The position numbers were made by a program, and so were the translations under genes. Positions 1 through 64,000 of a stretch of 64,000 nucleotides of DNA are shown here, in pieces. The notes under the pieces were generated by a model, which saw nothing but the letters and a program-made list of their open reading frames with translations, had not been told where the DNA came from and ran no database searches. Origin of the DNA: Vicinamibacteria bacterium. Lineage in GTDB: Bacteria; Acidobacteriota; Vicinamibacteria; Vicinamibacterales; JAENWD01. Location of the stretch: NCBI GenBank assembly GCA_963743245.1, contig CAVUPP010000020.1, positions 768,167 through 832,166 on the forward strand, written 5' to 3'. Position 1 is the stretch's first letter; each line of letters opens with the position of its first letter.

Positions 1-858
1 GTCGGCGCACCGTGCGGCATCATGGACCAGATGGCCACCGTGTTCGGTGAAACAGGTCAGTTGATGGCGCTTCTGTGCCAGCCGGCCGAGTTCAAGGGAT
101 CGATCCCGCTGCCCTCCCAGCTAGCCGTCTGGGGCATCGACTCTGGCATCCGCCACGCGGTCACGGGCGCAGACTATGGGTCCGTGCGCGTTGGGGCGTT
201 CATGGGGTACCGCGTGCTCGCGGATCTCGCTGGCTTCAGCGTCACGCCTGGCGATCGCCGCGGCCATGTACGTGTGACCGACGAGCGGTGGCACGGCTAC
301 CTGGCGAATGTGGGTCCGGCAGCGTTCGCGTCGTACGAACAGGACGTGCCGGAGCGGCTCTCTGGCGCCGCGTTCCTCGATCGCTATGCGGGGACGACCG
401 ACGTGGTGACGAGCGTCGATCCAGCCCGTACGTATGCCGTGCGCGTCCCGACCCGCCATCCGATCGATGAACATGCGAGAGTCACCGCCTGGTACGAGGC
501 GCTCCAGGCGATTCCGGCTACTCGACCAGCAGCCCTCGATGATGTCGCGCAGAGGCTCGGCGGCCTGATGTACGAGTCGCACGCAAGCTACTCGGCCTGT
601 GGCCTCGGCTCGGATGGCACCGATCGCCTTGTCGCACTCGCCCGCGACGCCGGATCGGCGCGCGGCGTCTTCGGTGCCAAAATCACGGGCGGCGGCAGCG
701 GGGGGACGGTCGCGCTGCTGACGCGGGCCTCCGCCGGTGACGTCGTTCAATCGATCGCCGCCGCCTACGCGCACGAATCCGGTCGTGTCGTCCATGTATT
801 CAAGGGGTCCTCTTTGGGGGCGGCCCGTTTTGGCACCATCCGGGCCACCGTGCGCTAG
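1..858 (+). CDS. GHMP-family sugar kinase (galactokinase / L-arabinokinase-like), 5' end outside window
   Basis: Reading frame is open from nt 1. It carries the C-terminal GHMP signature GAKITGGGSGGTVALL and lies directly upstream of galE. Confidence 0.7.
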   Translation, partial: VGAPCGIMDQMATVFGETGQLMALLCQPAEFKGSIPLPSQLAVWGIDSGIRHAVTGADYGSVRVGAFMGYRVLADLAGFSVTPGDRRGHVRVTDERWHGYLANVGPAAFASYEQDVPERLSGAAFLDRYAGTTDVVTSVDPARTYAVRVPTRHPIDEHARVTAWYEALQAIPATRPAALDDVAQRLGGLMYESHASYSACGLGSDGTDRLVALARDAGSARGVFGAKITGGGSGGTVALLTRASAGDVVQSIAAAYAHESGRVVHVFKGSSLGAARFGTIRATVR

Positions 859-865
859 AGCGTGT

Positions 866-928
866 CAACTCCCAACTTCCAAAGCCCAACGCCCAAAGCC
901 GAAAGCCCAACGCGCAGCCTGGAGCCTG
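866..928. repeat. Heptamer tandem array, AAAGCCC family
   Basis: Reads in 7-nt register as CAACTCC CAACTTC CAAAGCC CAACGCC CAAAGCC GAAAGCC CAACGCG CAGCCTG GAGCCTG. It fills the spacer between the kinase stop codon and the galE start. Confidence 0.85.
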
Positions 929-934
929 ACTCAT

Positions 935-1915
935 ATGTCCATCCTCGTTACCGGTGGCGCCGGCTACATCGGCAGCCACACCGCCAAGGTGCTCGCGTCG
1001 AGCGGGCACACCCCGGTCGTGCTCGACAATTTCACGTACGGGCACGACTGGGCCGTGAAGTGGGGACCGCTCGAGCGGGGCGATCTCGGCGACGTCGACT
1101 TCCTCAAAGGCGTCTTCACGCGGCATTCCATTGACGCCGTCATTCATTTCGCCGCAAACGCGTACGTCGGCGAGTCGATGACCCACCCGCGGAAGTACTT
1201 CCGGAACAATACCGTCAACACCCTGAACCTGCTCGACACGATGATCGATCGGGGCGTGACCTCGTTCGTCTTCTCGTCCACGTGCGCGACGTACGGCGTG
1301 CCGAGCCGCGTGCCGATCGACGAGACGCATCTGCAGACGCCCGTGAACCCGTACGGTGAGTCCAAGCTGATGGTCGAGAAGATCCTCCGCTGGTATGGGG
1401 AGGCGTATGGACTGCGATCGGTTGCGCTGCGGTACTTCAACGCGGCCGGAGCGGATCCGGACGGTGAGATCGGTGAAGACCACGATCCCGAGACGCACCT
1501 GATTCCGCTCGTGATCGATGCCGCCCGTGGCACGCGCCCACCAGTCAGTGTGTTTGGCACCGACTATCCGACGCCGGATGGCACGGCCATCCGCGACTAC
1601 ATTCACGTGATGGACCTGGCGTCCGCGCACGTGGGGGCGCTCGACTATCTCCGACAAGGTGGCGCGACGACCGCCATCAACCTCGGCACCGGAACCGGAC
1701 GGTCCGTGCGCGAAGTCGTTCAGGCCGTGGAAGCCGTCAGTGGCAGGGCCGTGCCGACGGTGTTCTCACCGCGCCGCGCCGGCGATCCGCCCGCGCTCGT
1801 CGCCAATCCGCAGAAGGCGAAGGAGACGCTCGGCTGGTCCGCTCGTTATACCGACCTCGCGACGATCATCGAGCACGCGTGGAAGTGGCACACCAGGAAT
1901 GACGGGAAGCATTGA
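935..1915 (+). CDS. galE: UDP-glucose 4-epimerase
   Basis: Starts MSILVTGGAGYIGSH (Rossmann GxxGxxG) and contains the YGESK catalytic motif. The ATG at 935 is chosen over the ORF-track start at 737, which would run through the repeat array. Confidence 0.9.
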   Translation: MSILVTGGAGYIGSHTAKVLASSGHTPVVLDNFTYGHDWAVKWGPLERGDLGDVDFLKGVFTRHSIDAVIHFAANAYVGESMTHPRKYFRNNTVNTLNLLDTMIDRGVTSFVFSSTCATYGVPSRVPIDETHLQTPVNPYGESKLMVEKILRWYGEAYGLRSVALRYFNAAGADPDGEIGEDHDPETHLIPLVIDAARGTRPPVSVFGTDYPTPDGTAIRDYIHVMDLASAHVGALDYLRQGGATTAINLGTGTGRSVREVVQAVEAVSGRAVPTVFSPRRAGDPPALVANPQKAKETLGWSARYTDLATIIEHAWKWHTRNDGKH

Positions 1916-1920
1916 CGATT

Positions 1921-2100
1921 GCAGATTGACGAATGCCGAATGGCATTCCCACTGAAGAGCGTACTTTGCGAAACTCGTCAATCGCACTCGGCATTGCATT
2001 GATCAGTCTCGACGTGATTCCCGAACGGCGCTTCGTGGGCGATTAGTGCGTGACGAAACGACTGCGCATTCCTCATTCGTCAATCGTCATTCGTCTGTCG
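1921..2100. repeat. Convergent-gene spacer with inverted heptamer arrays (TCATTCG family)
   Basis: Left arm is CAGATTG ACGAATG CCGAATG. Right arm is TCATTCG TCAATCG TCATTCG TCTGTCG (2073-2100). There is a perfect 12-bp inverted repeat, GATTGACGAATG (1924-1935) with CATTCGTCAATC (2074-2085). Confidence 0.8.
1931..1948 (+). terminator. Small hairpin just after the galE stop codon
   Basis: GAATGCC-GAAT-GGCATTC gives a 7-bp stem with a 4-nt loop, 16 nt after the stop. No T-tract follows. Confidence 0.3.
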
Positions 2101-2485
2101 CACCACTTCGTGTCGGCCGCTGCGCTGTGACCACGTAGGACCGGAACGTTCGGGCACGTCAAGCGCGTTGAAGAGTCCGAGCGGCACCGATTGCCGAAGC
2201 AGCGCCTGACGCTGCTGCTCGAGCTGCTGTACTTCGTCTTCGAAGTCCGCGTGATGGCGCTCGTAGACCACCATCTCGCTCCAGGTACTCGACCACCAGG
2301 TACCGCGAGGGCTGCGCCAGATCTTTGAGGAACGAACTGCCGAGGAACGAGCGGCTGCGGCGGCTCAACGCTGTCCATGGGCCGTCGGCGCCATAGAGCC
2401 GCTCGAATTCGTCGTTTTTCCCGGGCAGCACGTCGAACTGCCAGACCACCGCAATCACGCTCGACCTCCATCTGGGGCGCGCCAA
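2080..2485 (-). pseudogene. ABM-like (antibiotic biosynthesis monooxygenase fold) small protein with an apparent 1-nt insertion
   Basis: ORFs 2159-2485 and 2080-2274 join as ...RYLVVEY|WSEMVVYERHHADFEDE if the extra C at about 2284 (TAC C TGG) is skipped. The N-terminal part reads VIAVVWQFDVLPGKNDEFERLYG. Confidence 0.45.
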
Positions 2486-2520
2486 CTGTACCGTCTGCGC
2501 GCCGATGATTCAACCGTGGC

Positions 2521-3939
2521 TCACGGAGTGGCGGCTGCGGGCACGGTCGATCGGTTGACGCGATGCGGACCAAACGACACGATCCGACCGTCCTTCATCA
2601 CCCAGACTATCCCGCGCGTGTTGCGGATGTCCGTCAGTGGGTTGTTGCGCAGCAGGACCAGGTCCGCGCGACGGCCCGGCTGGACTGCGCCCACGTCGTG
2701 TCGCCTGAGTGCGCGAGCTCCGTTGGTCCAGGTCATCTGCAGCACGTCTCGCGGCGTGAACCCCGCATGAACGAGCAGATCGAACTCCTGATGGAGGCTC
2801 TCACCTGGAATGACCCAGGGATTGGTCACGTCCGTGCCAGTCGTCAGCCTGATGCCTCCGGCGCTCAATGCACGGACGAACGCGTGCAACGTCGGAACGG
2901 CCGCTTTCCACCGTCGATAGTCGTCGCCGGTCCAATCGTCTGTCACGTGCGAGCACGTGTTCCAATCCTGGAGCATCTCGGGGACGACGTCGGCGAACGG
3001 GTCGTCCCGGTAGATGCCGCCCTTCGGACCGCCGAATTTCGTGTCGAACGCAACGAGCGTCGGGTCGATCGAGATATCACGTCGAGAGATTTCCGCGATC
3101 GTGTCGCGAACGATCGGCGAGTGCAGATCCACGAGCTCGAGCCAGTCGATGCGAGCGCGAAGCGCGCCGCGGCGCGCGATCGCCGCGGCATACCGCGCCC
3201 GCCGGTCGGGAGGCAGGGTGCCGGCCGACCAGTCAGCGGCGTGCGTGAGGAAGTCGATGCCGGCACGTGCCCCTTCGAGCCAGGACGTCTGTCCCAGGTG
3301 CCCGATGACGGGGATGCCGTGTGCGTGCGCCTCCTCGACAACGGTCGCAACGGCCGCCGGTCCGAGCCGTGAGTAGACCTTGAGATAGTCCGGATGGAAG
3401 GGAAGCAGCCCGCTGACCAGTCGGCGGAGCGCCTCGCCGGACAACGATGGATCGTTGATCAGTTCGGCAGATACTTGCGCGTGCGGACCGAGCACGCGTC
3501 CGGCACTCAAGTCATCGCGCAGGTGCAGGCCGGCGATCGTGGGCGTCGCCGGACTTCGCACCGACGTGATGCCGAAATCGAGCAGCACGGACAGCATGCG
3601 CTCCGAGACCGCGCGATCGAACACGCTTCCATCCGGTCCGGGCGTACACCTCGGTACCATGAGGTGCGCGTGCATGTCGATGAAGCCCGGCACCAGATAG
3701 CCGCCGTGCCCGTCCACGACGGCAGCACCCGAGATCGAGGGGCCCCCTGCGGAATCGATCGACCGAATACGACCGTCCGCGACGACCACGGTAGCGGCCT
3801 GCGGCTGGAACGATTCGCCGGTGAGCACCGTGACGTTGGTGACGACAATGGGCGCATCGCCGGCACGAAGGGAGGTCCTGGCCAGGCAGATCGCAGCCAG
3901 AGCGGCCGCGATCCCGAGAGCGGGCCTGATGGTGCGCAC
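2521..3939 (-). CDS. Secreted metal-dependent amidohydrolase family protein
   Basis: Has an N-terminal signal peptide and the GFIDMHAHL metal-binding motif. The 472-aa ORF is uninterrupted. Confidence 0.8.
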   Translation of the reverse strand: MRTIRPALGIAAALAAICLARTSLRAGDAPIVVTNVTVLTGESFQPQAATVVVADGRIRSIDSAGGPSISGAAVVDGHGGYLVPGFIDMHAHLMVPRCTPGPDGSVFDRAVSERMLSVLLDFGITSVRSPATPTIAGLHLRDDLSAGRVLGPHAQVSAELINDPSLSGEALRRLVSGLLPFHPDYLKVYSRLGPAAVATVVEEAHAHGIPVIGHLGQTSWLEGARAGIDFLTHAADWSAGTLPPDRRARYAAAIARRGALRARIDWLELVDLHSPIVRDTIAEISRRDISIDPTLVAFDTKFGGPKGGIYRDDPFADVVPEMLQDWNTCSHVTDDWTGDDYRRWKAAVPTLHAFVRALSAGGIRLTTGTDVTNPWVIPGESLHQEFDLLVHAGFTPRDVLQMTWTNGARALRRHDVGAVQPGRRADLVLLRNNPLTDIRNTRGIVWVMKDGRIVSFGPHRVNRSTVPAAATP

Positions 3940-3960
3940 GGTCGCTATGAGCGTCGGAGA

Positions 3961-4464
3961 TCAGGCCGGACTGGTGTTGAAGAACGCGCGCCGGTGCCAC
4001 GACTCGCGAGCCGGGACTTCCCAGCGGCCGTCGCGGACGTCGGCCACGCGGGTCAGCGTATTGTCGAACACGATGGTCTCTGGAGACACCTCGCCGCGAC
4101 GGGCTCGTTCGGCGAACGCCGGGCGCTCGTCGCGCGCGATGGTCCCATTCACCCTATAGAGCACCGGACCGTGATTGACGAGCTCGACGCCCAATTCCTG
4201 TTCGAGCGTCGTCATCGATCGCACCATCGCGTCGACCGAACAACCGGACGCGCCGGCGGAGGATTCGTCCACCGCGACAAAGAGAAACTGTCCGTATCGC
4301 AGCTCGCGTCCGCTCGTGAGCGGATGGTTGTGGGCCGTCCAGCGATCCAGGAACGCGTCGACGATGCCGAGCAGCCGCTGCTGCTCGGCATCGGTCAGGA
4401 TTCGCGCCGCCGCGAAGATCCAGAGCCGCGCGTCGGGGGGTAGCGACTGAAAGGGAATCCGCAT
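3961..4464 (-). CDS. Conserved hypothetical protein (167 aa)
   Basis: Clean ORF, tightly packed between neighbouring genes on the same strand. I could not assign a family. Confidence 0.55.
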   Translation of the reverse strand: MRIPFQSLPPDARLWIFAAARILTDAEQQRLLGIVDAFLDRWTAHNHPLTSGRELRYGQFLFVAVDESSAGASGCSVDAMVRSMTTLEQELGVELVNHGPVLYRVNGTIARDERPAFAERARRGEVSPETIVFDNTLTRVADVRDGRWEVPARESWHRRAFFNTSPA

Positions 4465-4470
4465 GTTCGA

Positions 4471-6711
4471 CTAACTCTTCATCAAGGTGCTGCCAAACGG
4501 CAGGGTCCGCAGCCGACGTCCGGTCGCCGCGAAGATCGCATTGCCGAGTGCCGGCGCGAAGACTGGCAGGCCGGGTTCGCCGACGCCCGCCGGCGGCGCG
4601 TCGCTCTCGACCATGATGATCTCGATCTGCTTTGGCGCTTCCGGCATGCGCGCCAGCTCGATCGTGTCGAAGTTCGACTGCTCGGCCTGCCCCTGCTTGA
4701 ACGTCAGCCGCCCATGGACGGCGACGCTGATCCCCATGACCGCGGCACCCTCGAGCTGCGATCGCACGCGATCCTGATGAACGATCGTGCCACAGTCGAT
4801 CGCCGTAATCACGCGGGGGATTGAAATCCGGCCGTCGTCCGCGATCGCTACCTCGACCACGGTGCAGACGTAGGTCAGAAAGCTCCGATGCGCGGCTATA
4901 CCGAGTCCGTGGCCTTTCGGCAGCGGCGATCCCCAGCCGGCACGCTCCGAGGCGAGCTCGATGACCTTCCTGATGCGCGCCGTATCGAGGGGATACGCGT
5001 CGAGGGTCGCGCCGTAGTTCGCGTACTTCTCCGTCGTGCCCGGCATCACGTGCCGCGCGTCGCCGACGAGGTCCAGCAGAAAGTCTCTCGGATCGCGGCG
5101 GGCCGCCACCGCGAGCTCGTCCGCAAACGTACAGACCGCAAAGGCGTGCGGGATGTTCGAGACCGATCGGAACCATCCGATCCGCACGTGAGCCGTCGCT
5201 GCGCCCGATTCGCAGCGCAGATTCGGGATCGCGTACGGCACGTCCAGGAAGCCGAGGCCGAGCTCGCCGGCGTCGGGGTGCTCGACGTTCGGTGCAAACG
5301 TGGAGCCGATACTGGGGAACACGCTGCGGGCAAGCCAGCCGGTGACCTTGCCGTTCGCGTCCAGTGCGCCTTCCATATGTTGCGCGGTGACGGTGTGGTA
5401 GTACCCGTGCCGCACCTCGTCTTCCCGCGTCCAGATCACGCGAACCGGAGCGCCGACCTCTTTCGAAAGGAGCGCCGCTTCCACGCAGTAATCGGGCTTG
5501 GATTTCCGTCCGAAGCCTCCGCCCACCAACGTGACGTGGACGGCCACCTGCTCAGCCGGCAGCTTGAGCGCCTTCGCGACCTCGTCGCGTGCGCCCTGCG
5601 GATTCTGCGTGCACGTCCAGACCTCACAGCCCTTGTCGGTCACGTGCGCGAGCGCTGCCGGGGGCTCCATCGGCGTGTGGGCGAGGTGAGGCGCGTAGTA
5701 GTCCGCCGACACGACCTTGGCGGCGCTCTTGAGCGCCTGGTCCACGTCGCCTTCCTTGCGTACCACCACGCCAGGCTTCTTCGAGGTCTCGATGAGGGCC
5801 TTCGCGTAGGCGTCCGAGTCGTAGGTCGCGTTCGGGCCGTGATCCCATGTGATCTTGAGCGCGTCCCGGCCCTTGAGGGCGGCCCACGTGTTCGACGCGA
5901 TGACCGCCACACCACCAAGCGGCTGGAAGCCCGAGGGTGGCGGCGTGCCGGGCAGTTGCACGACGCGCTCAACGCCGGGGACCTTCAGCGCCTCTGACTG
6001 GTCGAACGCTGATACCTTGCCGCCGTACACGGGCGGTCGAGCGACGACCGCGTACTTCATTCCCGGCAGGCGGGCGTCGAAGCCGTATACAGCTTTGCCC
6101 TGCACGATATCGTCGCCGTCGACGATGGGCATCCCTTTGCCGATGTAGCGGAATTGTGCCTTTGGCTTGAGCGTGAGCGATGAGGCCGCTGGAACCGGAA
6201 GCGCGGCGGCGGCGTGGGCCAGCGCGCCATAGCCCAGAGCCCGTCCGGTCTTCTCGTGGACGACTTCGTGATTGTGTGCGTGCACTTCGCTGACCGCCAC
6301 ACCCCACGTGGTCGCGGCGGCCTGCTCGAGCATCGTACGCGCGCTCGCGCCGGCTTCGCGAAGCGGCTGCAGAAAGTCGCGGATGCTGTGGGATCCGTCC
6401 GTGTCCTGACTGCCGTACTTCTTGTCGCCGTCCGCCTGGATCACGCGGACGCGTGCCCAGTCCGCCTCGAGCTCGTCAGCCACGACCATGCTGGTGCTCG
6501 TGCGGATGCCCTGTCCCATCTCTGTCCGGTGCGAGACGATGGTCACGGTACCGGTGGGATCGATGGAGAGATACACGCTCGGCGAGAACACATCGTTGGC
6601 GGCCGCCGCGGCCCGGAAACGCGGCGCCATCGTGAGACCGAGGACGAGCCCGGTGCCGCCGAGCCCGATGGTTCCGAGGAACGTTCGCCGGCTGACGTTT
6701 TCGATAGCCAT
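4471..6711 (-). CDS. Molybdopterin-dependent oxidoreductase large subunit (IorB / aldehyde oxidase-xanthine dehydrogenase family)
   Basis: Carries a Tat signal (RRTFLGTIGLGGTGL), is 746 aa long, and lies immediately downstream of a 2Fe-2S subunit gene. Confidence 0.85.
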   Translation of the reverse strand: MAIENVSRRTFLGTIGLGGTGLVLGLTMAPRFRAAAAANDVFSPSVYLSIDPTGTVTIVSHRTEMGQGIRTSTSMVVADELEADWARVRVIQADGDKKYGSQDTDGSHSIRDFLQPLREAGASARTMLEQAAATTWGVAVSEVHAHNHEVVHEKTGRALGYGALAHAAAALPVPAASSLTLKPKAQFRYIGKGMPIVDGDDIVQGKAVYGFDARLPGMKYAVVARPPVYGGKVSAFDQSEALKVPGVERVVQLPGTPPPSGFQPLGGVAVIASNTWAALKGRDALKITWDHGPNATYDSDAYAKALIETSKKPGVVVRKEGDVDQALKSAAKVVSADYYAPHLAHTPMEPPAALAHVTDKGCEVWTCTQNPQGARDEVAKALKLPAEQVAVHVTLVGGGFGRKSKPDYCVEAALLSKEVGAPVRVIWTREDEVRHGYYHTVTAQHMEGALDANGKVTGWLARSVFPSIGSTFAPNVEHPDAGELGLGFLDVPYAIPNLRCESGAATAHVRIGWFRSVSNIPHAFAVCTFADELAVAARRDPRDFLLDLVGDARHVMPGTTEKYANYGATLDAYPLDTARIRKVIELASERAGWGSPLPKGHGLGIAAHRSFLTYVCTVVEVAIADDGRISIPRVITAIDCGTIVHQDRVRSQLEGAAVMGISVAVHGRLTFKQGQAEQSNFDTIELARMPEAPKQIEIIMVESDAPPAGVGEPGLPVFAPALGNAIFAATGRRLRTLPFGSTLMKS

Positions 6712-6713
6712 GA

Positions 6714-7166
6714 TCAGGACCTCGCCGCGGCGCCGTGAATGGCCTCGCGAATGCGGTTATACGTGCCGCACCGGCACAGATTGCCACCCATCGCGTCGTC
6801 GATTTGCTGGTCGGTGGGCGAAGGCGTCGTGGCGAGCAGTGCAGCGGCCTGCATGACCTGTCCGGCCTGGCAGTAACCGCACTGCGAGACTCGATGGTCC
6901 ACCCAGGCGCGCTGAACGGGATGGCGTCCGTCCGGGCTCAGTCCCTCGATGGTCACGATGGACTTGCCAGCCAGATCCTGCATCGTCGCGATGCACGCGC
7001 GAGTCGCCTGGCCCTGCACGTGGACCGTGCAGGTCCCGCATTGGGCGATGCCGCAGCCGTATTTCGTGCCGGTCAGGCCGAGCTCGTCCCGGAGGTACCA
7101 GAGGAGCGGCATAGCGGGATCGCCCGCGTACTGGCGTTCGGCGCCGTTCACATGCAGTGTGATCAT
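6714..7166 (-). CDS. (2Fe-2S)-binding small subunit of the oxidoreductase (IorA-like)
   Basis: Starts MITLHVNG and has the cysteine motifs [11 protein letters not shown] and CGYCQ...CRCGTY. Only the last 150 aa of the 630-aa track ORF are real. Confidence 0.9.
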
Positions 7167-7195
7167 GATCGTGTCTCCAGACGAAGACGGCTTAT

Positions 7196-7225
7196 CAAAG
7201 CCCAAAGCCCAAAGCCTAACGCCTA
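7196..7225. repeat. Heptamer tandem array, AAAGCCC family
   Basis: Reads CAAAGCC CAAAGCC CAAAGCC TAACGCC TAC. It overlaps the esterase stop codon (the complement of CTA at 7223-7225). Confidence 0.85.
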
Positions 7226-8329
7226 CTTGAAGATGAGTGGCAGGAACTCCGCCAGATATTTTCGCCAGACCGGCCACTCGTGACCACCCTCGGATAACAC
7301 CCACGTGTGTTTGATCTGCTGATCGGCCAACCAGGCGTTGAACTTCTCGTTGCGATCCAGCAGGAAGTCCTTCTTGCCGATGCCCAGCCAGAGCAGCCCG
7401 AGCTTCTTGGCGGCGTCCGCCTTGAGGTTCGGGAATGCCTTCTCGAGATCTCCCTCCGGCGTTGCGGAACTGAATCCGCCAATCCAATGGAACGTGTCGA
7501 GGTGTGAGAGCCCGGTCGTGAGCGACTGGCCGCCGCCCATCGACAGGCCGACAATGGCGCGTTTGTCGGCGGTCTTTGCCGCGCGGTACCTGGACTCGAT
7601 GAACGGAATGATGTCCTCGAGCAGTTCGCGCTCGACACCCTCGTCGTTGTGCTCCATGTCGGCACGGCTTCGCGCGAGCCGCGGCGAGATCACGTGGCCC
7701 CACGGCATGACGATCAACATCGGCTGGATGCGGTGTTGTGCGATGAGGTTGTCCGCGATCACGTGCGCCTGCCCGACGGCCGTCCAGGCCGAGGGACCGT
7801 CGCCGAAACCGTGTTTCAGATAGACCACGGGCAACGGCTTGCTCTGGTCGCTGTAGCCAGGCGGAGTGTAGACGTAGAGCTGCCTGGTCTGGCCGAGCGA
7901 CGTCGACCGGTAAGTGTGCATCACCACGGTGCCGTGCGGCACGTCCTGCACTTCGTGCAGACGCGGCGGCGTACCCGGGACCAGCACCATACTGTTGAGC
8001 GTCAGCCAGACCTTCACGTCCGGATTCCGCGGATCGATAATCGGAGCCCCGTCCACCTCGTACATGTAGCTGTAGATCTCTGGCTCGAGCGGGCCGATCG
8101 TGACGCTCCAGACGCCCTGGTCGTTCTTCGTGAGATCGGCCGGAGGCTGGCCCTCGATACTCGTTACCCGGACAGCTTTGGCGTTGGGTGCCCACAAGCG
8201 GAACGTCACCGTGCGATCGGCGGCGACTTCGGGGGTGAGGAACTGCGGGGGCTGCTGAGCTGCCGCCGGCGCGACGAGCAGGAACACTCCGACAAAAAGA
8301 CGAGGGAACAGACCGATCCGCTTCATCAA
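7223..8329 (-). CDS. Secreted esterase-family alpha/beta hydrolase with an N-terminal Ig-like/CBM48-like domain
   Basis: Has a signal peptide, and the esterase D-like core includes GLSMGGGQS. Confidence 0.75.
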
Positions 8330-8375
8330 ACGAGCCTCCAGCCGGCTGCAAGCATACTAGAGCTAGGGACGGGCG

Positions 8376-8457
8376 TGTCGGATTCGTGTTCGTGTTCGTG
8401 TTCGTGTTCAGATTCGCGTCGGATTCGCGCTCGGATTCGTCTTCGAGTTCGGGCTCG
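8376..8457. repeat. Hexamer tandem array, GTGTTC/GGATTC family
   Basis: Reads GGATTC GTGTTC x4 AGATTC ...GGATTC...GGATTC GTCTTC GAGTTC GGGCTC. It sits in the divergent esterase/MFS spacer. Confidence 0.85.
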
Positions 8458-8505
8458 TGGTCCTGATAGTAATCTTTAGGCCGATGTTGGCCCGCCTGGC
8501 GCCGG

Positions 8506-8534
8506 CACGAAACGAACACCAACACGAATACGAC
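8506..8534. repeat. Hexamer array in inverted orientation (GAACAC family)
   Basis: CACGAAACGAACACCAACACGAATACGAC is an imperfect reverse complement, about 24 nt long, of 8380-8411. Confidence 0.7.
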
Positions 8535-8565
8535 CGCGACCCAATCGAGGCTCCCCGTCCGCCCG

Positions 8566-9864
8566 ATGCCGTCACCGTTTTTCCAGCTCCTCCGATCGAA
8601 CCGCAACTACCGGTACGCCTGGACCGGTCAGGTCGTCAGCGAGATTGGCGACCACTTCAACAACATCGCGGTGTTCAGTCTGGCCCTTCAGGCCACGGGC
8701 TCCGGTCTGGTCGTCAGCGGGGTCATGCTGTCGCGCGCGGTGCCGGCAATCCTTGCGGGCCCGCTGGCTGGCGTGCTCCTCGATCGGATGGATCGCCGCA
8801 AGGTGATGGTCGGGAGCGACATCGTTCGCGCCGTCATTGCAGCCTGCTTCGTGCTGACCGTCCGATGGCCGCAGCCGTGGCTGCTGTTCCTGTTGAGCGG
8901 CCTGCTGATGTTCGCGTCGCCGTTCTTCACTGCAGGCCGCGCCGCCATTCTTCCCGCGATTGCGAGCGCCGACGAGATCCACACGGCCAACTCGCTCACG
9001 CAGACCACGCAGTGGACGACACTCACGATCGGAACGATGGCGGCGGGAGTGAGCGCGGCCAAGCTTGGATACAGTGCCGCCTTCGTCCTGAACGCACTCT
9101 CGTTCGTATTCTCGGCGTGGGCGATCAGCCGTCTGATCTCACCGCCTGGCGGGTTCCGGTCCGCGTCCGGTACGCTCACCGAGGCAGTCCGCGCCCGTCC
9201 CTGGCACGAATACATCGAAGGCCTGCGCTACATGCGGCAGCAGCCGCTCATTCTGGCGATCGCGCTGCTCGGCATCGGATGGGCGTCGGGCGGCGGCGCT
9301 GCCCAGATCCTCTTCTCGCTGTTCGGCGAGATCGTGTTCAATCGCGGACCGGCGGGTATTGGCATCATCTGGGGATCTGCCGGGGTCGGACTCATCCTGG
9401 GCGGGATCGTCGCGCACAAGATTGGGCCGCGTCTGTCATTTCTGCGGTACAAGCAACTCGTGGCGATCTGTTATCTGGTGCACGGCGGCGCGTACGTCGC
9501 GTTCAGCCAGATGCCGACATTCGGCTGGGCTCTGGTCTTCATCGGGTTGTCGCGGGCTGCGGTCGCAGTCAGCTCGGTGCTCAACATGTCGATCCTGCTG
9601 CGACACGTCGCGGACGAGTTCAGAGGACGCGTCTTCTCGACGAACGAGTCCCTCATCTGGGCGACCATGATGCTGTCGATGCTCGCGGCGGGGATTGCGT
9701 CGATGCATGTCAGTCCCAGAACCATCGGGGCCTGCTCCGGCGTGCTGAGTTCGCTGACGGCGATCTACTGGCTCTGGGCGGACCGCGTCGGACTCCTCGT
9801 GGAACCGGTCGTTCCACGTCACACCGCTGACGAAGTCGAAGTACGACAGGAGCCTCCCGTCTGA
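8566..9864 (+). CDS. MFS transporter (EntS/MFS_3-like)
   Basis: 432 aa with multiple hydrophobic segments. The N-terminus reads [23 protein letters not shown], which is typical of this MFS subgroup. Confidence 0.75.
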
Positions 9865-9865
9865 T

Positions 9866-11938
9866 ATGCCGCCCCTAGCGACTGCTGGTAGTCAGCCCTT
9901 CATGTTCGAAGCCGTCGTCCTGATCGTGGCTGCCGCTGTCATTGCGTACCTCTCGTACCGCGTCGGCCTCGTGCCGATCGTCGGCTTTCTCCTGGCCGGC
10001 GCCGTCATCGGCCCGCACGCGGCGGGTCTCGTCAGGGATCCCGAGCTCGTGAACCAGGCGGCAGAGATCGGCGTCATGCTGCTGCTCTTCACGATCGGGA
10101 TCGAGTTCAGCCTCGACAAGCTCGCAAGCCTCAAGACGCTGATTTTCGGGGGTGGCGGGCTGCAGGTTGCACTGACGAGCCTGGTGACGATGGGTCTTCT
10201 GTTGTTTGGAGGCGTGCCGTGGCGGGCAGGGCTCTTCACCGGATTCCTGGTCGCGCTCTCGTCCACGGCCATCGTGCTGAAGTTACTCGCCGACCGCGGT
10301 GAAAGCGACACGACGTGGGGACAGGTCTCGCTCGGCCTGCTGATCTTTCAGGATCTCGCGGTCGTCGTGATGGTCCTGCTCGTGCCGATGTTGGGCGGCC
10401 TGCTCGGCTCGGCTACCGACATCGCCGTCGCGCTCGCCAAGGCGCTCGGGATCATCGCCGTGGTGTTGACCGTGGCCCGACGTGTGATGCCGCCATTGCT
10501 GGAACGCGTGGCTCGCACCTGTTCGCCAGAGTTGTTCCTTCTAGCCGTCGTCGCCATTTGCTTCGGCACCGCCTGGCTGACGAGTCTGGCGGGTGTGAGT
10601 CTGTCGCTGGGCGCCTTCCTGGCCGGGCTGGTCGTCAGCGAGAGCCGCTTCAGCCAGCACGCCTTCGGCGAGATCATGCCGCTGCAGATCCTCTTCAGTG
10701 CGATGTTCTTCGTCTCGGTCGGGATGCTGCTCGACGTGCCATTCGTGCTGGCTCATCTGCCTCTGGTCCTGCTCGCGGTCGTCGTTGTGCTGCTCGTCAA
10801 GGTGCTGATGACGACGGGAGCTGCGCTGGCGCTCGGATTCCCGCTGGCGGTCGCCGCTGCGAGCGGGTTCGTGCTGGCGCAGATCGGCGAGTTCTCGTTC
10901 GTACTGGCTCGCGCCGGCGAAAGCGCCGGCCTGTATCCTGCCGGGCGTGCGGATGTCGGCGGCCAGACGTTCATCGCCGCGTCGGTGCTGCTGATGGTCA
11001 TCAGCCCTCAGCTCACGACAATGGGATCGTCGGTTTCACGCCGTCTGGACCGGCGGCGCGTGGCACGTGAAGCCGCGCAAGTGATGGAGGCCGACACCGG
11101 TGAGCCGGTTGCGGTCGCTCTGTCGGATCACGTGATCGTGGCCGGCTACGGTGTGGCTGCCCGGCATCTGGTTCGCGTGCTCCGGAGCTCGGGTATTCCC
11201 TTTGTCATTACGACGCTCAGTCCCGGCGGTGCGCGGGAAGCCGAGGAGGAGCAGCTCCCCGTGCTTCGGGGCGATGCCGGACGGCAGCTCACGCTGGCCC
11301 GCGCCGGGATCGAGCGTGCTCGAGTCGTGGTGATCGCGGACGACGATCCGGCGACGACCTATCGCGTGTCGGCGGTGGCGCGCACGCTCGCGCCGGAGGC
11401 GCGTATTCTCACGCGCACGCGGTATATGTCCGAGATTGCGTCGTTGAAAGAAGCTGGATCCGACCACGTGATCTCCGAGGAGCTCGAGAGCATCGTCGGC
11501 CTGTTTTCGGAAGTGCTGCGGACCTACGAGGTGGATGCCGCCGACATCGAAACACACGAAGAAGCGATCCGCGGCGGCGGATATGCGGCGCTGCTCGCGC
11601 CACTCGAGGCGCCCAAAGGAGCGTCGGGTGGACGAACCGGGCACCTTCTCGACACAACGACACCTGTCACGCTGGCGACGACGTCGACGTCCTGTAGCCA
11701 CCTCGATCAGGTGCATCCCGTGACGCCGAGCTCCGCTGGTTGCGAGGAGTGCCTGCGGATTGGCAGCAGCTGGGTGCACCTGCGCATCTGCATGATCTGC
11801 GGACACGTGGGCTGTTGCGACAGCTCACCGCATCGCCACGCCACGGCGCACTTCCACGCCGCCGGCCATCCGATCATGCGATCGGGTGAACCGGCGGAGA
11901 CGTGGGGCTGGTGCTACGTCGATCAGGTCGAGCTGTAG
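9866..11938 (+). CDS. CPA2 (Kef-type) cation:proton antiporter with a TrkA-N domain and a C-terminal UBP-type zinc finger
   Basis: The membrane domain is followed by a Rossmann segment (VIVAGYGVAARHL). The tail reads CEECLRIGSSWVHLRICMICGHVGCCDSSPHRHATAHF, which is zf-UBP-like. Confidence 0.8.
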   Translation: MPPLATAGSQPFMFEAVVLIVAAAVIAYLSYRVGLVPIVGFLLAGAVIGPHAAGLVRDPELVNQAAEIGVMLLLFTIGIEFSLDKLASLKTLIFGGGGLQVALTSLVTMGLLLFGGVPWRAGLFTGFLVALSSTAIVLKLLADRGESDTTWGQVSLGLLIFQDLAVVVMVLLVPMLGGLLGSATDIAVALAKALGIIAVVLTVARRVMPPLLERVARTCSPELFLLAVVAICFGTAWLTSLAGVSLSLGAFLAGLVVSESRFSQHAFGEIMPLQILFSAMFFVSVGMLLDVPFVLAHLPLVLLAVVVVLLVKVLMTTGAALALGFPLAVAAASGFVLAQIGEFSFVLARAGESAGLYPAGRADVGGQTFIAASVLLMVISPQLTTMGSSVSRRLDRRRVAREAAQVMEADTGEPVAVALSDHVIVAGYGVAARHLVRVLRSSGIPFVITTLSPGGAREAEEEQLPVLRGDAGRQLTLARAGIERARVVVIADDDPATTYRVSAVARTLAPEARILTRTRYMSEIASLKEAGSDHVISEELESIVGLFSEVLRTYEVDAADIETHEEAIRGGGYAALLAPLEAPKGASGGRTGHLLDTTTPVTLATTSTSCSHLDQVHPVTPSSAGCEECLRIGSSWVHLRICMICGHVGCCDSSPHRHATAHFHAAGHPIMRSGEPAETWGWCYVDQVEL

Positions 11939-11944
11939 CGAGCG

Positions 11945-12700
11945 CTACAGCTCCCGGATCCAGATATTACGGAATCGGATCGGCATGCCGTGATCCTGAA
12001 GGGCCAACGGCATCTTGTCGGGATGCGCCTTGTAGTAGGGAGGTCCCGTATGTGTCGTGACGCCCATGACTTCGACGTTGTCCTGGATCAGCACGCCGTT
12101 GTGGAGCACGGTGAACCGCGCGCGCCGGATCAGCTTGCCATCGCTGTCGAACGCGGGCGCGTGGTAGACGACGTCATAGGTCTGCCACTCGCCTGGCTTT
12201 CGTGACGCGTTCACGAGCGGTGCGTGCTGCTTGTAGATCGAGCCGGCCGACCCGTGCCAGTACGTTTCGTTCTGGTAGGAGTCCAGCACCTGAAGCTCGT
12301 ACGTGCTCTGCAGGAACACGCCGCTGTTCCCGCGCTCCTGACCCTCGCCCTTCACTTCAGCCGGTGTCGCCCACTCGATATGCAGCTGGACGTCTCCGAA
12401 TCCCCGCTTGGTCCTGATGCCGCCGCTCCCGGCTTTGACCGTCGCCACGCCGCCCGCCACGGTCCAGAGCGCGGGGCTGCCATCCTTCTCGCTCTCCCAC
12501 TGCGACAAATCCTTGCCGTCGAAGAGCACGATGGCGTCGGAGGGCGCCATATCGACCGCGGCACCGGGCGTGACCACGCGTGGCGCCGACTTCGGTGCAG
12601 GGACTTCGTTGACATGCTGATCCGGCGCAGGTGCCTGCGCTCCGGCTCGAACGACGAGAAGTGACGTGGCCGCGAGAACGACGGCGATAGCGCGTGTCAT
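11945..12700 (-). CDS. DUF1080 (3-keto-disaccharide hydrolase-like) secreted protein
   Basis: Has a signal peptide. Contains GDVQLHIEW...[16 protein letters not shown]...[20 protein letters not shown]. An AGGAGA ribosome-binding site lies upstream. Confidence 0.85.
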
Positions 12701-12713
12701 GAATAACCTGTCT

Positions 12714-12776
12714 CCTGAACTGAACCCCGGAACCCTGGAACCCCGGAACTCCCGGAACCCCTGAACTCCCGGAACC
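12714..12776. repeat. Tandem array, GGAACCC family (8-9 nt period)
   Basis: Reads CTGAACTGAACCCCGGAACCCTGGAACCCCGGAACTCCCGGAACCCCTGAACTCCCGGAACC. It abuts the MBL gene's stop codon and the DUF1080 ribosome-binding site. Confidence 0.85.
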
Positions 12777-14188
12777 TATTCGTCGTCCTTACACATTGGC
12801 AATCCAGCATTTTGCCACGCGGCCATGCCGCCCGTGATGTTGATGACACCGCGTGCGCCGGCGCGGGCCAGCACACTCGACGCCACCGTCGACCGGTATC
12901 CGCTTCCGCAGACGACCGCGACCATCTGCTGCTCCTGCGCCACGACCGCCGCCGTCGACGCGAGGTCGCCTGGCAGCACGTGTGTCGCCCCGCAGATGTG
13001 CCCCTCGCTCCACTCCTCGGTGGAGCGTACGTCGATGACGCTCGGCGCCGGCGTCTGTGCGAGCCGCGCGTGGGCGTCTCGGGCCGTCATTTGCTGCGTG
13101 GTTGCGAGCTCGTAGCCCGCGTCTACCCACGCGGGAATGCCGCCATCGAGCACGCCGCGCACATCATCCAGGCCGACGCGCACGAGCCCGCGCACGGCTT
13201 CTCGTGCGTGTACGGGCTCGGCCGCCACCAGGACGATTGGCGTGTCGTACGGCACGACCCATCCTGCCCACATGGACAGACTGCCGTTCCAGCCGATGCC
13301 GAAGGATCCAGGCACGTGTCCGCCGCCAAACGAGACCTGATCACGCAGATCGATGACCACCGCGCCCGCCGCGACGAGGTCGTGCACTTCCAGCGGCGAC
13401 AGGAGATCGGCGCCCGGCAGGTGATCGAGCAGCGGCGGTCCCGCGGAGTTGAGAACCTTCATGCGCCGGTAGTACGGCGGAAACGGGGGCAGATCCTGCA
13501 ACAGGCGATCGACGAACGAGTCTTGTGAGAGCGGCCTCCCAAGAAGGGGATTGGCGAGCCGTTCGAATCCCAGCGTGGACATGGGCCGGGCGCTCATGCC
13601 CGCGCCGCACATCGACCCCGCGCCATGACCTGGATGGATCTCGAGCCCGTCCGGCAACGAGTCGAGTCGCCGCACGCTCTCGAACACCCGCCCTGCCAGT
13701 TGCCGCTTCACATCGTCGCCAATCAGGTCCGGGCGGCCGAAGGATCCGACGAACAGGAAGTCGCCCGAGAGCAGGACCTGCGGAACCTCCCGGGATCGCG
13801 CAGTGTCGAATAGCAGGAACGACAGGTGCTCTGGTGTATGACCGGGCGTGTGGAGGGCCTGGATTCGCACGCGACCGATCGTCACGACGGCGCCGTCGGT
13901 CATCGAGACGTGGGGAATCTGCGACGTGTACAGCTCGCCCTGATCGTAGGCCGAGAGATGGAGCTCTGCGCCGGTGCGATACGCCAGCTCGCGCGCGCCC
14001 GACGCGAAATCGGCATGGATGTGCGTCTCGAGAACGTGCGTGATCCGGAGGCGGCGGGCGGCTGCGAACGCGAGGTAAACGTCTACGTCCCGCCGCGGAT
14101 CGACCACGGCCGCAACGCTGGCGCCTTCACACGCGACGATGTAGGAGTACTGCGCCAGCCCTTTGTCGTCGAAGCGCTCGAACAGCAC
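12776..14188 (-). CDS. MBL-fold metallo-hydrolase fused to two rhodanese domains (persulfide dioxygenase-sulfurtransferase-like)
   Basis: Has the ETHIHADF metal motif. The C-terminal half carries two rhodanese-like segments with the active-site context VCGSGYRS. Confidence 0.75.
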   Translation of the reverse strand: MLFERFDDKGLAQYSYIVACEGASVAAVVDPRRDVDVYLAFAAARRLRITHVLETHIHADFASGARELAYRTGAELHLSAYDQGELYTSQIPHVSMTDGAVVTIGRVRIQALHTPGHTPEHLSFLLFDTARSREVPQVLLSGDFLFVGSFGRPDLIGDDVKRQLAGRVFESVRRLDSLPDGLEIHPGHGAGSMCGAGMSARPMSTLGFERLANPLLGRPLSQDSFVDRLLQDLPPFPPYYRRMKVLNSAGPPLLDHLPGADLLSPLEVHDLVAAGAVVIDLRDQVSFGGGHVPGSFGIGWNGSLSMWAGWVVPYDTPIVLVAAEPVHAREAVRGLVRVGLDDVRGVLDGGIPAWVDAGYELATTQQMTARDAHARLAQTPAPSVIDVRSTEEWSEGHICGATHVLPGDLASTAAVVAQEQQMVAVVCGSGYRSTVASSVLARAGARGVINITGGMAAWQNAGLPMCKDDE

Positions 14189-14220
14189 GCGAGGTCTCCA
14201 ACCGAGTCCAGGTCACCGAG

Positions 14221-14718
14221 CTACGCTTCAGCCTTCAAACCCATCGAAGCCCAGTCTTCTCGCGCCGGTCCGTAGATTCCAGGCACCCGGAGTCCGGCCT
14301 GTCGCATCAGGACAGTGAGCTGCCCGCGGTGATGGGCCTGATGGCTGATGAGCGCGCGCAGCGTGGTGCCGTTCTTCCACGGCCGTCCGTACATATCACG
14401 CATTTCTTCGAGTGATGCGTCCGTCCACGTTGACGAGATCGCGTCACGCGCGGCTGCGGCGACGCGATCGTACGCCGCGTGGATCTCGGAAGCCGAGGCC
14501 GGTGACTCGCGCTCCGCCGGTCCGGTTACCGGCAACCCCGCGCGCGCGAGCATGTCGGGAATCGTCCGCACCAGGTGCCATGCCAGCGTGCCGGCCGTGC
14601 GCCCCTCGGGCGAGACGCGCTGTCCGAGCGACTGGTCGGTCAGTCCGGCGATCACCTTGGAGGTCGATTCGCTCTGGTACGCCCACTCTTCGATGAAGTC
14701 GTCGATTCGTCGCACCAT
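14221..14718 (-). CDS. DinB-family protein
   Basis: Contains HLVRT...LISHQAHHRGQLTVLMRQAG. The ATG at 14718 has a GGAGGG ribosome-binding site 5 nt upstream and is preferred over the track start at 14769. Confidence 0.75.
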   Translation of the reverse strand: MVRRIDDFIEEWAYQSESTSKVIAGLTDQSLGQRVSPEGRTAGTLAWHLVRTIPDMLARAGLPVTGPAERESPASASEIHAAYDRVAAAARDAISSTWTDASLEEMRDMYGRPWKNGTTLRALISHQAHHRGQLTVLMRQAGLRVPGIYGPAREDWASMGLKAEA

Positions 14719-14828
14719 ACGCACCCTCCGCGCAGGGCCGCGAGTATATCGCGGGCGTTGAACGGCCACCTATCGTGACGCCGTCCTCCCGCGTACAATC
14801 GAACGACCGCCCGGCCGGCCGCCGCTGC

Positions 14829-17800
14829 ATGCTTTGTCTCATCCGTAGATTCCTGTTCCTCCTCATCGTCATGTCATGTCCGTGCGTCGTGGGCGCGCAG
14901 ACGGCCACGGCCACGCTGTTCATCGACGCGCACGACAGCGCCGGCGCCCCGCTCGGAGGCGTCAGTGTGCGCCTCGCCAATCAGTCATCGGGCACGGCGC
15001 GAGTCGTTCTCACCACGCACGAGGGGACGGCTGTCGTTCCGCTGCTTCCCGCCGGTCTCTACACGGCCACGGCGACACTGACCGGGTTCAAACAGGCGGT
15101 CGTGACTGATTTGCGGCTCGACGCGGCGGGAAAGGGGACGCTCGCGCTCGTGCTGGTGCCGGGTGCCTACACGGAATCCGTGGTGGTGAGTGCGGACGTG
15201 TCGCGCCTGCAGCCGGGCGGTGGCGCGATCGGTGAAGTGTATGACGGCCGCACGCTCGTCATGATGCCGATGGACACGCGCGACTTTCTGCAGTTCACGT
15301 ATCAGTCGCCAGGAGCGGCGCCGCCGGCGCCGGGCTCGCGCCTCTCGAGCGAAGGCAACGCTGGCGTCAATGTATCGGGCGCGCGTGAGGCCGCGAACAA
15401 TTTCCTCCTCGATGGCACCGATAACAACGACCTGTTCCTCAATCGCCTCGTCGCGACGCCGAGTCTCGACGCGATCCAGGAATTCACGCTGGTCCAGAAC
15501 ACGTACGACGCCGAATACGGACGCAACGCAGGCGCCCAGGTCAACGTCGTCCTGAAATCGGGCAGCAGCGACACGCACGGATCGCTCTTCGAGTACTTCC
15601 GTCACGAGGCGCTCGACGCACGCGGCGTCTTCGATCCGCCCGACGTCGACAAGCCGCGCTTTCGGCGGAACCAGTTCGGCGGCACGCTCGGCGGTCCATT
15701 ACCCGGTATCCGCGGCCTCTACTTCTCGAGTGTCGAGGGTCTGACGACGAGCGCGGCCGAAACACGCGTCACGACGGTGCCCTCTGCCGCGGAACGGGCG
15801 GGCGACTTTTCGGGCAGCGGCAAGACGCTCATCGATCCATTCACTGGCCAGCCGTTTCCCGGCAACCGCATCCCCATGGATCGTCTGGATCCAACCGGAA
15901 GCGAAGTCGCAGCGCTCTACCCTGATCCCAATCGCACCGGCGGCCAGAATTTCGCATCGTCTCCGCTGGGATCGCGCGATGGTGTGCGCGTGGCGGTCAA
16001 GACGGACCATCGTCTCTGGCACGACACGCCGCTGTCGCTGCGCTACGCGTACACGTCGGACGATCGGCAGGTTCCGTTCCCGAACGGCGCGCGCAATCTA
16101 CCGGGATTTGGGATTGGCGTCACCGACATCGGGCAGAACGCGGCAGCCGGCCTGTCACAGGTGCTGTCGCCGCACGTGTTGAACGAGCTGCACGTCGGGT
16201 GGAATCGGCTGCATCGCGAAAACGTGCCGGCAGCGAGCGGCACCGACCAGTTCCTGGCCCTGGGCATCACCGGCCCCGCGCTGCCATTGGTCGATCAAGG
16301 CTATCCCGCGTTCTCGGTGGCGGGTTACGAGCCGCTCGGCGACGATCCCAACCTGCCGGTTGTTCGCCGAACGTCCACGTGGCACGTGTCCGACAGCGTG
16401 ACGATCGAGCGCGGCCGTCATCTCTGGAAGCTGGGTGGGGAAGTCCGCCGCTACGCGTCCGACGGCTTCAACCACGTCTACGCGCGCGGACAGATTGGAT
16501 TCACGGGCGCGTTCACGGGCGATGCGCTGGGCGACCTGCTGCTTGGAGTGCCGACTTTCTCGATTCTTGCCGCGAACGACAATCCGCAGGCGCTTCGCGC
16601 GACGTCGTACAACCTGTTCGTGCAGCACGACTGGCGGCCCACACCACGCCTGACCGTCAACGCGGGACTCCGCTACGACCTCAACCTGCCGCCTGTGGAT
16701 GCGTACGATCGTATGCAGGTGTTCGACCTGGCCACCGAGACGCTGCGACCGGTGGGAGAGGATGGTGTGCCGCGATCCGGCGTCGCGACCGATTGGAACA
16801 ACCTCGCGCCGCGCGTCGCCGTCAGCTGGCAGGTGCCAGGCCGCGCCGCACTGACACTCAGGGGCGGCGTCGGCGTCTATTACGACAGCGGCACGTTGAT
16901 TGAAAACTCGGCGCTCTACTTCAATCCGCCCTACTTCGACCTTCGACTGTTCGCGCCGTTCACCGAGCCGCTGCGTCTGTCGAATCCGTTCCCCATCGAT
17001 CAGGGCTCCGTGCCGCCCGCATCCGTGAACACCCTCGAGCCGTCGTTCACGACCGCTTCGACGACCCAGGGGAGCTTCGGTGTCGAAGGTCGGTTGCGCG
17101 GCGTCGATCTGACGGCGCGGTACGTGGGGTCGAGCGGACATCATCTCGTGCGCCGGCGTAACCTGAATCAGCCGCCGCCGGGTCCCGGGCCCATTGATGA
17201 CAGGCGGTCCATTGCGGGCTACGGAGACATCCTGCTCGTCGAGCCCGCGGCCTCCTCGAACTACAACGCCCTGCAGCTGCAGGCCGAGCGGCAGCGGGCG
17301 ACGGGCCTGTCGTTCCGCGCTGCTTACACCTGGGGCAAATCGATCGACGACACCTCAGCGTTCCTGCCGAGCAGCGGCAACGACAATACGCCGCAGGACG
17401 CGCGTCGTCCCGAAGCCGAACGCGGTCTGTCGGACTTCGATGTGCGGCATCGCGTGTCGGTGGCAGCCGTCTGGCCCATTCCTCCCGGGCGCTGGGCCTG
17501 GACCGAGCACTGGCAGGTCAGTGCGATCTTTGCGGCGCAATCGGGACGTCCCTTCACGCCTCGCGTCTCGGTGGACAACAGCAACACGGGGAACAATGGC
17601 GGGTCCTTCGGCTACGACCGGCCGAACGAAGTGGACCCCGCAACGGCGCCGTCCGGAGCGGTGACCTACGAAGGGCGCGCGTTCGTGATGGCGCCGGCGT
17701 ATACCTTCGGCGATGCCGGCCGGAACATCTTGATTGGCCCCGGATTGGCGAGTCTCGACCTCGCTATCGGGCGGACGTTCCATCTGGCCGGCGATCGGCG

Positions 17801-17948
17801 CGTCGAAGTGCGGGCCGAAGTCTACAACGCGCTCAACCGGGCCAACCTGGGACTGCCGGAAAGCTTCATCGACCGGCCCACGTTCGGACAGAGTGTGTCG
17901 GCTGATGCGCCGCGCCAGATTCAGATTGTGGGACGGTTCAACTTCTAG
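14829..17948 (+). CDS. TonB-dependent-receptor-like outer-membrane protein with an N-terminal CarboxypepD_reg domain
   Basis: Has a signal peptide starting at the ATG at 14829, a carboxypeptidase-regulatory-like beta-sandwich, a long beta-barrel region, and a C-terminal ...IQIVGRFNF. Confidence 0.8.
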   Translation: MLCLIRRFLFLLIVMSCPCVVGAQTATATLFIDAHDSAGAPLGGVSVRLANQSSGTARVVLTTHEGTAVVPLLPAGLYTATATLTGFKQAVVTDLRLDAAGKGTLALVLVPGAYTESVVVSADVSRLQPGGGAIGEVYDGRTLVMMPMDTRDFLQFTYQSPGAAPPAPGSRLSSEGNAGVNVSGAREAANNFLLDGTDNNDLFLNRLVATPSLDAIQEFTLVQNTYDAEYGRNAGAQVNVVLKSGSSDTHGSLFEYFRHEALDARGVFDPPDVDKPRFRRNQFGGTLGGPLPGIRGLYFSSVEGLTTSAAETRVTTVPSAAERAGDFSGSGKTLIDPFTGQPFPGNRIPMDRLDPTGSEVAALYPDPNRTGGQNFASSPLGSRDGVRVAVKTDHRLWHDTPLSLRYAYTSDDRQVPFPNGARNLPGFGIGVTDIGQNAAAGLSQVLSPHVLNELHVGWNRLHRENVPAASGTDQFLALGITGPALPLVDQGYPAFSVAGYEPLGDDPNLPVVRRTSTWHVSDSVTIERGRHLWKLGGEVRRYASDGFNHVYARGQIGFTGAFTGDALGDLLLGVPTFSILAANDNPQALRATSYNLFVQHDWRPTPRLTVNAGLRYDLNLPPVDAYDRMQVFDLATETLRPVGEDGVPRSGVATDWNNLAPRVAVSWQVPGRAALTLRGGVGVYYDSGTLIENSALYFNPPYFDLRLFAPFTEPLRLSNPFPIDQGSVPPASVNTLEPSFTTASTTQGSFGVEGRLRGVDLTARYVGSSGHHLVRRRNLNQPPPGPGPIDDRRSIAGYGDILLVEPAASSNYNALQLQAERQRATGLSFRAAYTWGKSIDDTSAFLPSSGNDNTPQDARRPEAERGLSDFDVRHRVSVAAVWPIPPGRWAWTEHWQVSAIFAAQSGRPFTPRVSVDNSNTGNNGGSFGYDRPNEVDPATAPSGAVTYEGRAFVMAPAYTFGDAGRNILIGPGLASLDLAIGRTFHLAGDRRVEVRAEVYNALNRANLGLPESFIDRPTFGQSVSADAPRQIQIVGRFNF

Positions 17949-18003
17949 AGTCGAAGGGTCGAAGAGTCAGCAAGGGTCGAAGAGTCAAGGGTCGCAAGGT
18001 CAG
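17949..18003. repeat. Tandem array, GTCGAAG family (about 8 nt period)
   Basis: AGTCGAAGGGTCGAAGAGTCAGCAAGGGTCGAAGAGTCAAGGGTCGCAAGGTCAG fills the whole convergent spacer from one stop codon to the other. Confidence 0.85.
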
Positions 18004-18353
18004 TCGGCAAATGGCAGGCGGCGATCGCCCTTCCTGCCGCGCGTGAGGCGATGACGCCTGCGCTGTTCCAGGTCGTGGACGACGGCATTCGAGACCGATT
18101 CGGAGAGCTCCCGCAGAACGGCGGCGATCATCCGATCGCGGCGGATGCCGATGTCGAGGGGAGTCGTGAACAGCTCCGCGACGTCCACGCCGAGGGCGGC
18201 CGCAATCTTGGCCAGCGTGTCGGTCGTGCAGTGCCCGCCCCGGATGATGTGGAGGACCGTGCTACGGTTGATGCCGGCGAGCCGCGCCAGCTCCACCTGT
18301 GTGAGTCCGCGCTCCGCGAGCAGTGCCCGAATCGCCTCGCCCCAGACGCCCAT
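18000..18353 (-). CDS. XRE-family helix-turn-helix transcriptional regulator
   Basis: Starts MGVWGEAIRALLAERGLTQVELARLAGINRSTVLHIIRG. The track ORF's upstream extension to 18698 is low-complexity and not credible. Confidence 0.8.
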   Translation of the reverse strand: MGVWGEAIRALLAERGLTQVELARLAGINRSTVLHIIRGGHCTTDTLAKIAAALGVDVAELFTTPLDIGIRRDRMIAAVLRELSESVSNAVVHDLEQRRRHRLTRGRKGDRRLPFAD

Positions 18354-18376
18354 CGCCGGTAACTCTACAACAACGC

Positions 18377-21300
18377 ATGCCATCCTCGAACCGGCAGATC
18401 TTTTACGATCCCGAGCAGCGCCGCTGGCGCTGGGTTCGCCGGCTGGGTCTCGTCGCATTGGGCGCCCTTTCGCTCTCGTTCCTGGTGGCCATGGCCATGG
18501 TGCTGGTGAATCCGGCGCTGCCGGCGATCGGCCTGCCACCCAACGAGCGGCTCCCGCAGCCGCATCACGTCGTGCTGCCACGCCCCGAACGTCCGGCACG
18601 CGCCGCCGAGCGGCGCTATCTCGAGACGCGCCGGGCGCTCGCCGAGGCCAACGCAACAGCCCGGCGATCGGCGAGTCGTCCGGTGCCTGCCCCCGCACAT
18701 CGGACCGAGCTCACCGGCTTTTTCGTCAACTGGGACGACACGAGCTTTACGTCGCTGAAGGAGAACATCAGGAGTCTCGACCGCCTGATGCCCGAGTGGC
18801 TTCACCTGACCGATGCCACGGGCACGATCGATCTCGATCAGCCGGCCCGGCAGCAGGACGTGATGGCCTTTGTCGCGCGCGCGAAGCCAGGCCTCCGCAT
18901 CGTTCCGCTGGTCAACAACTTCGACGCCGCCACGGTTCAGTGGCAATCAGGCGCGCTGGCCACGATGCTGGCCTCGCCCGAGGCCCGCCACCGCGCCATC
19001 GACCAACTGCGGTCGTACGTGCAAGCGCGCCACTTTGCAGGCGTCAATCTGGATTTCGAGAGCGTACCCTCCCGCAGCCGGTCGCACCTGGTCCAGTTCA
19101 CCCGCGAACTGCACGCGGTCTTTCATCCGCTGGGTCTCGAGGTCTCCCAGTCCGTCCCGCTCGACGATCCCGCGTTCGACTATCCCCAGCTCTCACGAGC
19201 GTGCGACTACCTGATTTTGATGGCGTACGACGAGCACACTGGCGACGGCGACGCGGGGTCGATCGCCTCGCAGGCGTGGTTCAGTCAGACGCTCGAGCGG
19301 CGGGTCGAGGAAGTGACACCGGACCGGATCGTCGTGGCGCTCGGCAGCTATGGCTACGACTGGATTGACGGTCGACACGGCACCGAAGTCTCTTTTCAGG
19401 AGGCGGTGCGCACGGCGGCCGAGTCCGAGGGGCACATCGGACTCGACGAAGACTCACTCAATCCGACGTACGACTACTTCGACGATGGGGATCGCCTGCA
19501 TCACGTCTGGTTCCTGAACGGGGTCACGGCGTTCAACGAGGTCCGCGACGCCTCGGATATCGATCTGCGGGGCTATGCGTTGTGGCGGCTGGGGTCGGAG
19601 GACCCGTCGGTCTGGACCGTGTTCGATCATCGCAGCCATCTCGATGAACCGATCGCGCGTCAGCTCTCCACGCTGCGCTACGGCTACGACATCGACTATG
19701 AAGGGCAGGGCGAAGTACTGCGCGTCATCGCCACTCCCCGCGAGGGCCGCCGCGACGTGCAGTACGACTCGACGAGCGGCCTCATCACCGATGAGCGGCT
19801 GCTCGACTATCCCTCGCCGTACGTCATCGAACGGCGCGGGACGGGCACGCCAAAAGCCATGGCGCTCACCTTCGACGACGGGCCCGATCCGCGATGGACG
19901 CCCCAGATCCTCGATGTCCTGCGTACCCAGCAGGCACCCGCCACTTTCTTCGTCATCGGCGTGAATGCGGATCAGGACCCGGCGCTGCTGGAGCGGATGA
20001 TGCGAGAGGGGCACGAGGTGGGCAACCACACCTTCACGCACCCCGACATCTCAACCATCACACGACAGCAGCTGCGGCTCGAGATCAACGCCACCGAGCG
20101 ACTGCTCGAGAGCGTCATCGGACGACGTTCGCTTCTTTTCCGGCCGCCCTATGCCGAAGACATCGAGCCCGAGACGCCCGATCAGGTGAATCCGCTGCTC
20201 TACACGAGCAGCACGGGCTACTACACGATCGGACTTGGTATCGATCCCAACGACTGGACGAATCCCGGCGTCGACCGCATCGTCCAGGACACGATTGACG
20301 GCGCCGACGCCGGTCGCGGACATGTCGTGCTGCTGCACGACGGTGGCGGCGACCGAACGCAGACCGTCGCAGCCCTGCCGGGCATCATCGACGGCCTTCG
20401 GCGACGGGGCTATTCGCTCGTGACCGTGTCATCGCTGGTCGGCCTGTCTCGCGAGGCCGTCATGCCGCCCGTGCCGCCGCAGGAGTGGTGGTCGCTCTGG
20501 CTGACCGATGCCGCGTTTCTCACGCTCGGGTCTGCCAGCGCCGTGCTCCGGACGCTGTTTCTCGTCGGGATCGCTCTCGCGATCGTCCGCCTGGCCGTCA
20601 TTGGCACGCTCGCCGTCTGGCAGCGTGCCCGTGCACACAGACATCGGCCTCCAGGGGCGCCACCGGCGACCGTGGCGGTGATCGTGCCAGCCCACAACGA
20701 GTCCAAGGTGATCGTGCGCACGGTCGAAGCGCTGCTCGCTTCTGACGGACCAGGCGTAGACATTCTCGTCGTGGACGATGGCTCGACCGATGACACCGCG
20801 GACATGGCGGAGGAGGCGTTTCGAACCGTGCCTCGTGTCCGGGTGCTGCGGAAGCCGAATGGCGGGAAAGCGGCCGCGCTCAATTACGGGCTGCGGCTGA
20901 CGGACGCGCCTATCGTCGTCGCCCTGGATGCAGACACCATCTTCGAACCGTCGACCGTGACCCGGCTCGTGCAGGCGTTTCGATCGCCGCGAGTTGGAGC
21001 GGTGGCCGGGAACGCGAAGGTCGGCAACCGCATCAATCTGCTGACCCGGTGGCAGGCGCTCGAATACATCACCAGCCAGAACCTCGAACGGCGCGCGTTC
21101 GATTCGCTGAACGGGATCACGGTCGTGCCGGGCGCGGTCGGCGCATGGCGCCGCGAGCTCGTGGTGGCAGCCGGCGGATTGAATGACGACACGCTCGCAG
21201 AGGACGCCGATCTGACGATGCGGATTCTGCGTGCGGGATACGAGATCGTCTACGAAGACGAAGCGATCGCGTGGACCGAGGCGCCCGACACCGTGCAGGG

Positions 21301-21772
21301 CCTGCTGAATCAGCGGTTCCGCTGGGTCTTCGGGACGCTCCAGGCCGCGTGGAAGCAGCGCGACACGCTGTTCCGCCCGCGCTTTGGCGCACTTGGCCTC
21401 GCCGCGATGCCCAACCTGATCGTGTTCCAGGTCCTGTTCCCGCTGGTCTCACCGATGATGGATCTGCAGATGCTCGCGTCGCTCGGAGCGGCGGCCCTCC
21501 AGCGCCACCAGCATCCCGCGGAATTCTCGGCCGACATCATGAACCGCACGCTGTTCTTCTACGCGCTGTTCGTGGTGGTCGATCTGGCGGCAGGTGCGCT
21601 CGCGTTCGTGCTCGAACGCAAGGAAGACTGGAAACTGCTGCTCTGGCTGCCGCTGCAGCGATTCACCTACCGCCAACTGATGTACTACGTTGTCGTGAAG
21701 TCGGCCGTCGCGGCGCTGCGGGGAACGCGCGTGGGGTGGGGCAAGCTCGAACGAAAAGCCACGGTTACGTAA
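18377..21772 (+). CDS. Multidomain exopolysaccharide synthase: TM segment, GH18-like domain, CE4 polysaccharide deacetylase and GT2 processive glycosyltransferase (PNAG/PgaC-PgaB-like)
   Basis: The GH18-like region contains GVNLDFE and LILMAYDEH. The NodB motifs are ALTFDDGPDP and HEVGNHTFTH. The GT2 motifs are VAVIVPAHNES, VVDDGSTDDT, ALDADT and QRFRWVFG. Confidence 0.85.
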   Translation: MPSSNRQIFYDPEQRRWRWVRRLGLVALGALSLSFLVAMAMVLVNPALPAIGLPPNERLPQPHHVVLPRPERPARAAERRYLETRRALAEANATARRSASRPVPAPAHRTELTGFFVNWDDTSFTSLKENIRSLDRLMPEWLHLTDATGTIDLDQPARQQDVMAFVARAKPGLRIVPLVNNFDAATVQWQSGALATMLASPEARHRAIDQLRSYVQARHFAGVNLDFESVPSRSRSHLVQFTRELHAVFHPLGLEVSQSVPLDDPAFDYPQLSRACDYLILMAYDEHTGDGDAGSIASQAWFSQTLERRVEEVTPDRIVVALGSYGYDWIDGRHGTEVSFQEAVRTAAESEGHIGLDEDSLNPTYDYFDDGDRLHHVWFLNGVTAFNEVRDASDIDLRGYALWRLGSEDPSVWTVFDHRSHLDEPIARQLSTLRYGYDIDYEGQGEVLRVIATPREGRRDVQYDSTSGLITDERLLDYPSPYVIERRGTGTPKAMALTFDDGPDPRWTPQILDVLRTQQAPATFFVIGVNADQDPALLERMMREGHEVGNHTFTHPDISTITRQQLRLEINATERLLESVIGRRSLLFRPPYAEDIEPETPDQVNPLLYTSSTGYYTIGLGIDPNDWTNPGVDRIVQDTIDGADAGRGHVVLLHDGGGDRTQTVAALPGIIDGLRRRGYSLVTVSSLVGLSREAVMPPVPPQEWWSLWLTDAAFLTLGSASAVLRTLFLVGIALAIVRLAVIGTLAVWQRARAHRHRPPGAPPATVAVIVPAHNESKVIVRTVEALLASDGPGVDILVVDDGSTDDTADMAEEAFRTVPRVRVLRKPNGGKAAALNYGLRLTDAPIVVALDADTIFEPSTVTRLVQAFRSPRVGAVAGNAKVGNRINLLTRWQALEYITSQNLERRAFDSLNGITVVPGAVGAWRRELVVAAGGLNDDTLAEDADLTMRILRAGYEIVYEDEAIAWTEAPDTVQGLLNQRFRWVFGTLQAAWKQRDTLFRPRFGALGLAAMPNLIVFQVLFPLVSPMMDLQMLASLGAAALQRHQHPAEFSADIMNRTLFFYALFVVVDLAAGALAFVLERKEDWKLLLWLPLQRFTYRQLMYYVVVKSAVAALRGTRVGWGKLERKATVT

Positions 21773-21806
21773 GGTCGTCGTGCGGCCGCGTGCGCATGGC
21801 AACGGT

Positions 21807-23132
21807 TCACGAACGCGAACGGCGGTTCGAGGGGATCAGCGCGTACACCACGGCTCCGAGCGCGAGGATGCCGGATCCGGCCAGCGACTGCGTCGGGTAC
21901 GCGAAGAAGCTGTTGACGACCATCCCGATAGCGACGAGCACGAACGTCCCCGTCGTCCAGGGGTGGCCGGGGACGGGCACGACATCAGGCCCCGTTTCGC
22001 CGCGCGCTCGCACGACGAAGATCGCGCCGGCCGCAAACATGAAGAACAGCCAATCCGCGAAGACGACGTACGACAATAGTTCGTCGTACGTGTTCGTCGT
22101 GAGGAGGACGAGCGACACGGCCGCCTGGAACCACAACGCGAACACGGGCGTGCCGTAGCGCGGATGGAGGCGCCCGGCTCGTTCGAAGAAGACGCCATCC
22201 CGTGCCATCGCATAGTACAAGCGGGGACCGGTCAGGGTCATCGCGGCCAGATACCCCAGGCACGAGATCACGATCAGCGCCGACACGAAGCGGCCGCCAC
22301 TCTCGCCGACCATCGCGCGGGCGGCGTCCGCCGCGAGCGCGGACGAGTGCGCGATCGCGTCCGGCGGCAGCGCGCGAAGATACGCGAGGTTCAGCGTGAC
22401 GTAGAGCACGATGACCACGTTCACGCCGATGATGTTGGCCCACGCGAGCGTGCGTGCCGGATTCTTGATCTCTGCCGCGAGCGTGCCGCAGTTCTGCCAT
22501 CCGCCGTACGCAAACATGATCGGGACGAGCGCCGTCAGCAGCAGGGGGAGGACGAATCCGTTGCGTGGCAGCTCGACGGTGAAATGGCTCGCCCAGGGGG
22601 CCGGGCTGGAGAAGATCAGGCCCGCGAGCACGACCATGCCGCCGATCTTCACCGCCATGAGGACATTGTTGGTGCGTGTGCCGGCCTTTACGCCGAGGGC
22701 GTTGATGGCCGTGAACACGATGAGCGCCGACGCCGCAGCCAGGCGAATGCCAGTCGGGCCGAGCGGCACGAACGCGCGGTCCACATAGCTGCCGAAAATG
22801 ATCGCGACCGCCGCGAGCGATCCGCCGTTGATGATGAAGAGCAGCGCGAATCCGTACAGAAACCCGATGATTGGCGGGTAGTTCCTCGTCAGATACACGT
22901 ACTGGCCGCCCACGTACGGGAAGCGGGAGCCCAGTTCGGCCCAGATGTAGCCGCCCAGTATCGTGACGACGCCGCCGACGCACCAGGCTCCGAGGATCAG
23001 GAGTGGCGAATCGAGAATGCGCGCGACGTTCGACGGATTCGCGAAGATGCCGACGCCGATGATGCCGCCGATGACAACGACGACGGCGTCGATGAGACCC
23101 AGCTCGCGTCGGAATTCTGCCGCCCCAGACAT
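21807..23132 (-). CDS. APC-family amino acid permease
   Basis: 441 aa with about 12 hydrophobic segments. The N-terminus reads LGLIDAVVVVIGGIIGVGIF, which is typical of APC transporters. Confidence 0.8.
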   Translation of the reverse strand: MSGAAEFRRELGLIDAVVVVIGGIIGVGIFANPSNVARILDSPLLILGAWCVGGVVTILGGYIWAELGSRFPYVGGQYVYLTRNYPPIIGFLYGFALLFIINGGSLAAVAIIFGSYVDRAFVPLGPTGIRLAAASALIVFTAINALGVKAGTRTNNVLMAVKIGGMVVLAGLIFSSPAPWASHFTVELPRNGFVLPLLLTALVPIMFAYGGWQNCGTLAAEIKNPARTLAWANIIGVNVVIVLYVTLNLAYLRALPPDAIAHSSALAADAARAMVGESGGRFVSALIVISCLGYLAAMTLTGPRLYYAMARDGVFFERAGRLHPRYGTPVFALWFQAAVSLVLLTTNTYDELLSYVVFADWLFFMFAAGAIFVVRARGETGPDVVPVPGHPWTTGTFVLVAIGMVVNSFFAYPTQSLAGSGILALGAVVYALIPSNRRSRS

Positions 23133-23154
23133 TGAGCCGGCAGTCTATCTCTAT

Positions 23155-23245
23155 CCACGGTCCACGGCCCACCCTGCGGCGCACGGCACATGGCACACGG
23201 CTCAAGGCCCAAAGCCGAAAGCCCGAGGCCGATGGCCTGAAGGCT
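23155..23245. repeat. Heptamer tandem array (13 units) drifting into the AAAGCCC family
   Basis: Reads CCACGGT CCACGGC CCACCCT GCGGCGC ACGGCAC ATGGCAC ACGGCTC AAGGCCC AAAGCCG AAAGCCC GAGGCCG ATGGCCT GAAGGCT. Confidence 0.85.
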
Positions 23246-23249
23246 CGCT

Positions 23250-25331
23250 CTACTTCCTGACAAACAGCTGAAAGCGGGGGAAGACGAACGCCCCCGCTCC
23301 ATCGTCCACGACGTTGATCTGGCAGGTGTAGAGACCGAGAGGCAGTGCACCCGGTGGCAGATCGAATCGGAACACGGCCGCCTGCCGGTCTGGCGCCGTG
23401 AGCTCGGTCGCTTCGACGGGTGGCGTCTCGAAGGCGCGCACCCGGCCGCGGAAGAACGTGATGCTCGTGACCAGCTTCACTGTGTGCGAGTTGCCCCCGG
23501 GCTGGTAGACCTCGTAGTAGAAGTACAGATGCTGACCGGCCGAGACCACGTGCGTGACATTGGGCACGAGCTTCTGGCCGTTCTGCGCCAGCGGACTCTT
23601 GTCGTCCTTGCGCGCGCCCGTCTGAAGCTGCGTGCCGACCACGACGGAGCTCAATTTGAGTGGATTCGCCTTGAGATCCGGCACTTGCAGGTCGGATTCA
23701 TACGAGCCGTAGGTGCCCAGCACGTTCTCGCGGACGACGACCTTCACGCGGTACGTGCCAGGCGACAGCTCGAGTCCGGTTTCGTACTGCACGATCTTCC
23801 GCTTGAGATCGGCCAGGCCTTCCGGCGCGAGGTGCACGGTGTCGCGGATCTGTCCGACGGGCCGCTTCTGCTTGTCCTCGACCACGCCGAGCACGTCGAG
23901 CGACGCTTTACCCGACTCTGTCTTCGCGGTCACCGGGACCTGATAGCCGGGCACGACGATCGACAATGACACGTAGCTTCGTTTGTCGGACAGCCGGAAC
24001 GCCGCCGCCGAGAGGTACGCGCTGAGGTCGGTCGCAGACAGGTCCGAGAGGAGCTGATCCTCGAGCTGCGCTTCGCGATCCTCACGCGAGGAATGGGAGA
24101 AGTCACGGCCGGCGTAGTAGCCGGCGCGGTACTCGACCTTCAATCCCGGACGTCTGGTCTTGACCGAAATCCGCCGGTAACGCCCGTCGCGAGCCGGATT
24201 CGTGCTGGCATAGGCGAGCACGTAATACGCGGAGGTGTCGTGGATGACTTGCGTGAAGACGCCGCTCAGATCATTGGTGTCAAAGAACGCGCGTCCGCCG
24301 GTGTCCTCCGCGATCGTGGTCAACGTATCCTGCGACCCCGCCATCGCGTCGAATTGAGTGCCCACGCTGGCACCGGAGAACGGTGCCTGACCCCGGAGAC
24401 TCGCCTGCCGGCTTTCGCCGCCCGGCACGATCGCCTGCAGGCCGCGTGCGTCGCTCGCGTAGATTGAGACGTTGGCTCGCACCGCGCGGTCCACCGTGCG
24501 CCGCAGCTGCACCTGATTGTCCTGGCCGGACTGGCTCATGCCGCTGCTGAAATACACGATCGACTTCTTTTGATCGATTCCCGACAACGCGTCCGACAGC
24601 GTTTGCAGCGCCTGCAGGCGCCGATCCGTGTTGAAGATATTGAACTCGGTGTCGTCAACGGTGAACGCCGCCCCATTGTCCGGCGTGCCCTCTGAATCGC
24701 CGGCCGCGCCTTCCTCGAAGCCTTGTCCGCCGGCCGTGTTGAACGCATTGAGCGCGGCGACGAGAGCCGGCCGGTCCGCCGTGAAGTCCTGGTTCACTCG
24801 TAGAGCCGTCGAAAACGATGCAATCGCCACCAGATCCGCGGGCGACAGCTGATTCGTGAGGTAATCGCGAGCCGCAACGACGGCGCGTTCGAGCTCTTCG
24901 GTCTGCATGGAGCTCAAATCGAAGAACAGCACCACGAGCCGGCGCCCACGGAGGTCGGGTGCCGGTGCAACGCTAGCGGCTGGTGCGCCCGATGCGGAGG
25001 GAGCCGATGGCGAGGGCACCGCCTTCAATGCACCACCCAGCACCCTGACCGCATCGAGCGCGGCAATATCGGGTGACGTCCCCAAATCCTCGGCGTCGAA
25101 CGTCTGGATCACCTGCGCCTTGCCATCCTCGCTGACCGTGAAATCGTCCTTCGTCAGGCCGCGGACGATGGCGCCCGTGCGATCCCGGACGACGACATTC
25201 ACGAGGACCAGCTCGGTGGACGTCTTGAACGCGGGCGGACGTTGTCCGATGGACTGTCCCCGCAGCCGCACACTCGGCAGCGCGAGGAGCACGGAGAGAA
25301 CGGCGAAGGCACCGAGGCGTCGGAGCGACAT
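23250..25331 (-). CDS. VWA-domain protein of the acidobacterial VWFA-related family (TIGR03436-like)
   Basis: Has a signal peptide. The N-terminal motif is TELVLVNVVVRDRTGAIVRGLTKDDFTVSEDGKAQ, and the VWA core contains VVLFFDLSS and VSIYASDARGL. Its start lies 1 nt after the upstream OMP gene's stop codon. Confidence 0.85.
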   Translation of the reverse strand: MSLRRLGAFAVLSVLLALPSVRLRGQSIGQRPPAFKTSTELVLVNVVVRDRTGAIVRGLTKDDFTVSEDGKAQVIQTFDAEDLGTSPDIAALDAVRVLGGALKAVPSPSAPSASGAPAASVAPAPDLRGRRLVVLFFDLSSMQTEELERAVVAARDYLTNQLSPADLVAIASFSTALRVNQDFTADRPALVAALNAFNTAGGQGFEEGAAGDSEGTPDNGAAFTVDDTEFNIFNTDRRLQALQTLSDALSGIDQKKSIVYFSSGMSQSGQDNQVQLRRTVDRAVRANVSIYASDARGLQAIVPGGESRQASLRGQAPFSGASVGTQFDAMAGSQDTLTTIAEDTGGRAFFDTNDLSGVFTQVIHDTSAYYVLAYASTNPARDGRYRRISVKTRRPGLKVEYRAGYYAGRDFSHSSREDREAQLEDQLLSDLSATDLSAYLSAAAFRLSDKRSYVSLSIVVPGYQVPVTAKTESGKASLDVLGVVEDKQKRPVGQIRDTVHLAPEGLADLKRKIVQYETGLELSPGTYRVKVVVRENVLGTYGSYESDLQVPDLKANPLKLSSVVVGTQLQTGARKDDKSPLAQNGQKLVPNVTHVVSAGQHLYFYYEVYQPGGNSHTVKLVTSITFFRGRVRAFETPPVEATELTAPDRQAAVFRFDLPPGALPLGLYTCQINVVDDGAGAFVFPRFQLFVRK

Positions 25332-25332
25332 G

Positions 25333-28300
25333 TCAGAACCGGAACCGTGCGAGCACCTGCATGCGCCGGGCCGCTCGTGCCGCGGTGACCTGACCGAAGG
25401 TCGGCGAGTTGACCACGGTATCGATCGTGGCCCATTGCTCGGTGTTCAACAGGTTGTTGGCGATGATCTCGAGCGTGAGCGCGCGATCGCCGCCGAGCGG
25501 AATGTTGCGCGTGAGCCGGCCGTTCAAGTTCGTCACGCCGGGGCCGATGATGGTGTTCCGTCCGGCCGTGCCGTACTCACCGGGCAGAGGCACGATGAAC
25601 GCGGCCGTGTTGAAGAACTCTGCCGTGGTCGGATGGTCGAGCGCGACCTTCTGTCCGGTCGTGTCGGCGCGCAACGTCCCGTTGACGCCATTGGCCACGT
25701 CGCTGGTCGAACCCAGCACTCGTGCCGTGAACGGCGTGCCCGACGATAGTTGCAGGTTCATGTTCCACGACCAGCCTCCGAACACCGCGGCAGGAAGGCC
25801 GTGCTGCGCCCAGCGGCCGTCGCTCCCGAACGGGAGCTGCCAGGTCATGTTGGCCGCAAACCGGTGGCGCTGGTCGAAGCTCGAAAGGCCACGCTCCGCC
25901 GCGAGGTCCTGATCGTTCTGCGCCACGACCGTCCCGCTGCCTCCAATGGACGAAGCGTTGTCGATCGACTTCGAGAACGTGTAGCTCCCGCCGGCCGCGA
26001 ACCCCTTTGTCAGACGCTTACGCAGACGCAGCGTGAGACCGTGCGTGATGGATTGCCCCTGTGAGGTCTCGTAGTAGAACGACGAGACGCCCTGAATGGT
26101 CAGTCCGTCGGCGGATCGATTCGGTGCGCGCACGATCTCGAGACTCGATCCTCGCGTCCCGATGTACGCGACGTTCAACGTCAACGTCCGCGTCAGGTCG
26201 CGTTGCACGTCGAGATTCCAGATCTGGACCCAGGGCACGCGGAAGTTGGGGTCCACGGCGAAATTGTTCGTGGCGACGCCCGTGGCGGTGAGGAGTGCTG
26301 TCTGGAATGCTGCCGGATTTTCCAGCGTGGCAAGAACGGTGTTGGTCGTGCTGAAGGGCGGCTGCAGCGCCAGCTGTTGGGCGATCGCGGGATACGCGCT
26401 CGTGCTGTAGTTGATGCCGTATCCCGCCCGGACGACTGTGGATCGCCTGGCTCGCCAGGCCACCCCGATCCGCGGCGCGACATTGTTGCCGTCAGCCGTG
26501 ACGATCGTGTCCGGGAACGTGCCGTAGTAGGGACCGGTCTCTCCGGCCTGCACCGGTGTCGCCGCCGAGAACGCGGGATCGATATCGAGCGTGACGAGGC
26601 GGTTCTCCGCTTCGCTGTACGGCGACTGATACTCGTACCGCACGCCGGCGTTGAGCGTCAGATCGCCGGCGAGCCGCCAATCGTCCTGGAGGTACGCGTC
26701 AAACGACGACGCCCTGAATGTATTGACGCCGGCGCCGAACTGCACCGTCGCCTGCTGCGGCAGGCCGAGCAGATAGTCGGCAAGGTCGAGACCCGTATAG
26801 AGACCTGTGAACACATAGCTTCCGCGCGGGTTGTTGTCGCTGCGGCTGTCGAAGCCGACGTGCCGGTAGTCCGCTCCGAAGCGCAGCGTATGATTCCCGA
26901 CCGTCTTCACGATCGAATCGCCAATGGTGAACGTCTGATCCGTGCGCGTGGATGGCGTCGTGTCGCGGACGCTCGAGATGCTGCTGAACGAGAGCGACGG
27001 GACGCCCCAGTCGAACGGAGCGGTGGAGACACCCAGCAGACCGGCATCGCCCGCGATGTCTTGTGCGAACGCATACAGGTTGATACCCGTCCGCTCCTGG
27101 CGATTGAAGTGTAGTGAGAGCGAGTGCATCAAGCCCTTGTAACCAAACGTGTAGCCGACCGGGATGTCCCACGCGCTCGATTTCGACGTGCCACCGAGCG
27201 TCGGCCACAGCCCGGCGCTCGTCGAGTCCGACCGGCGGTAATGGAGGCCGATGTTCAGGTTGCGCGTGTTGCGGCCGCCGCGACCGAAGCGGCCGCCGCC
27301 ACCTCCCGGTCCACCTCCGGCGCGTCCCGGTGGACCGAGTCCACCGGGACCTTGCTGCGGGCCTTGTGGCGATCCCGGGCGCGTGTTGGAGGCGCCAAAC
27401 GTGCGGATGAAGCGGATGTTGATGTCGTCCTGGCTGGTCGTCGTGGTCGTCGAGTAGTGAAAGTTCTGCAGACTGGATTGATTGGGCGAGGGCATCACCG
27501 CCAGGAGCGCGCGAGCCGAGGGATCGATGCGATCCGCCGGAATGACGCCGCCCGGGAAGGGCAATCCCGTCGTTGGATCCACGATCGTTTGTCCGAGCGC
27601 CGAGAAGTCGCCGCTTCGTTCCGCGGGCGTCAGCACTCGCGAGTACGCGTCGTACGGCGTATGCGATCGGTTCCCCGTGTAGTTCAGGAAGAAGAACGTT
27701 CGCGTGTCGCCGGCGTACAGCTTGGGGATGGTGAACGGGCCGCCGATCGTACCGCCGAATCGCTGCTGGAAGTAGCTCGGCTTGCTCGTCGCCTGTCCGT
27801 TCAACGAGAAGGGCGCGGCGTCGAGTGCTGAGCTGCTGACGCTCTCGTAGAGCGAGCCGCGCAGCCGGTTGTTTTGCATGCGGCCGAACGCCGGGCGTCC
27901 GCCGCCGAACCCCCCGCCAGGACCGAAGCCGCCGCCTCCGCCTCCGCCTCCGAATCCACCTGGTCCGCCAAACCCGCCTCCACCGCCTGGGCCGCCGAAG
28001 CCGCCCCCTGGGCCACCGGGAAACCCCTGCCCGCCTTCGCCGGGAGGTCCTTCGCCAAACTGCGATGGATCGAATCGTTCGCCGGGTCCCATCCCATCCG
28101 CCGATCGATTGCTCGCCAGCGTCGTCACCGTATCGGTGGAAGAGTCCGCGGAAAACCCTGGCGGGAGCAGGGGCTGCGCGGCCGCATCGGTGCTGTCGCC
28201 CGCCTGAGTAGCGCCCTGGTCGGCGCGCAGCGTCAGACCCTGAAACTGAGCCGGCCCCTGTTGCTGGCGGCCGCGTCCGCGCGAAGCCTGTGCACCGGCC

Positions 28301-28821
28301 CCGCCTGAACCAGTGCCGCTCCGTGCAGGAGCAGGACGTGTCGGAGGTGGAGCGTTGGTGGCTCCCTCACCCGCGTGCGCCTCGGCTGCCGGCTTTGGCT
28401 GTCGTGACGCCAGCGTCGTCGAGAGCGTGACCTGGGCGCGACACGCGTCGGCCGTCAACGTGATGGTCCGTTCAATCGACGCGAAGGCAACGAGCTCGCC
28501 CTTGAGCACGTACTCGCCAGGTCCTGGTGCAGGCAGCTCGAACGCCCCATCCGGGCCCGTGGAACCTGCGGTGCTCTTGGCCTCCGGGCCGGTATTGGGC
28601 GTGAGGGTCAGAGCGACCCCGGGCAGCGGGATCTGTCCCGCCGTGATGGTCCCTGTTACGGCGCAAGCAGCCGGTGTTTGGGGCTGCGCCGGAGATGCGG
28701 ATGCCGCGAGGCACAACGCGATCGAGACCGCGGCAACGAAGGTGACTCGACAGCCGGACATGAGGCTGTCAGTGGGACGCGGCGCCACCGCGAATGGCCG
28801 GATCGGTCGCGGCACGCGCAT
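25333..28821 (-). CDS. TonB-dependent-receptor-like outer-membrane protein with a CarboxypepD_reg domain and two glycine-rich inserts
   Basis: Has a signal peptide, a CarboxypepD_reg-like domain, Gly-rich tracts (GGPGGGFGGPGGGGGFGG...), and a barrel ending ...QVLARFRF. An alternative start at 28761 is possible. Confidence 0.8.
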   Translation of the reverse strand: MRVPRPIRPFAVAPRPTDSLMSGCRVTFVAAVSIALCLAASASPAQPQTPAACAVTGTITAGQIPLPGVALTLTPNTGPEAKSTAGSTGPDGAFELPAPGPGEYVLKGELVAFASIERTITLTADACRAQVTLSTTLASRQPKPAAEAHAGEGATNAPPPTRPAPARSGTGSGGAGAQASRGRGRQQQGPAQFQGLTLRADQGATQAGDSTDAAAQPLLPPGFSADSSTDTVTTLASNRSADGMGPGERFDPSQFGEGPPGEGGQGFPGGPGGGFGGPGGGGGFGGPGGFGGGGGGGGFGPGGGFGGGRPAFGRMQNNRLRGSLYESVSSSALDAAPFSLNGQATSKPSYFQQRFGGTIGGPFTIPKLYAGDTRTFFFLNYTGNRSHTPYDAYSRVLTPAERSGDFSALGQTIVDPTTGLPFPGGVIPADRIDPSARALLAVMPSPNQSSLQNFHYSTTTTTSQDDINIRFIRTFGASNTRPGSPQGPQQGPGGLGPPGRAGGGPGGGGGRFGRGGRNTRNLNIGLHYRRSDSTSAGLWPTLGGTSKSSAWDIPVGYTFGYKGLMHSLSLHFNRQERTGINLYAFAQDIAGDAGLLGVSTAPFDWGVPSLSFSSISSVRDTTPSTRTDQTFTIGDSIVKTVGNHTLRFGADYRHVGFDSRSDNNPRGSYVFTGLYTGLDLADYLLGLPQQATVQFGAGVNTFRASSFDAYLQDDWRLAGDLTLNAGVRYEYQSPYSEAENRLVTLDIDPAFSAATPVQAGETGPYYGTFPDTIVTADGNNVAPRIGVAWRARRSTVVRAGYGINYSTSAYPAIAQQLALQPPFSTTNTVLATLENPAAFQTALLTATGVATNNFAVDPNFRVPWVQIWNLDVQRDLTRTLTLNVAYIGTRGSSLEIVRAPNRSADGLTIQGVSSFYYETSQGQSITHGLTLRLRKRLTKGFAAGGSYTFSKSIDNASSIGGSGTVVAQNDQDLAAERGLSSFDQRHRFAANMTWQLPFGSDGRWAQHGLPAAVFGGWSWNMNLQLSSGTPFTARVLGSTSDVANGVNGTLRADTTGQKVALDHPTTAEFFNTAAFIVPLPGEYGTAGRNTIIGPGVTNLNGRLTRNIPLGGDRALTLEIIANNLLNTEQWATIDTVVNSPTFGQVTAARAARRMQVLARFRF

Positions 28822-28855
28822 ATCTGGAATTGTCGGACGGTCGGGCCGGGTTCCA

Positions 28856-28883
28856 GAATCTGGGCCCTTACTGGCCCAGATTC
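28856..28883. promoter_or_regulatory. Perfect 11-bp inverted repeat upstream of the OMP gene, abutting a heptamer array
   Basis: GAATCTGGGCC-CTTACT-GGCCCAGATTC. It could be an operator or an RNA stem-loop; its function is unknown. Confidence 0.4.
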
Positions 28884-28959
28884 AACTCCAACTGCCAACT
28901 TCCAACCTCCAAAGCCCAGGGCCAAGAGCCCAAAGCCTAAAGCCCAAGGCCCAAAGCCC
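28883..28959. repeat. Heptamer tandem array (11 units), AAAGCCC family
   Basis: Reads CAACTCC AACTGCC AACTTCC AACCTCC AAAGCCC AGGGCCA AGAGCCC AAAGCCT AAAGCCC AAGGCCC AAAGCCC. Confidence 0.9.
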
Positions 28960-28964
28960 GTGTG

Positions 28965-30314
28965 TCAGACCGCCGTCGGATCGGGATGGCTCCAGGGTTC
29001 GCGGTACGAACGTCGCAGGAGGCGCGCGGCCTCGTCGTCGCCGACGACCGTGCCGCGTTCATGGTTCCACTCGATCGAGCGGCCGATCTGCATCGACACA
29101 TTGGCCAGTATGCAGGCGGCGGTGGACATATAGCCTTGTTCGATGTCGGCCACCGGGCGTCCGCGCGTGTCGATCGCGTGCAGCAGATCGGTCATGTGCG
29201 CTCGAATCGCCGGCGCGACGTGCGTCTCGAGGTCCTTCTCGGTCCGATCTTCCGGAAATTTGTCGAACTCGTAGACCACGTCTTCGTGGACAGCTTGTCC
29301 GGATCCGTGCGGAGCGAAGTCGTAGCCGTACACGCTGCCCTTGAGCGTGCCCTTGTCGCCGTAGAGCGTGAAGCCCCATGGGTACTTCGGGTCGGGCGGG
29401 TCGCCATACGTGCGATGCGTCCAGGTCACGCGCAGGTCGGGAAAGTCGAACGTCGCGGTCTGCGTGTCGCTGATGTTGGACTTCTTGCCGCGATCGACGA
29501 AGATGCCGCCCGTCGACGAGATGCGGGTCGGCATGCCCAGATCCAGCAACCAGCGCACCGCATCGAGCATGTGGATGCACATGTCGCCGACGATGCCGTT
29601 GCCGTATTCCATGAAGGCGCGCCAGCCGCGTGGATGCACCTGGCGGTTGTAGGGGCGCATCGGTGCGGGGCCCGTCCACATCTCGTAGTCGAGCGTGTCT
29701 GGTGGTGCCGTGTCCGGAAAATCCTGCGCGGGCCGCATCGCGTAATAGCAATAGACCTCCGCGTACCCTACACGTCCGAGCTTCCCTTCGCGGATGATGC
29801 GATCGCGCGCGTGGATGAGATGGGGCGTGCTGCGCCGCTGCGTGCCGACCTGGACGACGCGGTTGTATTTCCGGGCTGTGGCCAGGATCGCCTGCCCCTC
29901 GGTGACATCCACGCTGATCGGCTTCTGCAGATACAGATCCGCGCCGGCCTGCATCGCCGCGATGGCCGCGAGCGCGTGCCAGTGATCGGGTGTCGCGATC
30001 AGGACCAGATCGAGGTCCTTCTCCGCCAGCATCTTCCGGTAGTCGCTGTAGGTTCGCGGCTTCGCGTGAGACGCCTGCCGACTGGCGACGAGGCTGGCCG
30101 CGTCGGCCAGCATCGCCCGATCTACATCGCAGAGGGACACGACTTCGACTGGCTCGACCTGAATCAGGCGGAGCAGGTCCGCCTTGCCGTACCAGCCCGT
30201 GCCGATCAGTCCGACACGCCTCGGGCGCGCGGGGACCATCGCAGACGCGAGGCGGCTGGAGGCGAGACCGACAGCGGCGGTGGCGGAGGTGTGCAGAAAC
30301 CGGCGGCGATCCAT
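28965..30314 (-). CDS. Gfo/Idh/MocA-family oxidoreductase with a Tat signal
   Basis: Starts MDRRRFLHTSATAAVGLASS and has the Rossmann segment VGLIGTGWYGK. The ATG at 30314 is used; the track ORF's extension to 30830 crosses a repeat array. Confidence 0.85.
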   Translation of the reverse strand: MDRRRFLHTSATAAVGLASSRLASAMVPARPRRVGLIGTGWYGKADLLRLIQVEPVEVVSLCDVDRAMLADAASLVASRQASHAKPRTYSDYRKMLAEKDLDLVLIATPDHWHALAAIAAMQAGADLYLQKPISVDVTEGQAILATARKYNRVVQVGTQRRSTPHLIHARDRIIREGKLGRVGYAEVYCYYAMRPAQDFPDTAPPDTLDYEMWTGPAPMRPYNRQVHPRGWRAFMEYGNGIVGDMCIHMLDAVRWLLDLGMPTRISSTGGIFVDRGKKSNISDTQTATFDFPDLRVTWTHRTYGDPPDPKYPWGFTLYGDKGTLKGSVYGYDFAPHGSGQAVHEDVVYEFDKFPEDRTEKDLETHVAPAIRAHMTDLLHAIDTRGRPVADIEQGYMSTAACILANVSMQIGRSIEWNHERGTVVGDDEAARLLRRSYREPWSHPDPTAV

Positions 30315-30353
30315 GCTGGCGTTTGTAGGCGAACGCCGCGGGAAAAGCAAATC

Positions 30354-30430
30354 AGTCTTCGGTCTGCGGTCTACAGTCTGCGGGCAGACCGGCGACCGCA
30401 GACCGCAGACCGTAGACCGCAGACCGTATG
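30354..30430 (-). terminator. Inverted heptamer arrays (GTCTGCG/CGCAGAC family) forming a long imperfect hairpin with a U-rich tail on the minus strand
   Basis: AGTCTTC GGTCTGC GGTCTAC AGTCTGC gg GCAGACC GGCGACC GCAGACC GCAGACC GTAGACC GCAGACC. About 20 or more pairs are possible across 30354-30411. The minus-strand RNA then reads GAUUUGCUUUUCC. Confidence 0.55.
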
Positions 30431-30889
30431 TCAGTCCACCTTCTTGCCGACCGCCGTGACGGCGTTCGCGTCGACGACCTGATCGATCTCCCGGCCCTGA
30501 TTGACCACGACGAAGTGCAGCTGCACCGGGAATGGATTTCCAGGCGTGTTGAGTCACCGCCGAGCCAGTGCAGTCCTGGATTGACGTGATAGGTGCCCGT
30601 GCCGGCCGTCCATTCCGGCTCGCGAGGGATGCCGTTGTCCACAATGTGGTCCACCTGGGTGAGATGGCCGTGCCCATCGTAGCGCTGCATGGCGAGGCCG
30701 CGGAGTTCGAGGTTCGGGACCCCAGAATGACGCCCAGTGATAGCGAATCCGTAGGCGCCATACAGCGTCCGGTTGGAACAGCGCCGGCTCTGGTCGGCTC
30801 CTGCGGTCGACGTCGAGACAAGAACGCCACACAGCAGCACGAGTGGTGCTGCTACCAAGGCCATCAGTCGTCGTCAGGTTGAGCTTCAT
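30431..30889 (-). pseudogene. Small secreted protein (lipocalin-like, ...GTYHVNPDCTGS... type) with three apparent 1-nt insertions
   Basis: An AAGGAG ribosome-binding site lies 6 nt before the ATG at 30889 (MKLNLTTT). The protein then continues in shifted frames: MALVAAPLVLL...TGTYHVNP, then DCTGSAVTQH, then PGNPFPVQLHFVVVNQGREIDQVVDANAVTAVGKKVD with a stop at 30431. Confidence 0.4.
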
Positions 30890-30974
30890 TGCCGTCTCCT
30901 TGCCTAAGAAGTGGGATCGGTTGGGCGTCGTGGCAGCACGGTCGCACCGGCCACGAGGAGGAGCAATCGACGGC

Positions 30975-31017
30975 GGGTGAACTGGGGTGTACTGCGGGTG
31001 AATCGCGCTGGGGGTGT
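30975..31017 (+). promoter_or_regulatory. Direct-repeat pair upstream of the winged-helix regulator gene
   Basis: GGGTGAA occurs at 30975 and 30996, 21 nt apart. Each copy is followed by GGGGTGT (at 30984 and 31011). This is a candidate autoregulatory site. Confidence 0.3.
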
Positions 31018-31061
31018 GCGGCCGAGCTATGCGCTAGACTGCAGCCCTCGTCGAGGGTGAG

Positions 31062-33244
31062 GTGCACGGGCCAAGACGCGAGCGTGCGCGCTTCGAGACG
31101 TTCCAGGTCGATCTGACCACCGGCGAGTTGTTCCGGTCAGGCATCCGCATTCCTGTTCAGGATAAGCCGTTTCAGCTCCTTCGCCTACTGCTCGAGGCCG
31201 GCGGCAAGCCCGTCGGCCGCGAACAGATTCGGCAGACGCTCTGGCCGGCCGACACGTTCGTGGACTTCGAGCACGCCGTCAACACCGCGATCAAGAAGCT
31301 CCGCCACGCGCTCGACGATTCGGCGGATCAGCCGCGCTTCATCGAAACGCTGCCAAAGATCGGCTATCGGTTCATCGCACCCATCGAGTGGGAGGATCAG
31401 GACCGTCACGCCGTGCTGTCGGCCGCGGGTCTGCCAATCACCGTCGCGCCGCCCGCAGACGCGACAGGCTCCCCGACAGCCGCGTCCACGGCGGTCCCGT
31501 GGCGGCTCGCGGCTCGTGATCGCTGGAGTCGTCGTTCTGATCCTCGCGGGACTTGCTGCCTACTTCGTCCGGACGCGATCGCAGCCGCCCTCCGATTCGC
31601 TGCGCGTGCTGCCATTCACCACGTTCCCCGGCTTCGAGATCGCGCCGAGCTTCTCACCCGACGGCAACAGCATCGTGTTTTCGTGGTTCGGCTACGAGAA
31701 GGAGTACAACTTCGACCTCTATGTCAAGCAGGTCGGCCAGGAGCGTGTGCTGCAGCTCACGCACCATCCCGCCATCGTTTCTCGGATCGGCGTGGTCACC
31801 CGACGGGCGGTTGATCGCTTTCATGCGGCAAGCCGAGCCCGACGCGACGGGCATCTACGTGATCTCACCGCTTGGCGGCGCGGAGCGGAAGCTGACCTCG
31901 TTCCCACTCATGGAGGGATTTGGACCGCTCGGCGTCACCTGGACGCCCGACAGCAAGTGGGTGGCGTTTTCAAAAGTGATCGACGCCCGGCCACCTGGCA
32001 GCCATGCCGCGCAGAGACGTGTCCATCTGATCAACGTCGAGACCGCCGAGGAGCACGTGCTTCCGGCGCCGGCCTCCGAGTGCGAGGACATCTGGCAACC
32101 GGCCTTCTCGCCCGATGGCAGGACACTCGCATCGGTCTGTGTGCTGACTGGAGGCGTCGGGAAGATCTATCTGCAGGACGCCGATGGCAGCCATCCTCGC
32201 GAAGTGGCCGGCGCCCCTTCGTCCGAATCGATGGCCGGCATCGCGTGGATGCCCGACAGCCAGTCGATCGTCTACAGCGCCGACCTTCATCTCTGGAGGG
32301 TTCCGCTCAATCATGGGACGCCCGAGCGGCTGCTGTTCGCCCAGGACGCCGAGAGCGTGAGCATCGCGCGTGCGGGCAACCGCCTGGCATACGTACAGAC
32401 ACGACATCCACCCGCCATCTACCGCCTCGATCTTGCCGACGCCACGACCGCCGCGAGCGCTGCGACGCGCTTCATCTCATCAAGCCGTGGGGATGCGATG
32501 CCGAGGTTTGCGCCAGACGGCCAGGCGATCGCCTTTGCATCGGAGCGATCGGGCACCCCCGAGCTCTGGTTGTGCGATCGCGATGGAGCCAATTCCGTAC
32601 AACTGAGCCACTTCGGCGGCCCCAGCGTCAGTTCGCCGCAATGGTCTCCGGATGGCCGGGGAATCGTGTTCGACGTTCGGTTCCCAGGCAAGCCGCAGGT
32701 CTACCTCGTGAACCGAAGTGGCGGACCGCCGAAACGGTTCGAGACCGGAACGCCGAACGCGAGATTCCCGGCGTGGTCAGCCGATGGGAGATACATCTAC
32801 TTTTCGACCGAACGGCCCAGTGCCGTGTGGAAGATCCCAGCCGACGGCGGAGCCCCGATCCGGCTGACGGCGGACGGCAGCGTGGGTGCGTTGGAATCAG
32901 ATGATCACCGGCGCGTGATGTACCTCAACGAGCAGGACGGGCTCCGGCTCTGGTCGGCCTCGATCGATGGCGGCGATGAACGGCCTCTTCCTGACCTTCC
33001 GCGCGATGCCTGGTCGTGGACCCTCGCCCCGCACGGGCTCTACTACCTCACCGGCTCACCGACGCAGCGTCAGTTCTCCATGATGCACTTCGACACCACG
33101 ACCAGGCAGTCCAAGAAGGTGGCGGATCTGCCGAGTCTGTTTCACGCCGGTGGTCTTACGGTCTCGAAGGATGGGCGCACGGTGCTCTTCAACGGCAACG
33201 ATCACAGCGAAGGCGACATCATGCTCGTCGAGGGATGGAAATGA
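31062..33244 (+). CDS. Winged-helix (OmpR/CadC-type) DNA-binding protein, TM segment and TolB-like beta-propeller; two apparent 1-nt insertions
   Basis: The wHTH region reads GKPVGREQIRQTLWPADTFVDFEHAVNTAIKKLRHAL...TLPKIGYRFI. The TM segment is IAGVVVLILAGLAAYFV. Repeated SPDG propeller motifs follow. The frame changes at about 31505-31516 and about 31765-31780. Confidence 0.7.
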
Positions 33245-33345
33245 GCCTGGGGCTTTGGGCTTTGGCCCTTGGGCCCACGAGGGTCCAAGAGTTGAAGGGT
33301 CCGCACAGTCGAAGAGCTGCGCCCCTGCGACCCCTTCGACTCGGG
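33245..33345. repeat. Composite array: GGGCTTT family followed by the GTCGAAG family with a small inverted repeat
   Basis: Reads GCCTGGG GCTTTGG GCTTTGG CCCTTGG GCCCACG, then GGGTCCAAGAGTTGAAGGGTCC...AGTCGAAG...CTTCGACT. Confidence 0.75.
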
Positions 33346-33359
33346 GACTGTCGTGAGGT

Positions 33360-33447
33360 TGGTGCCAAAGGGGGGAATCGAACCCCCACGACCCAAAGGG
33401 TCGGCAGATTTTGAGTCTGCTGCGTCTGCCAGTTCCGCCACTTTGGC
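33360..33447 (-). tRNA. tRNA-Leu (anticodon CAA), CCA encoded
   Basis: Minus strand reads GCCAAAGTGGCGGAACTGGCAGACGCAGCAGACTCAAAATCTGCCGACCCTTTGGGTCGTGGGGGTTCGATTCCCCCCTTTGGCACCA. The acceptor stem is GCCAAAG/CTTTGGC, the anticodon loop is CTCAAAA, the variable arm is long, and the T-loop is GGTTCGATTCC. Confidence 0.92.
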
Positions 33448-33450
33448 CAG

Positions 33451-34972
33451 CTACGGGCGCGGGCTCCTTCGAGTATAGGAGCCTCGACCCGGAGGCGACA
33501 AGCGAATCGTCGGCGGCTCAATCGGCGCAAGATGCGGACTGAGGACGACCTCCGGAAAACCGGCCGACGAGGGCGGCGAGAAGAGCAGCCGCCATCGGCC
33601 CTCGCGCAGATAGCGGTCGAAGAAGGCCAGCGTGTAGGCGCTCAGCAGTGCTTCCATCCGCTGGCCGTCGATGCGGCCGAGCAGGCCCGCGGTCTCGAGA
33701 ATCGGCGCGACGAGACTTGCGTCAGAGAAGTTCCAGTGCCTCGCCCCCGTGACCTCGACGCGATACCGATCGCCAGTGGAACGTCCGTAGATTTCGTCGT
33801 TCACCGTGTTGCCCTCGCGTACGAAGTAGAGCAGCGGCACGCCGAGCGGCGTGGCCTCGGCCCGTCCGTGCTGACGTCCGTCCATGTTGAGCGCGGCCAC
33901 GCAGCGATCGTCGCGAAGGCAGAACTCTCCGGCCGCCGATCCGCCGAACGACATACCGAAGACGCCGATACGCGCGCGATCGAGGCGGTGCGCCAACAAT
34001 GCACTCGGCAAGCCCTGATCGCGCGAGGTTCCATCGTCGATGGCCTCGAAGTGATCGACGAGCCTTCCGATGTCCTGCACCCACAGCTCGAGACTCTGAT
34101 CGAGCAGGGGATGCGATGCGTCGCTCGACGACGTGCGTGATTCCCGCGCCTGAGCGAACACGGCTCTCATCCGCTGCGCATCGCCCTGCAGCGAGATGAC
34201 CATCGGGAAAGAGCAGTCCGGCACTCTCGAACGGATGGCCGACGCTGAAGACAATGAAGCCGTGGCTGGCGAGCTCTTCCATCTGTATCGTGTTCTGCCA
34301 GGGCGTCGAGCCGTACCCGTGCGAGAACACGAGCACCGGATAGCGCGGGTGCTCGTTCGTCAGCGGCGCGTCCGGGTAGCTGTGCGAGCGAATCGATCGA
34401 AGATGCGCGAGCGGATTGAGTCGAGGCAGGCCGAAGAGCCCCAGTGCCGCTGGTGCCACGACGGGCGCGTCTGGCCAGAACGCCTCCGGACGAGCGCCTG
34501 GCAGCGGCTTCGCCGGATACCACGCGAGGATCGGGAGGACGCGCCGTGCGCGGCCATCCGCTGCCAATGGATCGATCGGCGCACCATCGTCCACGATGAA
34601 GCGGACGCGTCCGACCGCGTTCGGTCCCGACGGCGCCGGCGGAACGAAGATGGGGACACCGACGGCGAGCGCGAGGGTAAGCGCGAGACACGTCGCCACA
34701 AGCAGCGTCCGCGCGATGGTCCAGACCTGCCGCCACCGAGATGACTCGGCGGGGACTGGCGAACGCCAGAGCCGGACGACCAGCCACGCAAGGACGGCGT
34801 ACGACGGTGCGAACTGCCATCGAGGCGACCCGAAGGCAGCCTGCAGGACGAGGCATCCGAGAGCCGCGCGCGCAAGCCAGCGCCACCAGTCGGCGGGACG
34901 CCGCGTTCGGGTCGGAGCGCTGAGCGCAGCGGGCACGATCGCCACGATCAGCAGAATGTCGAGTGGTTGCAT
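33451..34972 (-). CDS. Membrane-anchored alpha/beta hydrolase (PAF-acetylhydrolase / dienelactone-hydrolase-like); apparent 1-nt insertion
   Basis: The N-terminus has TM helices, followed by YPVLVFSHGYGS and GVFGMSFGG (nucleophile elbow). ORFs 33722-34972 and 33451-34254 join at about 34200-34208 (..LLFP|MVISLQGD..). Confidence 0.65.
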
Positions 34973-35072
34973 GAACGCGGGCGGCCGGCTTGCAGATTAT
35001 GCGCTGAGGCGACAGAATGCCACCGCAGCCCGGCCGGGGCCGGCCCGGCGCAGCCTTCATCGGAGCATTTAC

Positions 35073-35576
35073 ATGAGTGTGAGCAAGATCGTCCAGGACG
35101 CCATCAACCGGCAGGTCAACGCCGAATTGAGCGCGTCGTACCAATACCTCGCCATGGCGGCCTATTGCGAACAGCAGCATCTGCGCGGCATTGCGCGCTG
35201 GATGCGCCTCCAGAGCCAGGAGGAGTACGGGCACGGCATGAAGCTCTTCGACTTCCTGATCGCTCGCGGATGTGAAGTCGAGTTGAAGCAGCTGACGGCG
35301 CCCACCGTCACGTTCCCGACCGTCATGGCGGTCTTCGAGACCGTGTTACGGCAGGAGCAGGAAGTCAGCGCAGCCATCGACACGCTGTACGACCTCGCGT
35401 TCCGCGAGAAGGCGTTCTCGGCGACCGTCGAGCTCCAGTGGTTCCTGACCGAGCAGGTGGAAGAGGAGCAGTCGGCGCGAGAAATTCTCGCCAAGCTGCA
35501 GATGGTCAAGGACGACCCGGCGTCGCTGCTGGATCTCGATCGGGAGCTTGGATCGCGCGCCCCTGGAGCGAAGTAG
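35073..35576 (+). CDS. Ferritin (non-haem, Ftn-type)
   Basis: Starts MSVSKIVQDAINRQVNAELSASYQYLAMAAYCE and contains QSQEEYGHGMKLFDF. It is 167 aa. The ATG at 35073 lies inside a longer track ORF. Confidence 0.85.
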   Translation: MSVSKIVQDAINRQVNAELSASYQYLAMAAYCEQQHLRGIARWMRLQSQEEYGHGMKLFDFLIARGCEVELKQLTAPTVTFPTVMAVFETVLRQEQEVSAAIDTLYDLAFREKAFSATVELQWFLTEQVEEEQSAREILAKLQMVKDDPASLLDLDRELGSRAPGAK

Positions 35577-35578
35577 AT

Positions 35579-35647
35579 CGGTCTGCGGTCTACAGTCTGC
35601 GGTCTGCGGCTTACGAATACGAACCCGAACACGAATCCGAACACGAC
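35579..35647. repeat. Composite array: GTCTGCG heptamers followed by GAACAC hexamers
   Basis: Reads CGGTCTGCGGTCTACAGTCTGCGGTCTGCGG CTTAC GAATAC GAACCC GAACAC GAATCC GAACAC GAC. It fills the convergent spacer. Confidence 0.85.
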
Positions 35648-35654
35648 TGGCGCG

Positions 35655-38405
35655 CTACGGAGTCGTCCTCAGTTGATGTAACCGATTCCACATCTCCTCG
35701 ACCGTCGATCGCAGACGTCCCGTGGTGACGGTGTAATCGCGGGGCGCCCCCTCGGACGCCGCGGCCGGTGCCAGCGGTGTTCCGACTTCCAGCGTGACGT
35801 GCAGCCGCCGCCACGGGCGGAACGCACCCCAGTTGATCGGACGATTGCGCGGCCACAGGTCGTAGACGCCATCGAGGGCGACCGGCACGATCGGCACCCC
35901 GAGCGTGTCGGACAGAATTGCCGCTCCCTTCTTGAACGCGCGGACGGTGCCGTCGATCGACCGCTCACCCTCCGGGAACAGCACGAGCACCCGTCCATGT
36001 CGCAAGCCGAAGGCACCGGCCTGCATCGCGGGCACCAGACTCGCATCGGGATCCACCGGCACGACGTTCAGCTCGCGCGCGAGCCATTTCATCAGCGGCG
36101 TCTCGAAGTATTCGCTGGCGCCGACGAAGAACATTTCGTTGAACACCCGCAGCGGCAGCCCACCCACCAGCGCGAATATGTCCACGTAGCTTTGATGGTT
36201 AGGGCAGATGAGATACGGCCCTTTCGAGGGCAGTCGATCCACTCCGCGCACATCCAGCCGGATGCCGAGCCGCAGCACCAGGAGGGCGATGCGCAGGAGG
36301 ACGAAGAGCAGCCGTGAGGTGAGCGTCTTCGGCTGGAGCAACGTGTCGAGTTCGGGCGTGTGCGGAGGATCCGTCGCGAGCAGGGTGGCCCACGCATCAC
36401 CAGACTCGGCCGTGTCACCCGCGCGATGCTGCCCGATGGCCTCGACGAGCTCCCGCACGGTGAAGACGCGTTGGGCATCCTCGTCTGGCACATCCGCACC
36501 GAAGCGTTGCTCCAGCGCCGTGAGCAACTCGACGCGCTCCATCGAGTCGAGGCCCAAATCCAGCTCGAGGTTGGCGTCCGGCCTCGCCACGCGCCCCTCG
36601 CGCGCGGCCTTCTGGATGACAGCGAGGATGGGCGCGACGTCATCGCGCTCGCTCCATTCGCGATCGGCATCCGTGATGGCGGCTGCCGGTTCCACGGACG
36701 CTGCCTGACGTTCCCGGACTCTGCGCTCGATCTCGAATCGCTTCAACTTGCCGGTCGTCGTGCGCGGCAACGGTTCCATCCAGACTTCGTAGCCGAGCAC
36801 ACGCTTGTGCGCGGGGAGCCCGACCGAGCGTCCTTCCATCTCGAACCGGATCAGATCGCCCGCGTTGACGATCTTCTTCTCGCGCAGCACGTCCGGATCG
36901 GGGACGACCACGGCATACAGCCGCTCGGCGCTCGGCTCGTCGGGCCGCGTCAGCCCCAGGACGCACAATTCCTTGATGAACGGCGACTGCCGGTAGTGCG
37001 CCTCGATCTCTTCCGGATAGATGTTCTTGCCCGAGCTGAGGACGATGATTTCCTTCTTCCGGCCAGTGATGGTGAGGCGGCCGGCTGCGTCGATGCGGCC
37101 GAGGTCCCCTGTGTGGAACCAGCCGTCCTTGATGGCGGCAGCGGTCGCATCCGGACGGTTGTAGTAGCCCGCCATCACGATCGGGCCGCGAATCGCCACT
37201 TCGCCGTCGCTCAGTCCGGTCTCGGCCGTCTCGGGTGGCAGGATGCGCAGCTCCGATCCCGGCAACGCCTGGCCCACCGTTTCGAGGTGCGGATCGCCGG
37301 GGTGCATGATCGTCGCGGCGCCTGACGTCTCGGTGAGCCCGTACGCCTGCATGATGTTGAACCCCATCCGATAGAGGTCCGCCCCGATCTCCGGATCGAA
37401 GCGCGACCCTCCCGTGATGAGGAGCCGCATGCGCCCGCCGAGGACCCGGTGGACGCGCGCAAACAGCAGCGGGCCCGCATTGACACCAAGACGCCGCAGC
37501 ACGCCGTTGGTGGCGAGGAATACGCGGAACATCGCGCGCACGGGCAGGCTCGCGCGTGCCACTTCGCTCGTGACGCGCTGGTGAATCAGATAGAAGAACT
37601 GCGGCACGCACGCGAACGCCGTCACACCGCGCTCGGAGAGCGCGCGCAGCAGCTCGGTCGTGTTGACAGATTCGAGAAACACGACTCGCGCGCCAATCGA
37701 AAACGGGAGCAGCAGATTGGCCATCTGCGCGAGGGCATGAAAGAGCGGCAGCACGCCCAGCACGCAGTCCCGCTCGTCAACGCTGATGACAGCAAACGCG
37801 CCTTCACGTTCGGCGAGCAGGTTGCCGTGTGTGAGGACGACGCCCTTGGGATCGCTGGTGGTGCCCGACGTGTAGAGGATGACCGCCGGATCCGACGGAC
37901 CGCTCGGACAATCGGGGACCGGGCCGAGCGATGCGTCCGACACGATCCTGTCCACGATGGGCAGCGTGTCGTGAGGCGGGTGGAGGAGTGCGACGGGCGT
38001 CTGGGTGCCTGCCTGCTGGCGTCCATCGGTCACGGCATCCAGGTGGCGCGCGGTCGTGAACACGATGGACGGCTGACAGTCGGTGATGAGTCGAGCAACC
38101 TGCGCGGCCTTGTACGCGGTGTCGAGAGGGACGGCGATGGCGCCCAGGCGGAGGATGCCGAGGTATGTCGCACACCAGTGCGCGTCGTTCTCGGCCAGGA
38201 TGGCGCATCGGTTGCCGGCCTGGACACCCTGGCGCTGAAGCCAGACGGCGATGCGTCCAGCCATACTGTCGAGCTGGCTGTAGGTGACCGTCTCCAGATG
38301 GTCCCGGTGCTGGACTTCGATAGCCGGGCGCTCGCCCACACGCGCGACGGCGCCGGCGAACTGGTCGAAGAAGTTACGCATGGTGGAGTCGTGCGGCGGG
38401 GGCAT
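35655..38405 (-). CDS. Tri-domain acyl-activating enzyme: AMP-binding acyl-CoA/ACP synthetase, carrier-protein domain and PlsC-type acyltransferase (Aas-like)
   Basis: The AMP-binding motifs are ILYTSGTTSDPKGV and TGDLGRIDAAGRLTITGRKKE. The carrier-domain motif is LGLDSMERVELL. The acyltransferase HX4D motif is CPNHQSYVD, and FPEGERS is also present. Confidence 0.85.
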   Translation of the reverse strand: MPPPHDSTMRNFFDQFAGAVARVGERPAIEVQHRDHLETVTYSQLDSMAGRIAVWLQRQGVQAGNRCAILAENDAHWCATYLGILRLGAIAVPLDTAYKAAQVARLITDCQPSIVFTTARHLDAVTDGRQQAGTQTPVALLHPPHDTLPIVDRIVSDASLGPVPDCPSGPSDPAVILYTSGTTSDPKGVVLTHGNLLAEREGAFAVISVDERDCVLGVLPLFHALAQMANLLLPFSIGARVVFLESVNTTELLRALSERGVTAFACVPQFFYLIHQRVTSEVARASLPVRAMFRVFLATNGVLRRLGVNAGPLLFARVHRVLGGRMRLLITGGSRFDPEIGADLYRMGFNIMQAYGLTETSGAATIMHPGDPHLETVGQALPGSELRILPPETAETGLSDGEVAIRGPIVMAGYYNRPDATAAAIKDGWFHTGDLGRIDAAGRLTITGRKKEIIVLSSGKNIYPEEIEAHYRQSPFIKELCVLGLTRPDEPSAERLYAVVVPDPDVLREKKIVNAGDLIRFEMEGRSVGLPAHKRVLGYEVWMEPLPRTTTGKLKRFEIERRVRERQAASVEPAAAITDADREWSERDDVAPILAVIQKAAREGRVARPDANLELDLGLDSMERVELLTALEQRFGADVPDEDAQRVFTVRELVEAIGQHRAGDTAESGDAWATLLATDPPHTPELDTLLQPKTLTSRLLFVLLRIALLVLRLGIRLDVRGVDRLPSKGPYLICPNHQSYVDIFALVGGLPLRVFNEMFFVGASEYFETPLMKWLARELNVVPVDPDASLVPAMQAGAFGLRHGRVLVLFPEGERSIDGTVRAFKKGAAILSDTLGVPIVPVALDGVYDLWPRNRPINWGAFRPWRRLHVTLEVGTPLAPAAASEGAPRDYTVTTGRLRSTVEEMWNRLHQLRTTP

Positions 38406-38602
38406 GATAGCGCGGACGGGACCGGCGACGGGGCGGCTCAGACGCCTCGACCGTCCGAAGCTGGTGGATTGACAACCTGCGTGTCCACAGGGACTTACTG
38501 CGGACAGGCTGGGGTGGATTCCGTCACTTTGTCATTCACCCGAAGACCGCATACGGAAGTCCGAATTCGCGCGTTTTTCTGAATGTTTTTAATCGTTTTT
38601 GG

Positions 38603-38631
38603 TTGCTACTGGCTGGGAGCTGCGCTATACT
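38603..38631 (+). promoter_or_regulatory. Sigma70-type promoter of carD with an AT-rich UP-like element
   Basis: TTGCTA-N17-TATACT, preceded by TTTTTCTGAATGTTTTTAATCGTTTTT. This region stands out in an otherwise GC-rich sequence. Confidence 0.6.
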
Positions 38632-38691
38632 CAGTGGGCTGCACACCTCCCGAACTTAGCCCACAGATTCCTAACTCCTAACGGGGGACAC

Positions 38692-39321
38692 GTGACATTC
38701 CAGGTCGGCGACAAGGTCATCTACCCCAACCACGGTCTCGGCGTTGTCGAACGGATCGAAGACAAGACCATCCTCGGTACCACCTGCGGCTTCTATCACT
38801 TGCGGATCATCGCCAACGAAACGACGGTGCTCGTCCCGCTCGCGAATGCGGAGGGCGTCGGACTACGTCGCGCGATCACGGATCAGGAAGTGGAGCGGCT
38901 CTTCGGGCGACTCGGGGACGGCAAGATTGACGATCATCAGAACTGGAAAGGTCGTTTCAAGGACAATTCGGACAAGATGCGCACCGGCGACATCTACGAC
39001 GTCGCGGACGTGCTGAAGAGCCTCACGTTCCTCGCGAAGTCGAAGAGCCTCTCCTTCCGTGAGAAGCGCATGCTCGATCGCGCACGCTTCCTGATCGTGT
39101 CAGAGATCTCGGAAGTGATGCGCCTCACGAGCGAGAACGTCGAAGGGCGCGTGACACAGGCGCTCGAGCGTTGCTTCGTGGCCAAGGCCCGTGCCGCGCA
39201 GCGCACCGCACCGGTTGCGCGTGCCGCTGTGGCAGCGAAGCCCGCGAAGGCCACGTCGATTCCCACCGCGCGTCCCGTGGCGGCCTCTGCACCGAGCCGC
39301 CGCGCCGTGCGAGCGTCGTAA
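38692..39321 (+). CDS. carD: CarD-family transcriptional regulator
   Basis: Contains FQVGDKVIYPNHGLGVVERIEDKTILG...FYHLRI. The GTG at 38692 has a GGGGGA ribosome-binding site upstream. Confidence 0.88.
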   Translation: MTFQVGDKVIYPNHGLGVVERIEDKTILGTTCGFYHLRIIANETTVLVPLANAEGVGLRRAITDQEVERLFGRLGDGKIDDHQNWKGRFKDNSDKMRTGDIYDVADVLKSLTFLAKSKSLSFREKRMLDRARFLIVSEISEVMRLTSENVEGRVTQALERCFVAKARAAQRTAPVARAAVAAKPAKATSIPTARPVAASAPSRRAVRAS

Positions 39322-39361
39322 GCGCCATCACCCGGTCGTCCGGGTCTGCCAAACAGTCGTC

Positions 39362-39396
39362 AACGGCCTGGATCGGTAATGCCGGTCCAGGCCGTT
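39362..39396 (+). terminator. Perfect 11-bp stem-loop downstream of carD
   Basis: AACGGCCTGGA-N13-TCCAGGCCGTT. It has no T-tail. It overlaps the track start (39379) of the next ORF, which argues for a later plsC start. Confidence 0.45.
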
Positions 39397-39510
39397 CGTG
39401 CATCAGGCCTCTCATGCCCGCCAGCGCGCCCGACCGCACCGCACTCCGAGATTCTGCAGCTGGCGCCGAGGCGCCGCGCTCCGGTCGTCTCAGCACCATG
39501 TTCGCGGCGG

Positions 39511-40218
39511 GTGCGATCGGCTGCGACGTTCCTGTTCATCTCCCTCTATACGCTGGTCGCCGCACCGCTCGGCTTGATCGTGTTGTGGATCTTCCGCACG
39601 AACGAGCTCCTCTTTGTGTTCGGGCATGGCGCAGTCTGGCTCGCGCTCAGGCTGGCTGGCATCCGATACAAAGTGGTTGGCCGCGACCATGTGCCTGCCA
39701 CGCGAGCCGTGGTCTTCTGCGCCAACCACCAGAGCAACATCGATCCGCCCGTGCTGTTCAAGGCCCTGCATCGGCGCCTCCACTTCCTGTACAAGGCGGA
39801 GCTGTCGAAGCTGCCCATCCTTGGCTATACGTTCGATGTCGGAGGCTTCGTCCCGATCGAGCGCTCGAACCGCGAGGAGGCCATGGCCTCGATCCGACGT
39901 GGAGCGGCGTCCATTCGCCAGGGAAACTCGTTCCTGATCTTTCCCGAGGGCACGCGCAGTCGCACTGACGCCCTGCTGCCGTTCAAGAAGGGCGGGTTCA
40001 TCATGGCGATCCAGGCGCAGGCGCCCATTCTACCGGTCGCCATCAGCGGCGGCCGGGCGGCCATGCGGCGGGGCAGCTGGATCGTCTGGCCCGTGCGGGT
40101 CACGGTACGGATCGGCGAACCGGTTGACACGGCCGGCCTGACCGTTGACGATCGGGATCGACTCATCGACATCGTGCGCACCCGGATCGACGCGTTGCTC
40201 GCCGCTGGCCCAGCCTAG
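39511..40218 (+). CDS. plsC: 1-acyl-sn-glycerol-3-phosphate acyltransferase
   Basis: Contains NHQSNID (HX4D) and FPEGTRS. The GTG at 39511 (MRSAATFLFISLY...) is preferred; the track start at 39379 remains possible. Confidence 0.8.
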   Translation: MRSAATFLFISLYTLVAAPLGLIVLWIFRTNELLFVFGHGAVWLALRLAGIRYKVVGRDHVPATRAVVFCANHQSNIDPPVLFKALHRRLHFLYKAELSKLPILGYTFDVGGFVPIERSNREEAMASIRRGAASIRQGNSFLIFPEGTRSRTDALLPFKKGGFIMAIQAQAPILPVAISGGRAAMRRGSWIVWPVRVTVRIGEPVDTAGLTVDDRDRLIDIVRTRIDALLAAGPA

Positions 40219-40260
40219 TGGCCACTAGTCGCTAGACCCGGCACACTCCGGGAGGGTCCC

Positions 40261-40848
40261 ATGGACACGCTGACCACACTCGGTCGCACGCTGGGATTTT
40301 CGTTCGCGGCCGGAATCAACCTGTACGCCACCGTTGCGATTCTCGGTCTGGCGTCCCGCTACGCGTGGGTTGACCTGCCGCCGGAGTATCAGGCGTTCAA
40401 CAATCCGTGGATCATCGGCATCGCGCTCGTCCTGTACGCGCTCGAGTTCGTGGCCGATAAGATCCCGTGGCTGGATTCACTCTGGGACGCGGTGCACACC
40501 GTCATCCGTCCGCTCGGCGGCGCCTTCATCGCCGTCAGCAGCGTGGGCCACGCCTCGCCCACGGCTCAAGTCATCGCCGCACTCGTCGGCGGCACGATGG
40601 CGGCGAGCAGTCACTTCACGAAAGCGAGCACTCGCGTCCTCGCCAACAGCAGCCCCGAGCCGTTTTCGAACTGGGCGCTGAGCCTCGGCGAGGACACCTT
40701 CGTCATCGGACTCGCCTTTCTCGCGCTCCGTCATCCGATCGCGGCGCTGACCGTCAGTCTCATGTCGGTGACGGTTATCGTTGTCTGCGCGGCGCTGCTC
40801 GTGAAGACGGTCAGACGGCGGTTTGCGAGAGCGAGGGCGGAGACATAG
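40261..40848 (+). CDS. DUF4126-family membrane protein
   Basis: Contains FAAGINLYATVAILGL...EFVADKIPWLDSLWDAVHTVIRPLGGA. Confidence 0.75.
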   Translation: MDTLTTLGRTLGFSFAAGINLYATVAILGLASRYAWVDLPPEYQAFNNPWIIGIALVLYALEFVADKIPWLDSLWDAVHTVIRPLGGAFIAVSSVGHASPTAQVIAALVGGTMAASSHFTKASTRVLANSSPEPFSNWALSLGEDTFVIGLAFLALRHPIAALTVSLMSVTVIVVCAALLVKTVRRRFARARAET

Positions 40849-40850
40849 GG

Positions 40851-40937
40851 GGCTTTGGGCGTTGGACTTTGGGCCTTAGGCGTTGGGTCTGGCTTTGGCC
40901 TTTTGGCGTTGGGCTTTGGCGTGGCTCAGGCGTTGCA
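40851..40937. repeat. Heptamer array, GGGCTTT orientation of the AAAGCCC family
   Basis: Reads GGCTTTG GGCGTTG GACTTTG GGCCTTA GGCGTTG GGTCTGG CTTTGGC CTTTTGG CGTTGGG CTTTGGC... Confidence 0.85.
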
Positions 40938-40948
40938 CTCGCTGGGGC

Positions 40949-41371
40949 ATGCGAGACTTCCGAAAGCTCCGGACGTACCAGCTTGCTGATGCGCTCGTCC
41001 TCACTGTCTACGACGTCACACGCGCCTTCCCGAGAGAAGAGCTGTTCGGCCTCACAAGACAGTTACGTCGGGCCGCCGTGTCTGTCCCGACCAACATCGT
41101 CGAAGGTTCTGCCCGACCAACCACGGGCGACTATCTACATTTCCTCAACATCGCCATGGGCTCGTCGGTCGAAACGGCCTATCTCGTTGGCCTGGCAGGT
41201 CGCGTAGGTATGCTAGACGGGCCCAAAGCCGACTCATTGCGCGAGCGATACTTTGAACTGAGCCGTCGGCTGCAGACGCAAATTGCTGAATTGCGCGCGC
41301 GAGCCGGGGCCGAAGCACTGCGTAAGCCCAACACCTCGCGAAACGTTAGGGCCCGGCCGGCAACGAGCTAA
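40949..41371 (+). CDS. Four-helix-bundle protein (23S rRNA intervening-sequence protein / Avd-like family)
   Basis: Reads MRDFRKLRTYQLADALVLTVYDVTRAFPREELFGLTRQLRRAAVSVPTNIVEGSAR. The ATG is at 40949. Confidence 0.85.
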   Translation: MRDFRKLRTYQLADALVLTVYDVTRAFPREELFGLTRQLRRAAVSVPTNIVEGSARPTTGDYLHFLNIAMGSSVETAYLVGLAGRVGMLDGPKADSLRERYFELSRRLQTQIAELRARAGAEALRKPNTSRNVRARPATS

Positions 41372-41380
41372 GCGCACGCC

Positions 41381-41428
41381 GAAGGCCCAACGCCTAGAGC
41401 CCAAAGCCAAGGCCAAAGCCAAGCGCCT
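41381..41428. repeat. Heptamer array, AAAGCCC orientation (inverted relative to 40851-40937)
   Basis: Reads GAAGGCC CAACGCC TAGAGCC CAAAGCC AAGGCCA AAGCCAA GCGCCTC. Confidence 0.85.
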
Positions 41429-41452
41429 CACTTAGGGCCGCGACTCTCTTTC

Positions 41453-41482
41453 TTGAGCCGGCGCCCGTGTCCGACGTATCCT
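41453..41482 (+). promoter_or_regulatory. Candidate sigma70 promoter of VWFA paralog 1
   Basis: TTGAGC-N18-TATCCT. The same hexamers and spacing are conserved upstream of paralog 2. Confidence 0.5.
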
Positions 41483-41523
41483 GATCTCGTCCAGCCCTGT
41501 TCTCCTCCCTATGGGGTGTCCCG

Positions 41524-43786
41524 GTGCGTACACGCGCGCAGTGGCTCCGCCAGGCGCGGTTCCATCGCCTTCTGACAGAAGCCGCCGTCGCCGTCCTGAT
41601 CCTCGTGATCGTCGCAGCCGTGAGTGTGCTCGGGCGGGCAGATCGGCAGGCGGCGGCTGCCGACGGGAAGCCGCAGCCGACAGGCCAGGCGCAGCCGACC
41701 ACGCAGCCGCGTCCGCCGTTCCGCGTGGGTGCGAACCTGGTCCGCGTGGACGTCTTCCCGACGAAAGACGGCAAGCCCGTGCGCGACTTGACCGCGGCCG
41801 ACTTCGACGTGCTCGAAGACGGCGTCCCGCAGAAGGTTGAGAGCTTCGAGCACGTCGAGATCAGCGGGCAGATTCCCACCGAAGAGCGCCGCGAGCCCAA
41901 CACGATGCGCGAAGCGCGCGCGATGGCCGAAGATCCGCGGAGCCGCATCTTCATCATCTTCCTCGACACCTATCACACCGAAGTAGCCGGCTCGCACCGG
42001 ATGCAGACGGTGCTCGAGCACCTGCTCGATCGGATCATAGGTCCGGACGATCTGTTCGGCGTGATGACGCCGGAGATGTCGGCCACCGACATCACGCTGT
42101 CGCGACGGACGGAAACCACGGAAGGGTTCCTGCACAAGTACTGGTATTGGGGACGGCGGGATCGGCTCGCGGACCGGGATCCGGTCGAGGCGATGTACGA
42201 GTCGTGCTATCCGGAGCAGGACACGCGCACGTGCCCGGATCCGAGAGATCCCACTGGCAAGAAGACGATCACCCAACAGAACACGTACCACTACGTTGCG
42301 CGCGAGATGATTCAACGCCGCCGCGAGAAACGCGTGCTCGATGCGCTCACCGATCTCAGCACGTATCTGCAGGGACTGCGCGAAGAGCGGAAAGCCGTGA
42401 TCGCCGTCAGCGATGGCTGGTTGCTGTTCCGGGAGAATCAGGCGCTGACGCGGATTGGCAACTGCGATCAGCCGCCGACGGGGCCGCAGATCGGAGTGGG
42501 TCCCGACGGGCGCATCACGAGTGACAAGCCGCACGCCGAAGGCAACTACTCACAGCAGACATGCGATACCGATCGGATGCACCTCGCACAGCTCGACAAC
42601 TGGCAGACGTTCCGGGACCTTCTCGATCGGGCGAACCGCGCCAACGTGAGCTTCTATCCCATCGATTCGCGGGGATTGCCTGCGTTTGATACGAGCATCG
42701 AGGAAGACACGCCGACGACGATCGGTGTGCCCGTGTACGTGGATCGTCAGATGCTCACGGCACGGATCGAGAATCTGCGGACGCTCGCCGACGCGACCGA
42801 TGGCCTCGCCGTCGTGGAGAACAACAACATCGAACTGGGCGTCAAGCGCATCGTCGACGATGTCAGCTCGTATTACCTGCTCGGCTACTACTCGACCAAC
42901 GCGAAGCTCGATGGACGCTTCCGCTCGATCAAGGTGCGCGTGAAACGGTCCGGTGTGGACGTCCGTGCGCGCCGGGGCTATAAGGCACCGACCGAAGAAG
43001 AGTTCACGCGCGGGCGTGAGATGACGGCGAAAGCCCAGGTGTCCGGTCCGCCACCGGCCTTCCAGACCGCGATGGCCTCGCTCGCCGCCGTGCGCAGCAA
43101 CTTTCGCTTCATCACCAGCGTGAGCTGGCTCGCCGCGCCGATCGACGACTCGGTGCCGGGCGCGAAGAGCCACGTGTGGATCGTCGGCGAGATGGACCAG
43201 GCGACGTCGAAAGGGCAGGAGTGGCTCGGCGGCGCCCAGGCCGAGGTGCTCCTCACTGCCGAGGACGGCGTCAAGATCGCCGAGCTCACGCAGCCTGTAC
43301 CCGCGCCCGTCCACATCGTCAGTGTCACGCTGCCCGATGTGCCGCTCGGTCCAGGTCGAGTACACGCTGCGGTTGCGCCTGAAGCCATCGGGCGGTGGCC
43401 TGCCGTTCCTGGATACCGTGCATTTTACGGTCGCCGACGCAGGCGAGCTCACGGGCAAGGCGCGACTGCTACGCCGTGGACTGTCCACCGGCGTCCAGTA
43501 CGTCGCCACGGCCGATCCACAGTTCAGACGTACGGACCGTTTGCGCGTCGAGATTCCGCTGCTGGGTGCGGTGGATGGGGCACGCGGCGAGCTGCTCAAC
43601 AAGACCGGCCAGGTCATGCCCGTGCCGGTCGAGGCGTCTACGCGTCGCGAAGATGCCGCACTGCAGTGGGCGAGTGCGGATGCGTTGCTGGCGCCGCTCG
43701 CGCCGGGCGACTACGCCATCCGGACGACCATCCAGCGCGGGACGACTACGCAGCAGATCCTGACGGCGTTCCGCATCGTGCCCTGA
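41524..43786 (+). CDS. Acidobacterial VWFA-family protein, paralog 1; 1-nt insertion at 43356
   Basis: Contains ANLVRVDVFPTKDGKPVRDLTAADFDVLEDG, IFIIFLDTYHT and VSFYPIDSRGL. Copy 1 has CCAGGTCGAG where copy 2 has CCAGGCGAG. The protein continues in ORF 43322-43786. Confidence 0.8.
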
Positions 43787-43807
43787 TCTCTCAACTCGGA
43801 TCTGGCC

Positions 43808-43837
43808 TTGAGCGCAGGCCCGCCTCCGACGTATCCT
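43808..43837 (+). promoter_or_regulatory. Candidate sigma70 promoter of VWFA paralog 2
   Basis: TTGAGC-N18-TATCCT. This is a duplicate of 41453-41482, including the shared CCGACGTATCCTGA stretch. Confidence 0.5.
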
Positions 43838-43876
43838 GAGAGCGCCAGCCCTGCTTCCCCTGTTTGGAGTGTCGCG

Positions 43877-46105
43877 GTGCGTACATGCGCCCAGTGGCTC
43901 CGCCAGGCGAGGTCCCATCGCCTTCTGATCCAGTCCTCCGGTGCCGTTCTCATCCTCCTAGTCGTCGCCGGTGTGAGCGCGCTCGCACGGGGCGATCGGC
44001 AGGCGCCGGCCACCAACGGTGCGCCGCCGAGCGGCCAGACGCAGGCGACGGCTCAGCCGCGTCCGCCGTTTCGTGCAGGAGCGAACCTGGTGCGCGTGGA
44101 TGTGTTCCCGATGAAGGACGGCAAGCCCGTGCGCGACCTGACGGCCGCTGACTTCGAAGTCTTCGAAGACGGCAAGCTGCAGAAGGTCGAAAGCTTCGAG
44201 CACGTCGAAATCAGCGGACAGGTTCCTCAGGACGAGCGGCGCGAGCCCAACACGGTGCGTGAAGCGCGCGCGATGGCCGAAGACTCGCGCAGCCGCATCT
44301 TCGTCGTATTTCTCGACACCTATCACACGGAGCTGGCCGGCTCGCACCGCATGCAGAAAGTGCTGGTCGATCTGCTCGATCGCATCATCGGCCCCGACGA
44401 CATGTTCGCGGTGATGACTCCGGAAATGTCGCCGAGCGACCTGGCACTCGCACGACGCACCGAGACCACAGCCGGAATGTTGTCGAAGTACTGGACGTGG
44501 GGGCGCCGCGATCAACCCGCGGACGTGGATCCGATCGAGCTGGAGTATCAGCACTGCTACCCGGAAACGGCGGTGGGCCGGTGCGACGAACCGTCCACCG
44601 CCGGCATGCCGCCTCGGGGCTTCTACAACGGAGTTTCGAAGGAGATGATCGCTCGGCGCCGCGAGCGGATGGTGCTCGACGCCCTTGGCGACCTGAGTAT
44701 GTACCTGGAGGGCCTCCGCGACGAGCGCAAGGCGGTCATCGCGATCAGCGATGGCTGGCTGCTCTATCGGCCGAATTCATCGTTGACGCGGCTCTCGCCA
44801 TGCGATCGTCCGTCGACCGGACCACGGCCGGTTGCGGGGGCGGATGGACGCATCGCGACCGCGGAGGGCACCTACGATCGGTGCGAAGCCGATCGCGGAA
44901 AGCTCGCGGAGCTCGACGACTGGCAGAAGTTCCAGGATCTACTCGACCGGGCCAACCGCGCCAACGTGAGCTTCTACCCGATCGACTCACGCGGACTGCC
45001 TGCGGCCGATACGCAGATCTACGAAGACACGCCGACGACGGTCGGCGTGCCGGTGTACCTCGACAAGGCGATGCTGACGACACGCATCGAGAACTTGCGG
45101 ACACTTGCCGACGCGACCGATGGTCTGGCCGTCGTCGAGAACAACAATCTTGAACGAGGCATCCACCGCATCGTGGACGACCTGACGTCGTACTACCTGC
45201 TGGGCTATTACTCCACCAACGCGAAGCTCGATGGACGCTTCCGCTCGATCAAGGTGCGTGTGAAGCGATCCGGCGTGGACGTCCGCGCACGGCGTGGCTA
45301 CAAGGCGGCAACAGAGGAAGAGATCACTCGCAGTCGTGAGATGAGCGCGAAGGTGCAGATCTCTGGACCTCCGCCGGCGTTCCAGACCGCGATAGCCTCG
45401 CTCGCCGCCGTGCGCAGCAACTTCCGCTTCATTACCAGCGTGAGCTGGCTCGCCGCTCCGATCGACGGCTCGGTACCGGGCGCGAAGAGCCACGTCTGGC
45501 TCGTCGGCGAAATGGACCAGGCGACCTCGAAAGGGCAGGAGTGGCTCGGCGGCGCACAGGCCGAGGTGCTCCTCACCGCCGAGGACGGCGTCAAAATCGC
45601 CGAACTGACCCAACCGGTGCCCGCGCCCGTCCGCATCGTCAGTGTCACGCTGCCCGACGTGCCGCTCGGTCCAGGCGAGTACACGCTGCGGTTGCGCCTG
45701 AAGCCATCGGGCGGTGGCCTGCCGTTCTTGGATACGGTGCACTTCACCGTCGCCGACGCGGGCGATCTCACCGGCAAGGCGCGACTGTTACGCCGTGGAC
45801 TGTCGACAGGCGTCCAGTACGTCGCCACCGCCGATCCGCAGTTCCGACGGACGGACCGCTTGCGCGTCGAGATTCCGCTGCTGGGTGCGGTGGATGGGGC
45901 ACGCGGTGAGCTGCTCAACAAGACCGGCCAGGTCATGCCCGTGCCGGTCGAGGCGTCTACCCGTCGCGAGGATGCCGTACTGCAGTGGGCGAGCGCGGAT
46001 GCGTTGTTAGCGCCACTGGCGCCGGGCGACTACGCCATCCGGACGACCATCCAGCGCGGGACGACTACGCAGCAGATTCTGACGGCGTTCCGCATCGTGC
46101 CCTGA
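43877..46105 (+). CDS. Acidobacterial VWFA-family protein, paralog 2
   Basis: The GTG at 43877 is homologous to the paralog 1 start (VRTCAQWLRQAR). By eye, the C-terminal half is more than 90 percent identical to paralog 1 at the nucleotide level. Confidence 0.85.
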   Translation: MRTCAQWLRQARSHRLLIQSSGAVLILLVVAGVSALARGDRQAPATNGAPPSGQTQATAQPRPPFRAGANLVRVDVFPMKDGKPVRDLTAADFEVFEDGKLQKVESFEHVEISGQVPQDERREPNTVREARAMAEDSRSRIFVVFLDTYHTELAGSHRMQKVLVDLLDRIIGPDDMFAVMTPEMSPSDLALARRTETTAGMLSKYWTWGRRDQPADVDPIELEYQHCYPETAVGRCDEPSTAGMPPRGFYNGVSKEMIARRRERMVLDALGDLSMYLEGLRDERKAVIAISDGWLLYRPNSSLTRLSPCDRPSTGPRPVAGADGRIATAEGTYDRCEADRGKLAELDDWQKFQDLLDRANRANVSFYPIDSRGLPAADTQIYEDTPTTVGVPVYLDKAMLTTRIENLRTLADATDGLAVVENNNLERGIHRIVDDLTSYYLLGYYSTNAKLDGRFRSIKVRVKRSGVDVRARRGYKAATEEEITRSREMSAKVQISGPPPAFQTAIASLAAVRSNFRFITSVSWLAAPIDGSVPGAKSHVWLVGEMDQATSKGQEWLGGAQAEVLLTAEDGVKIAELTQPVPAPVRIVSVTLPDVPLGPGEYTLRLRLKPSGGGLPFLDTVHFTVADAGDLTGKARLLRRGLSTGVQYVATADPQFRRTDRLRVEIPLLGAVDGARGELLNKTGQVMPVPVEASTRREDAVLQWASADALLAPLAPGDYAIRTTIQRGTTTQQILTAFRIVP

Positions 46106-46127
46106 TTTCGCAGACGAGAGGTGACGT

Positions 46128-48254
46128 GTGTCGCGTGAATGGGCCGCCCTCGCGGTGGCGTCGGTCGTCGGTCTCGCGCCCTGGATGCTGGCGGCCGGAT
46201 CCGGGCAGACCCAGCCCGCTGCACCACAGGCTGGCCCGGTCCAGCCTGGTCAGGCTCCGCCCGGTCCATCGCAGCCCTTCCACGTCGAAACCAACTACGT
46301 TCGAGTGGACGCGTACCCGACCGCAGACGGCCGGCCTGTTCTCGATCTGACGGCCAATGATTTCGAGGTCCTCGAAGACGGCGTTCCGCAACGGATCGAG
46401 ACCTTTGAACACGTCCAGATTCGAGACGTCGTCGTGGATACCGATCGGCGCGATCCGTCGACCATCGAGCAAGCACGGACCCAGGCGACCAATCCACGCG
46501 CGCGTGTGTTTGTCATCTTCCTGGATGGGTACCAGACGCCGGTCGAAGGCTCGTACCGCATCCAGCACGTGCTGGCCACGATGCTGGATCGGTTGATCGG
46601 TCCCGACGATCTGTTTGCGGTAATGACTCCGCGGATGTCGGCGAGCGAGATCGTGTTCGCGCGCCGCACCGAGACGATCGAAGGAGAGCTGCAGCGCTAC
46701 TGGTACTGGGGGCGTGGCGATTCGATGGTCCAGCAGGATCCGGAGGACCAGCAGATCATGCTGTGCTACGGCGACAGCGCTCCGGGGTCGAGGAACGATC
46801 CCGGCGTGGACGCCAGAGCGCTCATCGCACGCCGCCACGAAAAGCTGGTGATGGATGCGCTGACCGACCTCTCGAGATATCTCCGCGGCGTGCGGGACGA
46901 GCGCAAGGCCGTGATTGCCGTGACCAGCGGATGGCTGCTCTACCAGCCGGACAACAGCCTACTGAAGGGGCCGGGCGTCGTTGGTGGTTCGTCGCCAGGC
47001 ACGATCGGTACGGGTCCCGATGGACGGTTGACGACCGATCGCGCCGGCGCCTACCAGAGCGGCTCGCCGCACGACTGCGAGCGGATCCGGTTCGACCTGG
47101 CGAACGTGGACAACCACGAGGCGTTCTACCGCATGCTCGACATCGCCAACAGAGCGAATGTCAGCTTCTATCCAATCGACGCGGCGGGGCTCAGGGCATC
47201 GGACCATTTGATGGACTTGCCGCAGGACGTCGGCCAACGGATCCTGGAGACACAACTCGCGACCGTTCGGTCGCTGGCTGAGAACACCGACGGCGTGCCG
47301 ATTCTCGACACCAACGATCTCGGTGCCGGGGCCCGCCGCATCGTGGACGATCTCTCTTCGTACTACTTGCTCGGGTATTACTCCACGAATGCCAGGCCAG
47401 ACGGCAAGTTCCACAAAATCACGGTCCGCGTGAAACGATCAGGCGTTGACGTGCGCGCGCGTCGAGGCTACCTGGCGCCATCCGTGTCGGAGCTCGCCGC
47501 AGCTCGCGAGGCGGCGTTGAAGCCCGCGACGGCCAAGCCGCCAGACGAGATCGAACGAGCGATCGCTCAACTGGCGCACTTCAGGCCCGATCCGCACATG
47601 CTCGCTCGCGCCAGTCTCGTCACCGACGGCGGAACGCCCGCAAGTGGCCGGCTCTGGATGGTCGCGGAACTCGATCCCGCATCAGCGAAGGCGGCAGAAT
47701 GGTGGCGCGGCGGCACGGCAGACATTGTCATCTCGACGGCGAGTGGTGTGCTGGTGACGAGCAGTTCGAAGCCGTTTGCTGCCGGCGCACGCACTGTCAC
47801 TCTCGGACCGATTGCGGGGACGTTTCAGCCCGGCCATTACGTTGCCGTCGTCCGGCTGACGCCGACAGGAGAAGGCACTCCGCTGACGGCAGAGGCTCAG
47901 CTCGACACGACGCGCGATGGCGCGAACACGCCACTGCTGTTCCGGCGAACGCGCCCTGGACCTGCGCAATTCACTCCGACCGCGACGCCACTGTTCAGAC
48001 GCACCGACATTCTTCGTGCCGACGTGCCGCTCGCGACCGTCGCGGACACGGTTGACGTCTCACTGCTCGATCGGCGCGGACAGCGCATGCCTCTCGCCGT
48101 CGCCGGCAGTCTTCGCACCGACGACGCCATGTGGGCGTCCGCCGATCTCGATCTTGCGCCGCTCGCGCCCGGCGACTACGTGCTGAAGATCACCGTGAAG
48201 AACGGTACCGCCACGCGAGACAGCCTCGTCGCCTTCCGCATCGTTCCGCAATAG
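46128..48254 (+). CDS. Acidobacterial VWFA-family protein, paralog 3 (more diverged)
   Basis: Has a GAGAGG ribosome-binding site 6 nt before the GTG. Contains TNYVRVDAYPTADGRPVLDLTANDFEVLEDG, VFVIFLDGYQT and VSFYPIDAAGL. Confidence 0.85.
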   Translation: MSREWAALAVASVVGLAPWMLAAGSGQTQPAAPQAGPVQPGQAPPGPSQPFHVETNYVRVDAYPTADGRPVLDLTANDFEVLEDGVPQRIETFEHVQIRDVVVDTDRRDPSTIEQARTQATNPRARVFVIFLDGYQTPVEGSYRIQHVLATMLDRLIGPDDLFAVMTPRMSASEIVFARRTETIEGELQRYWYWGRGDSMVQQDPEDQQIMLCYGDSAPGSRNDPGVDARALIARRHEKLVMDALTDLSRYLRGVRDERKAVIAVTSGWLLYQPDNSLLKGPGVVGGSSPGTIGTGPDGRLTTDRAGAYQSGSPHDCERIRFDLANVDNHEAFYRMLDIANRANVSFYPIDAAGLRASDHLMDLPQDVGQRILETQLATVRSLAENTDGVPILDTNDLGAGARRIVDDLSSYYLLGYYSTNARPDGKFHKITVRVKRSGVDVRARRGYLAPSVSELAAAREAALKPATAKPPDEIERAIAQLAHFRPDPHMLARASLVTDGGTPASGRLWMVAELDPASAKAAEWWRGGTADIVISTASGVLVTSSSKPFAAGARTVTLGPIAGTFQPGHYVAVVRLTPTGEGTPLTAEAQLDTTRDGANTPLLFRRTRPGPAQFTPTATPLFRRTDILRADVPLATVADTVDVSLLDRRGQRMPLAVAGSLRTDDAMWASADLDLAPLAPGDYVLKITVKNGTATRDSLVAFRIVPQ

Positions 48255-48445
48255 CCGAGGCCGCGACGCTGGCGAGGCCGGCGCTTCGTGACAGCCACAT
48301 TTACACCCTTCACAGTCGTTGCGCGTTGAGACCGATCGGTCAGGCGCGTTTGTGTTGGATTCGCGGCTGCAGGCCGTTGGATGACGTGGCAGCACGATTG
48401 CACAGCTTCGGGCGCACCCGGCACGACACGACCCACCAGGCAATC

Positions 48446-48506
48446 GATCGATACGACTCGACTCGACTGATTCGATTCGACTGATTCGATTCGACCGACC
48501 CGACTG
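48446..48506. repeat. Tandem array, CGATTCGACT family (14-nt unit, equal to 2x7)
   Basis: Reads CGATACG ACTCGAC TCGACTG ATTCGAT TCGACTG ATTCGAT TCGACCG ACCCGAC TG. Confidence 0.8.
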
Positions 48507-48606
48507 AAAGACCAAACTTTTTCGTTTCGGACGCGACTCTGTCCGGCGTGTGTACGGCGGATTCGGCGTCCATGGTCGAAGACTGCCCGAGACAAGGAGT
48601 CAGGGA

Positions 48607-49959
48607 ATGACTGGTGCAATCACGTCACGGCGGGTGACATGGCTGACAGTGGCACTCGTAGCCTGCCTGCTGCCGCTTCTCGTGAGCAATATGGTGAGCG
48701 GCCAGGCCTCGTCGCGCGATCAGCGTCGCCGCACAAGGTTCACTCCGACGGCGCAAGTGGATCCCGAGGCGCCGTCGTCAATCGCGCCGGCTGCCGCGCC
48801 GACGGCCGCACCTGCGGGATTCTCGAATCTGACGAACGGTTTCGATCCTCAGGGGCCCGATTTCAACACGTTGAACGAAGACACGGCGGTGGCGCTCCGA
48901 TCGTTCAACGACAATCGCTTCACGTTCGAGGAGACCGAGACAGTGACTGACGGACTGGGACCGACATACAACGCCCAGAGTTGCCGCGAGTGTCACCAGA
49001 ACATCGTGACGGGAGGGGCGAGCCAGGTGACGGTGTTGCGCGCGGGTCACCTGACCGGCGGACAGTTTTTCGAGTCACAGGGCGGATCGCTCATTCAGTC
49101 GCGGGCGACGCATCCCGACGTGAGTGAGAATCTCACGGCCGCCGACAGCATCCGCGCCTTCCGGATCTCGCCCAACACGCTCGGCGACGGGTTCGTCGAG
49201 GCCATCTCCAACACAACGCTCATGAACATTCGTGCGGCGCAGCCCTCAACCATGCGAGGTCTTGCCGTCGTGGTGCCGGTACTCGAGGCCAACGGCACCG
49301 GCCGGATCGGTCGCTTCGGCTGGAAGGGACAGCACGCGAGCCTCGAGTCGTTTGCTGCGGACGCCTATCTGAATGAAATGGGCATCACGAGCCCGCTGCT
49401 ACCCGACGAGAACACCGCCAACGGACGGGACGTGGCGCCGTACGACACGAAGCCCGACCCCGAAGACGACGGCGACGATGTCAAGGCGTTCGCGAACTTC
49501 ATGCGCGCGACCATGGTGCCGCCGCGGGGAGCGATCACGGCGACCGTGACGTCTGGCGAGCAGGTGTTCAACCGCATCGGCTGCGCCACGTGCCACGTCG
49601 GCTCGATGATCACGGCGCCGGCGAATACATCGATCAACGGCGGCGCGATGATCGTTCCCGCCGCGCTCGGGAACAAGGTGATCCATCCATACAGCGACTT
49701 CCTGCTGCACGATGTCGGCACGGGAGACGGCATTCCAATCCAGCCGACCGCGGAGTTCGCCAACACGGCGAATCGGATGCGGACCGCGCCGCTCTGGGGA
49801 TTGCGAACGAGAAACCGGATGATGCACGACGGGACGGCGCTCACGCCTGAGGAAGCCATCCTCCGTCATGCGGGGCAGGCGGCCGGTGTGACTACGCGGT
49901 ACCGGGCGCTTTCGTCTGCCGAGAAGGCGCAGGTGGCGGCGTTCCTGAATTCGCTGTGA
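48607..49959 (+). CDS. Di-haem oxidoreductase / putative peroxidase (DUF1111-like)
   Basis: Has an AAGGAG ribosome-binding site 7 nt before the ATG at 48607 and a signal peptide. It carries two CxxCH motifs (CRECH and CATCH). Confidence 0.8.
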   Translation: MTGAITSRRVTWLTVALVACLLPLLVSNMVSGQASSRDQRRRTRFTPTAQVDPEAPSSIAPAAAPTAAPAGFSNLTNGFDPQGPDFNTLNEDTAVALRSFNDNRFTFEETETVTDGLGPTYNAQSCRECHQNIVTGGASQVTVLRAGHLTGGQFFESQGGSLIQSRATHPDVSENLTAADSIRAFRISPNTLGDGFVEAISNTTLMNIRAAQPSTMRGLAVVVPVLEANGTGRIGRFGWKGQHASLESFAADAYLNEMGITSPLLPDENTANGRDVAPYDTKPDPEDDGDDVKAFANFMRATMVPPRGAITATVTSGEQVFNRIGCATCHVGSMITAPANTSINGGAMIVPAALGNKVIHPYSDFLLHDVGTGDGIPIQPTAEFANTANRMRTAPLWGLRTRNRMMHDGTALTPEEAILRHAGQAAGVTTRYRALSSAEKAQVAAFLNSL

Positions 49960-49960
49960 C

Positions 49961-50059
49961 GGTCTAACTCTGGCAGTCTACGGTCTTCAGTCTGCGGTCC
50001 GCGTGTGGCAGCGGACGGCGTCGTGGCAGCCGAAGACCGTAGACTGAAGACTGCGGACC
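49961..50059. repeat. Inverted heptamer arrays (GTCTGCG family) between convergent genes; candidate bidirectional terminator
   Basis: AGTCTACGGTCTTC (49975-49988) is the perfect complement of GAAGACCGTAGACT (50032-50045). The flanking units are GGTCTAA, AGTCTGC and GGTCCGC on one side, and GAAGACT and GCGGACC on the other. Confidence 0.7.
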
Positions 50060-50061
50060 GA

Positions 50062-51213
50062 TCACGATCCCCCGAGTGTGAACGACAACGTCCAGGGCTT
50101 GAGCGGCGCGCCATCAGTCCCCGTGATGCCCTCGGCGAGCTCGACGACGACGATGCGGAAGCGTTCGAGCGGTGTCGCGAACTGGATGTTGAGCACGCGG
50201 GCTGCGGGATCGTACGTGAGGATCGGCTCGATACGCGGCGGCTGTGGCTCGCCACGCTCCGAGGACTGTTGTGCTGAGTAGCCGACGCGGATGTGGCCTT
50301 TCAGCGTCTCGGGATCGATGTCCCGTGAGAACTGCACGCGGACTCGCGTATTCAGCGGGACGTCGGTTTCGTCCTGCGTAGGCGCGCTGAAGAGGATCTC
50401 GGGCGAGATGGGTGGTGGAGGCGGAGCGGGCGCTTCCAGCGATACCTCTTTCTGCGCCGGGACTTCGTTGAGCGTCTCGGCGTCGATCCACACGAGGCCG
50501 CGGGCGGTCTTCACGACGCCGCTCACTTCGAGCCAGCGCCTCGTATCGATTCGCGAATCGGGGTTCATGACCCAACCGTGACCCTTGGATTGTTTCCCGA
50601 TCACCCAGAGCGCGGCATCGCCGGACTTGACGACGAACTCGCCTTTCCCCTGTGCGATCGGAGGAGCCTGCGGCAGATCGCCGTAGAGATTGCGTCCCCG
50701 GAACTGGCCGGTAACGGTGACCTTCTGATCCACGTAACGGAGCGGATCGAGGGCGAGCGCCCGGACACTGGGCGCCGTCAAGGGATCGGCACGTTCGAAA
50801 CTCGTTGCACGTAACACGACGACCTCGCCCTGGCGAGGCCAGCGATCCGCCGTGTCGACGCCGAGTTGGTGCAGATCGACACCGGACAGGCGCGGATCGT
50901 TCTGTTCGAGCCGTCCGATGTCGAGCACTTCGCCACGAACGTAGTACTCACCGGCCCCGGTGGGAAGGTGCTCGCGCGTCAGTAGACGCAGCGTCTCGTC
51001 CCCCGAAGCGACGGCAGGATGCGTCTCGATGTCCTTGATCTCACCGCGGATGAGCACCGGCTGCGAGTGGTAGAAGCCGGGAAACGTGTGAATGGCCGTG
51101 ACTGTGGCCACACGGCGCGTACCCGGCTGCGCACTGGCGATGCAAGGCAATCCGAGCAGCACGACCAGGAGCAACGTGCCGGAAACGAGGTGTCGTGTCA
51201 CCGAAAGGCGCAT
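50062..51213 (-). CDS. Secreted hypothetical protein with a C-terminal SbsA-Ig/Big_5-like domain
   Basis: Has a signal peptide. The C-terminus reads PTQDETDVPLNTRVRVQFSRDIDPETL...LAEGITGTDGAPL. Its start lies 3 nt after the corrected OPT stop codon. Confidence 0.6.
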   Translation of the reverse strand: MRLSVTRHLVSGTLLLVVLLGLPCIASAQPGTRRVATVTAIHTFPGFYHSQPVLIRGEIKDIETHPAVASGDETLRLLTREHLPTGAGEYYVRGEVLDIGRLEQNDPRLSGVDLHQLGVDTADRWPRQGEVVVLRATSFERADPLTAPSVRALALDPLRYVDQKVTVTGQFRGRNLYGDLPQAPPIAQGKGEFVVKSGDAALWVIGKQSKGHGWVMNPDSRIDTRRWLEVSGVVKTARGLVWIDAETLNEVPAQKEVSLEAPAPPPPPISPEILFSAPTQDETDVPLNTRVRVQFSRDIDPETLKGHIRVGYSAQQSSERGEPQPPRIEPILTYDPAARVLNIQFATPLERFRIVVVELAEGITGTDGAPLKPWTLSFTLGGS

Positions 51214-51216
51214 CGT

Positions 51217-53224
51217 TCAGTTCGCCAGCGACCGCAGGGCGCGCCGAACAAGGAGCGTGCACAGGACGGCGAACGCTGCCGTGGCGATCGATCGTACCGC
51301 CGGGCTCGCCCAGGGCCTGCTGCATGGATTCCCCGAAGCCTCCCAACGCCACCGGTGAAAATTGGACGATGAACACGATCAGAAGGCCGGCGATCGAACC
51401 GCCCGCCACCAGTCCTGTCGCAAACAGCATCCCCGACGACACCTCGCTGTCTTCGGCATGGCCGCGGATTCGATCCGCCAGCCAGCGCATGCTGCCGCCG
51501 ACGAAGATCGGAAATGTGGTCGAGATGGGGAGGTAGGCGCCTACGGCCCAGGCGAGTCCGCTCACACCGCAGAGCTGGACCATGACCGCCAGTGCGCCGC
51601 CGACGAAGATGAATCCCCACGGCAGATCCCGCGACAGGACGCCCTGGATGATCGTCGCCATCAGCGTCCCCTGCGGCGCGGGCAGCCGATCCGATCCAAT
51701 CGGCCCCCACGCCGAGTGGTGCATGCCGATCAACGTGAATCCGATCACCGACACCGACACGAGCACGCCGATCACGAGGCCGATCTGCTGGTGGAGCGGC
51801 GTCGCGCCGACGATGAAGCCGGTCTTCAGATCCTGCGAGGTGGCGCCGGCGTTCGCGGCCGCGATACAGACGATTGCGCCCACCGACAGCGCCGCGGCCT
51901 GTGCGGCGGCCTGCTTCGCCGGATCGTCGGCCCAGCCGGCGAGCACGAAGATGAGGCACGTGCCGAGCAGTGTCGCAATCGTCATTCCCGAGACAGGATT
52001 CGACGAGGTGCCGATCAGTCCGACGATGCGCGACGAGACGGCGACGAAGAAGAAGCCGAAGACGACGATGAGGAGACTGACGAGGAACGCCCACGGGAAG
52101 CCGACCGGCATCCGTTGAATCAGCGGGATCAACACGGCCAGTCCGACGGAGCCGAAGGCGACGTACGTAATCGGAATGTCCCGTTCGGTCCGCAGCTGGC
52201 CTCCGGCAGCAAGACCTCCGCGCAGCTCGCGCACCGAATCACGCACGGACGCGTAGATCGTCGGCAGCGTCCGCATCAGCGTCATCACACCGGCCATCGC
52301 AACGGCGCCGGCGCCGATGTAGCGGACGTAGGCGCGGTAGATCCAGTTCGCGTGGCTGTTCGCGTCCATCCAGCCCTGTGTGAATCCCAGCTTGAGGAGA
52401 TCGGCCTTGATCGTCTCTTCGGGAACGAGCATCGAGAGCAGGGGAATGAGCGCCAGCCACGAGAGCACGCTGCCCGACACCATGATGCCCGAGATGCGCG
52501 GTCCGATGATGTAGCCAACGCCCAGATATTCAGGCGTGATCTCGCTCGTGAGCGTCGCGTTCTTGTAGGCGCCCGCCGGCCCGGTCGAAATCAGCCGCGG
52601 CACTTCGCGCCACAGCGCGAAGAGCTTGTTCGCCAGTGCGTAGAAGAATGCGGTCCAGAAGCCGGCGAACACCGTCTTGGCCATCTCGCCGCCGCGTTCG
52701 CCTGCGATCAGCACCTCCGCGCACGCGGACCCTTCCGGGTACGGCAGCTGCCCGTGCTCCTTGACGATGAGCGCACGCCGCAGCGGCACCATCATCAGGA
52801 TGCCGAGAATCCCGCCGACAGACGCGAGCGTCACGATCTGCAGAATGTTGAAGTATTCCTTGGCGCCGCCGCTGGCAATGAACAGGAACGCAGGAATCGT
52901 GAACACCACGCCCGAGGCGATGGACTCGCCAGCCGATCCGATCGTCTGGACAATGTTGTTCTCGAGGATGGTGGACTTGCTGAAGCGTTTGAAAACCGCA
53001 ATGGCGAGGACGGCAATCGGAATCGAGGCCGACACCGTCAGGCCGGCCCTCAGCGCCAGGTAGACCGTCACCGCGCCGAAGATGACGCCGAAGATGGCGC
53101 CGAGCACGATCGCCTTGAGTGTGAACTCCGCTGGTGATTCGGATGCGGGAACGTACGGCTGAAATGCGTTGTTCGGTGCGGCGGTCGCGGTCGTCGATGG
53201 CGCGGAAGTCGCGGGTTTGGCCAT
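51217..53224 (-). CDS. OPT-family oligopeptide transporter; apparent 1-nt insertion near the 3' end
   Basis: Starts MAKPATS and is polytopic, with GVGYIIGPRISG and LKTGFIVGATP. The frame changes at about 51285-51296, giving a hydrophobic tail ...ATAAFAVLCTLLVRRALRSLAN with a stop at 51217. Confidence 0.75.
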
Positions 53225-53230
53225 GGCCGC

Positions 53231-53277
53231 GGATTGTAGCAGGGCCCCGCCCCGCGTACAATCCGTCCCAGGATTGT
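53231..53277. promoter_or_regulatory. Overlapping divergent promoters (rex / OPT) plus an operator-like palindrome
   Basis: Plus strand: TTGTAG (53234) -N17- TACAAT (53257). Minus strand: TTGTAC (53261-53256) -N17- TACAAT (53238-53233), which sits 8 nt before the OPT ATG. In addition, ACAATCC-N6-GGATTGT (53258-53277) overlaps the rex start. Confidence 0.4.
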
Positions 53278-53950
53278 GAAAAGCAGGAACAAACCTCGGC
53301 CGAGCCCGGAACAGGTCTCCGAGCTCACGACCAACCGCCTCTCGATTTATCTGCGCTGCCTCACCGAGCTCGAGGCCACGCACGTGGATACCATCTCGTC
53401 GCAGGGCCTGGCGGAGCGCTTTCACCTGAACGCCGCCCAGATCAGGAAAGACCTGGCATGGTTCGGCGAGTTCGGTGTCCGTGGCGTCGGCTACTACGTC
53501 AAGGATCTCCGTCGCCATCTGCGGACGATCCTCGGTCTCGATCGGCGGCTCCGCGTGGCGATCATGGGCGCGGGGAATCTGGGACTCGCGCTCGCGGACT
53601 ATCCCGGCTTCCGTCAGGAAGGCTTCGAGATCGTCGCGCTGTTCGACACCTTGAACGACAAGGTTGGACAGGTGTCGCGAAGCGGCGTGGCCATCCACGA
53701 CATCCGGCAGTTCAAGCGGATCGTCCGGCACGAACGCGTCGGCATCGCCGTCATCGCCGTCCCGGCCGGTGCCGCCCAGCAGGTGGTGAACCTGGTCGTC
53801 GCCGCCGGAATCAAAGCGATCCTCAACTTCTCTCCCGGCACGCTGTCGGTTCCGGGGGATGTGAAGCTCAAGAGCGTTGACTTGACCGTTTCGCTCGAGA
53901 GCCTGTCGTTCTTCCTCGCGCGCGGTGAAGGCGCTTCACATGAGGCGTAA
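53276..53950 (+). CDS. rex: Redox-sensing transcriptional repressor Rex
   Basis: Contains TTNRLSIYLRCL...ISSQGLAE...NAAQIRKDLAWFGEFGVRGVGY and the Rossmann segment VAIMGAGNLG. Confidence 0.9.
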   Translation: MKSRNKPRPSPEQVSELTTNRLSIYLRCLTELEATHVDTISSQGLAERFHLNAAQIRKDLAWFGEFGVRGVGYYVKDLRRHLRTILGLDRRLRVAIMGAGNLGLALADYPGFRQEGFEIVALFDTLNDKVGQVSRSGVAIHDIRQFKRIVRHERVGIAVIAVPAGAAQQVVNLVVAAGIKAILNFSPGTLSVPGDVKLKSVDLTVSLESLSFFLARGEGASHEA

Positions 53951-54485
53951 AAAAGCCGTCCGACCATCGTCTTCGCGCCGCGTCCCCACGCGATCAGGGG
54001 CTGCGGCACTCACGCACGTCGCTCAGGATGGCTCGGTGCAGATGGTGGACGTGGCGGCGAAAGCGGTGACCGCTCGCGAAGCCATCGCCGCTGGACACGT
54101 CACCGTCAACGCATCAGCGCGCCGGCTCGTCCGGCAGGGGCAGATCAAGAAGGGGAATCCCCTCGAAGTGGCGCGCGTGGCGGGCATCCTGGCGGCCAAG
54201 CGTACCGCCGAGATCATTCCGCTCTGCCATCCACTCCCGCTCAGCCACGTCGCGATCGATATCGCGCCGGTGAAAGATGGTTATCGCATCACCGCGACCG
54301 TGCGCACGACGGCACAGACCGGCGTCGAGATGGAAGCGCTGACGGCCGTGTCAGCCGCGGCCCTGACCGTCTACGACATGCTCAAGGCCGTGGATCGCGA
54401 GATGGTGATCGGTGAGATCTGTTTGCTCGAGAAGCGAGGTGGACGCACCGGAGAGTACGTGCGGGGCCAAAGGCCAAAGGCCTAA
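53925..54485 (+). CDS. moaC: Cyclic pyranopterin monophosphate synthase MoaC
   Basis: Contains MVDV..K..T.R.A and IIPLCHPLPLSHV...TGVEMEALTAVSAAALTVYDM. An alternative start at 53940 is possible. The last codons and the stop codon lie inside a repeat array. Confidence 0.88.
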   Translation: MKALHMRRKKAVRPSSSRRVPTRSGAAALTHVAQDGSVQMVDVAAKAVTAREAIAAGHVTVNASARRLVRQGQIKKGNPLEVARVAGILAAKRTAEIIPLCHPLPLSHVAIDIAPVKDGYRITATVRTTAQTGVEMEALTAVSAAALTVYDMLKAVDREMVIGEICLLEKRGGRTGEYVRGQRPKA

Positions 54486-54506
54486 AGCCCAGACCCAAAG
54501 CCTACG
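54465..54506. repeat. Heptamer array, AAAGCCC family
   Basis: Reads GGCCAAA GGCCAAA GGCCTAA AGCCCAG ACCCAAA GCCTAC. It spans the stop codons of the convergent moaC and CDF genes. Confidence 0.85.
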
Positions 54507-55387
54507 TCTGTGCGGCCCATCCGACCGGCGGTGGCTCGATGTGGATGACCGCATCGGCAATCTGCGGATAGCGCTCGATCAACCGATCCTTGACCACGTG
54601 TGACACCGCGTGGGCATCGTCGAGGCGCATATCGGGCTTGAGCCAGACGTGGAGATCCAGGAACACGTAGTCCGATGACCCGCGTGTTCGGATGTGATGC
54701 GCGCCAAGGACACCTGGCACGCTCAAGACCACCTGCCGCAGGGCGTCCTCGCCGATGACGATGTGATCGGCCAGGATGTACGAGCGTAGACAGTGCGATC
54801 TCGACTCCCGCGCGTCCGATGAATCCGACGACGATGAAGGCGGCGATCGGATCGAGGAGCGGGATGCCGGCGGCCATGCCGGCCAGTGCCGCGATGACCG
54901 TCAGCGACGTGAACACGTCACTCTTGGTATGCGTCGAGTCCGCGACGAGAACCTCGCTCGAGAGCTCGCGTCCCTTTCGCCGCTCGTAGGTCGCGACGAT
55001 CAGGTTTATCGCCAGCGTCGCGATCAGGACACCGAAAGTCAGGCTCGTGATCTGGGGCGGTTGCGGATGGCGTAACCGGTCGACCGCGGTCCGCAGGACT
55101 TCAACCATTACGAGCATCAGGAAGCCCGCAATGAGGCCGGCCGCGAGCGTCTCGAACTTGCGATGCCCGTAGGGATGGTCGCGGTCCGGTGGTTTGCGCG
55201 CGATGCGCACGCCGACCAGACCGACGACATTGGAGAGCGAGTCCGCGAGCGAGTGAAAGCCGTCCGACAGGATGCTGACGGCGCCCGTCACGAAGCCGAG
55301 CACAATCTTCGCCACCGCCACCGCCAGGTTGAGCACCAATACCTGGACGAGGACGACGACAACGGCGTTGTAACGGCGATCGGGCAC
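54502..55387 (-). CDS. Cation diffusion facilitator (CDF) family transporter; apparent 1-nt insertion
   Basis: Contains SILSDGFHSLADSLSN and HPYGHRKFE. The C-terminal domain reads VPGVLGAHHIRTRGSSDYVFLDLHV and lies in ORF 54502-54732. The join is at about 54776-54788. Confidence 0.75.
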
Positions 55388-55404
55388 GACGAGCCCGTGT
55401 CAGG

Positions 55405-56043
55405 TCAGAAGATGCGGGCGTGGGGCACGGGCCACCAGCGCACCTGCACCCGGCCGATGATGTATTTCTTGGGGACCATGCCCCAGTGCCGGCTGTCGGA
55501 GCTGTTGTTCCGATGGTCGCCCATCACGAAGTAATACCCTTCGGGCACGACCTGCGGACCGTAGTCGTCGTGACTGCGGTACTCGGGCGGTACGTAATCG
55601 TCTCTGAGCGGCACGTCGTTCACGTAGACGCGGCCGTCAACAATTCGCACGACGTCGTTCTCTTCAGCGATGACGCGCTTGACGAACGACTTCTCCGGAT
55701 TGATCGGGTAATAGAGCATCACGATATCGCCGCGGCGGGGATCCCCGATGCGATACGCGAGCTTGTTGACGATCAGGCGATCCTGGTCGGCCAGCGTCGG
55801 TGCCATGCTCTGGCCCTCGACGCGCGCCACCTGGAAGCCGAATGTCACGATGAGCGTGGCATACACCGCCGCCGAGAACAGCGTCTTGACCCACGCCACC
55901 AGCTCATCGCGCACCTGCGCGAGGGTGACGGCCGGGGCGTGCGCGGCCGGATCGGCCGGCGGCAGCAGAGCATCGACGCCTCCGCCGAATGCCTGGGGTG
56001 CGTCCGGCAGCTTGGGTGGTACAGACGGCAGAGCCTCCACCAC
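55405..56043 (-). CDS. lepB: Signal peptidase I
   Basis: Contains VEGQSMAPTL (the catalytic Ser box), GDIVMLYYP, SFVKRVIA and GDHRNNSSDSRHWG. Confidence 0.9.
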   Translation of the reverse strand: MVEALPSVPPKLPDAPQAFGGGVDALLPPADPAAHAPAVTLAQVRDELVAWVKTLFSAAVYATLIVTFGFQVARVEGQSMAPTLADQDRLIVNKLAYRIGDPRRGDIVMLYYPINPEKSFVKRVIAEENDVVRIVDGRVYVNDVPLRDDYVPPEYRSHDDYGPQVVPEGYYFVMGDHRNNSSDSRHWGMVPKKYIIGRVQVRWWPVPHARIF

Positions 56044-56116
56044 GGGCAGCGGGGCACAGGCGGGGGCGCCACTGGCGGTGGCCCCACGGTCGTGTCGAGG
56101 TGCAGCGCCTCAGGCG

Positions 56117-56893
56117 CTAGAGCTTCAGATACTCCCGGAGCCGCCGTGTTTGCGACCGGCTCACCGGAATCTCCGTGCCCTTCGCGTCCTTCATCCTGAG
56201 GATGTAATTCCTGCTGAACCAGGGCACTATCTCCTTGATCTTATTGATGTTGACGAGGTGCGAGCGATGCACGCGCCAGAACGTGGCGGGGTCGAGGCGC
56301 GCCTGCAGCTCATCGAGCGTCCGGAAATTGCACGTACCCGCAATTTGACCTGTAACTATATTAATCGACTCGTCCGCCATCGAGGCGAAGATTATCTCGT
56401 CGGCCTGTACCAGCAGGAACCGCTCGCCGGCCTTCACCGCGACCTGGTTCCGTTGCCCTTGCCGCCCCTCCACCAGTTGGACGATGCGTTCGAGCTGGTC
56501 GTTCAGTGGACGCTCTTCGACGCGCCGGCGGCGGGCACGCTGGACGGCGCCCTCCAGACGGTTCGCGTCTACCGGCTTGAGCAGGTAATCGACCGCGTTG
56601 ACCTCGAAGGCCTTGATCGCGTGCTCGTCGTACGCGGTGACGAACACGACAGCCGGCGGCCGCTCCTGTCCCGCGAGGACACGTGCGACTTCAAAGCCGG
56701 TGAAGCCTGGCATCTGCACGTCGAGAAACACCAGCTCCGGTACCAGCTTCGCAACCGCTTCGAGCGCCTCGGGGCCGTTACTGGCCTGCCCGATGATCTC
56801 CACACCGCCGACCTCGTCGAGCAGGTAGCAGAGCTCGTCTCGCGCCAGCTGCTCGTCGTCCACGACCAGGGCGCGAAGATCGCGATCAGGCAC
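56117..56893 (-). CDS. LytR/AlgR-family response regulator (REC + LytTR)
   Basis: The GTG at 56893 gives MPDRDLRALVVDDEQLARDEL. Also contains FLDVQMPGFTGFEV and the LytTR segment FWRVHRSHLVNINKI. The start overlaps the corrected kinase stop codon (GTGCCTGA). Confidence 0.85.
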   Translation of the reverse strand: MPDRDLRALVVDDEQLARDELCYLLDEVGGVEIIGQASNGPEALEAVAKLVPELVFLDVQMPGFTGFEVARVLAGQERPPAVVFVTAYDEHAIKAFEVNAVDYLLKPVDANRLEGAVQRARRRRVEERPLNDQLERIVQLVEGRQGQRNQVAVKAGERFLLVQADEIIFASMADESINIVTGQIAGTCNFRTLDELQARLDPATFWRVHRSHLVNINKIKEIVPWFSRNYILRMKDAKGTEIPVSRSQTRRLREYLKL

Positions 56894-58204
56894 TGGCCCG
56901 GACCTCGGTTGCCATATCGGGCAGCTCCATGCTGACCGACGTGCCCTGCCTCCGGGGTGCTCTTCAGCCGCAGCTGACAATGCTCGCCATAGATCACCCG
57001 TAACCGTTCGTTCACGTTGCTGAGTCCGATTCCACTCTGCAGCGCTTCGTCCAGGCGATCCGCGGTCATCCCCATCCCATCGTCGTGGACCTCGATGAAC
57101 ACGCCGCCCGGCCGCCGTTCGGTCCGGAGCAGAATCCGGCCTCCGCCGACCTTCCGCGACAGGCCGTGTTTGATCGAGTTCTCGACCAGCGGCTGCAGGA
57201 TCATGCTCGGGACGATGGTGTCCATGCTCGCGGGATCCACGTGCTTTTCGACGTGCAGTTGCGGCCCGAAGCGGATCAATTCGATGTCGAGGTACTCGTC
57301 GATCGACGTCAGTTCCTCGCTGAGGCGGACGAAGTGATCCTGGCTGCGCATGAGGCGCCGCAGCAGGCCGGACAGGCGGCTGACGACCATCCGCGCCGTT
57401 TCTGGCTGCGATCGGATCAGCGACGAGATCGACGTCAGCGTGTTGAAGAGGAAGTGGGGGTTGATCTGGTTGGCCAGGACCGACACGCGCGCTTCCATCA
57501 GGAGCTTCTCCTGCTCCTGCAGGCGATGTTCGATGCGGGCGTTGTTCCAGATCTTGATGGGCGTCGCGACGCACAGCACCGTGAAGAGGACCACGACGAC
57601 CAGATAAAGTGCCGTCGGCGCTTCGAGGTAGAAGAGGCGCTGGACGCCGAAGCGATGTCCAAGGGCCTGACGGAGCAGCGCCAGCGCAACTGGCGCCAGC
57701 AGCAGGACGACCTGCCAATCGACTTCCGCGTTCCGCAGCAGCCGCCAGAGCCGTCGCGGCAGCGACGAGAACACGAACGGCGAGAAGTGCCAGATGGCTT
57801 CCTTCGGACACAGTTCGCGGAGGCCGCCGCCGGCGAAGCCGCAGCCGACGGCAAACGGCAGGGCAATGAATTCACCGGCGATGAGCGCGGGACCCGCAAC
57901 GGCGGCCCCGACAATGGCGCCGGCGTAGGGTCCGCCAATCAGATCCGACGAGGAACGGTCCTTCGAGCGTGAGATCCGCCGCGTCGTAGCGGAGGAGGAT
58001 CCGCGAGGCGACGCCGCCGACGAGCGGCACGGCCAGCGCAAACGCGAAGATCAGGCGATCCCGCAGGCCGCGCCGCTCGAAAATCAGGATGTGCCGGAAG
58101 CGCCGGTACCGCACCAGCATCGTCGCCAGCAGGGCCATGACGGCCAGCTTGAAGACGAGCGTGGTGAGCAGGATCTGGTCGGCGGTCAGGAATCGTGGCT
58201 GCAC
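56886..58204 (-). CDS. LytS-type sensor histidine kinase (5TM-LYT + His_kinase + HATPase_c); two apparent 1-nt insertions
   Basis: The N-terminal TM region is in ORF 57872-58204. Contains QINPHFLFNTL and LVENSIKHG. The frame changes at about 57945-57960 and at about 56944 (a GGG run). The corrected end is ...STPEAGTSVSMELP..., with a stop at 56886. Confidence 0.75.
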
Positions 58205-58273
58205 GGGCGGATGCTTCGACTATACACCCGGCCAGGAGGCCGTTCCGGGAGGGGCCGTCGAGCCGGAAATGGT

Positions 58274-58735
58274 ATGATCGACCATATGTTGCGCGAGTTT
58301 GCCATCGGGTTTGCCACCACCTTCAAACACATCTTCCGGAAGCCGATCACGGTCAGCTACCCCGACCAGAAGATGCCGATGTTCCCGAAGTACCGAGGCA
58401 AACAGGTGCTGATGCGGGACGAGAACGGGCTGGAGAAGTGCGTGGCGTGCGGCCTGTGCGCCGTGGCGTGTCCGGCGGACGCCATCTACCTCGAGGCGGC
58501 GGAGAACGACGGCAGCATCCAGGCGGGACCGCGGTACGCGAAGGTCTACCAGATCCACAAGACGCGGTGCATCTTCTGCGGCTACTGCGAGGAAGCCTGT
58601 CCGGTGTCGGCCATCTTCATGGGCAAGGACTACGAGCTCGCGGTCTACAGCAAAGACGACTTCATCTGGGACAAGCAGGACCTGCTCGTGCCTGCCGCTG
58701 TGACGCCGGCGTCCACGCCGGCCGCACGGGAGTAG
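58274..58735 (+). CDS. nuoI: NADH-quinone oxidoreductase subunit I, not flanked by other nuo genes
   Basis: Contains FKHIFRKPITVSYPDQK and two 4Fe-4S motifs, CVACGLCAVACP and CIFCGYCEEACP. The ATG at 58274 lies inside a longer track ORF. Confidence 0.85.
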   Translation: MIDHMLREFAIGFATTFKHIFRKPITVSYPDQKMPMFPKYRGKQVLMRDENGLEKCVACGLCAVACPADAIYLEAAENDGSIQAGPRYAKVYQIHKTRCIFCGYCEEACPVSAIFMGKDYELAVYSKDDFIWDKQDLLVPAAVTPASTPAARE

Positions 58736-58790
58736 CGACCGGACGATCCGGACGCCTCCGGACCGTCCCTCGGCTGGCCGGGAGTCCGCC

Positions 58791-59504
58791 GTGATCTTCG
58801 GGGTCGTTGCCGACATCCACGGCAATTTCGAGGCGATGCACGCCGCGATGGCACGTCATCCGGACGTGCCCTTCTGGCTGTGTGTCGGCGATCTCGCGAG
58901 CCGTGCCGGCGCGTACCCGGAGCCGATTGCGCCGCTCTACTGGATCAAAGGCAACAACGACAACTTCGACGCGATCGAGTCTTACGTGAACGGTACGCTG
59001 CACACGCCCAACCTGCACTACATTCCAAACGGGACTGCCACGCGCATCGGCGATCTGGTCGTGGCGGGCCTCGGGGGGACGTACGCGCCGAGCGTCTACG
59101 ACACGCCCGCGGCCTTGCTTCCGCGCGCCAGTGGGCGGCGTGCGAAACCTGGTGAACTTCCGCGCGACGATCGCCGACGGCATTTCGTCAGGGAAGAGGT
59201 GCAGGCGTGCCTGCGGCTGGGACATGCCGACGTGCTGCTGACACACGAAGCCGCGCGTCCGCTGCTGGTCGAACCCGAGGGTGCGCCTCCCGGCAGCCGC
59301 CGCCTGTTCGTCGGCAAGCGTCCGATCAACGAAGTTCTCGCCGCACTCCGTCCACGCCTCCATCTCTGCGGTCACCACCATCGGTTCGCGGCCATCACGG
59401 CCGAGGGTGTGCCGTCCATCTGCGTGGATCGCATCTCGCGGTCCTACCTGCTCGTGGACCGCGACACCTTTGCGTGGCAGAAGGTCGACCAGGTGGTGGC
59501 CTGA
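58791..59504 (+). CDS. Metallophosphoesterase-family protein
   Basis: Contains VVADIHGN, VGDLAS, GNND and CGHHH. It starts with GTG, and its stop codon overlaps the next gene's start (TGATG). Confidence 0.7.
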   Translation: MIFGVVADIHGNFEAMHAAMARHPDVPFWLCVGDLASRAGAYPEPIAPLYWIKGNNDNFDAIESYVNGTLHTPNLHYIPNGTATRIGDLVVAGLGGTYAPSVYDTPAALLPRASGRRAKPGELPRDDRRRHFVREEVQACLRLGHADVLLTHEAARPLLVEPEGAPPGSRRLFVGKRPINEVLAALRPRLHLCGHHHRFAAITAEGVPSICVDRISRSYLLVDRDTFAWQKVDQVVA

Positions 59505-61340
59505 TGGAACGTTTTCTCGATGCGCTCAAGCAACGCGTGCTCGTCTGCGATGGCGCGATGGGCACGATGCTCTACGCGAAGGGCGTCTTCATCAACAAGT
59601 CGTTCGATGCGCTGAACCTCACCGATCCGGTGCTCGTCGGCGACGTGCACAAGGCCTACGTCCGTGCCGGCGCCGACGTCATCGAAACGAATACGTTCGG
59701 TGCCAACCGGATCAAGCTCGCCAGCTTCGGGCTGGCGGACCGCCTGCATGACGTCAACGTCGCCGGTGCGCGGATTGCGCGCGACGCGGCGCGCCGATCG
59801 GTGTGGGTCGCCGGAGCCATCGGACCGTTGGGAATCCGCATCGAGCCGTGGGGCAAGACAGGCGTGGACGAAGCCGAGGCCTTTTTCCGGGAACAGGTCC
59901 AGGGCCTGTTGGAAGGCGGCGTGGACCTGTTCGTCCTCGAAACCTTCCGCGACCTGAACGAGATCGGCGCAGCGATGAGCGCCATCCGGTCTCTCACCGA
60001 CCTGCCCATCGTCGCGCAGATGACGACCGAAGAGGACGGGAACAGTCTCGACGGCACGTCGCCGGAGAAGTTCGCGCCCGAGCTCTCGCGCCGTGGTGCG
60101 GACGTCATCGGTCTCAACTGCAGCGTCGGGCCTGCGCCCATGCTCGAGACCCTGGAGCGGATGGGCGGCGCCGTCGAGGCGACGCTTTCGGCACAGCCCA
60201 ACGCCGGCCGTCCGCGAGACATCGAGGGGCGGACGATCTATCTGTCGTCGCCGGAATACATGGCCTCGTACGCGCGCCGGTTCGTCGCGCAGGGCGTGCG
60301 CCTCGTGGGCGGCTGCTGCGGCACCACGCCGGAACACATCCGGCAGATCAAACTCGCCGTCAACGCGCTGGCACTGTCTGGGGCCGCGGGTGGCCTTCGT
60401 ACCACGGCCGCGGTGCAGCCACGCGCGGTCGAAACACCTACGGCTCCGCCCGTGCCGCGCGCCGAGAAATCGCGACTCGCAAACGCGCTGGGCCGCGGTG
60501 TGTCCGTCCTGACGGTCGAAGTCGAGCCGCCGCGAGGTGCCGACGCCGCGGACGTCGTGGCGTACGCGCACACGCTGAAGATCCGAGGCGTAGACGCCAT
60601 CACCATCGCCGACACGCCCAAGAGCAGCGCCCGCATGAGCGCGCTGTCCCTGGCCGTACTGGTGCAGCAGCAGACTGGGATTGAGCCCACGCTGCAGTAC
60701 GCCTGCCGTGATCGCTATCTGCTGGGCATGCAGTCCGATCTGCTGGGTGCGCATGCCATTGGCATCCGGAATCTCGTGTTGTTCACGGGCGATCCGCGCA
60801 AGGTCGGGGACTATTCCGACGCGACCCTCGTGTTCGACGTGGATTCGATCGGTCTGACGAATGCGGTCGCACGGCTCAACCGCGGGTGCGATGTCGGTGG
60901 GCAGGCCATCGGCCGGCCCACGGCGTTCCACATCGGAGTCGTGGCCAATCCCACGGCTCCTGACCTGGACGACGAGCTCCGGAGGTTCGCGTACAAGGTG
61001 GAAGCCGGGGCCGAGTTTGCCGTGACTCAGCCGATCTTCGACCTGGCCGCCTTTGAGACATTCGTCGAGCGGACTTCGGATGCCCGCGATTCCAATCGTC
61101 GCGGTGGTCAGGCCATTCGATAGCCTGCGGCATGCGGAATACCTGGCCAACGAGGTTCCCAACCTGCGTGTGCCCGACGCGCTGCTCGAGCGGATGCGGC
61201 AGCCCGCGAGTCCTGAGGCCGAGGCAGCGGAAGGGGTCGCAATTGCCCAGGAGATCGCGCGCCGGTTGCGCGATCGCGCGCAGGGGGTGCAAATTGCGGG
61301 GCCTCCTGCCGCGGTGCTGGGTGTGATCGATGGCTTGTAG
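59504..61340 (+). CDS. Bifunctional homocysteine S-methyltransferase / methylenetetrahydrofolate reductase; apparent 1-nt insertion
   Basis: The Hcy-binding domain reads LVCDGAMGTMLY...IETNTFGAN...GGCCGTTPEHI. An MTHFR domain follows. ORF 61053-61340 continues the protein (..TSDA|AIPIVAVVRPFDSLRHAEYLANEVP) with a shift at about 61082-61086. Confidence 0.75.
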
Positions 61341-61353
61341 GGGATAGAAGCGT

Positions 61354-61393
61354 GGCCGGGGCGCATTCGAGGACGGTACGAATGGCCCCGGCC
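61354..61393 (+). terminator. GC-rich stem-loop downstream of the MTHFR fusion gene
   Basis: GGCCGGGGCGCATTCG-AGGACGGTA-CGAATGGCCCCGGCC gives 15 bp with one bulge. No T-tail follows. Confidence 0.45.
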
Positions 61394-61413
61394 GCCACAA
61401 CCTGATAGTCGTG

Positions 61414-61456
61414 GGGGCGGGGTCGCTCATCCCGTCATCCGGCGGCACCCCGCCCC
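61414..61456 (+). other. Second GC-rich stem-loop (perfect 10-bp stem)
   Basis: GGGGCGGGGT-N23-ACCCCGCCCC. Confidence 0.4.
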
Positions 61457-61474
61457 TGACTCATGCAAGGTTTC

Positions 61475-61503
61475 TTGTCGGGATGGGGCGGTCGGGATAT
61501 AGT
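61475..61503 (+). promoter_or_regulatory. Candidate sigma70 promoter of the methyltransferase gene
   Basis: TTGTCG-N17-TATAGT, about 40 nt upstream of the ATG at 61543, which has a GGAGAGG ribosome-binding site. Confidence 0.45.
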
Positions 61504-61542
61504 CCGAAGGGTTTTGCAGGCCCTCAGCGATCGGAGAGGTGC

Positions 61543-62247
61543 ATGGCACTGTTTCAGCAGGCAGACGGCAGTCGGGACGAGGAAGTCATCGGCGGATCCG
61601 ACGCGGCCAGCCGCGCGTTGTCGGTCATAGCAGTCGAGACCGACTTCGTCGAGGGCGTGTACGAGAAGCTCGCGTCAGTTTATGACTGGTTCTTCGGCCC
61701 GACGTTGCACGCTGGCCGCCTGCAGGCGATGCAGCGCATGGCGATCTCGCCCGGCGACCGAATCCTTGAAGTCGGCGTCGGCACCGGGATCAACCTGTCG
61801 CTGTATCCTCGCGATTGCGAGCTGACCGGCATCGACCTCTCCGACTCGATGCTCGAGAAGGCCTATGAGCGCGTCGCCGAGAAACGGATGCGTAACGTCC
61901 ACCTCCAGCAGATGGACGCCTCCCGCCTCCTGTTTCCCGACGCCTCCTTCGATATTGTCTACGCCCCGTATCTGATCAGTGTGGTCCCCGACCCCGTCCA
62001 GGTCGCCCGTGAAATGGGGCGGGTATGCCGGCCGGGCGGCCGGATCGTCATCCTCAATCACTTCCGTAGCACGAATCCGATCATGTCGTGGGGCGAGCGG
62101 CTGATTTCGCCGTTCACGATCCACATCGGATTCAAGTCAGACCTCGACCTGCCCGCCTTCCTCGCACAAGCCGATCTCCAACCTGTCTCAATCGAGAAGG
62201 TCAACATCCCGCCTATCTGGTCCCTGGTGACGTGTATCAAGGACTGA
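61543..62247 (+). CDS. Class I SAM-dependent methyltransferase (PmtA-like phospholipid N-methyltransferase candidate)
   Basis: Has the SAM motif ILEVGVGTGINL, followed by FDIVYAPYLISVVPDP...RPGGRIVILNHF. The ATG at 61543 has a ribosome-binding site. Confidence 0.7.
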   Translation: MALFQQADGSRDEEVIGGSDAASRALSVIAVETDFVEGVYEKLASVYDWFFGPTLHAGRLQAMQRMAISPGDRILEVGVGTGINLSLYPRDCELTGIDLSDSMLEKAYERVAEKRMRNVHLQQMDASRLLFPDASFDIVYAPYLISVVPDPVQVAREMGRVCRPGGRIVILNHFRSTNPIMSWGERLISPFTIHIGFKSDLDLPAFLAQADLQPVSIEKVNIPPIWSLVTCIKD

Positions 62248-62266
62248 CGAAGGCTGATCAGGTCAA

Positions 62267-62336
62267 GTGGCCAAGGGCCAGGGTAAGGCGTCCCAGCCAG
62301 CGCCCGAAAGCCTAAAGCCCAAAGCCTAGAGGCTCT
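62267..62336. repeat. Heptamer array, AAAGCCC family
   Basis: Reads GTGGCCA AGGGCCA GGGTAAG GCGTCCC AGCCAGC GCCCGAA AGCCTAA AGCCCAA AGCCTAG AGGCTCT. It contains the stop codon of the convergent GT gene. Confidence 0.85.
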
Positions 62337-63499
62337 CGACTGATGTACCGCGCGACGACTTCGGCGCCGTCGACTCGCGGGCGCTCGGGCGGGCGCGGTT
62401 GGGTCATCAGTCCGTCGAGCGGCGTCTGCCATCGGCCAGCGTACAGATCCTCGTTCGAAATGAACGCGCATCGCAGATAGCGCGGCATCTCCTGGACCAT
62501 CACGTCGTACTCGATGAACCGTCCGCGTGGCGTGTAGAGGATGGCCGTGTCGTTGGCCACGCACTCGGCAATGATGCCGTAGCCGGGTTTGGTTGCGACC
62601 ACGTCGACGGCCGCGACGAGATCCTCGTAGCGGTACCCCGCCGCGTAGATGTCCCTCTCGTCGATGAACCGCACCGTGGCGGGCAGTCGATCGCTCTCGT
62701 CATCGTCGTAGCCAGGCGCTTGCGCGGGGACTGAGACCGCCGGATCCGCTTCGCGTCGCCTGGCGCGAACGTTGGACGTCACGACGACCAGCCAGTCGTC
62801 GAGCGAGGCCATCGCACCGAGGTCGATGTCCGCCAGGCCGTAACCGCCAAACGAGGCGAGCACCAGCCGGCCTTTTGCGGGCAAACCAAAACGCGCACGC
62901 GTCTCGTCCGGGTCATGGCTGGCTCGTCTCGCGATGAACGGCACAGCGTCCACATTGGCAAAGGACTCGAACCCACCGCCGATCGGCAGGCGCATCGCGC
63001 GTCCAGCGTGCGCGTAGGCCTCCCGGATTGTCGGAACGAGGAGCGGTGCATCGCGGGCGGCCTCGTCGTACGCCGCGTAGATCCAGTCCCACGTGAAATT
63101 GCCCAGCGCGAGTGACGGGACGCCAGCTCTGGCTGCAGCCGTGAAGGCGAGCGGAGGAATGTCTCCGACGACGAGCGTCACATTCTGTTCGCGCAGAAAG
63201 CGCATCTCACCGTCCGCCCGCTCTGCAAGCGTGTCGTAGAACGCGGCCGCTCGCCGGATCGTTTCAGCGGCATCGAGCCGCAGACTGTCGATCTGGGCGA
63301 TGCCCGTGTCGCATTCGGCGGGATGCCACGCGAAGGGAGCCGTGGCTGTGAGATCGAAGAGCCATCGTGGCGCGGACGTTCGGAGGATCAGACGAACCGC
63401 CGGAGCGTGCCGGTGCAGCGTATTCAGGACCTCGATGTCACGCGATGCGTGACCGAAGCCATGGCCCGAGATGTAGAAGGCGAGCGTCGGAGCTGGCAT
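62312..63499 (-). CDS. GT-B-fold glycosyltransferase-like protein (GT1/GT28-like)
   Basis: Starts [16 protein letters not shown], a glycine-rich N-terminal motif typical of MurG/UGT-like folds. It is 395 aa. The exact family is not resolved. Confidence 0.5.
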
Positions 63500-63511
63500 C
63501 GCGGCCGTGCG

Positions 63512-64000
63512 TCACGCTTCTTGGGCAGTTGCGGCTCGAGCATGCGCGCCCGGCAGGGCCACATTCAGGACGTCTTCCAACGTCTCCGCCGGCACGAAGT
63601 GCATGTCGCGGCGGACCTCGGGCGCGAGGTCATCGAGATCCGGCACGTTGAGCGCGGGCAGCACGATTGTGTGGACGCCGAGGCGCCGAGCCGCCAGCAC
63701 CTTCTCGCGGATCCCCCCACCGGCAGCACGAGGCCCGTGAGCGTGATCTCGCCCGTCATCGCGACGTCCTCTTTGGTGGGCTCGTGGCGGACGGCGGAGA
63801 GGATCGCAGTCGCCATCGTGACGCCCGCCGACGGACCGTCCTTCGGAATCGCGCCGGCCGGAACGTGAATGTGCAGATCGTGTCCGTCGAGAAAGTTCGC
63901 GGGGATGCCGAACGCACTCGCGTGCGCGCGGATGTGGCTGACGGCCGCGCGCGCTGATTCCTGCATCACGCTGCCCAGCTGCCCCGTCAGGATGATCTGG
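63512..64000 (-). CDS. lon: Lon protease, C-terminal S16 domain only (5' end outside window); apparent 1-nt deletion
   Basis: Contains [16 protein letters not shown] and [14 protein letters not shown] (the catalytic Ser). LPVGG|[13 protein letters not shown] requires one more G in the C6 run at 63713-63718. Confidence 0.85.

Follow-up and report, generated by a model that had tools for sequence, protein, structure and literature searches.

STRR-like tandem repeats of mostly 7-nt units downstream of genes in an Acidobacteriota genome, some of them paired as hairpins

The DNA analysed here (the window, 64 kb, which is our whole sample of this genome) belongs to a host of the phylum Acidobacteriota, as indicated by a match to TIGR03436 (acidobact_VWFA) and by relatives named Acidobacteriota. 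Our own, crude gene map, made with a codon-usage model and Pfam/NCBIfam checks, gives a non-coding total of 5.3 kb. An initial annotation had proposed 17 array loci built from words of 5–9 nt, mostly heptamers, and Tandem Repeats Finder (TRF, score of at least 30) detected one or more tandem arrays in all 17 intervals, with a period of 7 at most loci and of 5, 6 or 8 elsewhere. The spacers gave 39 TRF rows versus a mean of 1.9 (maximum 6) in 200 dinucleotide-preserving shuffles, the control suggested by that annotation, and 14 period-7 rows versus a mean of 0.2 (maximum 2). Arrays of period 5–8 with a score of at least 34 were present in 13 of 35 spacers, versus 0.1 in shuffles. Per unit length, spacers held about 33 times as many period-7 rows as coding sequence did, and the rows within genes had periods of mainly 6, 9, 12 or 15. 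The word families recur as had been described: AAAGCCC, counted in all rotations on both strands, occurs 16.2 times per kb in spacers versus 0.51 per kb in coding sequence (32-fold) and is found at 9 unlinked loci. The description of spacers as systematically occupied was overstated: of the 29 spacers that are 45 nt or longer, 17 carry arrays. Five intervals that had been taken as single arrays (1921–2100, 8376–8534, 33245–33345, 49961–50059 and 62267–62336) enclose non-repetitive centres; the first four are inverted array pairs or hairpins, and 62267–62336 is not.

Between co-directional genes, the array at 866–928 (about nine units changing from CAACTCC to CAAAGCC; TRF rows at 866–910) fills the spacer from gene 1–858 (+) to gene 935–1915 (+), from 7 nt past the stop codon to 6 nt before the ATG. 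Adjacent units in it (lag 1) differ by a Hamming distance of 1.75, and units at lag 5 by one of 4.0. At 7196–7225, (CAAAGCC)3 and a variant unit (TRF, 100% match) abut or overlap the stop codon of gene 7223–8326 (−), with GGCTTTG on the mRNA and the next start 29 nt further on. The octamer/17-mer array GGAACCCC at 12714–12776 (TRF) begins at the stop of gene 12776–14188 (−), 13 nt before the next ATG; its G-rich strand is on the mRNA and its minus-strand fold has a z of −3.05. Both 7196 and 12714 are loci where an array overlaps the stop codon. The 13 heptamers at 23155–23245 (TRF) change from CCACGGT through CACGGCA and CAAAGCC to GATGGCC in a tandem (− −) spacer, 4 nt past the stop of gene 23250–25331, and here the distance between units climbs with lag from 2.4 to 4.5. 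At 28883–28959, 11 heptamers (four CAACTCC, then seven CAAAGCC; TRF) lie 5 nt past the stop of a dehydrogenase gene, 28965–30314 (−), with GGGCTTT on the mRNA. Adjoining this array, alignments with relatives revealed a short conserved hairpin at 28856–28883, GAATCTGGGCC-loop-GGCCCAGATTC, which is kept in relatives with or without the array. The array of CGACT and TCGATTCGACTGAT words at 48446–48506 (TRF, period 5/14/19) is in a tandem (+ +) spacer; the preceding stop lies 191 nt away, and gene 48550–49959 probably starts 43 nt further on.

Between convergent genes, the array GTCGAAGG at 17949–18003 (TRF, period ~8) fills the 51-nt spacer of a TonB-type receptor gene (+) and an HTH gene (−). 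A compound array of (CGGTCTG)4.4 and (ACGAAC)5.7 at 35579–35647 (TRF) fills the spacer of a ferritin and an acyl-CoA-synthetase gene, each half being G+T-rich on the sense strand of its nearest gene. Two further convergent arrays were found by TRF. The first, of GGCCAAA/CCCAAAG words at 54465–54506, supplies the last 7–8 codons and the stops of both MoaC (53925–54485, +) and a cation efflux gene (54482–55387, −). The second, at 62267–62336, has G-rich words followed by (AAAGCCY)3, and gene 62312–63499 (−) takes its final 8 codons and its stop from the part 62312–62336. The annotation had noticed no arrays inside coding regions; they are concentrated in spacers, but not strictly outside ORFs, as the terminal codons at these two loci show.

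Among spacers of at least 45 nt, arrays are present in 7 of 7 convergent, 9 of 15 tandem and 1 of 7 divergent ones (Fisher p 0.011 and 0.005), the divergent case being 8376–8534. All three arrangements do occur, as had been noted, but they are not alike, since the bias to gene 3′ ends is strong. In tandem spacers, 8 of 9 arrays begin 0–9 nt past the stop codon, close to the 0–10 nt proposed earlier; the exception is 48446–48506 with its 191 nt. The arrays mark gene 3′ ends, lying almost exclusively in spacers downstream of a stop codon. Of the 16 informative cases with an array, 13 have a G+T-rich sense strand just past the stop codon (p 0.02), the locus at 866 being an exception because its C/A-rich strand is on the mRNA. 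G–C skew alone after stop codons was not significant (10 of 18). The G+T-rich sense strand may point to selection that depends on orientation, or to a mutational bias linked to transcription.

This strand bias, together with GGGCTTT as the main family and location rules as in the GGGNATC repeats of Xanthomonas and Nostoc (PMC4692102), would suit arrays that act in 3′ UTRs as G-quadruplex-forming regulatory elements, a role put forward for those repeats. We consider such a role very unlikely. Four G3 tracts with loops of up to 7 nt are present in 1 of 17 arrays, the canonical motif (G3+N1–7) being restricted to 12714–12776, and allowing loops of up to 12 nt raises this to 5 of 17, so the suggestion that the G-rich strand fits a quadruplex pattern did not hold. 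Moreover, the TTCGTG, CGACT and CATTCGT families have no G tracts, the G–C skew is not significant, and near relatives carry from 0 to about 22 units with no preference for four.

At five loci, inverted array pairs fold as hairpins, and a sixth pair forms a stem around an ORF with the PF05635 domain. The inverted pairing of arrays is a feature that the initial annotation did not contain. The GACGAAT/ATTCGTC pair at 1914–2095 (arms 1914–1942 and 2067–2095, 29 nt, 83% complementary) begins at the stop of gene 935–1915 in a convergent spacer and encloses a non-repetitive centre of 124 nt; the fold of the whole region was not significant (z −1.0 to −1.4). The three loci at 8376, 30354 and 49961 have hairpin z values of about −6 to −8 (−5.8 to −7.8). 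The first of these, 8376–8540, is a hexamer pair, (TTCGTG)n/(CACGAA)n, with arms at 8377–8405 and 8512–8540 and an RNA fold of −80.6 kcal/mol (z −6.1). At 30354–30430, inverted heptamers (GGTCTGC)n/(GCAGACC)n form a near-perfect hairpin (−57 kcal/mol, z −7.8), which the stop codon at 30431 precedes by 0–4 nt; the ATG of the dehydrogenase follows after 39 nt. The third, 49961–50059, pairs GGTCTAC/GGTCTTC with GAAGACC/GTAGACT (15-nt perfect arms, 35 nt at 74%) and fills a 102-nt convergent spacer, 1–2 nt from both stops (−55 kcal/mol, z −5.9). At 33245–33345, between the stop of gene 31062–33244 (+) and a tRNA-Leu gene (33360–33447, −), a GGGCTTT array (33250–33274; TRF) is followed by a hairpin of GTTGAAGGGTC and GACCCCTTCGAC words (z −2.7). 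The inverted pairs would be transcribed into long hairpins, placed at the 3′ ends of mRNAs or in between cistrons, and most likely act there as processing or stability structures; they could block exonucleases, be targets of RNase III or terminate transcription without the help of a U-tract.

Could the arrays be the terminators of this lineage? Canonical terminator-like sites were not enriched in the window (10 versus 9.8 expected), in keeping with the earlier remark that the arrays are not one simple terminator type, and transcripts must therefore be ended by something else. On this reading, hairpins with no U-tract would do so, together with C-rich arrays at which Rho loads (rut sites) onto read-through or antisense transcripts. 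The presence of an array in all 7 convergent spacers that reach 45 nt agrees with this, as do the 30354 hairpin, which is followed by GAUUUGCUUUUCC on the mRNA strand, and the unidirectional arrays, which have one strand rich in C, poor in G and without structure (at 866, for example, −9 kcal/mol over 69 nt). However, only one hairpin has a U-rich tail and one lies in a divergent spacer, arrays also occur 6–13 nt before the next start between close co-directional, seemingly co-transcribed genes, and near relatives get by with 0–1 units or with an 8-nt convergent spacer. Termination as the general role of the arrays thus appears unlikely to us.

The sixth inverted pair, the enclosure of a PF05635 ORF, had likewise gone unmentioned in the annotation. 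Its 5′ arm, a GGGCTTT/GGGCGTT array at 40851–40937 (+; TRF), starts 2 nt past the stop of a DUF4126-type gene (40261–40848) and ends 11 nt before the ATG of a 140-aa ORF at 40949–41371 (+). This ORF matches PF05635, ‘23S rRNA intervening sequence protein’ (Pfam E 3.7e-29), and TIGR02436, four-helix bundle protein (E 1e-27). The 3′ arm, a CCCAAAG/CCAAGG array at 41381–41428 (+), begins 9 nt past the ORF stop codon. When all 592 nt are folded together, the two arrays pair (46-nt arms, 76% complementary), leaving the ORF in the loop, and the arm duplex reaches −70 kcal/mol versus −45 ± 5 for shuffled arms. A gene normally found inside ribosomal RNA insertions is thus enclosed here by an intergenic array stem. 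Four further loci in relatives have a PF05635 ORF within an inverted-array stem. In L167 and L168 it is the same locus, with the ORF reversed relative to its DUF4126 neighbour, and an unrelated locus (L169–L177) has the same layout with GGCTTCA/GGCTACG versus CGAAGCC/TGTAGCC words. Arm duplexes in the window and relatives range from −63 to −75 kcal/mol, versus −29 to −45 kcal/mol for shuffled arms (window, L167, L168).

The stem would enclose its ORF much as an rRNA intervening sequence (IVS) does. In the 23S IVS of Coxiella, RNase III cuts a 28-bp terminal stem that accompanies an S23p ORF (PMC4990558). Like the Coxiella and Leptospira elements (PMC4990558), 40851–41428, and this locus only, has a long terminal stem whose loop holds an ORF of the same family, and the size of about 0.4–0.6 kb is common to both. 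Unlike them, it lies between protein-coding genes and not in 23S rRNA helices 9, 25 or 45, its stem arms are heptamer arrays, and cutting by RNase III is only predicted. All arrays might accordingly be cis-elements of one IVS-like selfish family with an RNase III-cut inverted-array stem and a PF05635 ORF in its loop, in which ORF-less hairpins and single arrays would be decayed or non-autonomous derivatives. The tight bracketing of the ORF, the repeated layout, the stable duplexes, the shared plan with Coxiella (PMC4990558) and the ORF-less pairs at 1914–2095 and 8377–8540, with centres of 106–124 nt, all point in this direction. Against it, arrays occur at 17 loci, whereas the window has a single PF05635 ORF and another 2.3 Mb of loci have none; PF05635 proteins are not known to have a mobility function; arrays lengthen and shorten in place; and array similarity never reaches the flanks, so that there are no whole-element copies. 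We regard this as an unlikely origin for the arrays as a whole.

Comparison with relatives revealed how the arrays change. The same spacers carry arrays in five independent assemblies of relatives (83–97% aa identity) made from different samples with different assemblers. This was the check asked of independent assemblies, and it refutes an assembly or sequencing artefact, for which we found no supporting point and which has a negligible probability, the arrays also being below typical read length. L164, syntenic over 20 kb at 93% nt identity, has arrays at 6 of 6 orthologous spacers, all differing from the window in unit numbers and words. In the post-dehydrogenase spacer (28883), compared among relatives at 92–100% aa identity and one at 83.5%, we counted 11 units in the window, 0 in L081/L082, 1 in L166, about 11 in L165 and about 22 in L164. 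At 23155, L164 lacks 21 nt (3 units) relative to the window and has further indels, and the orthologous spacer of L165 holds an inverted GGGCTTT/AAAGCCC pair. The ferritin spacer (35579) has 78 nt of array in the window, (CTACGAA)n in L164 and only 8 nt, with no array, in L083, and the 33245 locus is heavily remodelled in L164. Array unit number and wording are thus shown to evolve much faster than the flanking genes. The 30354 hairpin is kept in 4 of 5 lineages (window, L166, L164 and L165; −44 to −60 kcal/mol) with differing units in its arms, and is lost in L081; its persistence could be functional. Speaking against rapid turnover, the 17949 array is almost identical in L164. The arrays are clade-specific: period-7 arrays number 1.7–6.9 per 10 kb in the window, L164, L165 and L167/L168, versus 0.11 in Terriglobales (1.5 Mb), 0.30 in metagenome loci (0.78 Mb) and 0.48 in L083, which makes them 6–60 times denser in the clade than in the comparison loci.

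All in all, the arrays are probably hypervariable, slippage-driven STRR-like repeats of mostly 7-nt units that are tolerated downstream of genes, some inverted pairs forming hairpins. Distance between units grows steadily with lag along the arrays, a signature of local duplication. Replication slippage would duplicate or delete adjacent units, so that arrays grow, shrink and drift in place, and point mutation after slippage would diversify the units. Selection may purge arrays that lie within coding sequence or in divergent spacers, which bear promoters, and they would therefore build up in the unconstrained stretch from the stop codon to the next signal. Strand-switching, or selection for pairing, might convert some arrays to inverted pairs, and unidirectional arrays would have no sequence-specific role. 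Pure slippage from random seeds would not give a small vocabulary that recurs at unlinked loci. For this reason we also invoke short-patch recombination, which may swap sequence among array loci and so maintain a small common vocabulary. It is suggested by shared words and by one 25-mer, identical and with the same order of variant units, at the unlinked positions 30359–30383 and 35578–35602. Beyond the arrays we found no similarity between spacers, the shared stretches of 15–31 nt all being within arrays.

The STRR1–3 words of cyanobacteria are CCCCAGT, TTGGTCA and CAACAGT, and an STRR is reportedly inserted in a structured RNA gene (Vioque 1997). Like the STRR of heterocystous cyanobacteria, the window arrays have 7-bp units, several word families per genome, an intergenic location and possible hairpins; words and phylum differ, and for the window arrays the data directly show the 3′-end bias and how arrays turn over among close relatives. 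STRR between genes, as between hupS and hupL, can form hairpins, and a transcript-stabilising role has been suggested for them (PMC2670836). The closest known case is that of the GGGAATC and GGGGA(C/T)T heptamers of Xanthomonas and Nostoc (Rehm et al. 2015, PMC4692102), which are dispersed, strongly non-coding and rare between divergent ORFs. They lie mostly 0–50 bp from a stop codon, sometimes overlapping it, include inverted copies, and vary in length and sequence in the same spacer, for which polymerase slippage is cited; their function is unknown (PMC4692102). Location rules, variability and inverted copies are the same in the window, and the G+C content of Xanthomonas equals that of our host (65%). 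In contrast, the window arrays have different words, many families per genome, degenerate units that drift along their length, no four-unit preference, a canonical G4 motif in 1 of 17 and an Acidobacteriota host. They are an acidobacterial counterpart of both systems, and the proposal of STRR-like dispersed heptamer arrays in this phylum is borne out. As to novelty, we found no description of such repeats in Acidobacteria in the searchable literature, but a high-GC case exists with GGGAATC of Xanthomonas (PMC4692102); as far as this literature shows, the kind of repeat is known and the phylum is new. What is added is a soil Acidobacteriota whose short post-gene gaps are filled by fast-changing 7-base tandem repeats.

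The TAACTGA direct repeats of Beggiatoaceae, cyanobacteria and Bacteroidetes (MacGregor 2015, PMC4679880), which have no known spreading mechanism, are also abundant intergenic heptamers. They consist of a single word in 2–6 copies, with one inverted set, a few nt upstream of start codons, and a role as protein-binding platform was suggested for those of Beggiatoaceae; unlike them, the window arrays come after stop codons and draw on many words. By analogy, a sequence-specific RNA- or DNA-binding protein could occupy one site per 7 nt, and the small vocabulary common to unlinked loci and related genomes would suit such a platform. We hold this for highly improbable, as at least 9 unrelated words stand side by side, words drift inside single arrays, copy number is without constraint, the location differs from the pre-start position in PMC4679880 and no candidate protein was found. 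Finally, the arrays resemble REP/MITE-type palindromic elements in being intergenic, often at gene 3′ ends and in some cases hairpins. They differ from these in having no conserved whole-element copy, their likeness extending over 15–31 nt within arrays, and in changing length in place by whole units.

We searched the window with Tandem Repeats Finder (TRF) and found at least one array inside every one of the 17 intervals that the initial annotation had listed as intergenic short-tandem-repeat loci. Eleven merged arrays have a period of 7 and the other arrays a period of 5, 6 or 8. Units of about 7 nt stand head to tail in at least three copies, as in STRR-like sequences (short tandemly repeated repetitive sequences). 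In total, the spacers gave 39 TRF rows, of which 14 had a period of 7, compared to means of 1.9 and 0.2 in 200 dinucleotide-preserving shuffles of the same spacers, and the arrays are thus far above chance. An array of period 5-8 with a score of at least 34 was present in 13 of 35 spacers, versus 0.1 in the shuffles. Compared with genes, where TRF rows mostly have a period of 6, 9, 12 or 15, spacers show a density of period-7 rows that is about 33 times higher. The word families were as first described, with AAAGCCC-type words at 9 loci; counted in all rotations, AAAGCCC occurs at 16.2 per kb in spacers versus 0.51 per kb in coding sequence. A few common words therefore recur at many unlinked intergenic loci far above chance, which is likewise STRR-like. 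Because the arrays recur in five independent assemblies, they are not artefacts, and the feature is real and statistically strong.

The genes were mapped with our own codon-usage model and checked against Pfam and NCBIfam; starts are crude and stops are firm. Non-coding sequence makes up about 5.3 kb (8%) of the window, and the G+C content is 65% throughout. Although all 17 intervals hold arrays, several are inverted array pairs with non-repetitive centres and not single arrays. Nor are the arrays, which had not been noticed inside coding regions at first, confined to non-coding sequence, since 54465-54506 and 62312-62336 lie within the 3′ ends of ORFs and give their last codons and stop codons. 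For annotation, this means that arrays can create the ends of genes, and that they can lure ORF callers into long false extensions. The proposed closeness to stop codons was confirmed for eight of the nine tandem-spacer arrays, which begin 0-9 nt after a stop, but not for the array at 48446, which is 191 nt off; tandem-spacer arrays end 6-95 nt ahead of the next start codon. On the other hand, the arrays do not occur alike between convergent, tandem and divergent genes. When spacers shorter than 45 nt are set aside, arrays are found in 7/7 convergent, 9/15 tandem and only 1/7 divergent ones (Fisher p 0.011 for convergent plus tandem vs divergent, 0.005 for convergent vs divergent). Of the 16 informative gene ends with an array, 13 had a G+T-rich sense strand in the 40 nt past the stop (p 0.02), compared to 7 of 15 array-free ends; this holds for the G+T skew only, the G-C skew alone being not significant.

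The arrays exist in two forms. Unidirectional arrays are those at 866, 7196, 12714, 17949, 23155, 28883, 35579, 48446, 54465 and 62267, together with the opening part of 33245. Their folding potential is small, with only 12714 and 17949 reaching z-scores of -3 to -3.9, on one strand each. Inverted pairs are found at 30354-30430 ((GGTCTGC)n|(GCAGACC)n; -57 kcal/mol, z -7.8), 49961-50059 (z -5.9), 8376-8540 ((TTCGTG)n...(CACGAA)n; z -6.1) and in the second half of 33245-33345. In a further pair, 1914-1942 with 2067-2095, arms of 29 nt enclose a 124-nt centre; pairing is confined to these arms and the whole interval 1921-2100 showed no significant structure. Within arrays, the mean Hamming distance between units grows with their lag, from 2.4 to 4.5 at 23155 and from 1.75 to 4.0 at 866, which is the pattern expected of duplication of adjacent units followed by mutation.

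It had been suggested that the G-rich strand of the main family fits a G-quadruplex (G4). We rejected this reading, as a canonical G4 motif was present in only one of the 17 arrays. As a group, the arrays share neither the GGGNATC unit nor the four or more G3 tracts nor the four-unit preference of the G4-forming heptamers of Xanthomonas and Nostoc; against such a preference, unit numbers among relatives range from 0 to about 22. The view that the arrays are not one simple terminator type fared better, as 10 canonical terminator-like sites were found and 9.8 are expected by chance. Rho-independent terminators, defined by a G+C-rich stem-loop with a U-tract directly behind it, were accordingly rejected as an explanation; a U-rich tail is found at the 30354 hairpin alone, starting about 8 nt past the stem. 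A separate short hairpin, GAATCTGGGCC-loop-GGCCCAGATTC, lies at 28856-28883 between the 28883 array and a TonB-type receptor gene. The related loci L164 and L166 conserve it and L081 and L165 have a variant of it, regardless of the presence of the array.

To follow the arrays among relatives, we used members of the 90%-identity protein cluster of the dehydrogenase (28965-30314, minus strand) whose stop is followed by the 28883 array, and L083, which came from a separate look-up. By amino acid identity to the window, these are L166 (96.7%; short contig), L164 (95.1%; 93% nucleotide identity and synteny over 20 kb), L081 and L082 (91.8%; two samples), L165 (83.5%; syntenic) and L083 (77%). The relatives from public genomes carry the names Acidobacteriota or Terriglobales. 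A scan of genome contigs with the protein 23250-25331 gave one close relative, whose 3.7-kb contig has no spacers, and 79 other loci of about 50% amino acid identity, which served as background only. Among the matches listed in a scan of metagenome contigs with the dehydrogenase, only homologues of at most 72% identity appeared, the close relatives not being among them. Exact-sequence look-ups of the protein 23250-25331 and of P0129, a protein 100% identical to the dehydrogenase of the window, found no record.

In L164, arrays were present at six of six orthologous spacers, with word families in common, and none was identical to its counterpart. The array at 17949 is nearly the same in both, that at 23155 is missing 21 nt (3 units) in L164, and that at 28883 has about twice the units of the window, including a CACGGCG block. 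In the ferritin spacer, (CGGTCTG)4(ACGAAC)5 of the window stands against (CTACGAA)n in L164; in L083 this convergent spacer measures 8 nt and is array-free. The spacer past the dehydrogenase stop contains no unit in L081 and L082, one in L166, 11 in the window, about 11 in L165 and about 22 in L164, and the adjoining short hairpin and the next gene are conserved despite these differing numbers. The hairpin at 30354, on the other side of the dehydrogenase gene, is found in the window, L166, L164 and L165 (-44 to -60 kcal/mol) with arm units differing in number and variant, and is lost in L081, whose upstream context differs. The L165 orthologue of the unidirectional array at 23155 is an inverted GGGCTTT/AAAGCCC pair, so that the unidirectional and inverted forms interconvert. 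Relatives at 77-97% amino acid identity thus directly show that arrays keep their spacer while unit number and wording are turned over. As evidence for turnover in place this is unusually clear, and it makes the clade well suited, as a natural system, to measuring rates of slippage and exchange in metagenomic populations.

Array density is clade-specific. Period-7 arrays number 1.7-6.9 per 10 kb in the window, L164, L165 and L167/L168, compared to 0.48 in L083, 0.30 in metagenome loci (0.78 Mb) and 0.11 in Terriglobales genomes (1.5 Mb). A few Terriglobales metagenome-assembled genomes (L006, L015, L057 and L067) have heptamer words of their own, including inverted pairs. In the distantly related L006 the vocabulary is CTGGTAG/ACCAGCT, TGGCACT and GGTAACT (2212-2390, 13292-13329 and 20279-20330), and in L015, also distantly related, it is CGTTGGC/GCCAACG (21329-21462). 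The majority of the 79 background loci have no heptamer vocabulary. L083 is without heptamer arrays; one of its spacers contains a tandem repeat of 26 nt x 6.8 (15342-15522), and (GCGTGTCTCT)3.3 precedes the dehydrogenase gene (9881-9914). L168 and L082 stem from one sample; at 1-246 of L168, straight after the stop of a 714-aa gene, lies the compound inverted array (CGGCTYA)n (GGCGTTG)n ... (GTTCCGC)n (GCCGTAA)n.

If the arrays were copies of a mobile or palindromic element of the MITE or REP kind, whole elements with conserved ends should recur. When spacers were compared with each other by blastn, matches of 15-31 nt fell inside arrays only and never reached the flanks, which rules out such whole-element copies. 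An identical 25-mer (TCGGTCTGCGGTCTACAGTCTGCGG), with variant units in the same order, is found at 30359-30383 and, 5 kb away, at 35578-35602, where the L164 orthologue differs from the window. This identity hints at a recent short-patch exchange between the two arrays, and such exchange would explain the small common vocabulary.

Dispersed heptamer arrays have been known in cyanobacteria since 1990 and in other bacteria since 2007-2015, with no accepted origin or function. The words of the window, such as AAAGCCC, AACTCCC and GCAGACC, presumably differ from the STRR1-3 consensus words. The arrays are not cyanobacterial STRRs proper, the host being an acidobacterium and not a heterocystous cyanobacterium. 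Cyanobacterial STRRs are 7-bp repeats able to form hairpins between genes (PMC2670836), and the closest described case is that of Xanthomonas and Nostoc with their GGGAATC and GGGGA(C/T)T heptamers (PMC4692102). Like these heptamers, the arrays of the window are biased to non-coding sequence and depleted between divergent ORFs, lie near or overlap stop codons, occur between the same gene pairs in related species with highly variable length and sequence, include some inverted copies and have no known function (PMC4692102). The TAACTGA repeats of Beggiatoaceae differ in being placed just upstream of start codons. In our text searches, no account of arrays of this kind in Acidobacteria came up, although earlier survey tables may list acidobacterial genomes. 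The arrays belong to an already known kind and the clade is new; the hosts of dispersed heptamers now include an uncultured clade of soil Acidobacteriota.

The best-supported reading is that of hypervariable, slippage-driven STRR-like arrays; polymerase slippage is also the hypothesis cited for the prevalence of heptamers (PMC4692102). The arrays would accumulate where selection allows, in the stretch past stop codons and away from promoters, while occasional exchange between loci would keep the vocabulary small, and at times an array may convert to an inverted pair. That close relatives can lack an array or have just one unit speaks for the unidirectional arrays being dispensable. Hardest to explain by a purely neutral model are the small vocabulary, the G+T bias of the sense strand and the retained 30354 hairpin. 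RNA hairpins of the inverted pairs probably serve as 3′-end or processing structures.

A separate observation worth following up is the association of such arrays with an ORF. A 140-aa ORF lies between the arrays at 40851-40937 (G strand) and 41381-41428 (C strand), 11 nt from the first and 9 nt from the second, with a DUF4126-type gene on one side of the element and a VWA-domain gene on the other. The ORF belongs to PF05635/TIGR02436, the '23S rRNA intervening sequence protein' or four-helix-bundle family. When the whole 592 nt are folded to minimum energy, one array pairs with the other (arm duplex -70 kcal/mol vs -45 +/- 5 for shuffled arms), so that, as in intervening sequence (IVS) elements, a PF05635/S23p ORF lies between terminal inverted repeats that form a long stem. 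GGGCTTT and AAAGCCC arrays also bracket the ORF at the same locus in L167 and L168 (73% and 62% amino acid identity). There, the ORF is convergent with its DUF4126 neighbour, whereas the window ORF is co-directional (ORF plus neighbour: window 40261-41371, L168 2604-3617, L167 267-1389). The array arms hold their position despite the flipped ORF, which suggests either that the segment between the inverted arms was inverted or that the ORF entered a pre-existing stem independently. A homologue of 58% amino acid identity in L169-L177 lies in an unrelated context between inverted arrays of different words (duplex -75 kcal/mol). Three related genomes thus have the arrangement at one locus, and it recurs at an unrelated locus (window 40849-41440, L167 195-675, L168 2450-3020, L169 1750-2260), and tblastn with 120 PF05635 proteins found no further copy in 2.37 Mb of fetched loci.

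In Coxiella, the 23S rRNA IVS consists of an S23p ORF inside a 28-bp terminal stem that is cut by RNase III (PMC4990558). By its predicted fold, the element at 40851-41428 is similar in plan, with an ORF in a stem. Unlike the Coxiella IVS, it sits outside rRNA and its stem is made of heptamers; an insertion into 23S rRNA does not apply, as tRNA-Leu was the sole match of the Rfam search of the window at gathering threshold. The repeated finding of an IVS-type ORF in an array stem outside rRNA offers a concrete, testable link between two poorly understood kinds of bacterial 'junk'. Heptamer arrays and four-helix-bundle (PF05635, Avd-like) genes might even form one system, which we consider improbable. 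Inverted arrays would then be the stems of IVS-like elements in mRNA spacers and rRNA, ORF-less hairpins and solo arrays would be derivatives, and the repeat RNA or DNA would be the target of the pentameric protein, for instance in processing, copying or spreading units. To our knowledge, cyanobacteria, Xanthomonas, Bacteroidetes and the acidobacterial clade all carry free-standing PF05635 genes. If true, the idea would give a first mechanistic handle on the spread of heptamer words in these groups.

Some features of the gene map deserve mention. Products of the window include TonB-type receptors with CarboxypepD_reg domains and a TIGR03436 'acidobact_VWFA' protein. A tRNA-Ser(GCT) called by ARAGORN at 688-765 lies within the ORF 1-858, is without support at the Rfam gathering threshold and is probably a false positive. 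Three genes seem to be split by frameshifts: a signal-peptide protein (30431-30864), a Trans_reg_C+PD40 protein (31062-33244) and a PAF-AH-like hydrolase (33451-34972). They are either pseudogenes or sequencing errors; the latter two are single ORFs in L164 or L165. Conversely, several L164 genes are broken where their window counterparts are intact. The 1131-aa GH18/polysaccharide deacetylase/GT2 fusion gene at 18377-21772 is missing from L164, the relative of 93% nucleotide identity, with a breakpoint at about 18390 of the window, and is present in L165 and in the contig of protein P0121. In L164, the orthologue of window 33245-33360 (6786-7068) has an extra insertion of about 190 nt adjoining tRNA-Leu. 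At its beginning the insertion repeats part of the tRNA 3′ end (GGTGCCAAAGGGGGGAATCGA...), and it looks like an integration scar.

Follow-up and report, generated by a model that had tools for sequence, protein, structure and literature searches.

How do two arrays of short repeats, about 5.2 kb apart and beside unrelated genes, come to carry the same 25 nucleotides? The question arises from a 64-kb stretch of acidobacterial DNA (the window), which is the part of the source genome that we examined and to which all array statistics for this genome refer. The string TCGGTCTGCGGTCTACAGTCTGCGG occurs exactly at 30359-30383 (site 1) and at 35578-35602 (site 2), on the plus strand in both cases, and a relative of it, CAGTCTACGGTCTTCAGTCTGCGG, lies at 49974-49997 (site 3). 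A first-pass annotation of the window had recorded the two identical copies, their different gene contexts and the related third string, and all three observations were confirmed. Site 1 is flanked by a small secreted ORF and a Gfo/Idh/MocA gene, site 2 by genes for a ferritin and an acyl-CoA-type synthetase, and the two sets of neighbours are unrelated.

The shared string compared with random sequence and with similar arrays

The identity between sites 1 and 2 is exactly 25 nt long, because the neighbouring bases differ on either side. The string is antisense to the local genes at site 1 and sense to them at site 2, and a further copy with 2 mismatches lies on the minus strand of site 1, at 30403-30427. 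After dinucleotide shuffling, none of 100 sequences contained a match to the 25-mer at ≤3 mismatches. All three sites were called by TRF as arrays of period 7 with 4-6 copies. As a base-rate control, we compared 67 heterogeneous arrays of the RGTCTNC family, taken from separate loci and for the most part from different phyla, and found that 36 of 2,192 unrelated array pairs (1.6%) shared a non-periodic exact stretch of at least 25 nt. The first-pass argument that independent arrays should not share an irregular 25-mer failed this control. The identity is far beyond chance when set against random sequence and only mildly unusual when set against heptamer arrays of the same family. By itself, the sharing of a 25-mer is ordinary: low-complexity arrays with a small vocabulary of units share such strings often. 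One arm of site 1, not the one that holds the 25-mer, even has 31 nt in common with a Chloroflexota MAG, the 'irregular' GGTCTAC unit included, and 24 nt in common with a gammaproteobacterial MAG.

The order GGTCTGC-GGTCTAC-AGTCTGC, in which three different units follow one another, was rarer. Among 22 triplet kinds, only this one and one other recurred, and it was confined to the two window sites and a third locus (L122), where a 27-mer recurs in an unrelated setting with unrelated flanks. Matches listed from the scan of genome contigs with the degenerate family pattern are a sample; in the metagenome collection scanned, the 23-mer core was present on one contig only. The chance of a 25-mer coincidence in the window was estimated at ~0.05 from between-genome rates and at ~0.3 from the genome's own unit frequencies. 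Unit similarity was 0.296 within genomes and 0.160 between genomes (permutation p=0.0018), so that each genome can be said to have a unit dialect.

Inverted arrays at sites 1 and 3 and a solo array at site 2

The left arm of site 1 (30355-30383, plus strand), which holds the 25-mer, is a heptamer array of the units AGTCTTC, GGTCTGC, GGTCTAC and AGTCTGC followed by GG. With both neighbouring genes on the minus strand, this array runs antisense to local transcription. The right arm (30384-30428, minus strand) consists of GGTCTGC, GGTCTAC, two more GGTCTGC units, GGTCGCC and a final GGTCTGC, and begins 4 nt past the TGA (30431-30433) of the upstream minus-strand ORF. This arm includes the 2-mismatch copy of the 25-mer, and site 1 is therefore a palindrome, with arms at 30355-30383 and 30384-30426. 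The whole hairpin with its U-rich tail (30340-30428, minus strand) gave an RNA fold of -59.5 kcal/mol (z -8.4); the Gfo/Idh/MocA gene has its ATG (30314) ~40 nt downstream of it. The U-rich GACUGAUUUGCUUUUCCC follows the stem. Site 1, with a strong stem and GAUUUGCUUUU behind it, is the only one of the three sites with a U-rich tail, as would be expected of an intrinsic (Rho-independent) terminator; a consensus terminator scan called none of the three.

Site 3 (49974-50058) is a hairpin of inverted RGTCTNC arrays with a fold of -55 to -56 kcal/mol (z -3.5 to -5.6) and a stem without a U tract. It fills the spacer between two convergent genes, one for a di-haem oxidoreductase (48550-49959, plus strand) and one for a Big_5 protein (50062-51213, minus strand). 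The orthologous spacer in a related MAG locus (L028) holds a REP-like 68-nt palindromic unit in three tandem copies.

The array at site 2 (35578-35609, plus strand) consists of GGTCTGC, GGTCTAC, AGTCTGC and GGTCTGC followed by GG, and the 25-mer begins 2 nt past the ferritin TAG (35574-35576). The folds of sites 1 and 3 were far better than those of shuffled sequences, whereas site 2 is unpaired and had no significant fold against shuffles (z +0.5). A second array, of ACGAAC units (35613-35646; GTTCGT-type on the minus strand), adjoins it and lies 9 nt beyond the stop codon of a convergent gene for an AMP-binding/acyltransferase protein (35655-38405). This second array is unrelated to the GGTCTGC array, and no complementarity was found between the two. 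The inverted copy, the hairpins at sites 1 and 3 and the unpaired state of site 2 had been absent from the first-pass annotation.

Site 2 was also compared with its orthologous positions. A metagenome contig at 99.4% DNA identity (L001) has the GGTCTGC array without any change and one 1-nt deletion in the adjoining ACGAAC array. Downstream of a ferritin orthologue at 94% amino-acid identity (L123), GGTCTTC units occupy the site, on a contig that ends within the array; the same unit dominates another related MAG. Downstream of the orthologue at 85% there is a plain GC hairpin and downstream of that at 83% a GAGGTTA-type heptamer hairpin, while nothing was found at the downstream site of the orthologue at 78%.

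Heptamer arrays past stop codons across the window

Short-period arrays were strongly intergenic in the window: 22 of 26 lay outside predicted genes, compared with a non-coding share of 13.5% (p=6e-16). Period 7 accounted for 14 of the 22 intergenic arrays, and the arrays start 0-15 nt past stop codons. The pattern GGTCTNCGGTCT gave 17 matches against 1.4 expected. G exceeded C on the sense strand in 13 of 15 stop-adjacent arrays (p=0.004). The same rule was not significant in other Acidobacteriota loci (31 vs 24), which had been selected because they carry RGTCTNC arrays, with units of almost equal G and C content. Several unit families stand side by side in the window. The commonest, GGCTTTG on the sense strand, is represented at 28883-28959 (minus strand), 6 nt past the stop of the Gfo/Idh/MocA gene, and similar solo arrays are located at 7196-7216, 12722-12776, 17950-17999, 23154-23224, 33250-33274, 54465-54491 and 62307-62328. 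Most arrays are solo, with no partner to pair with in a stem. In sequence, arrays of the GGGCTTT family, such as those at 33250-33274 and 40850-40919, have the four or more G3 tracts at 7-nt spacing that are expected of G-quadruplex-forming heptamer repeats; such tracts are missing from GGTCTGC-type units, which have GG only. We also considered whether the arrays, through their stop codons, might give a stop signal in every frame and rejected this by inspection, as most units have no stop in any frame. An Rfam scan of the window at gathering thresholds returned only a tRNA-Leu and no rRNA.

A PF05635 gene enclosed by inverted heptamer arrays

One pair of inverted arrays in the window encloses a gene. 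The 5' arm (40850-40935, plus strand) is made of G-rich GGGCTTT-type heptamer arrays that begin 2 nt past the stop of a DUF4126 gene. The 3' arm (41375-41427, plus strand) is made of C-rich CCAAAGC-type arrays that are 76-82% complementary to 40851-40917. In the loop between them lies a PF05635 / TIGR02436 four-helix-bundle gene (40949-41371, plus strand), whose family is that of the 23S rRNA intervening-sequence (IVS) protein and is Avd-like. In the MFE fold of the cassette, the two array blocks pair as one long closing stem. The orthologous site is empty in a 91%-identity relative (L176), which has no PF05635 gene there, and three further loci (L173-L175) have heptamer hairpins without the gene at the same site.

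The design of G-rich array, loop and C-rich array recurs around PF05635 genes in many other taxa and in phages, and RGTCTNC-type units, as at sites 1-3, surround such genes at four loci (L048, L069, L139 and L141). With thresholds that were set after the data had been seen, 31 of 42 PF05635 loci (74%) had a flanking inverted-repeat score of at least 20, compared with 15 of 580 control ORFs (2.6%; Fisher 7e-32); the same flank test gave 0/80 at pseudo-positions in the same loci and 4/151 at size-matched non-4HB controls. The PF05635 loci with inverted arrays span GC contents of 39-69%, and the polarity of the cassette was constant (16/16). Genes for baseplate, portal and terminase proteins, Mom and integrase neighbour the sampled phage copies.

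The loops of sites 1 and 3 measure 2-45 nt, and a PF05635 ORF is found in a loop only at 40949-41371. A search of six-frame fragments with a family HMM found no remnants of PF05635 genes in the other hairpin loops. Arrays outnumber PF05635 genes in the window by ~20 to 1. Given this excess and the absence of remnants, the link between hairpins and cassette rests on architecture, unit families and one orthologous site, and not on descent.

Comparison with known repeats and intervening sequences

The closest known counterpart is the IVS of 23S rRNA. In Coxiella, its terminal stem of 28 bp is cleaved by RNase III, and it contains an S23p ORF and 2-4 tandem GACAGAT heptamers, the number of which varies between strains (PMC4990558). 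In the literature searched, mostly outside subscription journals, this was the only published link between PF05635 genes and heptamer arrays. The IVSs of Coxiella burnetii and Leptospira (S23p, PF05635) resemble the cassette described here in that a PF05635 ORF is enclosed by a long stem of terminal inverted repeats; the tandem heptamers, of strain-variable copy number, likewise lie in the 5' part beside the ORF (PMC4990558). The long-stem feature is present at sites 1 and 3 and at the cassette (40850-41427). IVSs are present or absent in the manner of a selfish insertion and their stem is an RNase III substrate (PMC4990558); the counterpart here is a filled and an empty site, with a role of RNase III that is only predicted. 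Unlike IVSs, which sit in helix 25 or 45 of 23S rRNA, the elements described here lie past protein-coding genes and in phage genomes. No insertion into a 23S rRNA helix was found, and all copies are between protein-coding genes. In further contrast to IVSs, the arms are whole heptamer arrays of many unit families, and most window copies (sites 1 and 3) are ORF-less.

The arrays also resemble the LSSR/STRR heptanucleotides of cyanobacteria and the GGGAATC (Xanthomonas) and GGGGAYT (Nostoc) repeats, which are likewise degenerate, tandem and strongly intergenic. Those repeats, too, lie preferentially downstream of genes on the coding strand with a G-rich sense and can form stem-loops as inverted pairs; their length and sequence vary between close relatives (PMC4692102, PMC4679880). 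The present arrays differ in having several unit families within one 64-kb window, a GGTCTGC family without G3 runs and a link to PF05635 cassettes that the papers searched do not describe. The TAACTGA repeats of Beggiatoaceae, Cyanobacteria and Bacteroidetes are also intergenic direct repeats of heptamers with a patchy spread across phyla (PMC4679880), but they stand just upstream of start codons and have one fixed unit, whereas the arrays here are post-stop and degenerate. The accessory protein Avd of diversity-generating retroelements is a four-helix bundle homologous to PF05635 proteins (PMC10053308); unlike those systems, the cassette has no RT or TR/VR pair. A diversity-generating retroelement was rejected, as the window and the neighbourhoods of the phage copies sampled contain neither an RT nor a TR/VR pair.

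Discussion

We put at about 0.55 the probability that the two 25-mers are stretches of a degenerate class of post-stop heptamer arrays, a class that we call genome-wide from the 64 kb examined, and not copies of a discrete transposed element, with sites 1 and 3 as IVS-like hairpins. As the same architecture encloses an insertable PF05635 gene, the identity would reflect a shared repeat vocabulary and not the recent jump of a mobile element. The design common to PF05635 cassettes and the Coxiella 23S IVS leads us to interpret sites 1 and 3 as IVS-like hairpins that have no ORF, and site 2 as a solo 5'-type arm. In the mechanism that we envisage, an array would be transcribed as the tail of its upstream gene, and the inverted pairs of sites 1 and 3 would form a stem of 25-30 bp. 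The resulting long duplex may serve as a substrate for RNase III or as a 3' stem like that of a terminator, so that the transcript is processed or ended there. Slippage in steps of 7 nt would lengthen, shorten and replace the arrays, and a shared constraint or conversion would hold the unit variants of one genome close to each other. With some eight unit variants permitted and a dialect specific to the genome, two arrays that match exactly over three units (25 nt) would be an expected by-product. The broader intuition of the first-pass annotation, that the arrays are not unconnected accidents of slippage, holds because of the dialect, the strict rules of position and strand and the same architecture around the PF05635 cassette; its further step, to dispersal by copy-paste or mobilisation, is weakly supported.

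An alternative that we consider unlikely is that the arrays are plain, microsatellite-like products of slippage, tolerated past genes, functionless and unconnected to PF05635 cassettes, whose genes insert or stay there; the shared 25-mer would then be coincidental. The excess of heptamer SSRs in prokaryotic intergenic DNA is known and has been attributed to polymerase slippage (PMC4679880, PMC4692102), and the long identities between unrelated genomes, the fast turnover at orthologous sites and the preponderance of solo arrays agree with such an origin. Slippage alone, however, does not predict the 13/15 sense polarity, the abutment to stop codons or the dialect within genomes. Nor does it predict the association of inverted arrays with one gene family (74% vs 2.6%) across GC contents of 39-69%, and it leaves unexplained the heptamers inside the Coxiella 23S IVS, a context without such spacers (PMC4990558).

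Recent copying between sites 1 and 2, by ectopic gene conversion or recombination between arrays, was the homogenisation reading of the first-pass annotation, and we regard it as quite unlikely. It would account for the order of three different units, restricted among 22 triplet kinds to the two window sites and L122, and for the greater likeness of unit composition within than between genomes. The GGTCTTC units at the ferritin site of the 94%-identity relative, dominant in another related MAG, also resemble concerted change. Yet the match comprises just three units and ends at the array edges, its orientation to the genes is opposite at the two sites, and its chance expectation in the window is ~0.05-0.3. 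At 25 nt, the shared tract is also at the lower limit for homologous exchange. A larger segmental duplication, which had been named as an outcome that would undo the first-pass proposal, was rejected, since the flanking genes of the two sites are unrelated and similarity is absent from the flanks.

It is very improbable that the arrays act as strand-specific transcription insulators, a role that would be compatible with the post-stop array reading favoured above. On this view, Rho would load on antisense or read-through transcripts that enter the 3' end of a gene, at the complement of the array, which is C-rich and poor in G and has one YC every 7 nt; G-quadruplexes or R-loops may form on the G-rich sense strand, which has G3N4 repeats in the GGGCTTT family. 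The sense strand is indeed G-rich and the antisense strand C-rich, and both of the convergent genes at site 2 are followed by a G-rich array of their own, so that a read-through transcript from either gene next meets a C-rich one. The G-rich heptamers of Xanthomonas and Nostoc, which have the same downstream coding-strand bias, form G4 in vitro (PMC4692102). Against this role, GGTCTGC units have GG runs only, and the C-rich arm would be sequestered at hairpin sites.

Equally remote is the idea that the hairpins are mobile elements of the REP/BIME (REPIN) or MITE type, spread by a RAYT or a transposase, as the first-pass annotation had also suggested: they are intergenic, palindromic, recurrent and located past gene ends, and a true REP-like unit occupies the orthologous spacer of site 3 in L028, but unit length and end sequence are not conserved and the arms are variable tandem heptamers of differing registers and lengths. 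REP/BIME elements share the palindromic form and the 3' intergenic niche but, unlike the hairpins here, have a conserved REP sequence and a RAYT. In the window, we found no conserved 20-40 nt palindrome and, among its proteins, no transposase (Y1 included), RAYT or RT; the 23-mer occurs on one metagenome contig. A MITE was rejected because the two sites have exactly 25 nt in common, the arms vary in both length and register and the L122 flanks are unrelated. Comparison of the copies and their flanks, as had been advised, revealed no TSD, TIR, conserved ends or conserved element body, and identity stopped at the array edges.

Beyond the reading of the two 25-mers as stretches of post-stop arrays, we tentatively put forward a wider and more speculative one. 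In many phyla, the STRR/LSSR arrays may derive from a selfish cassette of the IVS type, either as its arms or as footprints left by it, and the autonomous form of this cassette would carry a PF05635 (Avd-like) four-helix-bundle gene. The protein might recognise, or help to generate, the 7-nt repeats; the cassette would ride on host transcripts past stop codons, and its array stem would allow its release. Hairpins without an ORF and solo arrays, among them both 25-mer sites, would be derivatives that are non-autonomous or decayed and whose dialect evolves together with the resident proteins.

These findings bear on annotation as well as on biology. Most frames of the arrays have no stops, and the arrays thus create long spurious ORFs in annotation. 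In phyla without canonical terminators, they probably mark the 3' ends of transcripts. The family annotated as 'four helix bundle / 23S rRNA IVS protein' is very widespread and has no assigned function. Three loose ends in the literature may therefore be one story: the intergenic excess of heptanucleotides, the role of the four-helix-bundle/23S IVS family and the origin of rRNA intervening sequences. If heptamer-array hairpins are indeed the general chassis of an IVS-like cassette, past genes and in phages, each of these questions would become testable.

Short-period arrays abut stop codons across the window

In the window, which has a G+C content of 65% and comes from an Acidobacteriota genome, probably of the Vicinamibacteria, TRF and direct reading found degenerate short-period arrays in roughly one intergenic spacer out of two. 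The commonest family on the sense strand, GGCTTTG, occurs at nine places; the others are GGTCTGC, GTTCGT, GGGGTTCC, GTCGAAGG and CGACT. On a gene map self-trained on codon usage, 22 of the 26 arrays with at least three copies lie outside genes, though coding sequence makes up 86% of the window (binomial p = 6e-16). The extragenic arrays start 0–15 nt past a stop codon, and 14 of the 22 have period 7. The G-rich version is on the sense strand of the gene in 13 of 15 stop-adjacent arrays (p = 0.004), both exceptions tracing to doubtful ORF calls.

Several other arrays were recorded. A CAACTCC/CCAAAGC array at 866–915, about 100 nt downstream of tRNA-Ser (688–765) and upstream of an epimerase gene, breaks the polarity rule, as its sense strand is C-rich. 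The pentamer/14-mer array (CGACT, TCGATTCGACTGAT) at 48444–48505 occupies part of the 295-nt spacer that precedes the di-haem oxidoreductase gene; its period is unlike that of the other arrays and no stop codon abuts it. Inverted pairs are also formed by CATTCGT- and TTCGTG-type arrays, with loops of 112–124 nt, at 1913–2095 and 8377–8534, the latter in a divergent promoter region and not past a stop codon. The family HMM detected no four-helix-bundle (4HB) remnant in these two loops.

Two of three related arrays can form hairpins

The first-pass annotation had reported a 25-mer, TCGGTCTGCGGTCTACAGTCTGCGG, at two distant places, and it is indeed present unchanged at 30359–30383 (site 1, 30340–30428) and 35578–35602 (site 2, 35578–35609); the similar string at 49974–49997 (site 3, 49974–50058) was confirmed as well. 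Because sites 1 and 2 differ in the adjoining bases on either side, their identity covers 25 nt and no more. In 100 dinucleotide-preserving shuffles, no 25-mer match turned up at ≤3 mismatches. The same search revealed a minus-strand copy with 2 mismatches at 30403–30427, which makes site 1 a palindrome. Inverted-repeat detection and folding gave hairpins at 30355–30426 in site 1 (−59.5 kcal/mol, z −8.4) and over the whole of site 3 (about −55 kcal/mol, z −3.5 to −5.6). Folding gave no significant structure at site 2 (z +0.5 to +0.8), where convergent genes have one G-rich array each (the second at 35613–35646, minus strand) and the two arrays are non-complementary. The flanking genes are housekeeping and mutually unrelated: a small secreted ORF and a Gfo/Idh/MocA oxidoreductase at site 1, ferritin and an AMP-binding/acyltransferase fusion at site 2, and a di-haem oxidoreductase and a Big_5 protein at site 3.

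The secreted-protein ORF upstream of site 1 (30431–30864, minus strand; N-terminus MALVAAPLVLL..., C-terminus ...VQLHFVVVNQGREIDQVVDANAVTAVGKKVD*) spans two reading frames, which points to a possible frameshift, pseudogene or sequencing error near 30530–30560. Read in the uninterrupted frame, it extends through the hairpin.

Inverted heptamer arrays often flank PF05635 genes

The gene at 40949–41371 encodes a PF05635/TIGR02436 'four helix bundle' protein, alias 23S rRNA intervening-sequence (IVS) protein; PF05635 proteins are homologous to DGR Avd (PMC10053308). It lies in a cassette (40850–41427) with GGGCTTT-type arrays on the 5' side, starting 2 nt past the stop codon of a DUF4126 gene, and CCAAAGC-type arrays on the 3' side. 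The two blocks are 76–82% complementary over 33–46 nt and form the closing stem of the predicted minimum-energy fold of the cassette. DUF4126 homologues of about 70% identity include proteins named as Vicinamibacterales. Beyond the cassette, three tandem paralogues of ~710–770 aa (76% and 45% identical) occupy 41524–48254, with a distant fourth at 23250–25331; the four have no Pfam match at E ≤ 1e-5, and their N-termini resemble those of Acidobacteria VWFA-related domain proteins.

All three other family members in the comparison loci (L048 Vicinamibacterales, L069, L086 Saprospiraceae) have inverted heptamer arrays on both sides, of differing unit families. An IMG/VR search yielded 44 further PF05635 loci, and 42 non-duplicate loci were scored by inverted-repeat Smith–Waterman (SW) alignment between the flanks and by lag-7 self-identity of each flank. 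An SW score ≥20 was obtained at 31/42 PF05635 loci versus 15/580 control ORFs (Fisher 7e-32), and the same score with lag-7 self-identity ≥0.68 in both flanks at 15/42 versus 3/580 (Fisher 1e-16). Neither measure gave any positive at pseudo-positions within the PF05635 loci (0/80), and size-matched non-4HB controls gave 4/151 for SW ≥20; the few positive control ORFs were ordinary genes of array-rich genomes. In 16 of 16 strong-array loci the polarity is fixed: read on the ORF sense strand, the G-rich arm precedes the ORF and the C-rich arm follows it. Inverted heptamer arrays are thus associated with PF05635 genes, and in several cassettes the units are of RGTCTNC type, the heptamer family of the 25-mer (GGTCTTC in L048, AGTCTAC/TAGTCTG in L069 and L139, AGTCTGC in L141).

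On phage contigs the neighbours of PF05635 genes are structural and packaging genes, with no reverse transcriptase among them in the contigs sampled. Two low-GC IMG/VR phage contigs (L166 and L170, 40–42% GC) carry 4HB cassettes of one and the same GAAGGCA/CCTTCTG unit family, adjoining integrase or small-terminase genes, which indicates that the cassette travels in phages too.

The filler turns over at orthologous sites

One filled/empty pair was found. In L176, whose DUF4126 protein is 91% identical, GGGGCTTTGGGCG directly follows the stop codon as in the window, and about 570 nt, comprising the 4HB gene and most of the arrays, are absent; the alignment resumes near 41489. At the same site, 75% and 82% relatives have heptamer hairpins that contain no gene and are built from other unit families. 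Therefore, the cassette represents an insertion/deletion polymorphism within a heptamer hairpin.

Downstream of ferritin, the same GGTCTGC array is present in a 99.4% identical contig, GTCTTC GGTCTTC units occupy the same position in a 94% amino-acid relative, a GAGGTTA-type heptamer hairpin is found in an 83% relative, an ordinary GC-rich stem-loop in an 85% relative, and nothing recognisable in three 78% relatives. The hairpin of the 83% relative (L125, 6515–6623, GAGGTTA/CCTCCAA) places another unit family in the ferritin niche, and the Tex gene comes after it. The Acidobacteriota MAG L028 is syntenic with 47.7–55.5 kb of the window at ~82–85% DNA identity; at its site 3 orthologue (2240–2400) three tandem 68-nt REP-like palindromes (GTCCTCAGGCGGGGTGCATTCGAGGACAGGACGAATGACCCCGCC...) replace the heptamer hairpin, and opposite the CCAAAGG-type array of the window (54465) it has GGAGTGC and GACCGTAGACTGAAGACC arrays. 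These comparisons indicate that the niche directly past the stop codon is constant while its filler turns over.

A shared 25-mer is ordinary for such arrays

The 25-mer had been taken to imply copying or homogenisation, on the argument that independent arrays should not share an irregular string; the base rates contradict that argument. A pattern of three RGTCTNC units plus RGTC, searched in one genome per species, gave at least 120 stretches, those among the matches listed coming from Acidobacteriota, Bacteroidota, Chloroflexota, Planctomycetota, Gemmatimonadota, Cyanobacteria, archaea and others. For 67 heterogeneous arrays among these matches, 36 of 2,192 between-locus pairs (1.6%) share a non-periodic exact stretch of at least 25 nt, and 3.4% share at least 21 nt. 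The right arm of site 1 has 31 nt in common with a Chloroflexota MAG, the 'irregular' GGTCTAC unit included; its overlap with a gammaproteobacterial MAG is 24 nt. Less common are orders made up of three different units: 2 of 22 kinds recur among the matches listed, one being that of the 25-mer and the other common to two unrelated MAGs. A metagenome scan with the 23-mer core returned one contig (L122), identical to site 2 over 27 nt and to site 1 at 31/32, whose array adjoins a PDZ-protease-like gene, an unrelated context. In RGTCTNC-array hairpins of the comparison loci, the order 5'-RGTCTNC...GNAGACY-3' was seen in 18 cases versus 5 for the reverse among the matches listed, so that a transcript of either strand reaches the G/U-rich arm first.

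Sites within one genome resemble each other more in unit composition (0.296) than sites of different genomes do (0.160; permutation p = 0.0018), and unit position 6 favours G in the window versus T, C or T/A in three related MAGs. This dialect genuinely points to constraint or homogenisation within the genome. For the window, with its eight cross-site array pairs, one such match is estimated to arise with a chance of ~0.05–0.13 at between-genome rates and ~0.3 when the dialect of the genome is used; the identity thus fits independent arrays with a small common vocabulary, and taken alone it calls for neither transposition nor conversion. That the arrays are connected was rightly sensed in the first-pass annotation; dialect, position and polarity bear this out, and the 25-mer is not the evidence for it.

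Pure slippage without any relation to the cassettes accords with these rates and does not predict the PF05635 association; we consider it unlikely. Had sites 1 and 2 undergone a genuine conversion recently, the exact identity would be accounted for, in agreement with the dialect; given the chance estimates, this is less likely still. REP/MITE mobilisation is very improbable: the proteins encoded in the 64-kb window include no transposase, RAYT, integrase or reverse transcriptase. REP-like palindromes do occur at the site 3 orthologue in L028. An Rfam scan of the window returned a tRNA only.

Discussion

In the reading that we favour (probability about 0.55), the stop-adjacent heptamer arrays would be co-transcribed with the upstream gene, paired arrays would serve as a stem that is terminator-like or processed by RNase III, and slippage in a 7-nt register would change the arrays; the cassettes would form one element class with the ORF-less hairpins and the solo arrays. 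A Rho or G4 insulator role, compatible with this reading, is very improbable.

An excess of heptanucleotide SSRs in intergenic DNA and the STRRs of cyanobacteria have been described and left unexplained, as have the Xanthomonas GGGAATC and Nostoc GGGGAYT repeats, which lie downstream on the coding strand and whose inverted pairs may form stem-loops, and the TAACTGA repeats of Beggiatoaceae (PMC4692102, PMC4679880). The Coxiella 23S rRNA IVS combines an S23p (PF05635) ORF, a 28-bp terminal stem that is an RNase III substrate, and 2–4 tandem GACAGAT heptamers beside the ORF, their number varying by strain; a mobile origin with the ORF as mobility factor is an old proposal (PMC4990558). In the literature covered, which is incomplete, we found no report of heptamer-array flanks as a PF05635 family trait or of such cassettes past protein-coding genes.

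More interesting than the 25-mer is that stop-abutting, strand-polar arrays and hairpins have the same architecture as an insertable IVS-protein cassette. The array–cassette system is a variant of what is known from IVS elements and from heptamer SSRs, and with it a long-standing puzzle becomes testable.

Follow-up and report, generated by a model that had tools for sequence, protein, structure and literature searches.

We find that positions 40850-41428 of the window, the whole 64 kb stretch of DNA analysed here, are best explained as an intervening-sequence-type cassette in which a small four-helix-bundle gene occupies the loop of a hairpin built from heptamer arrays, a reading that we hold with about even confidence and for a cassette whose function is unproven. 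The layout is that of 23S rRNA intervening sequences that carry an ORF, but it stands in an ordinary intergenic spacer. The family to which the gene belongs, PF05635, is very large and lacks an assigned function; it has been noted chiefly for supplying the ORF of rRNA intervening sequences, for its homology to Avd and for its curious presence inside cas operons. Most of its sampled members share a fixed non-coding architecture, inverted 7-mer arrays with a common core, and this architecture provides a testable handle on the role of the protein or its transcript, through array binding or RNase III processing. Parts of the picture are known piecemeal, namely the Coxiella heptamers, the 23S_rRNA_IVP genes of cas loci and of CPR rRNA insertions, and the arrays of Beggiatoaceae, cyanobacteria and Geobacter. 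What we have not found described in the literature searched is an array-armed cassette of the intervening-sequence type that lies outside rRNA and is general to PF05635 genes; our search, which left out most subscription journals, found no report linking these genes to flanking heptamer arrays beyond Coxiella.

Architecture of the cassette

The cassette lies between a DUF4126 gene, whose stop codon falls 1 nt before the left arm, and the first of three tandem VWFA-type genes. The window has a G+C content of 65%, and its TIGR03436 VWFA genes indicate Acidobacteriota. The features of the locus are as follows.

40261..40848, + strand: DUF4126 gene, left neighbour (PF13548, E 6e-55)
40850..40937, no strand: left arm, a degenerate tandem heptamer array of G-type units (Tandem Repeats Finder; repeat families D1 and D4; inverted repeats I1-I7)
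40922..40936, + strand: sigma-54-like -24/-12 element TGGCTC-N5-TTGC (one mismatch to TGGCAC-N5-TTGC)
40949..41371, + strand: four-helix-bundle gene of the S23p / 23S rRNA intervening-sequence protein family (PF05635, TIGR02436, PDB 2gsc match)
41309..41335, no strand: degenerate C-type repeat-like stretch in the part of the gene encoding the C-terminal tail (inverted repeat I6, direct repeat D5)
41376..41428, no strand: right arm, a C-type (reverse-complement) array (inverted repeats I1-I5 and I7; Tandem Repeats Finder 41401-41423)
41524..43839, + strand: first of three tandem VWFA-type (TIGR03436) genes, right neighbour (TIGR03436, E 1.2e-45)

The left arm is built from the units GGGCTTT, GGGCGTT, GGACTTT, GGGCCTT and AGGCGTT; Tandem Repeats Finder reports period 7, 10.3 copies and the consensus GGGCTTT for 40850-40919, beyond which the array decays toward 40937. 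The right arm begins 5 nt 3' of the four-helix-bundle stop codon, reads CGAAGGC, CCAACGC, CTAGAGC, CCAAAGC and then two 6-mers, and is more degenerate than the left, with Tandem Repeats Finder calling 41401-41423 only, at period 6 or 12. Around the gene the arms form a 46-nt inverted repeat of 76% complementarity (40872-40917 with 41382-41427), accompanied by further inverted repeats of 33 nt at 82% and 24 nt at 88%, and a local alignment of the upstream flank with the reverse complement of the downstream flank scores 44, where shuffles reach about 14 (z 14.5). Both the MFE and the centroid RNA folds of 40846-41432 contain a long terminal stem closed between the arms (z -2.7). Some ten further GGGCTTT-type arrays occur in the window, whose commonest unit is also the arm unit, and the left arm is as good a match to two unlinked window arrays (866-913 and 28887-28960) as to its own right arm. 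The complementarity of the window arms is fully explained by their being arrays of one unit family in opposite orientation. The first-pass annotation had described the flanks as a GGGCTTT array upstream and its reverse complement downstream, and each element that it listed is recovered in its place, including the 11-mer that it took to be shared as an inverted repeat, TAGGCGTTGGG at 40877-40887 with its complement CCCAACGCCTA at 41386-41396.

The ORF comprises 140 codons plus a stop and encodes a protein of 140 aa with a pI of 10.8, in which PF05635 is the sole domain (E 2.4e-29; 102.1 bits, cut-off 33.8; positions 1-105 of the 106 in the profile). A TIGR02436 match of 96.5 bits (cut-off 24) and the nearest solved structure, that of Xanthomonas XCC0516 (PDB 2gsc, five chains in the entry; E 5e-19, residues 6-119), bear out the earlier assignment to the four-helix-bundle 23S intervening-sequence family; Avd was not retrieved at E 0.01 in the same structure search. 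We found 712 homologues of the protein; exact-sequence look-ups for it and for P0001 retrieved no record. In an alignment of 40 homologues R41, S45, N49, E52 and G53 vary little or not at all. The family motif R-x3-S-x3-N-x2-E(G) is thus present in the window protein, and forms part of the motif of Zhang & Ye 2013 as quoted in PMC3936711. XCC0516 is reported to be a homopentamer (PMC4990558), and a pentameric toroid for the window protein would have only similarity to 2gsc as support. The C-terminal tail of about 20 codons is absent from most aligned homologues, whose typical length is 118-124 aa. A GC3 of 0.66, against 0.79 +/- 0.03 for the genes of the window, marks the gene as compositionally foreign there. 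No second copy was found by tblastn or with a clade HMM in the 64 kb window or in the related loci L002-L081 (about 0.85 Mb).

The GC of the sigma-54-like element lies 12 nt 5' of the ATG, and the element overlaps the inner end of the left arm. Similar elements at 12-14 nt spacing also scored in four other loci (L001, L150, L131 and L147), and those of L164 and L162 were identified by eye. We regard a sigma-54-like promoter for the four-helix-bundle gene as a lead, not as proven. Scanning 40600-41700 found no sigma-70 promoter and no intrinsic terminator, and Rfam gives nothing at the locus at E <= 1, with a single tRNA and no rRNA gene in the whole 64 kb window.

Flanks and genomic contexts of the gene family

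The inverted-array bracket goes with the gene family and is not a peculiarity of the window spacer. Eighty metagenomic loci, fetched by means of the 40-homologue alignment, cover 41-61% identity and all base compositions, and nearly all of them carry a short heptamer array before the start of the gene and its reverse complement after the stop. The score of the upstream flank against the reverse complement of the downstream flank lies above the 99th percentile of locus-matched displaced pseudo-gene controls in 69% of 59 loci (Mann-Whitney p 1e-21) and above the 99th percentile of shuffles in 49 of 69, with a median of 29 compared to 14 for shuffles, 15 for other loci and 15 for the direct orientation. 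An independent set of 38 IMG/VR loci gives the same outcome, with 23 of 31 (74%) above the 99th percentile of displaced controls. The first-pass annotation had staked its cassette idea on other copies of the gene having array flanks, and it survives this comparison in both samples (69% and 74%) and on the cyanobacterial plasmids described below. A strict detector finds no array at 13 of 61 loci, and at a few loci the arrays on the two sides point the same way.

The density of period-7 arrays falls from 4.4 per kb at distances up to 200 nt from the gene to 0.34 per kb beyond, a 13-fold local enrichment, and 44 of the 66 distant arrays carry the cassette's own unit. A typical array is short (median 30 nt, about 4-5 units) and close to the gene, with median gaps of 4 nt from the stop to the downstream array and 26 nt from the upstream array to the start. 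Once registered in phase, the unit resolves into a core A-G-(G/C)-C-T plus two variable bases, with 5.56 bits compared to a null of 3.46 +/- 0.08; the AG(G/C)CT core is common across phyla, and lineages differ at the two variable positions. Gene-enclosing inverted pairs are G-type first in 50 cases and C-type first in 9. Because the hairpin is palindromic, the G-type arm, which is purine-rich and often ends in AGGAG, stands upstream of the loop gene in either orientation. A G-quadruplex reading of (GGGCTTT)n was discarded, as the units of most lineages have only GG or AG, e.g., AGGCTGT and AGACTGT.

Across the family loci, the arms form more stable duplexes than shuffled arms do (-63 vs -46.5, p 2e-10). 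A G-U asymmetry test finds sense and antisense arm duplexes equally stable (35 vs 32 loci, p 0.92), and partner arms are not more complementary to each other than are same-unit, non-partner arms of the same locus (13.8 vs 12.4, p 0.18). Since there is no strand asymmetry and the arms are not partner-specific, what is conserved is the unit family and the inverted topology rather than base-pair-specific complementarity, and the idea that the stem itself is under selection was dropped for want of partner-specific complementarity.

The cassette is found in diverse contexts. On the finished Nostoc punctiforme plasmid pNPUN01, GGGTGTG units lie upstream of the gene and CACACCC units downstream; on pANA02 of Anabaena sp. 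90 GGTGACA units precede and TGTCACC units follow the gene, which lies between cas6 and cas4; and on a finished Gemmatirosa plasmid the gene is bracketed by inverted arrays of an 8-mer variant. The Pseudanabaena gene likewise lies between cas6 and cas4; the nearest arrays to either side of it share one direction, and a reverse-complement array is found farther upstream. That 23S_rRNA_IVP genes occur inside cas loci has been reported (PMC3936711). Many IMG/VR cassettes are wedged among phage genes, and at four metagenomic loci 6-20 tRNA genes stand in an array with G-first array hairpins as spacers, the four-helix-bundle gene lying either within a hairpin loop or between two hairpins.

History of the locus in Vicinamibacterales

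A scan with the DUF4126 protein recovers 80 Vicinamibacterales loci with the conserved order CarD, acyltransferase, DUF4126, and the four-helix-bundle gene is absent from all 80. VWFA follows DUF4126 directly in 24 of these, with no gene and usually no arrays at the junction. The nearest homologues of the window protein (P0002 to P0005) all lie at the DUF4126-VWFA junction (in L001, L162, L163 and L164/L165), so that the order DUF4126, four-helix-bundle gene, VWFA recurs in five related genomes. The arms there are built from the window's GGGCKTT unit family, G-type upstream and C-type downstream of the gene, and the inverted arrangement that was to be expected of relatives with the gene at this locus is met in five of five. 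In these five genomes the gene is antisense to DUF4126 and VWFA; only in the window is it sense. One of them, L163, has a GGGCTTT-type array 2.4 kb from the cassette.

L162, which carries the gene, has a DUF4126 protein 92% identical to that of the window, as close as any relative found, and for L002, which lacks it, the figure is 91%. L002 aligns to L162 in two blocks that skip 453 bp, a gap made up of the inner left arm, the gene, the promoter-like element and the innermost bases beside the right arm; what is left in L002 between DUF4126 and VWFA is two G-type units abutting four C-type units. The simplest account is that the cassette was acquired once at this locus, in the ancestor of a Vicinamibacterales sub-clade, that its interior was inverted in the window lineage through recombination between the inverted arms, and that it was deleted in the lineage of L002. 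The same comparisons show the inversion and the deletion both to have breakpoints inside the arms. Two independent insertions at the same site in opposite orientations would be less parsimonious, given five antisense orthologues and a 453-bp deletion derivative.

The first-pass annotation had supposed that without the gene the two half-arrays would form an ordinary spacer, and had suggested an insertion into an array or arrays that serve as cassette boundaries. A spacer of that kind does exist, in L002, but it is the footprint of a deletion and not a virgin target site. The insertion and boundary idea is upheld in general, with the amendment that the window copy is not a recent insertion, having been inherited in the sub-clade, inverted in the window's lineage and lost in L002. 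Arms that drive local inversions and deletions in this way would be relevant to synteny analysis of metagenome-assembled genomes (MAGs).

Intervening sequences and alternative readings

If the cassette behaves as an intervening sequence, read-through RNA from either strand would let the arms base-pair, enclosing the ORF with an imperfect duplex of ~25-50 bp. An RNase III cut in the arm stem would then separate the insert from host transcripts, a step that we propose by analogy and without cleavage data. An insert that is cut out of host transcripts could sit in operons, tRNA arrays, rRNA or phage with little harm, and insulation of this kind would explain the persistence of cassettes in cas operons, phage gene blocks and tRNA arrays. 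At the DNA level, the arms are inferred to serve as recombination substrates. RNase III requires neither a conserved core nor a 7-nt period, and the presence of both would call for a further, sequence-specific reader. The four-helix-bundle protein is the obvious first candidate, because it is basic, a relative is reported to be a pentamer and its gene is the only one always linked to the arrays. The lack of partner specificity in the arms also points to a sequence-specific reader, possibly this protein. Against pairing, the G-U test gives no positive RNA-level support, though equal strands are expected if the stem works both ways. With no expression or cleavage data for any non-rRNA copy of the cassette, RNA processing stays an inference by analogy.

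The analogy rests on rRNA copies, the only ones with a precedent for RNase III excision. In the Coxiella 23S intervening sequence (helix 45), an S23p ORF occupies the loop of a 28-bp terminal stem within which RNase III cuts; in Coxiella burnetii two to three tandem GACAGAT heptamers, strain-variable in number, lie just upstream of the ORF, and the cut is at the start of the first repeat (PMC4990558). Stem cutting by RNase III is likewise cited for Leptospira in PMC4990558. The window cassette resembles these elements in its S23p / PF05635 ORF in the loop of a terminal-inverted-repeat stem and in its total size, ~0.4-0.75 kb being common to both. It has the terminal inverted repeats that close the stem (24-46 nt, 76-88%, in the MFE and centroid folds) and lacks the insertion in a 23S rRNA helix. 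Unlike the 23S elements, it lies between two protein genes in a window without rRNA, its arms consist wholly of tandem heptamers that are also found in other spacers, and it has inversion and deletion variants and possibly a sigma-54-like promoter of its own. Through this comparison, the question of where rRNA intervening sequences come from, which has stood since their first description around 1990, is tied to a general cassette of chromosomes, phage and tRNA arrays.

A different view of the same arrays is that they are the binding sites of a four-helix-bundle oligomer, at about one 7-nt unit per subunit, in a protein-repeat system like REP/RAYT or TRAP; the gene would be flanked by its own sites, and gene-less arrays of the same unit would be other targets or products. 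We consider this unlikely, though a possibility to be taken seriously. In REP/REPIN-RAYT systems, a usually single-copy gene is reportedly flanked by inverted copies of a short dispersed repeat, and the window gene is similarly flanked by inverted copies of a genome-dispersed repeat that often forms hairpin doublets, with one gene to many arrays as for RAYT and REPIN. The conservation of AG(G/C)CT across phyla with the last two positions varying by lineage, the strict 7-nt period with ~4-5 units per array and the indifference of arms to their partners all fit such a system, as do the same-unit arrays away from the gene (44 of 66 distant arrays, the ten or so others of the window and the one 2.4 kb from the L163 cassette). 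So does a basic protein (pI 10.8) with a reported homopentamer, XCC0516 (PMC4990558; 2gsc, five chains), as its relative, and the idea of Ralph and McClelland that the intervening-sequence ORF is a mobility component is cited in PMC4990558. Set against this, neither catalysis nor sequence-specific binding of nucleic acids is known for the family, and nothing indicates that the four-helix-bundle protein acts on the repeats; it is not an HUH/Y1 transposase like RAYT, and tandem 7-mers with a 5-base core differ from REP palindromes of ~20-35 nt. Moreover, the ~0.85 Mb of Vicinamibacterales loci contain 269 period-7 arrays and no gene of the clade, although one distant copy per genome would suffice, and the fit of those arrays to the core is weak (4.05 bits vs a null of 3.73). 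The binding-site and intervening-sequence readings are compatible, one could be layered upon the other, and they are inseparable in silico. The broadest formulation would make AG(G/C)CT arrays and S23p-type four-helix-bundle proteins one cross-phylum system, in which an oligomer reads ~4-5 7-mers, the gene lies in its own array hairpin, and STRR, TAACTGA, the Geobacter heptanucleotide elements, tRNA-array spacer hairpins and rRNA intervening sequences are facets; this is speculative, and we think it rather improbable as a whole.

Breakpoints within the arms, together with the opposite orientations of such close relatives as the window (sense) and L162 (antisense, 92% DUF4126 identity), could also suggest a programmed switch in which the arms are recombination sites and flipping controls the gene or the downstream VWFA genes. 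We give this little credence, since no recombinase domain occurs among the neighbouring genes within ~10 kb, the flip is seen in just one of six genomes, the arms match imperfectly (76-89%) and are unequal in length, the cassette may have its own promoter-like element, and switching makes little sense in phage and tRNA arrays. That the gene merely landed in a heptamer-rich spacer with no link to the arrays is harder still to maintain. Period-7 arrays are indeed frequent in these Vicinamibacterales genomes (0.31-0.48 per kb), many spacers have the form array, loop, inverted array, and the arm unit is the commonest of the window; yet the bracket recurs across unrelated phyla, base compositions and contexts with the 13-fold enrichment near the gene, related genomes without the gene usually have no arrays at the junction, and the cross-phylum statistics contradict coincidence. 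An Avd-type accessory gene of a diversity-generating retroelement can be excluded for practical purposes. Avd, which assembles as a pentamer, is not matched at E 0.01, the closest structure and the clade being those of XCC0516. Although PF05635 has been reported as Avd-like, through distant four-helix-bundle homology, and as common near diversity-generating retroelements (PMC10053308), the window gene has no reverse transcriptase among the genes within ~10 kb: a Pfam scan of the genes from 28965 to 53731 finds no RVT domain, with 33451-34254, 41524-43839 and 46128-48254 giving no hit and a minus-strand ORF at ~50070-51040 left unscanned. Nor is there a long direct repeat or template-variable repeat pair in 40700-41600, the only interval searched.

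To return to the intervening-sequence reading, the arms that it describes resemble intergenic tandem heptamers reported separately as cyanobacterial STRR, as TAACTGA in Beggiatoaceae and as GGACCGG and MTYCTGA in Geobacter (PMC4679880, PMC2700814), for which the cassette is a candidate explanation. A term search of these two papers finds no link between PF05635 genes and heptamer arrays. Like the arms, those elements consist of ~2-6 tandem 7-mers, are intergenic, have lineage-specific units with no known role and are sometimes paired on opposite strands. Several of the STRR, Beggiatoaceae and Geobacter units fit NGRCYKN. The arrays also affect gene prediction, as ORF callers render them as false N- and C-terminal extensions; several called homologues in our survey carry translated arrays of this kind, e.g., GFGLWALGFGRWALG and PPKPKA.

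Gene-less arrays in intergenic spacers

We find that other spacers of the window hold GGGCTTT / CAAAGCC arrays, built from the same unit as the inverted heptamer arms of the four-helix-bundle cassette and enclosing no gene. Most occur in a single orientation, and the majority are G-type (GGGCTTT-like) in the sense direction, directly 3' of a stop codon. A second unit family, AGACCGC / AGACTGT, which is also compatible with the shared core A-G-(G/C)-C-T plus two variable bases, forms gene-less inverted pairs with the C-type (reverse-complement) arm leading, the reverse of the cassette order; the pair at 49976-50058 is flanked by two convergent genes and resembles a bidirectional terminator, but without a T-run. 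Arrays of other periods are present as well.

Short-unit arrays in the window
865-913, 7194-7225, 23177-23224, 28887-28960, 33245-33272, 54463-54489, 62304-62331: gene-less GGGCTTT / CAAAGCC arrays
30352-30428, 49976-50058; also 35579-35612: AGACCGC / AGACTGT family arrays
8383-8445 with 8506-8533: 6-mer TTCGTG array with inverted CACGAA partner, intergenic
12722-12776: 8-mer GAACCCCG array, intergenic tandem
17947-17999: 8-mer GTCGAAGG array, intergenic tandem
48444-48505: 5-mer CGACT array, intergenic tandem

Across Vicinamibacterales, spacers are commonly made up of a tandem array of 6-8-mers followed, after a loop, by the inverted array (loci L003-L081, after DUF4126; examples are L009, L015, L016, L035, L047, L048, L051, L052 and L066), with a repeat unit that is different for each genome. 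The density of period-7 arrays in these loci is 0.31 per kb (~0.85 Mb).

The cassette locus and its relatives

Three VWFA-type paralogues lie in tandem in the window (41524-43839, 43808-46105 and 46128-48254). The first runs 32 nt into the second, and long parts of the C-terminal regions of these two are nearly identical. Judged by flanking genes, the orthologue nearest to the window is that of the related genome L162, where codon 96 is an in-frame TAG (L162 459-461) and homology carries on past it; the gene is then a pseudogene, or the stop is an error of sequencing. In L164, alone among the relatives, an additional 164-aa ORF (5531-6025) separates the cassette from DUF4126; a Pfam search with this ORF gave no match.

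A sigma-54-like element, TGGCNC-N5-TTGC, places its GC 12-14 nt 5' of the four-helix-bundle ATG, and a leaderless or nearly leaderless mRNA is therefore implied. It is found in six of 72 loci and, among these loci, is confined to high-GC relatives; two control scans, one of the antisense strand of these regions and one of the downstream flanks, each gave two of 72.

Sigma-54-like elements
Window 40922-40936
Related genome L001, about 239-255
Related genomes L164 and L162
Loci L150, L131, L147 and L088

Translated heptamer arrays are frequent false N- or C-terminal extensions in database ORF calls of this family (homologues P0005, P0010, P0023, P0030 and P0036).

Cassettes in tRNA arrays, cas loci and low-GC loci

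Four metagenomic loci (L097, L127, L153, L106) carry arrays of 6-20 tRNA genes whose spacers are G-first heptamer-array hairpins, and the four-helix-bundle gene lies antisense inside them at a conserved place, near tRNA-Gln, tRNA-Ser(cga) and tRNA-Asn. On two finished cyanobacterial plasmids, Anabaena sp. 90 pANA02 (L169) and Pseudanabaena pPg_01 (L171), the gene is enclosed by cas6 and cas4, with upstream arrays of up to ~270 nt; the flanking-array units of the two are wholly unlike, GGTGACA in the former vs AAAGCTA/AAAGCCA in the latter. At the low-GC loci L110, L130, L135 and L148, the heptamer arms are bounded by an outer inverted repeat that is conserved, GTAACTAnTCAGG ... CCTGAnTAGTTAC. 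It resembles either the defined ends of an element or the stem of a terminator; T-rich sequence follows it in L130 and L135.
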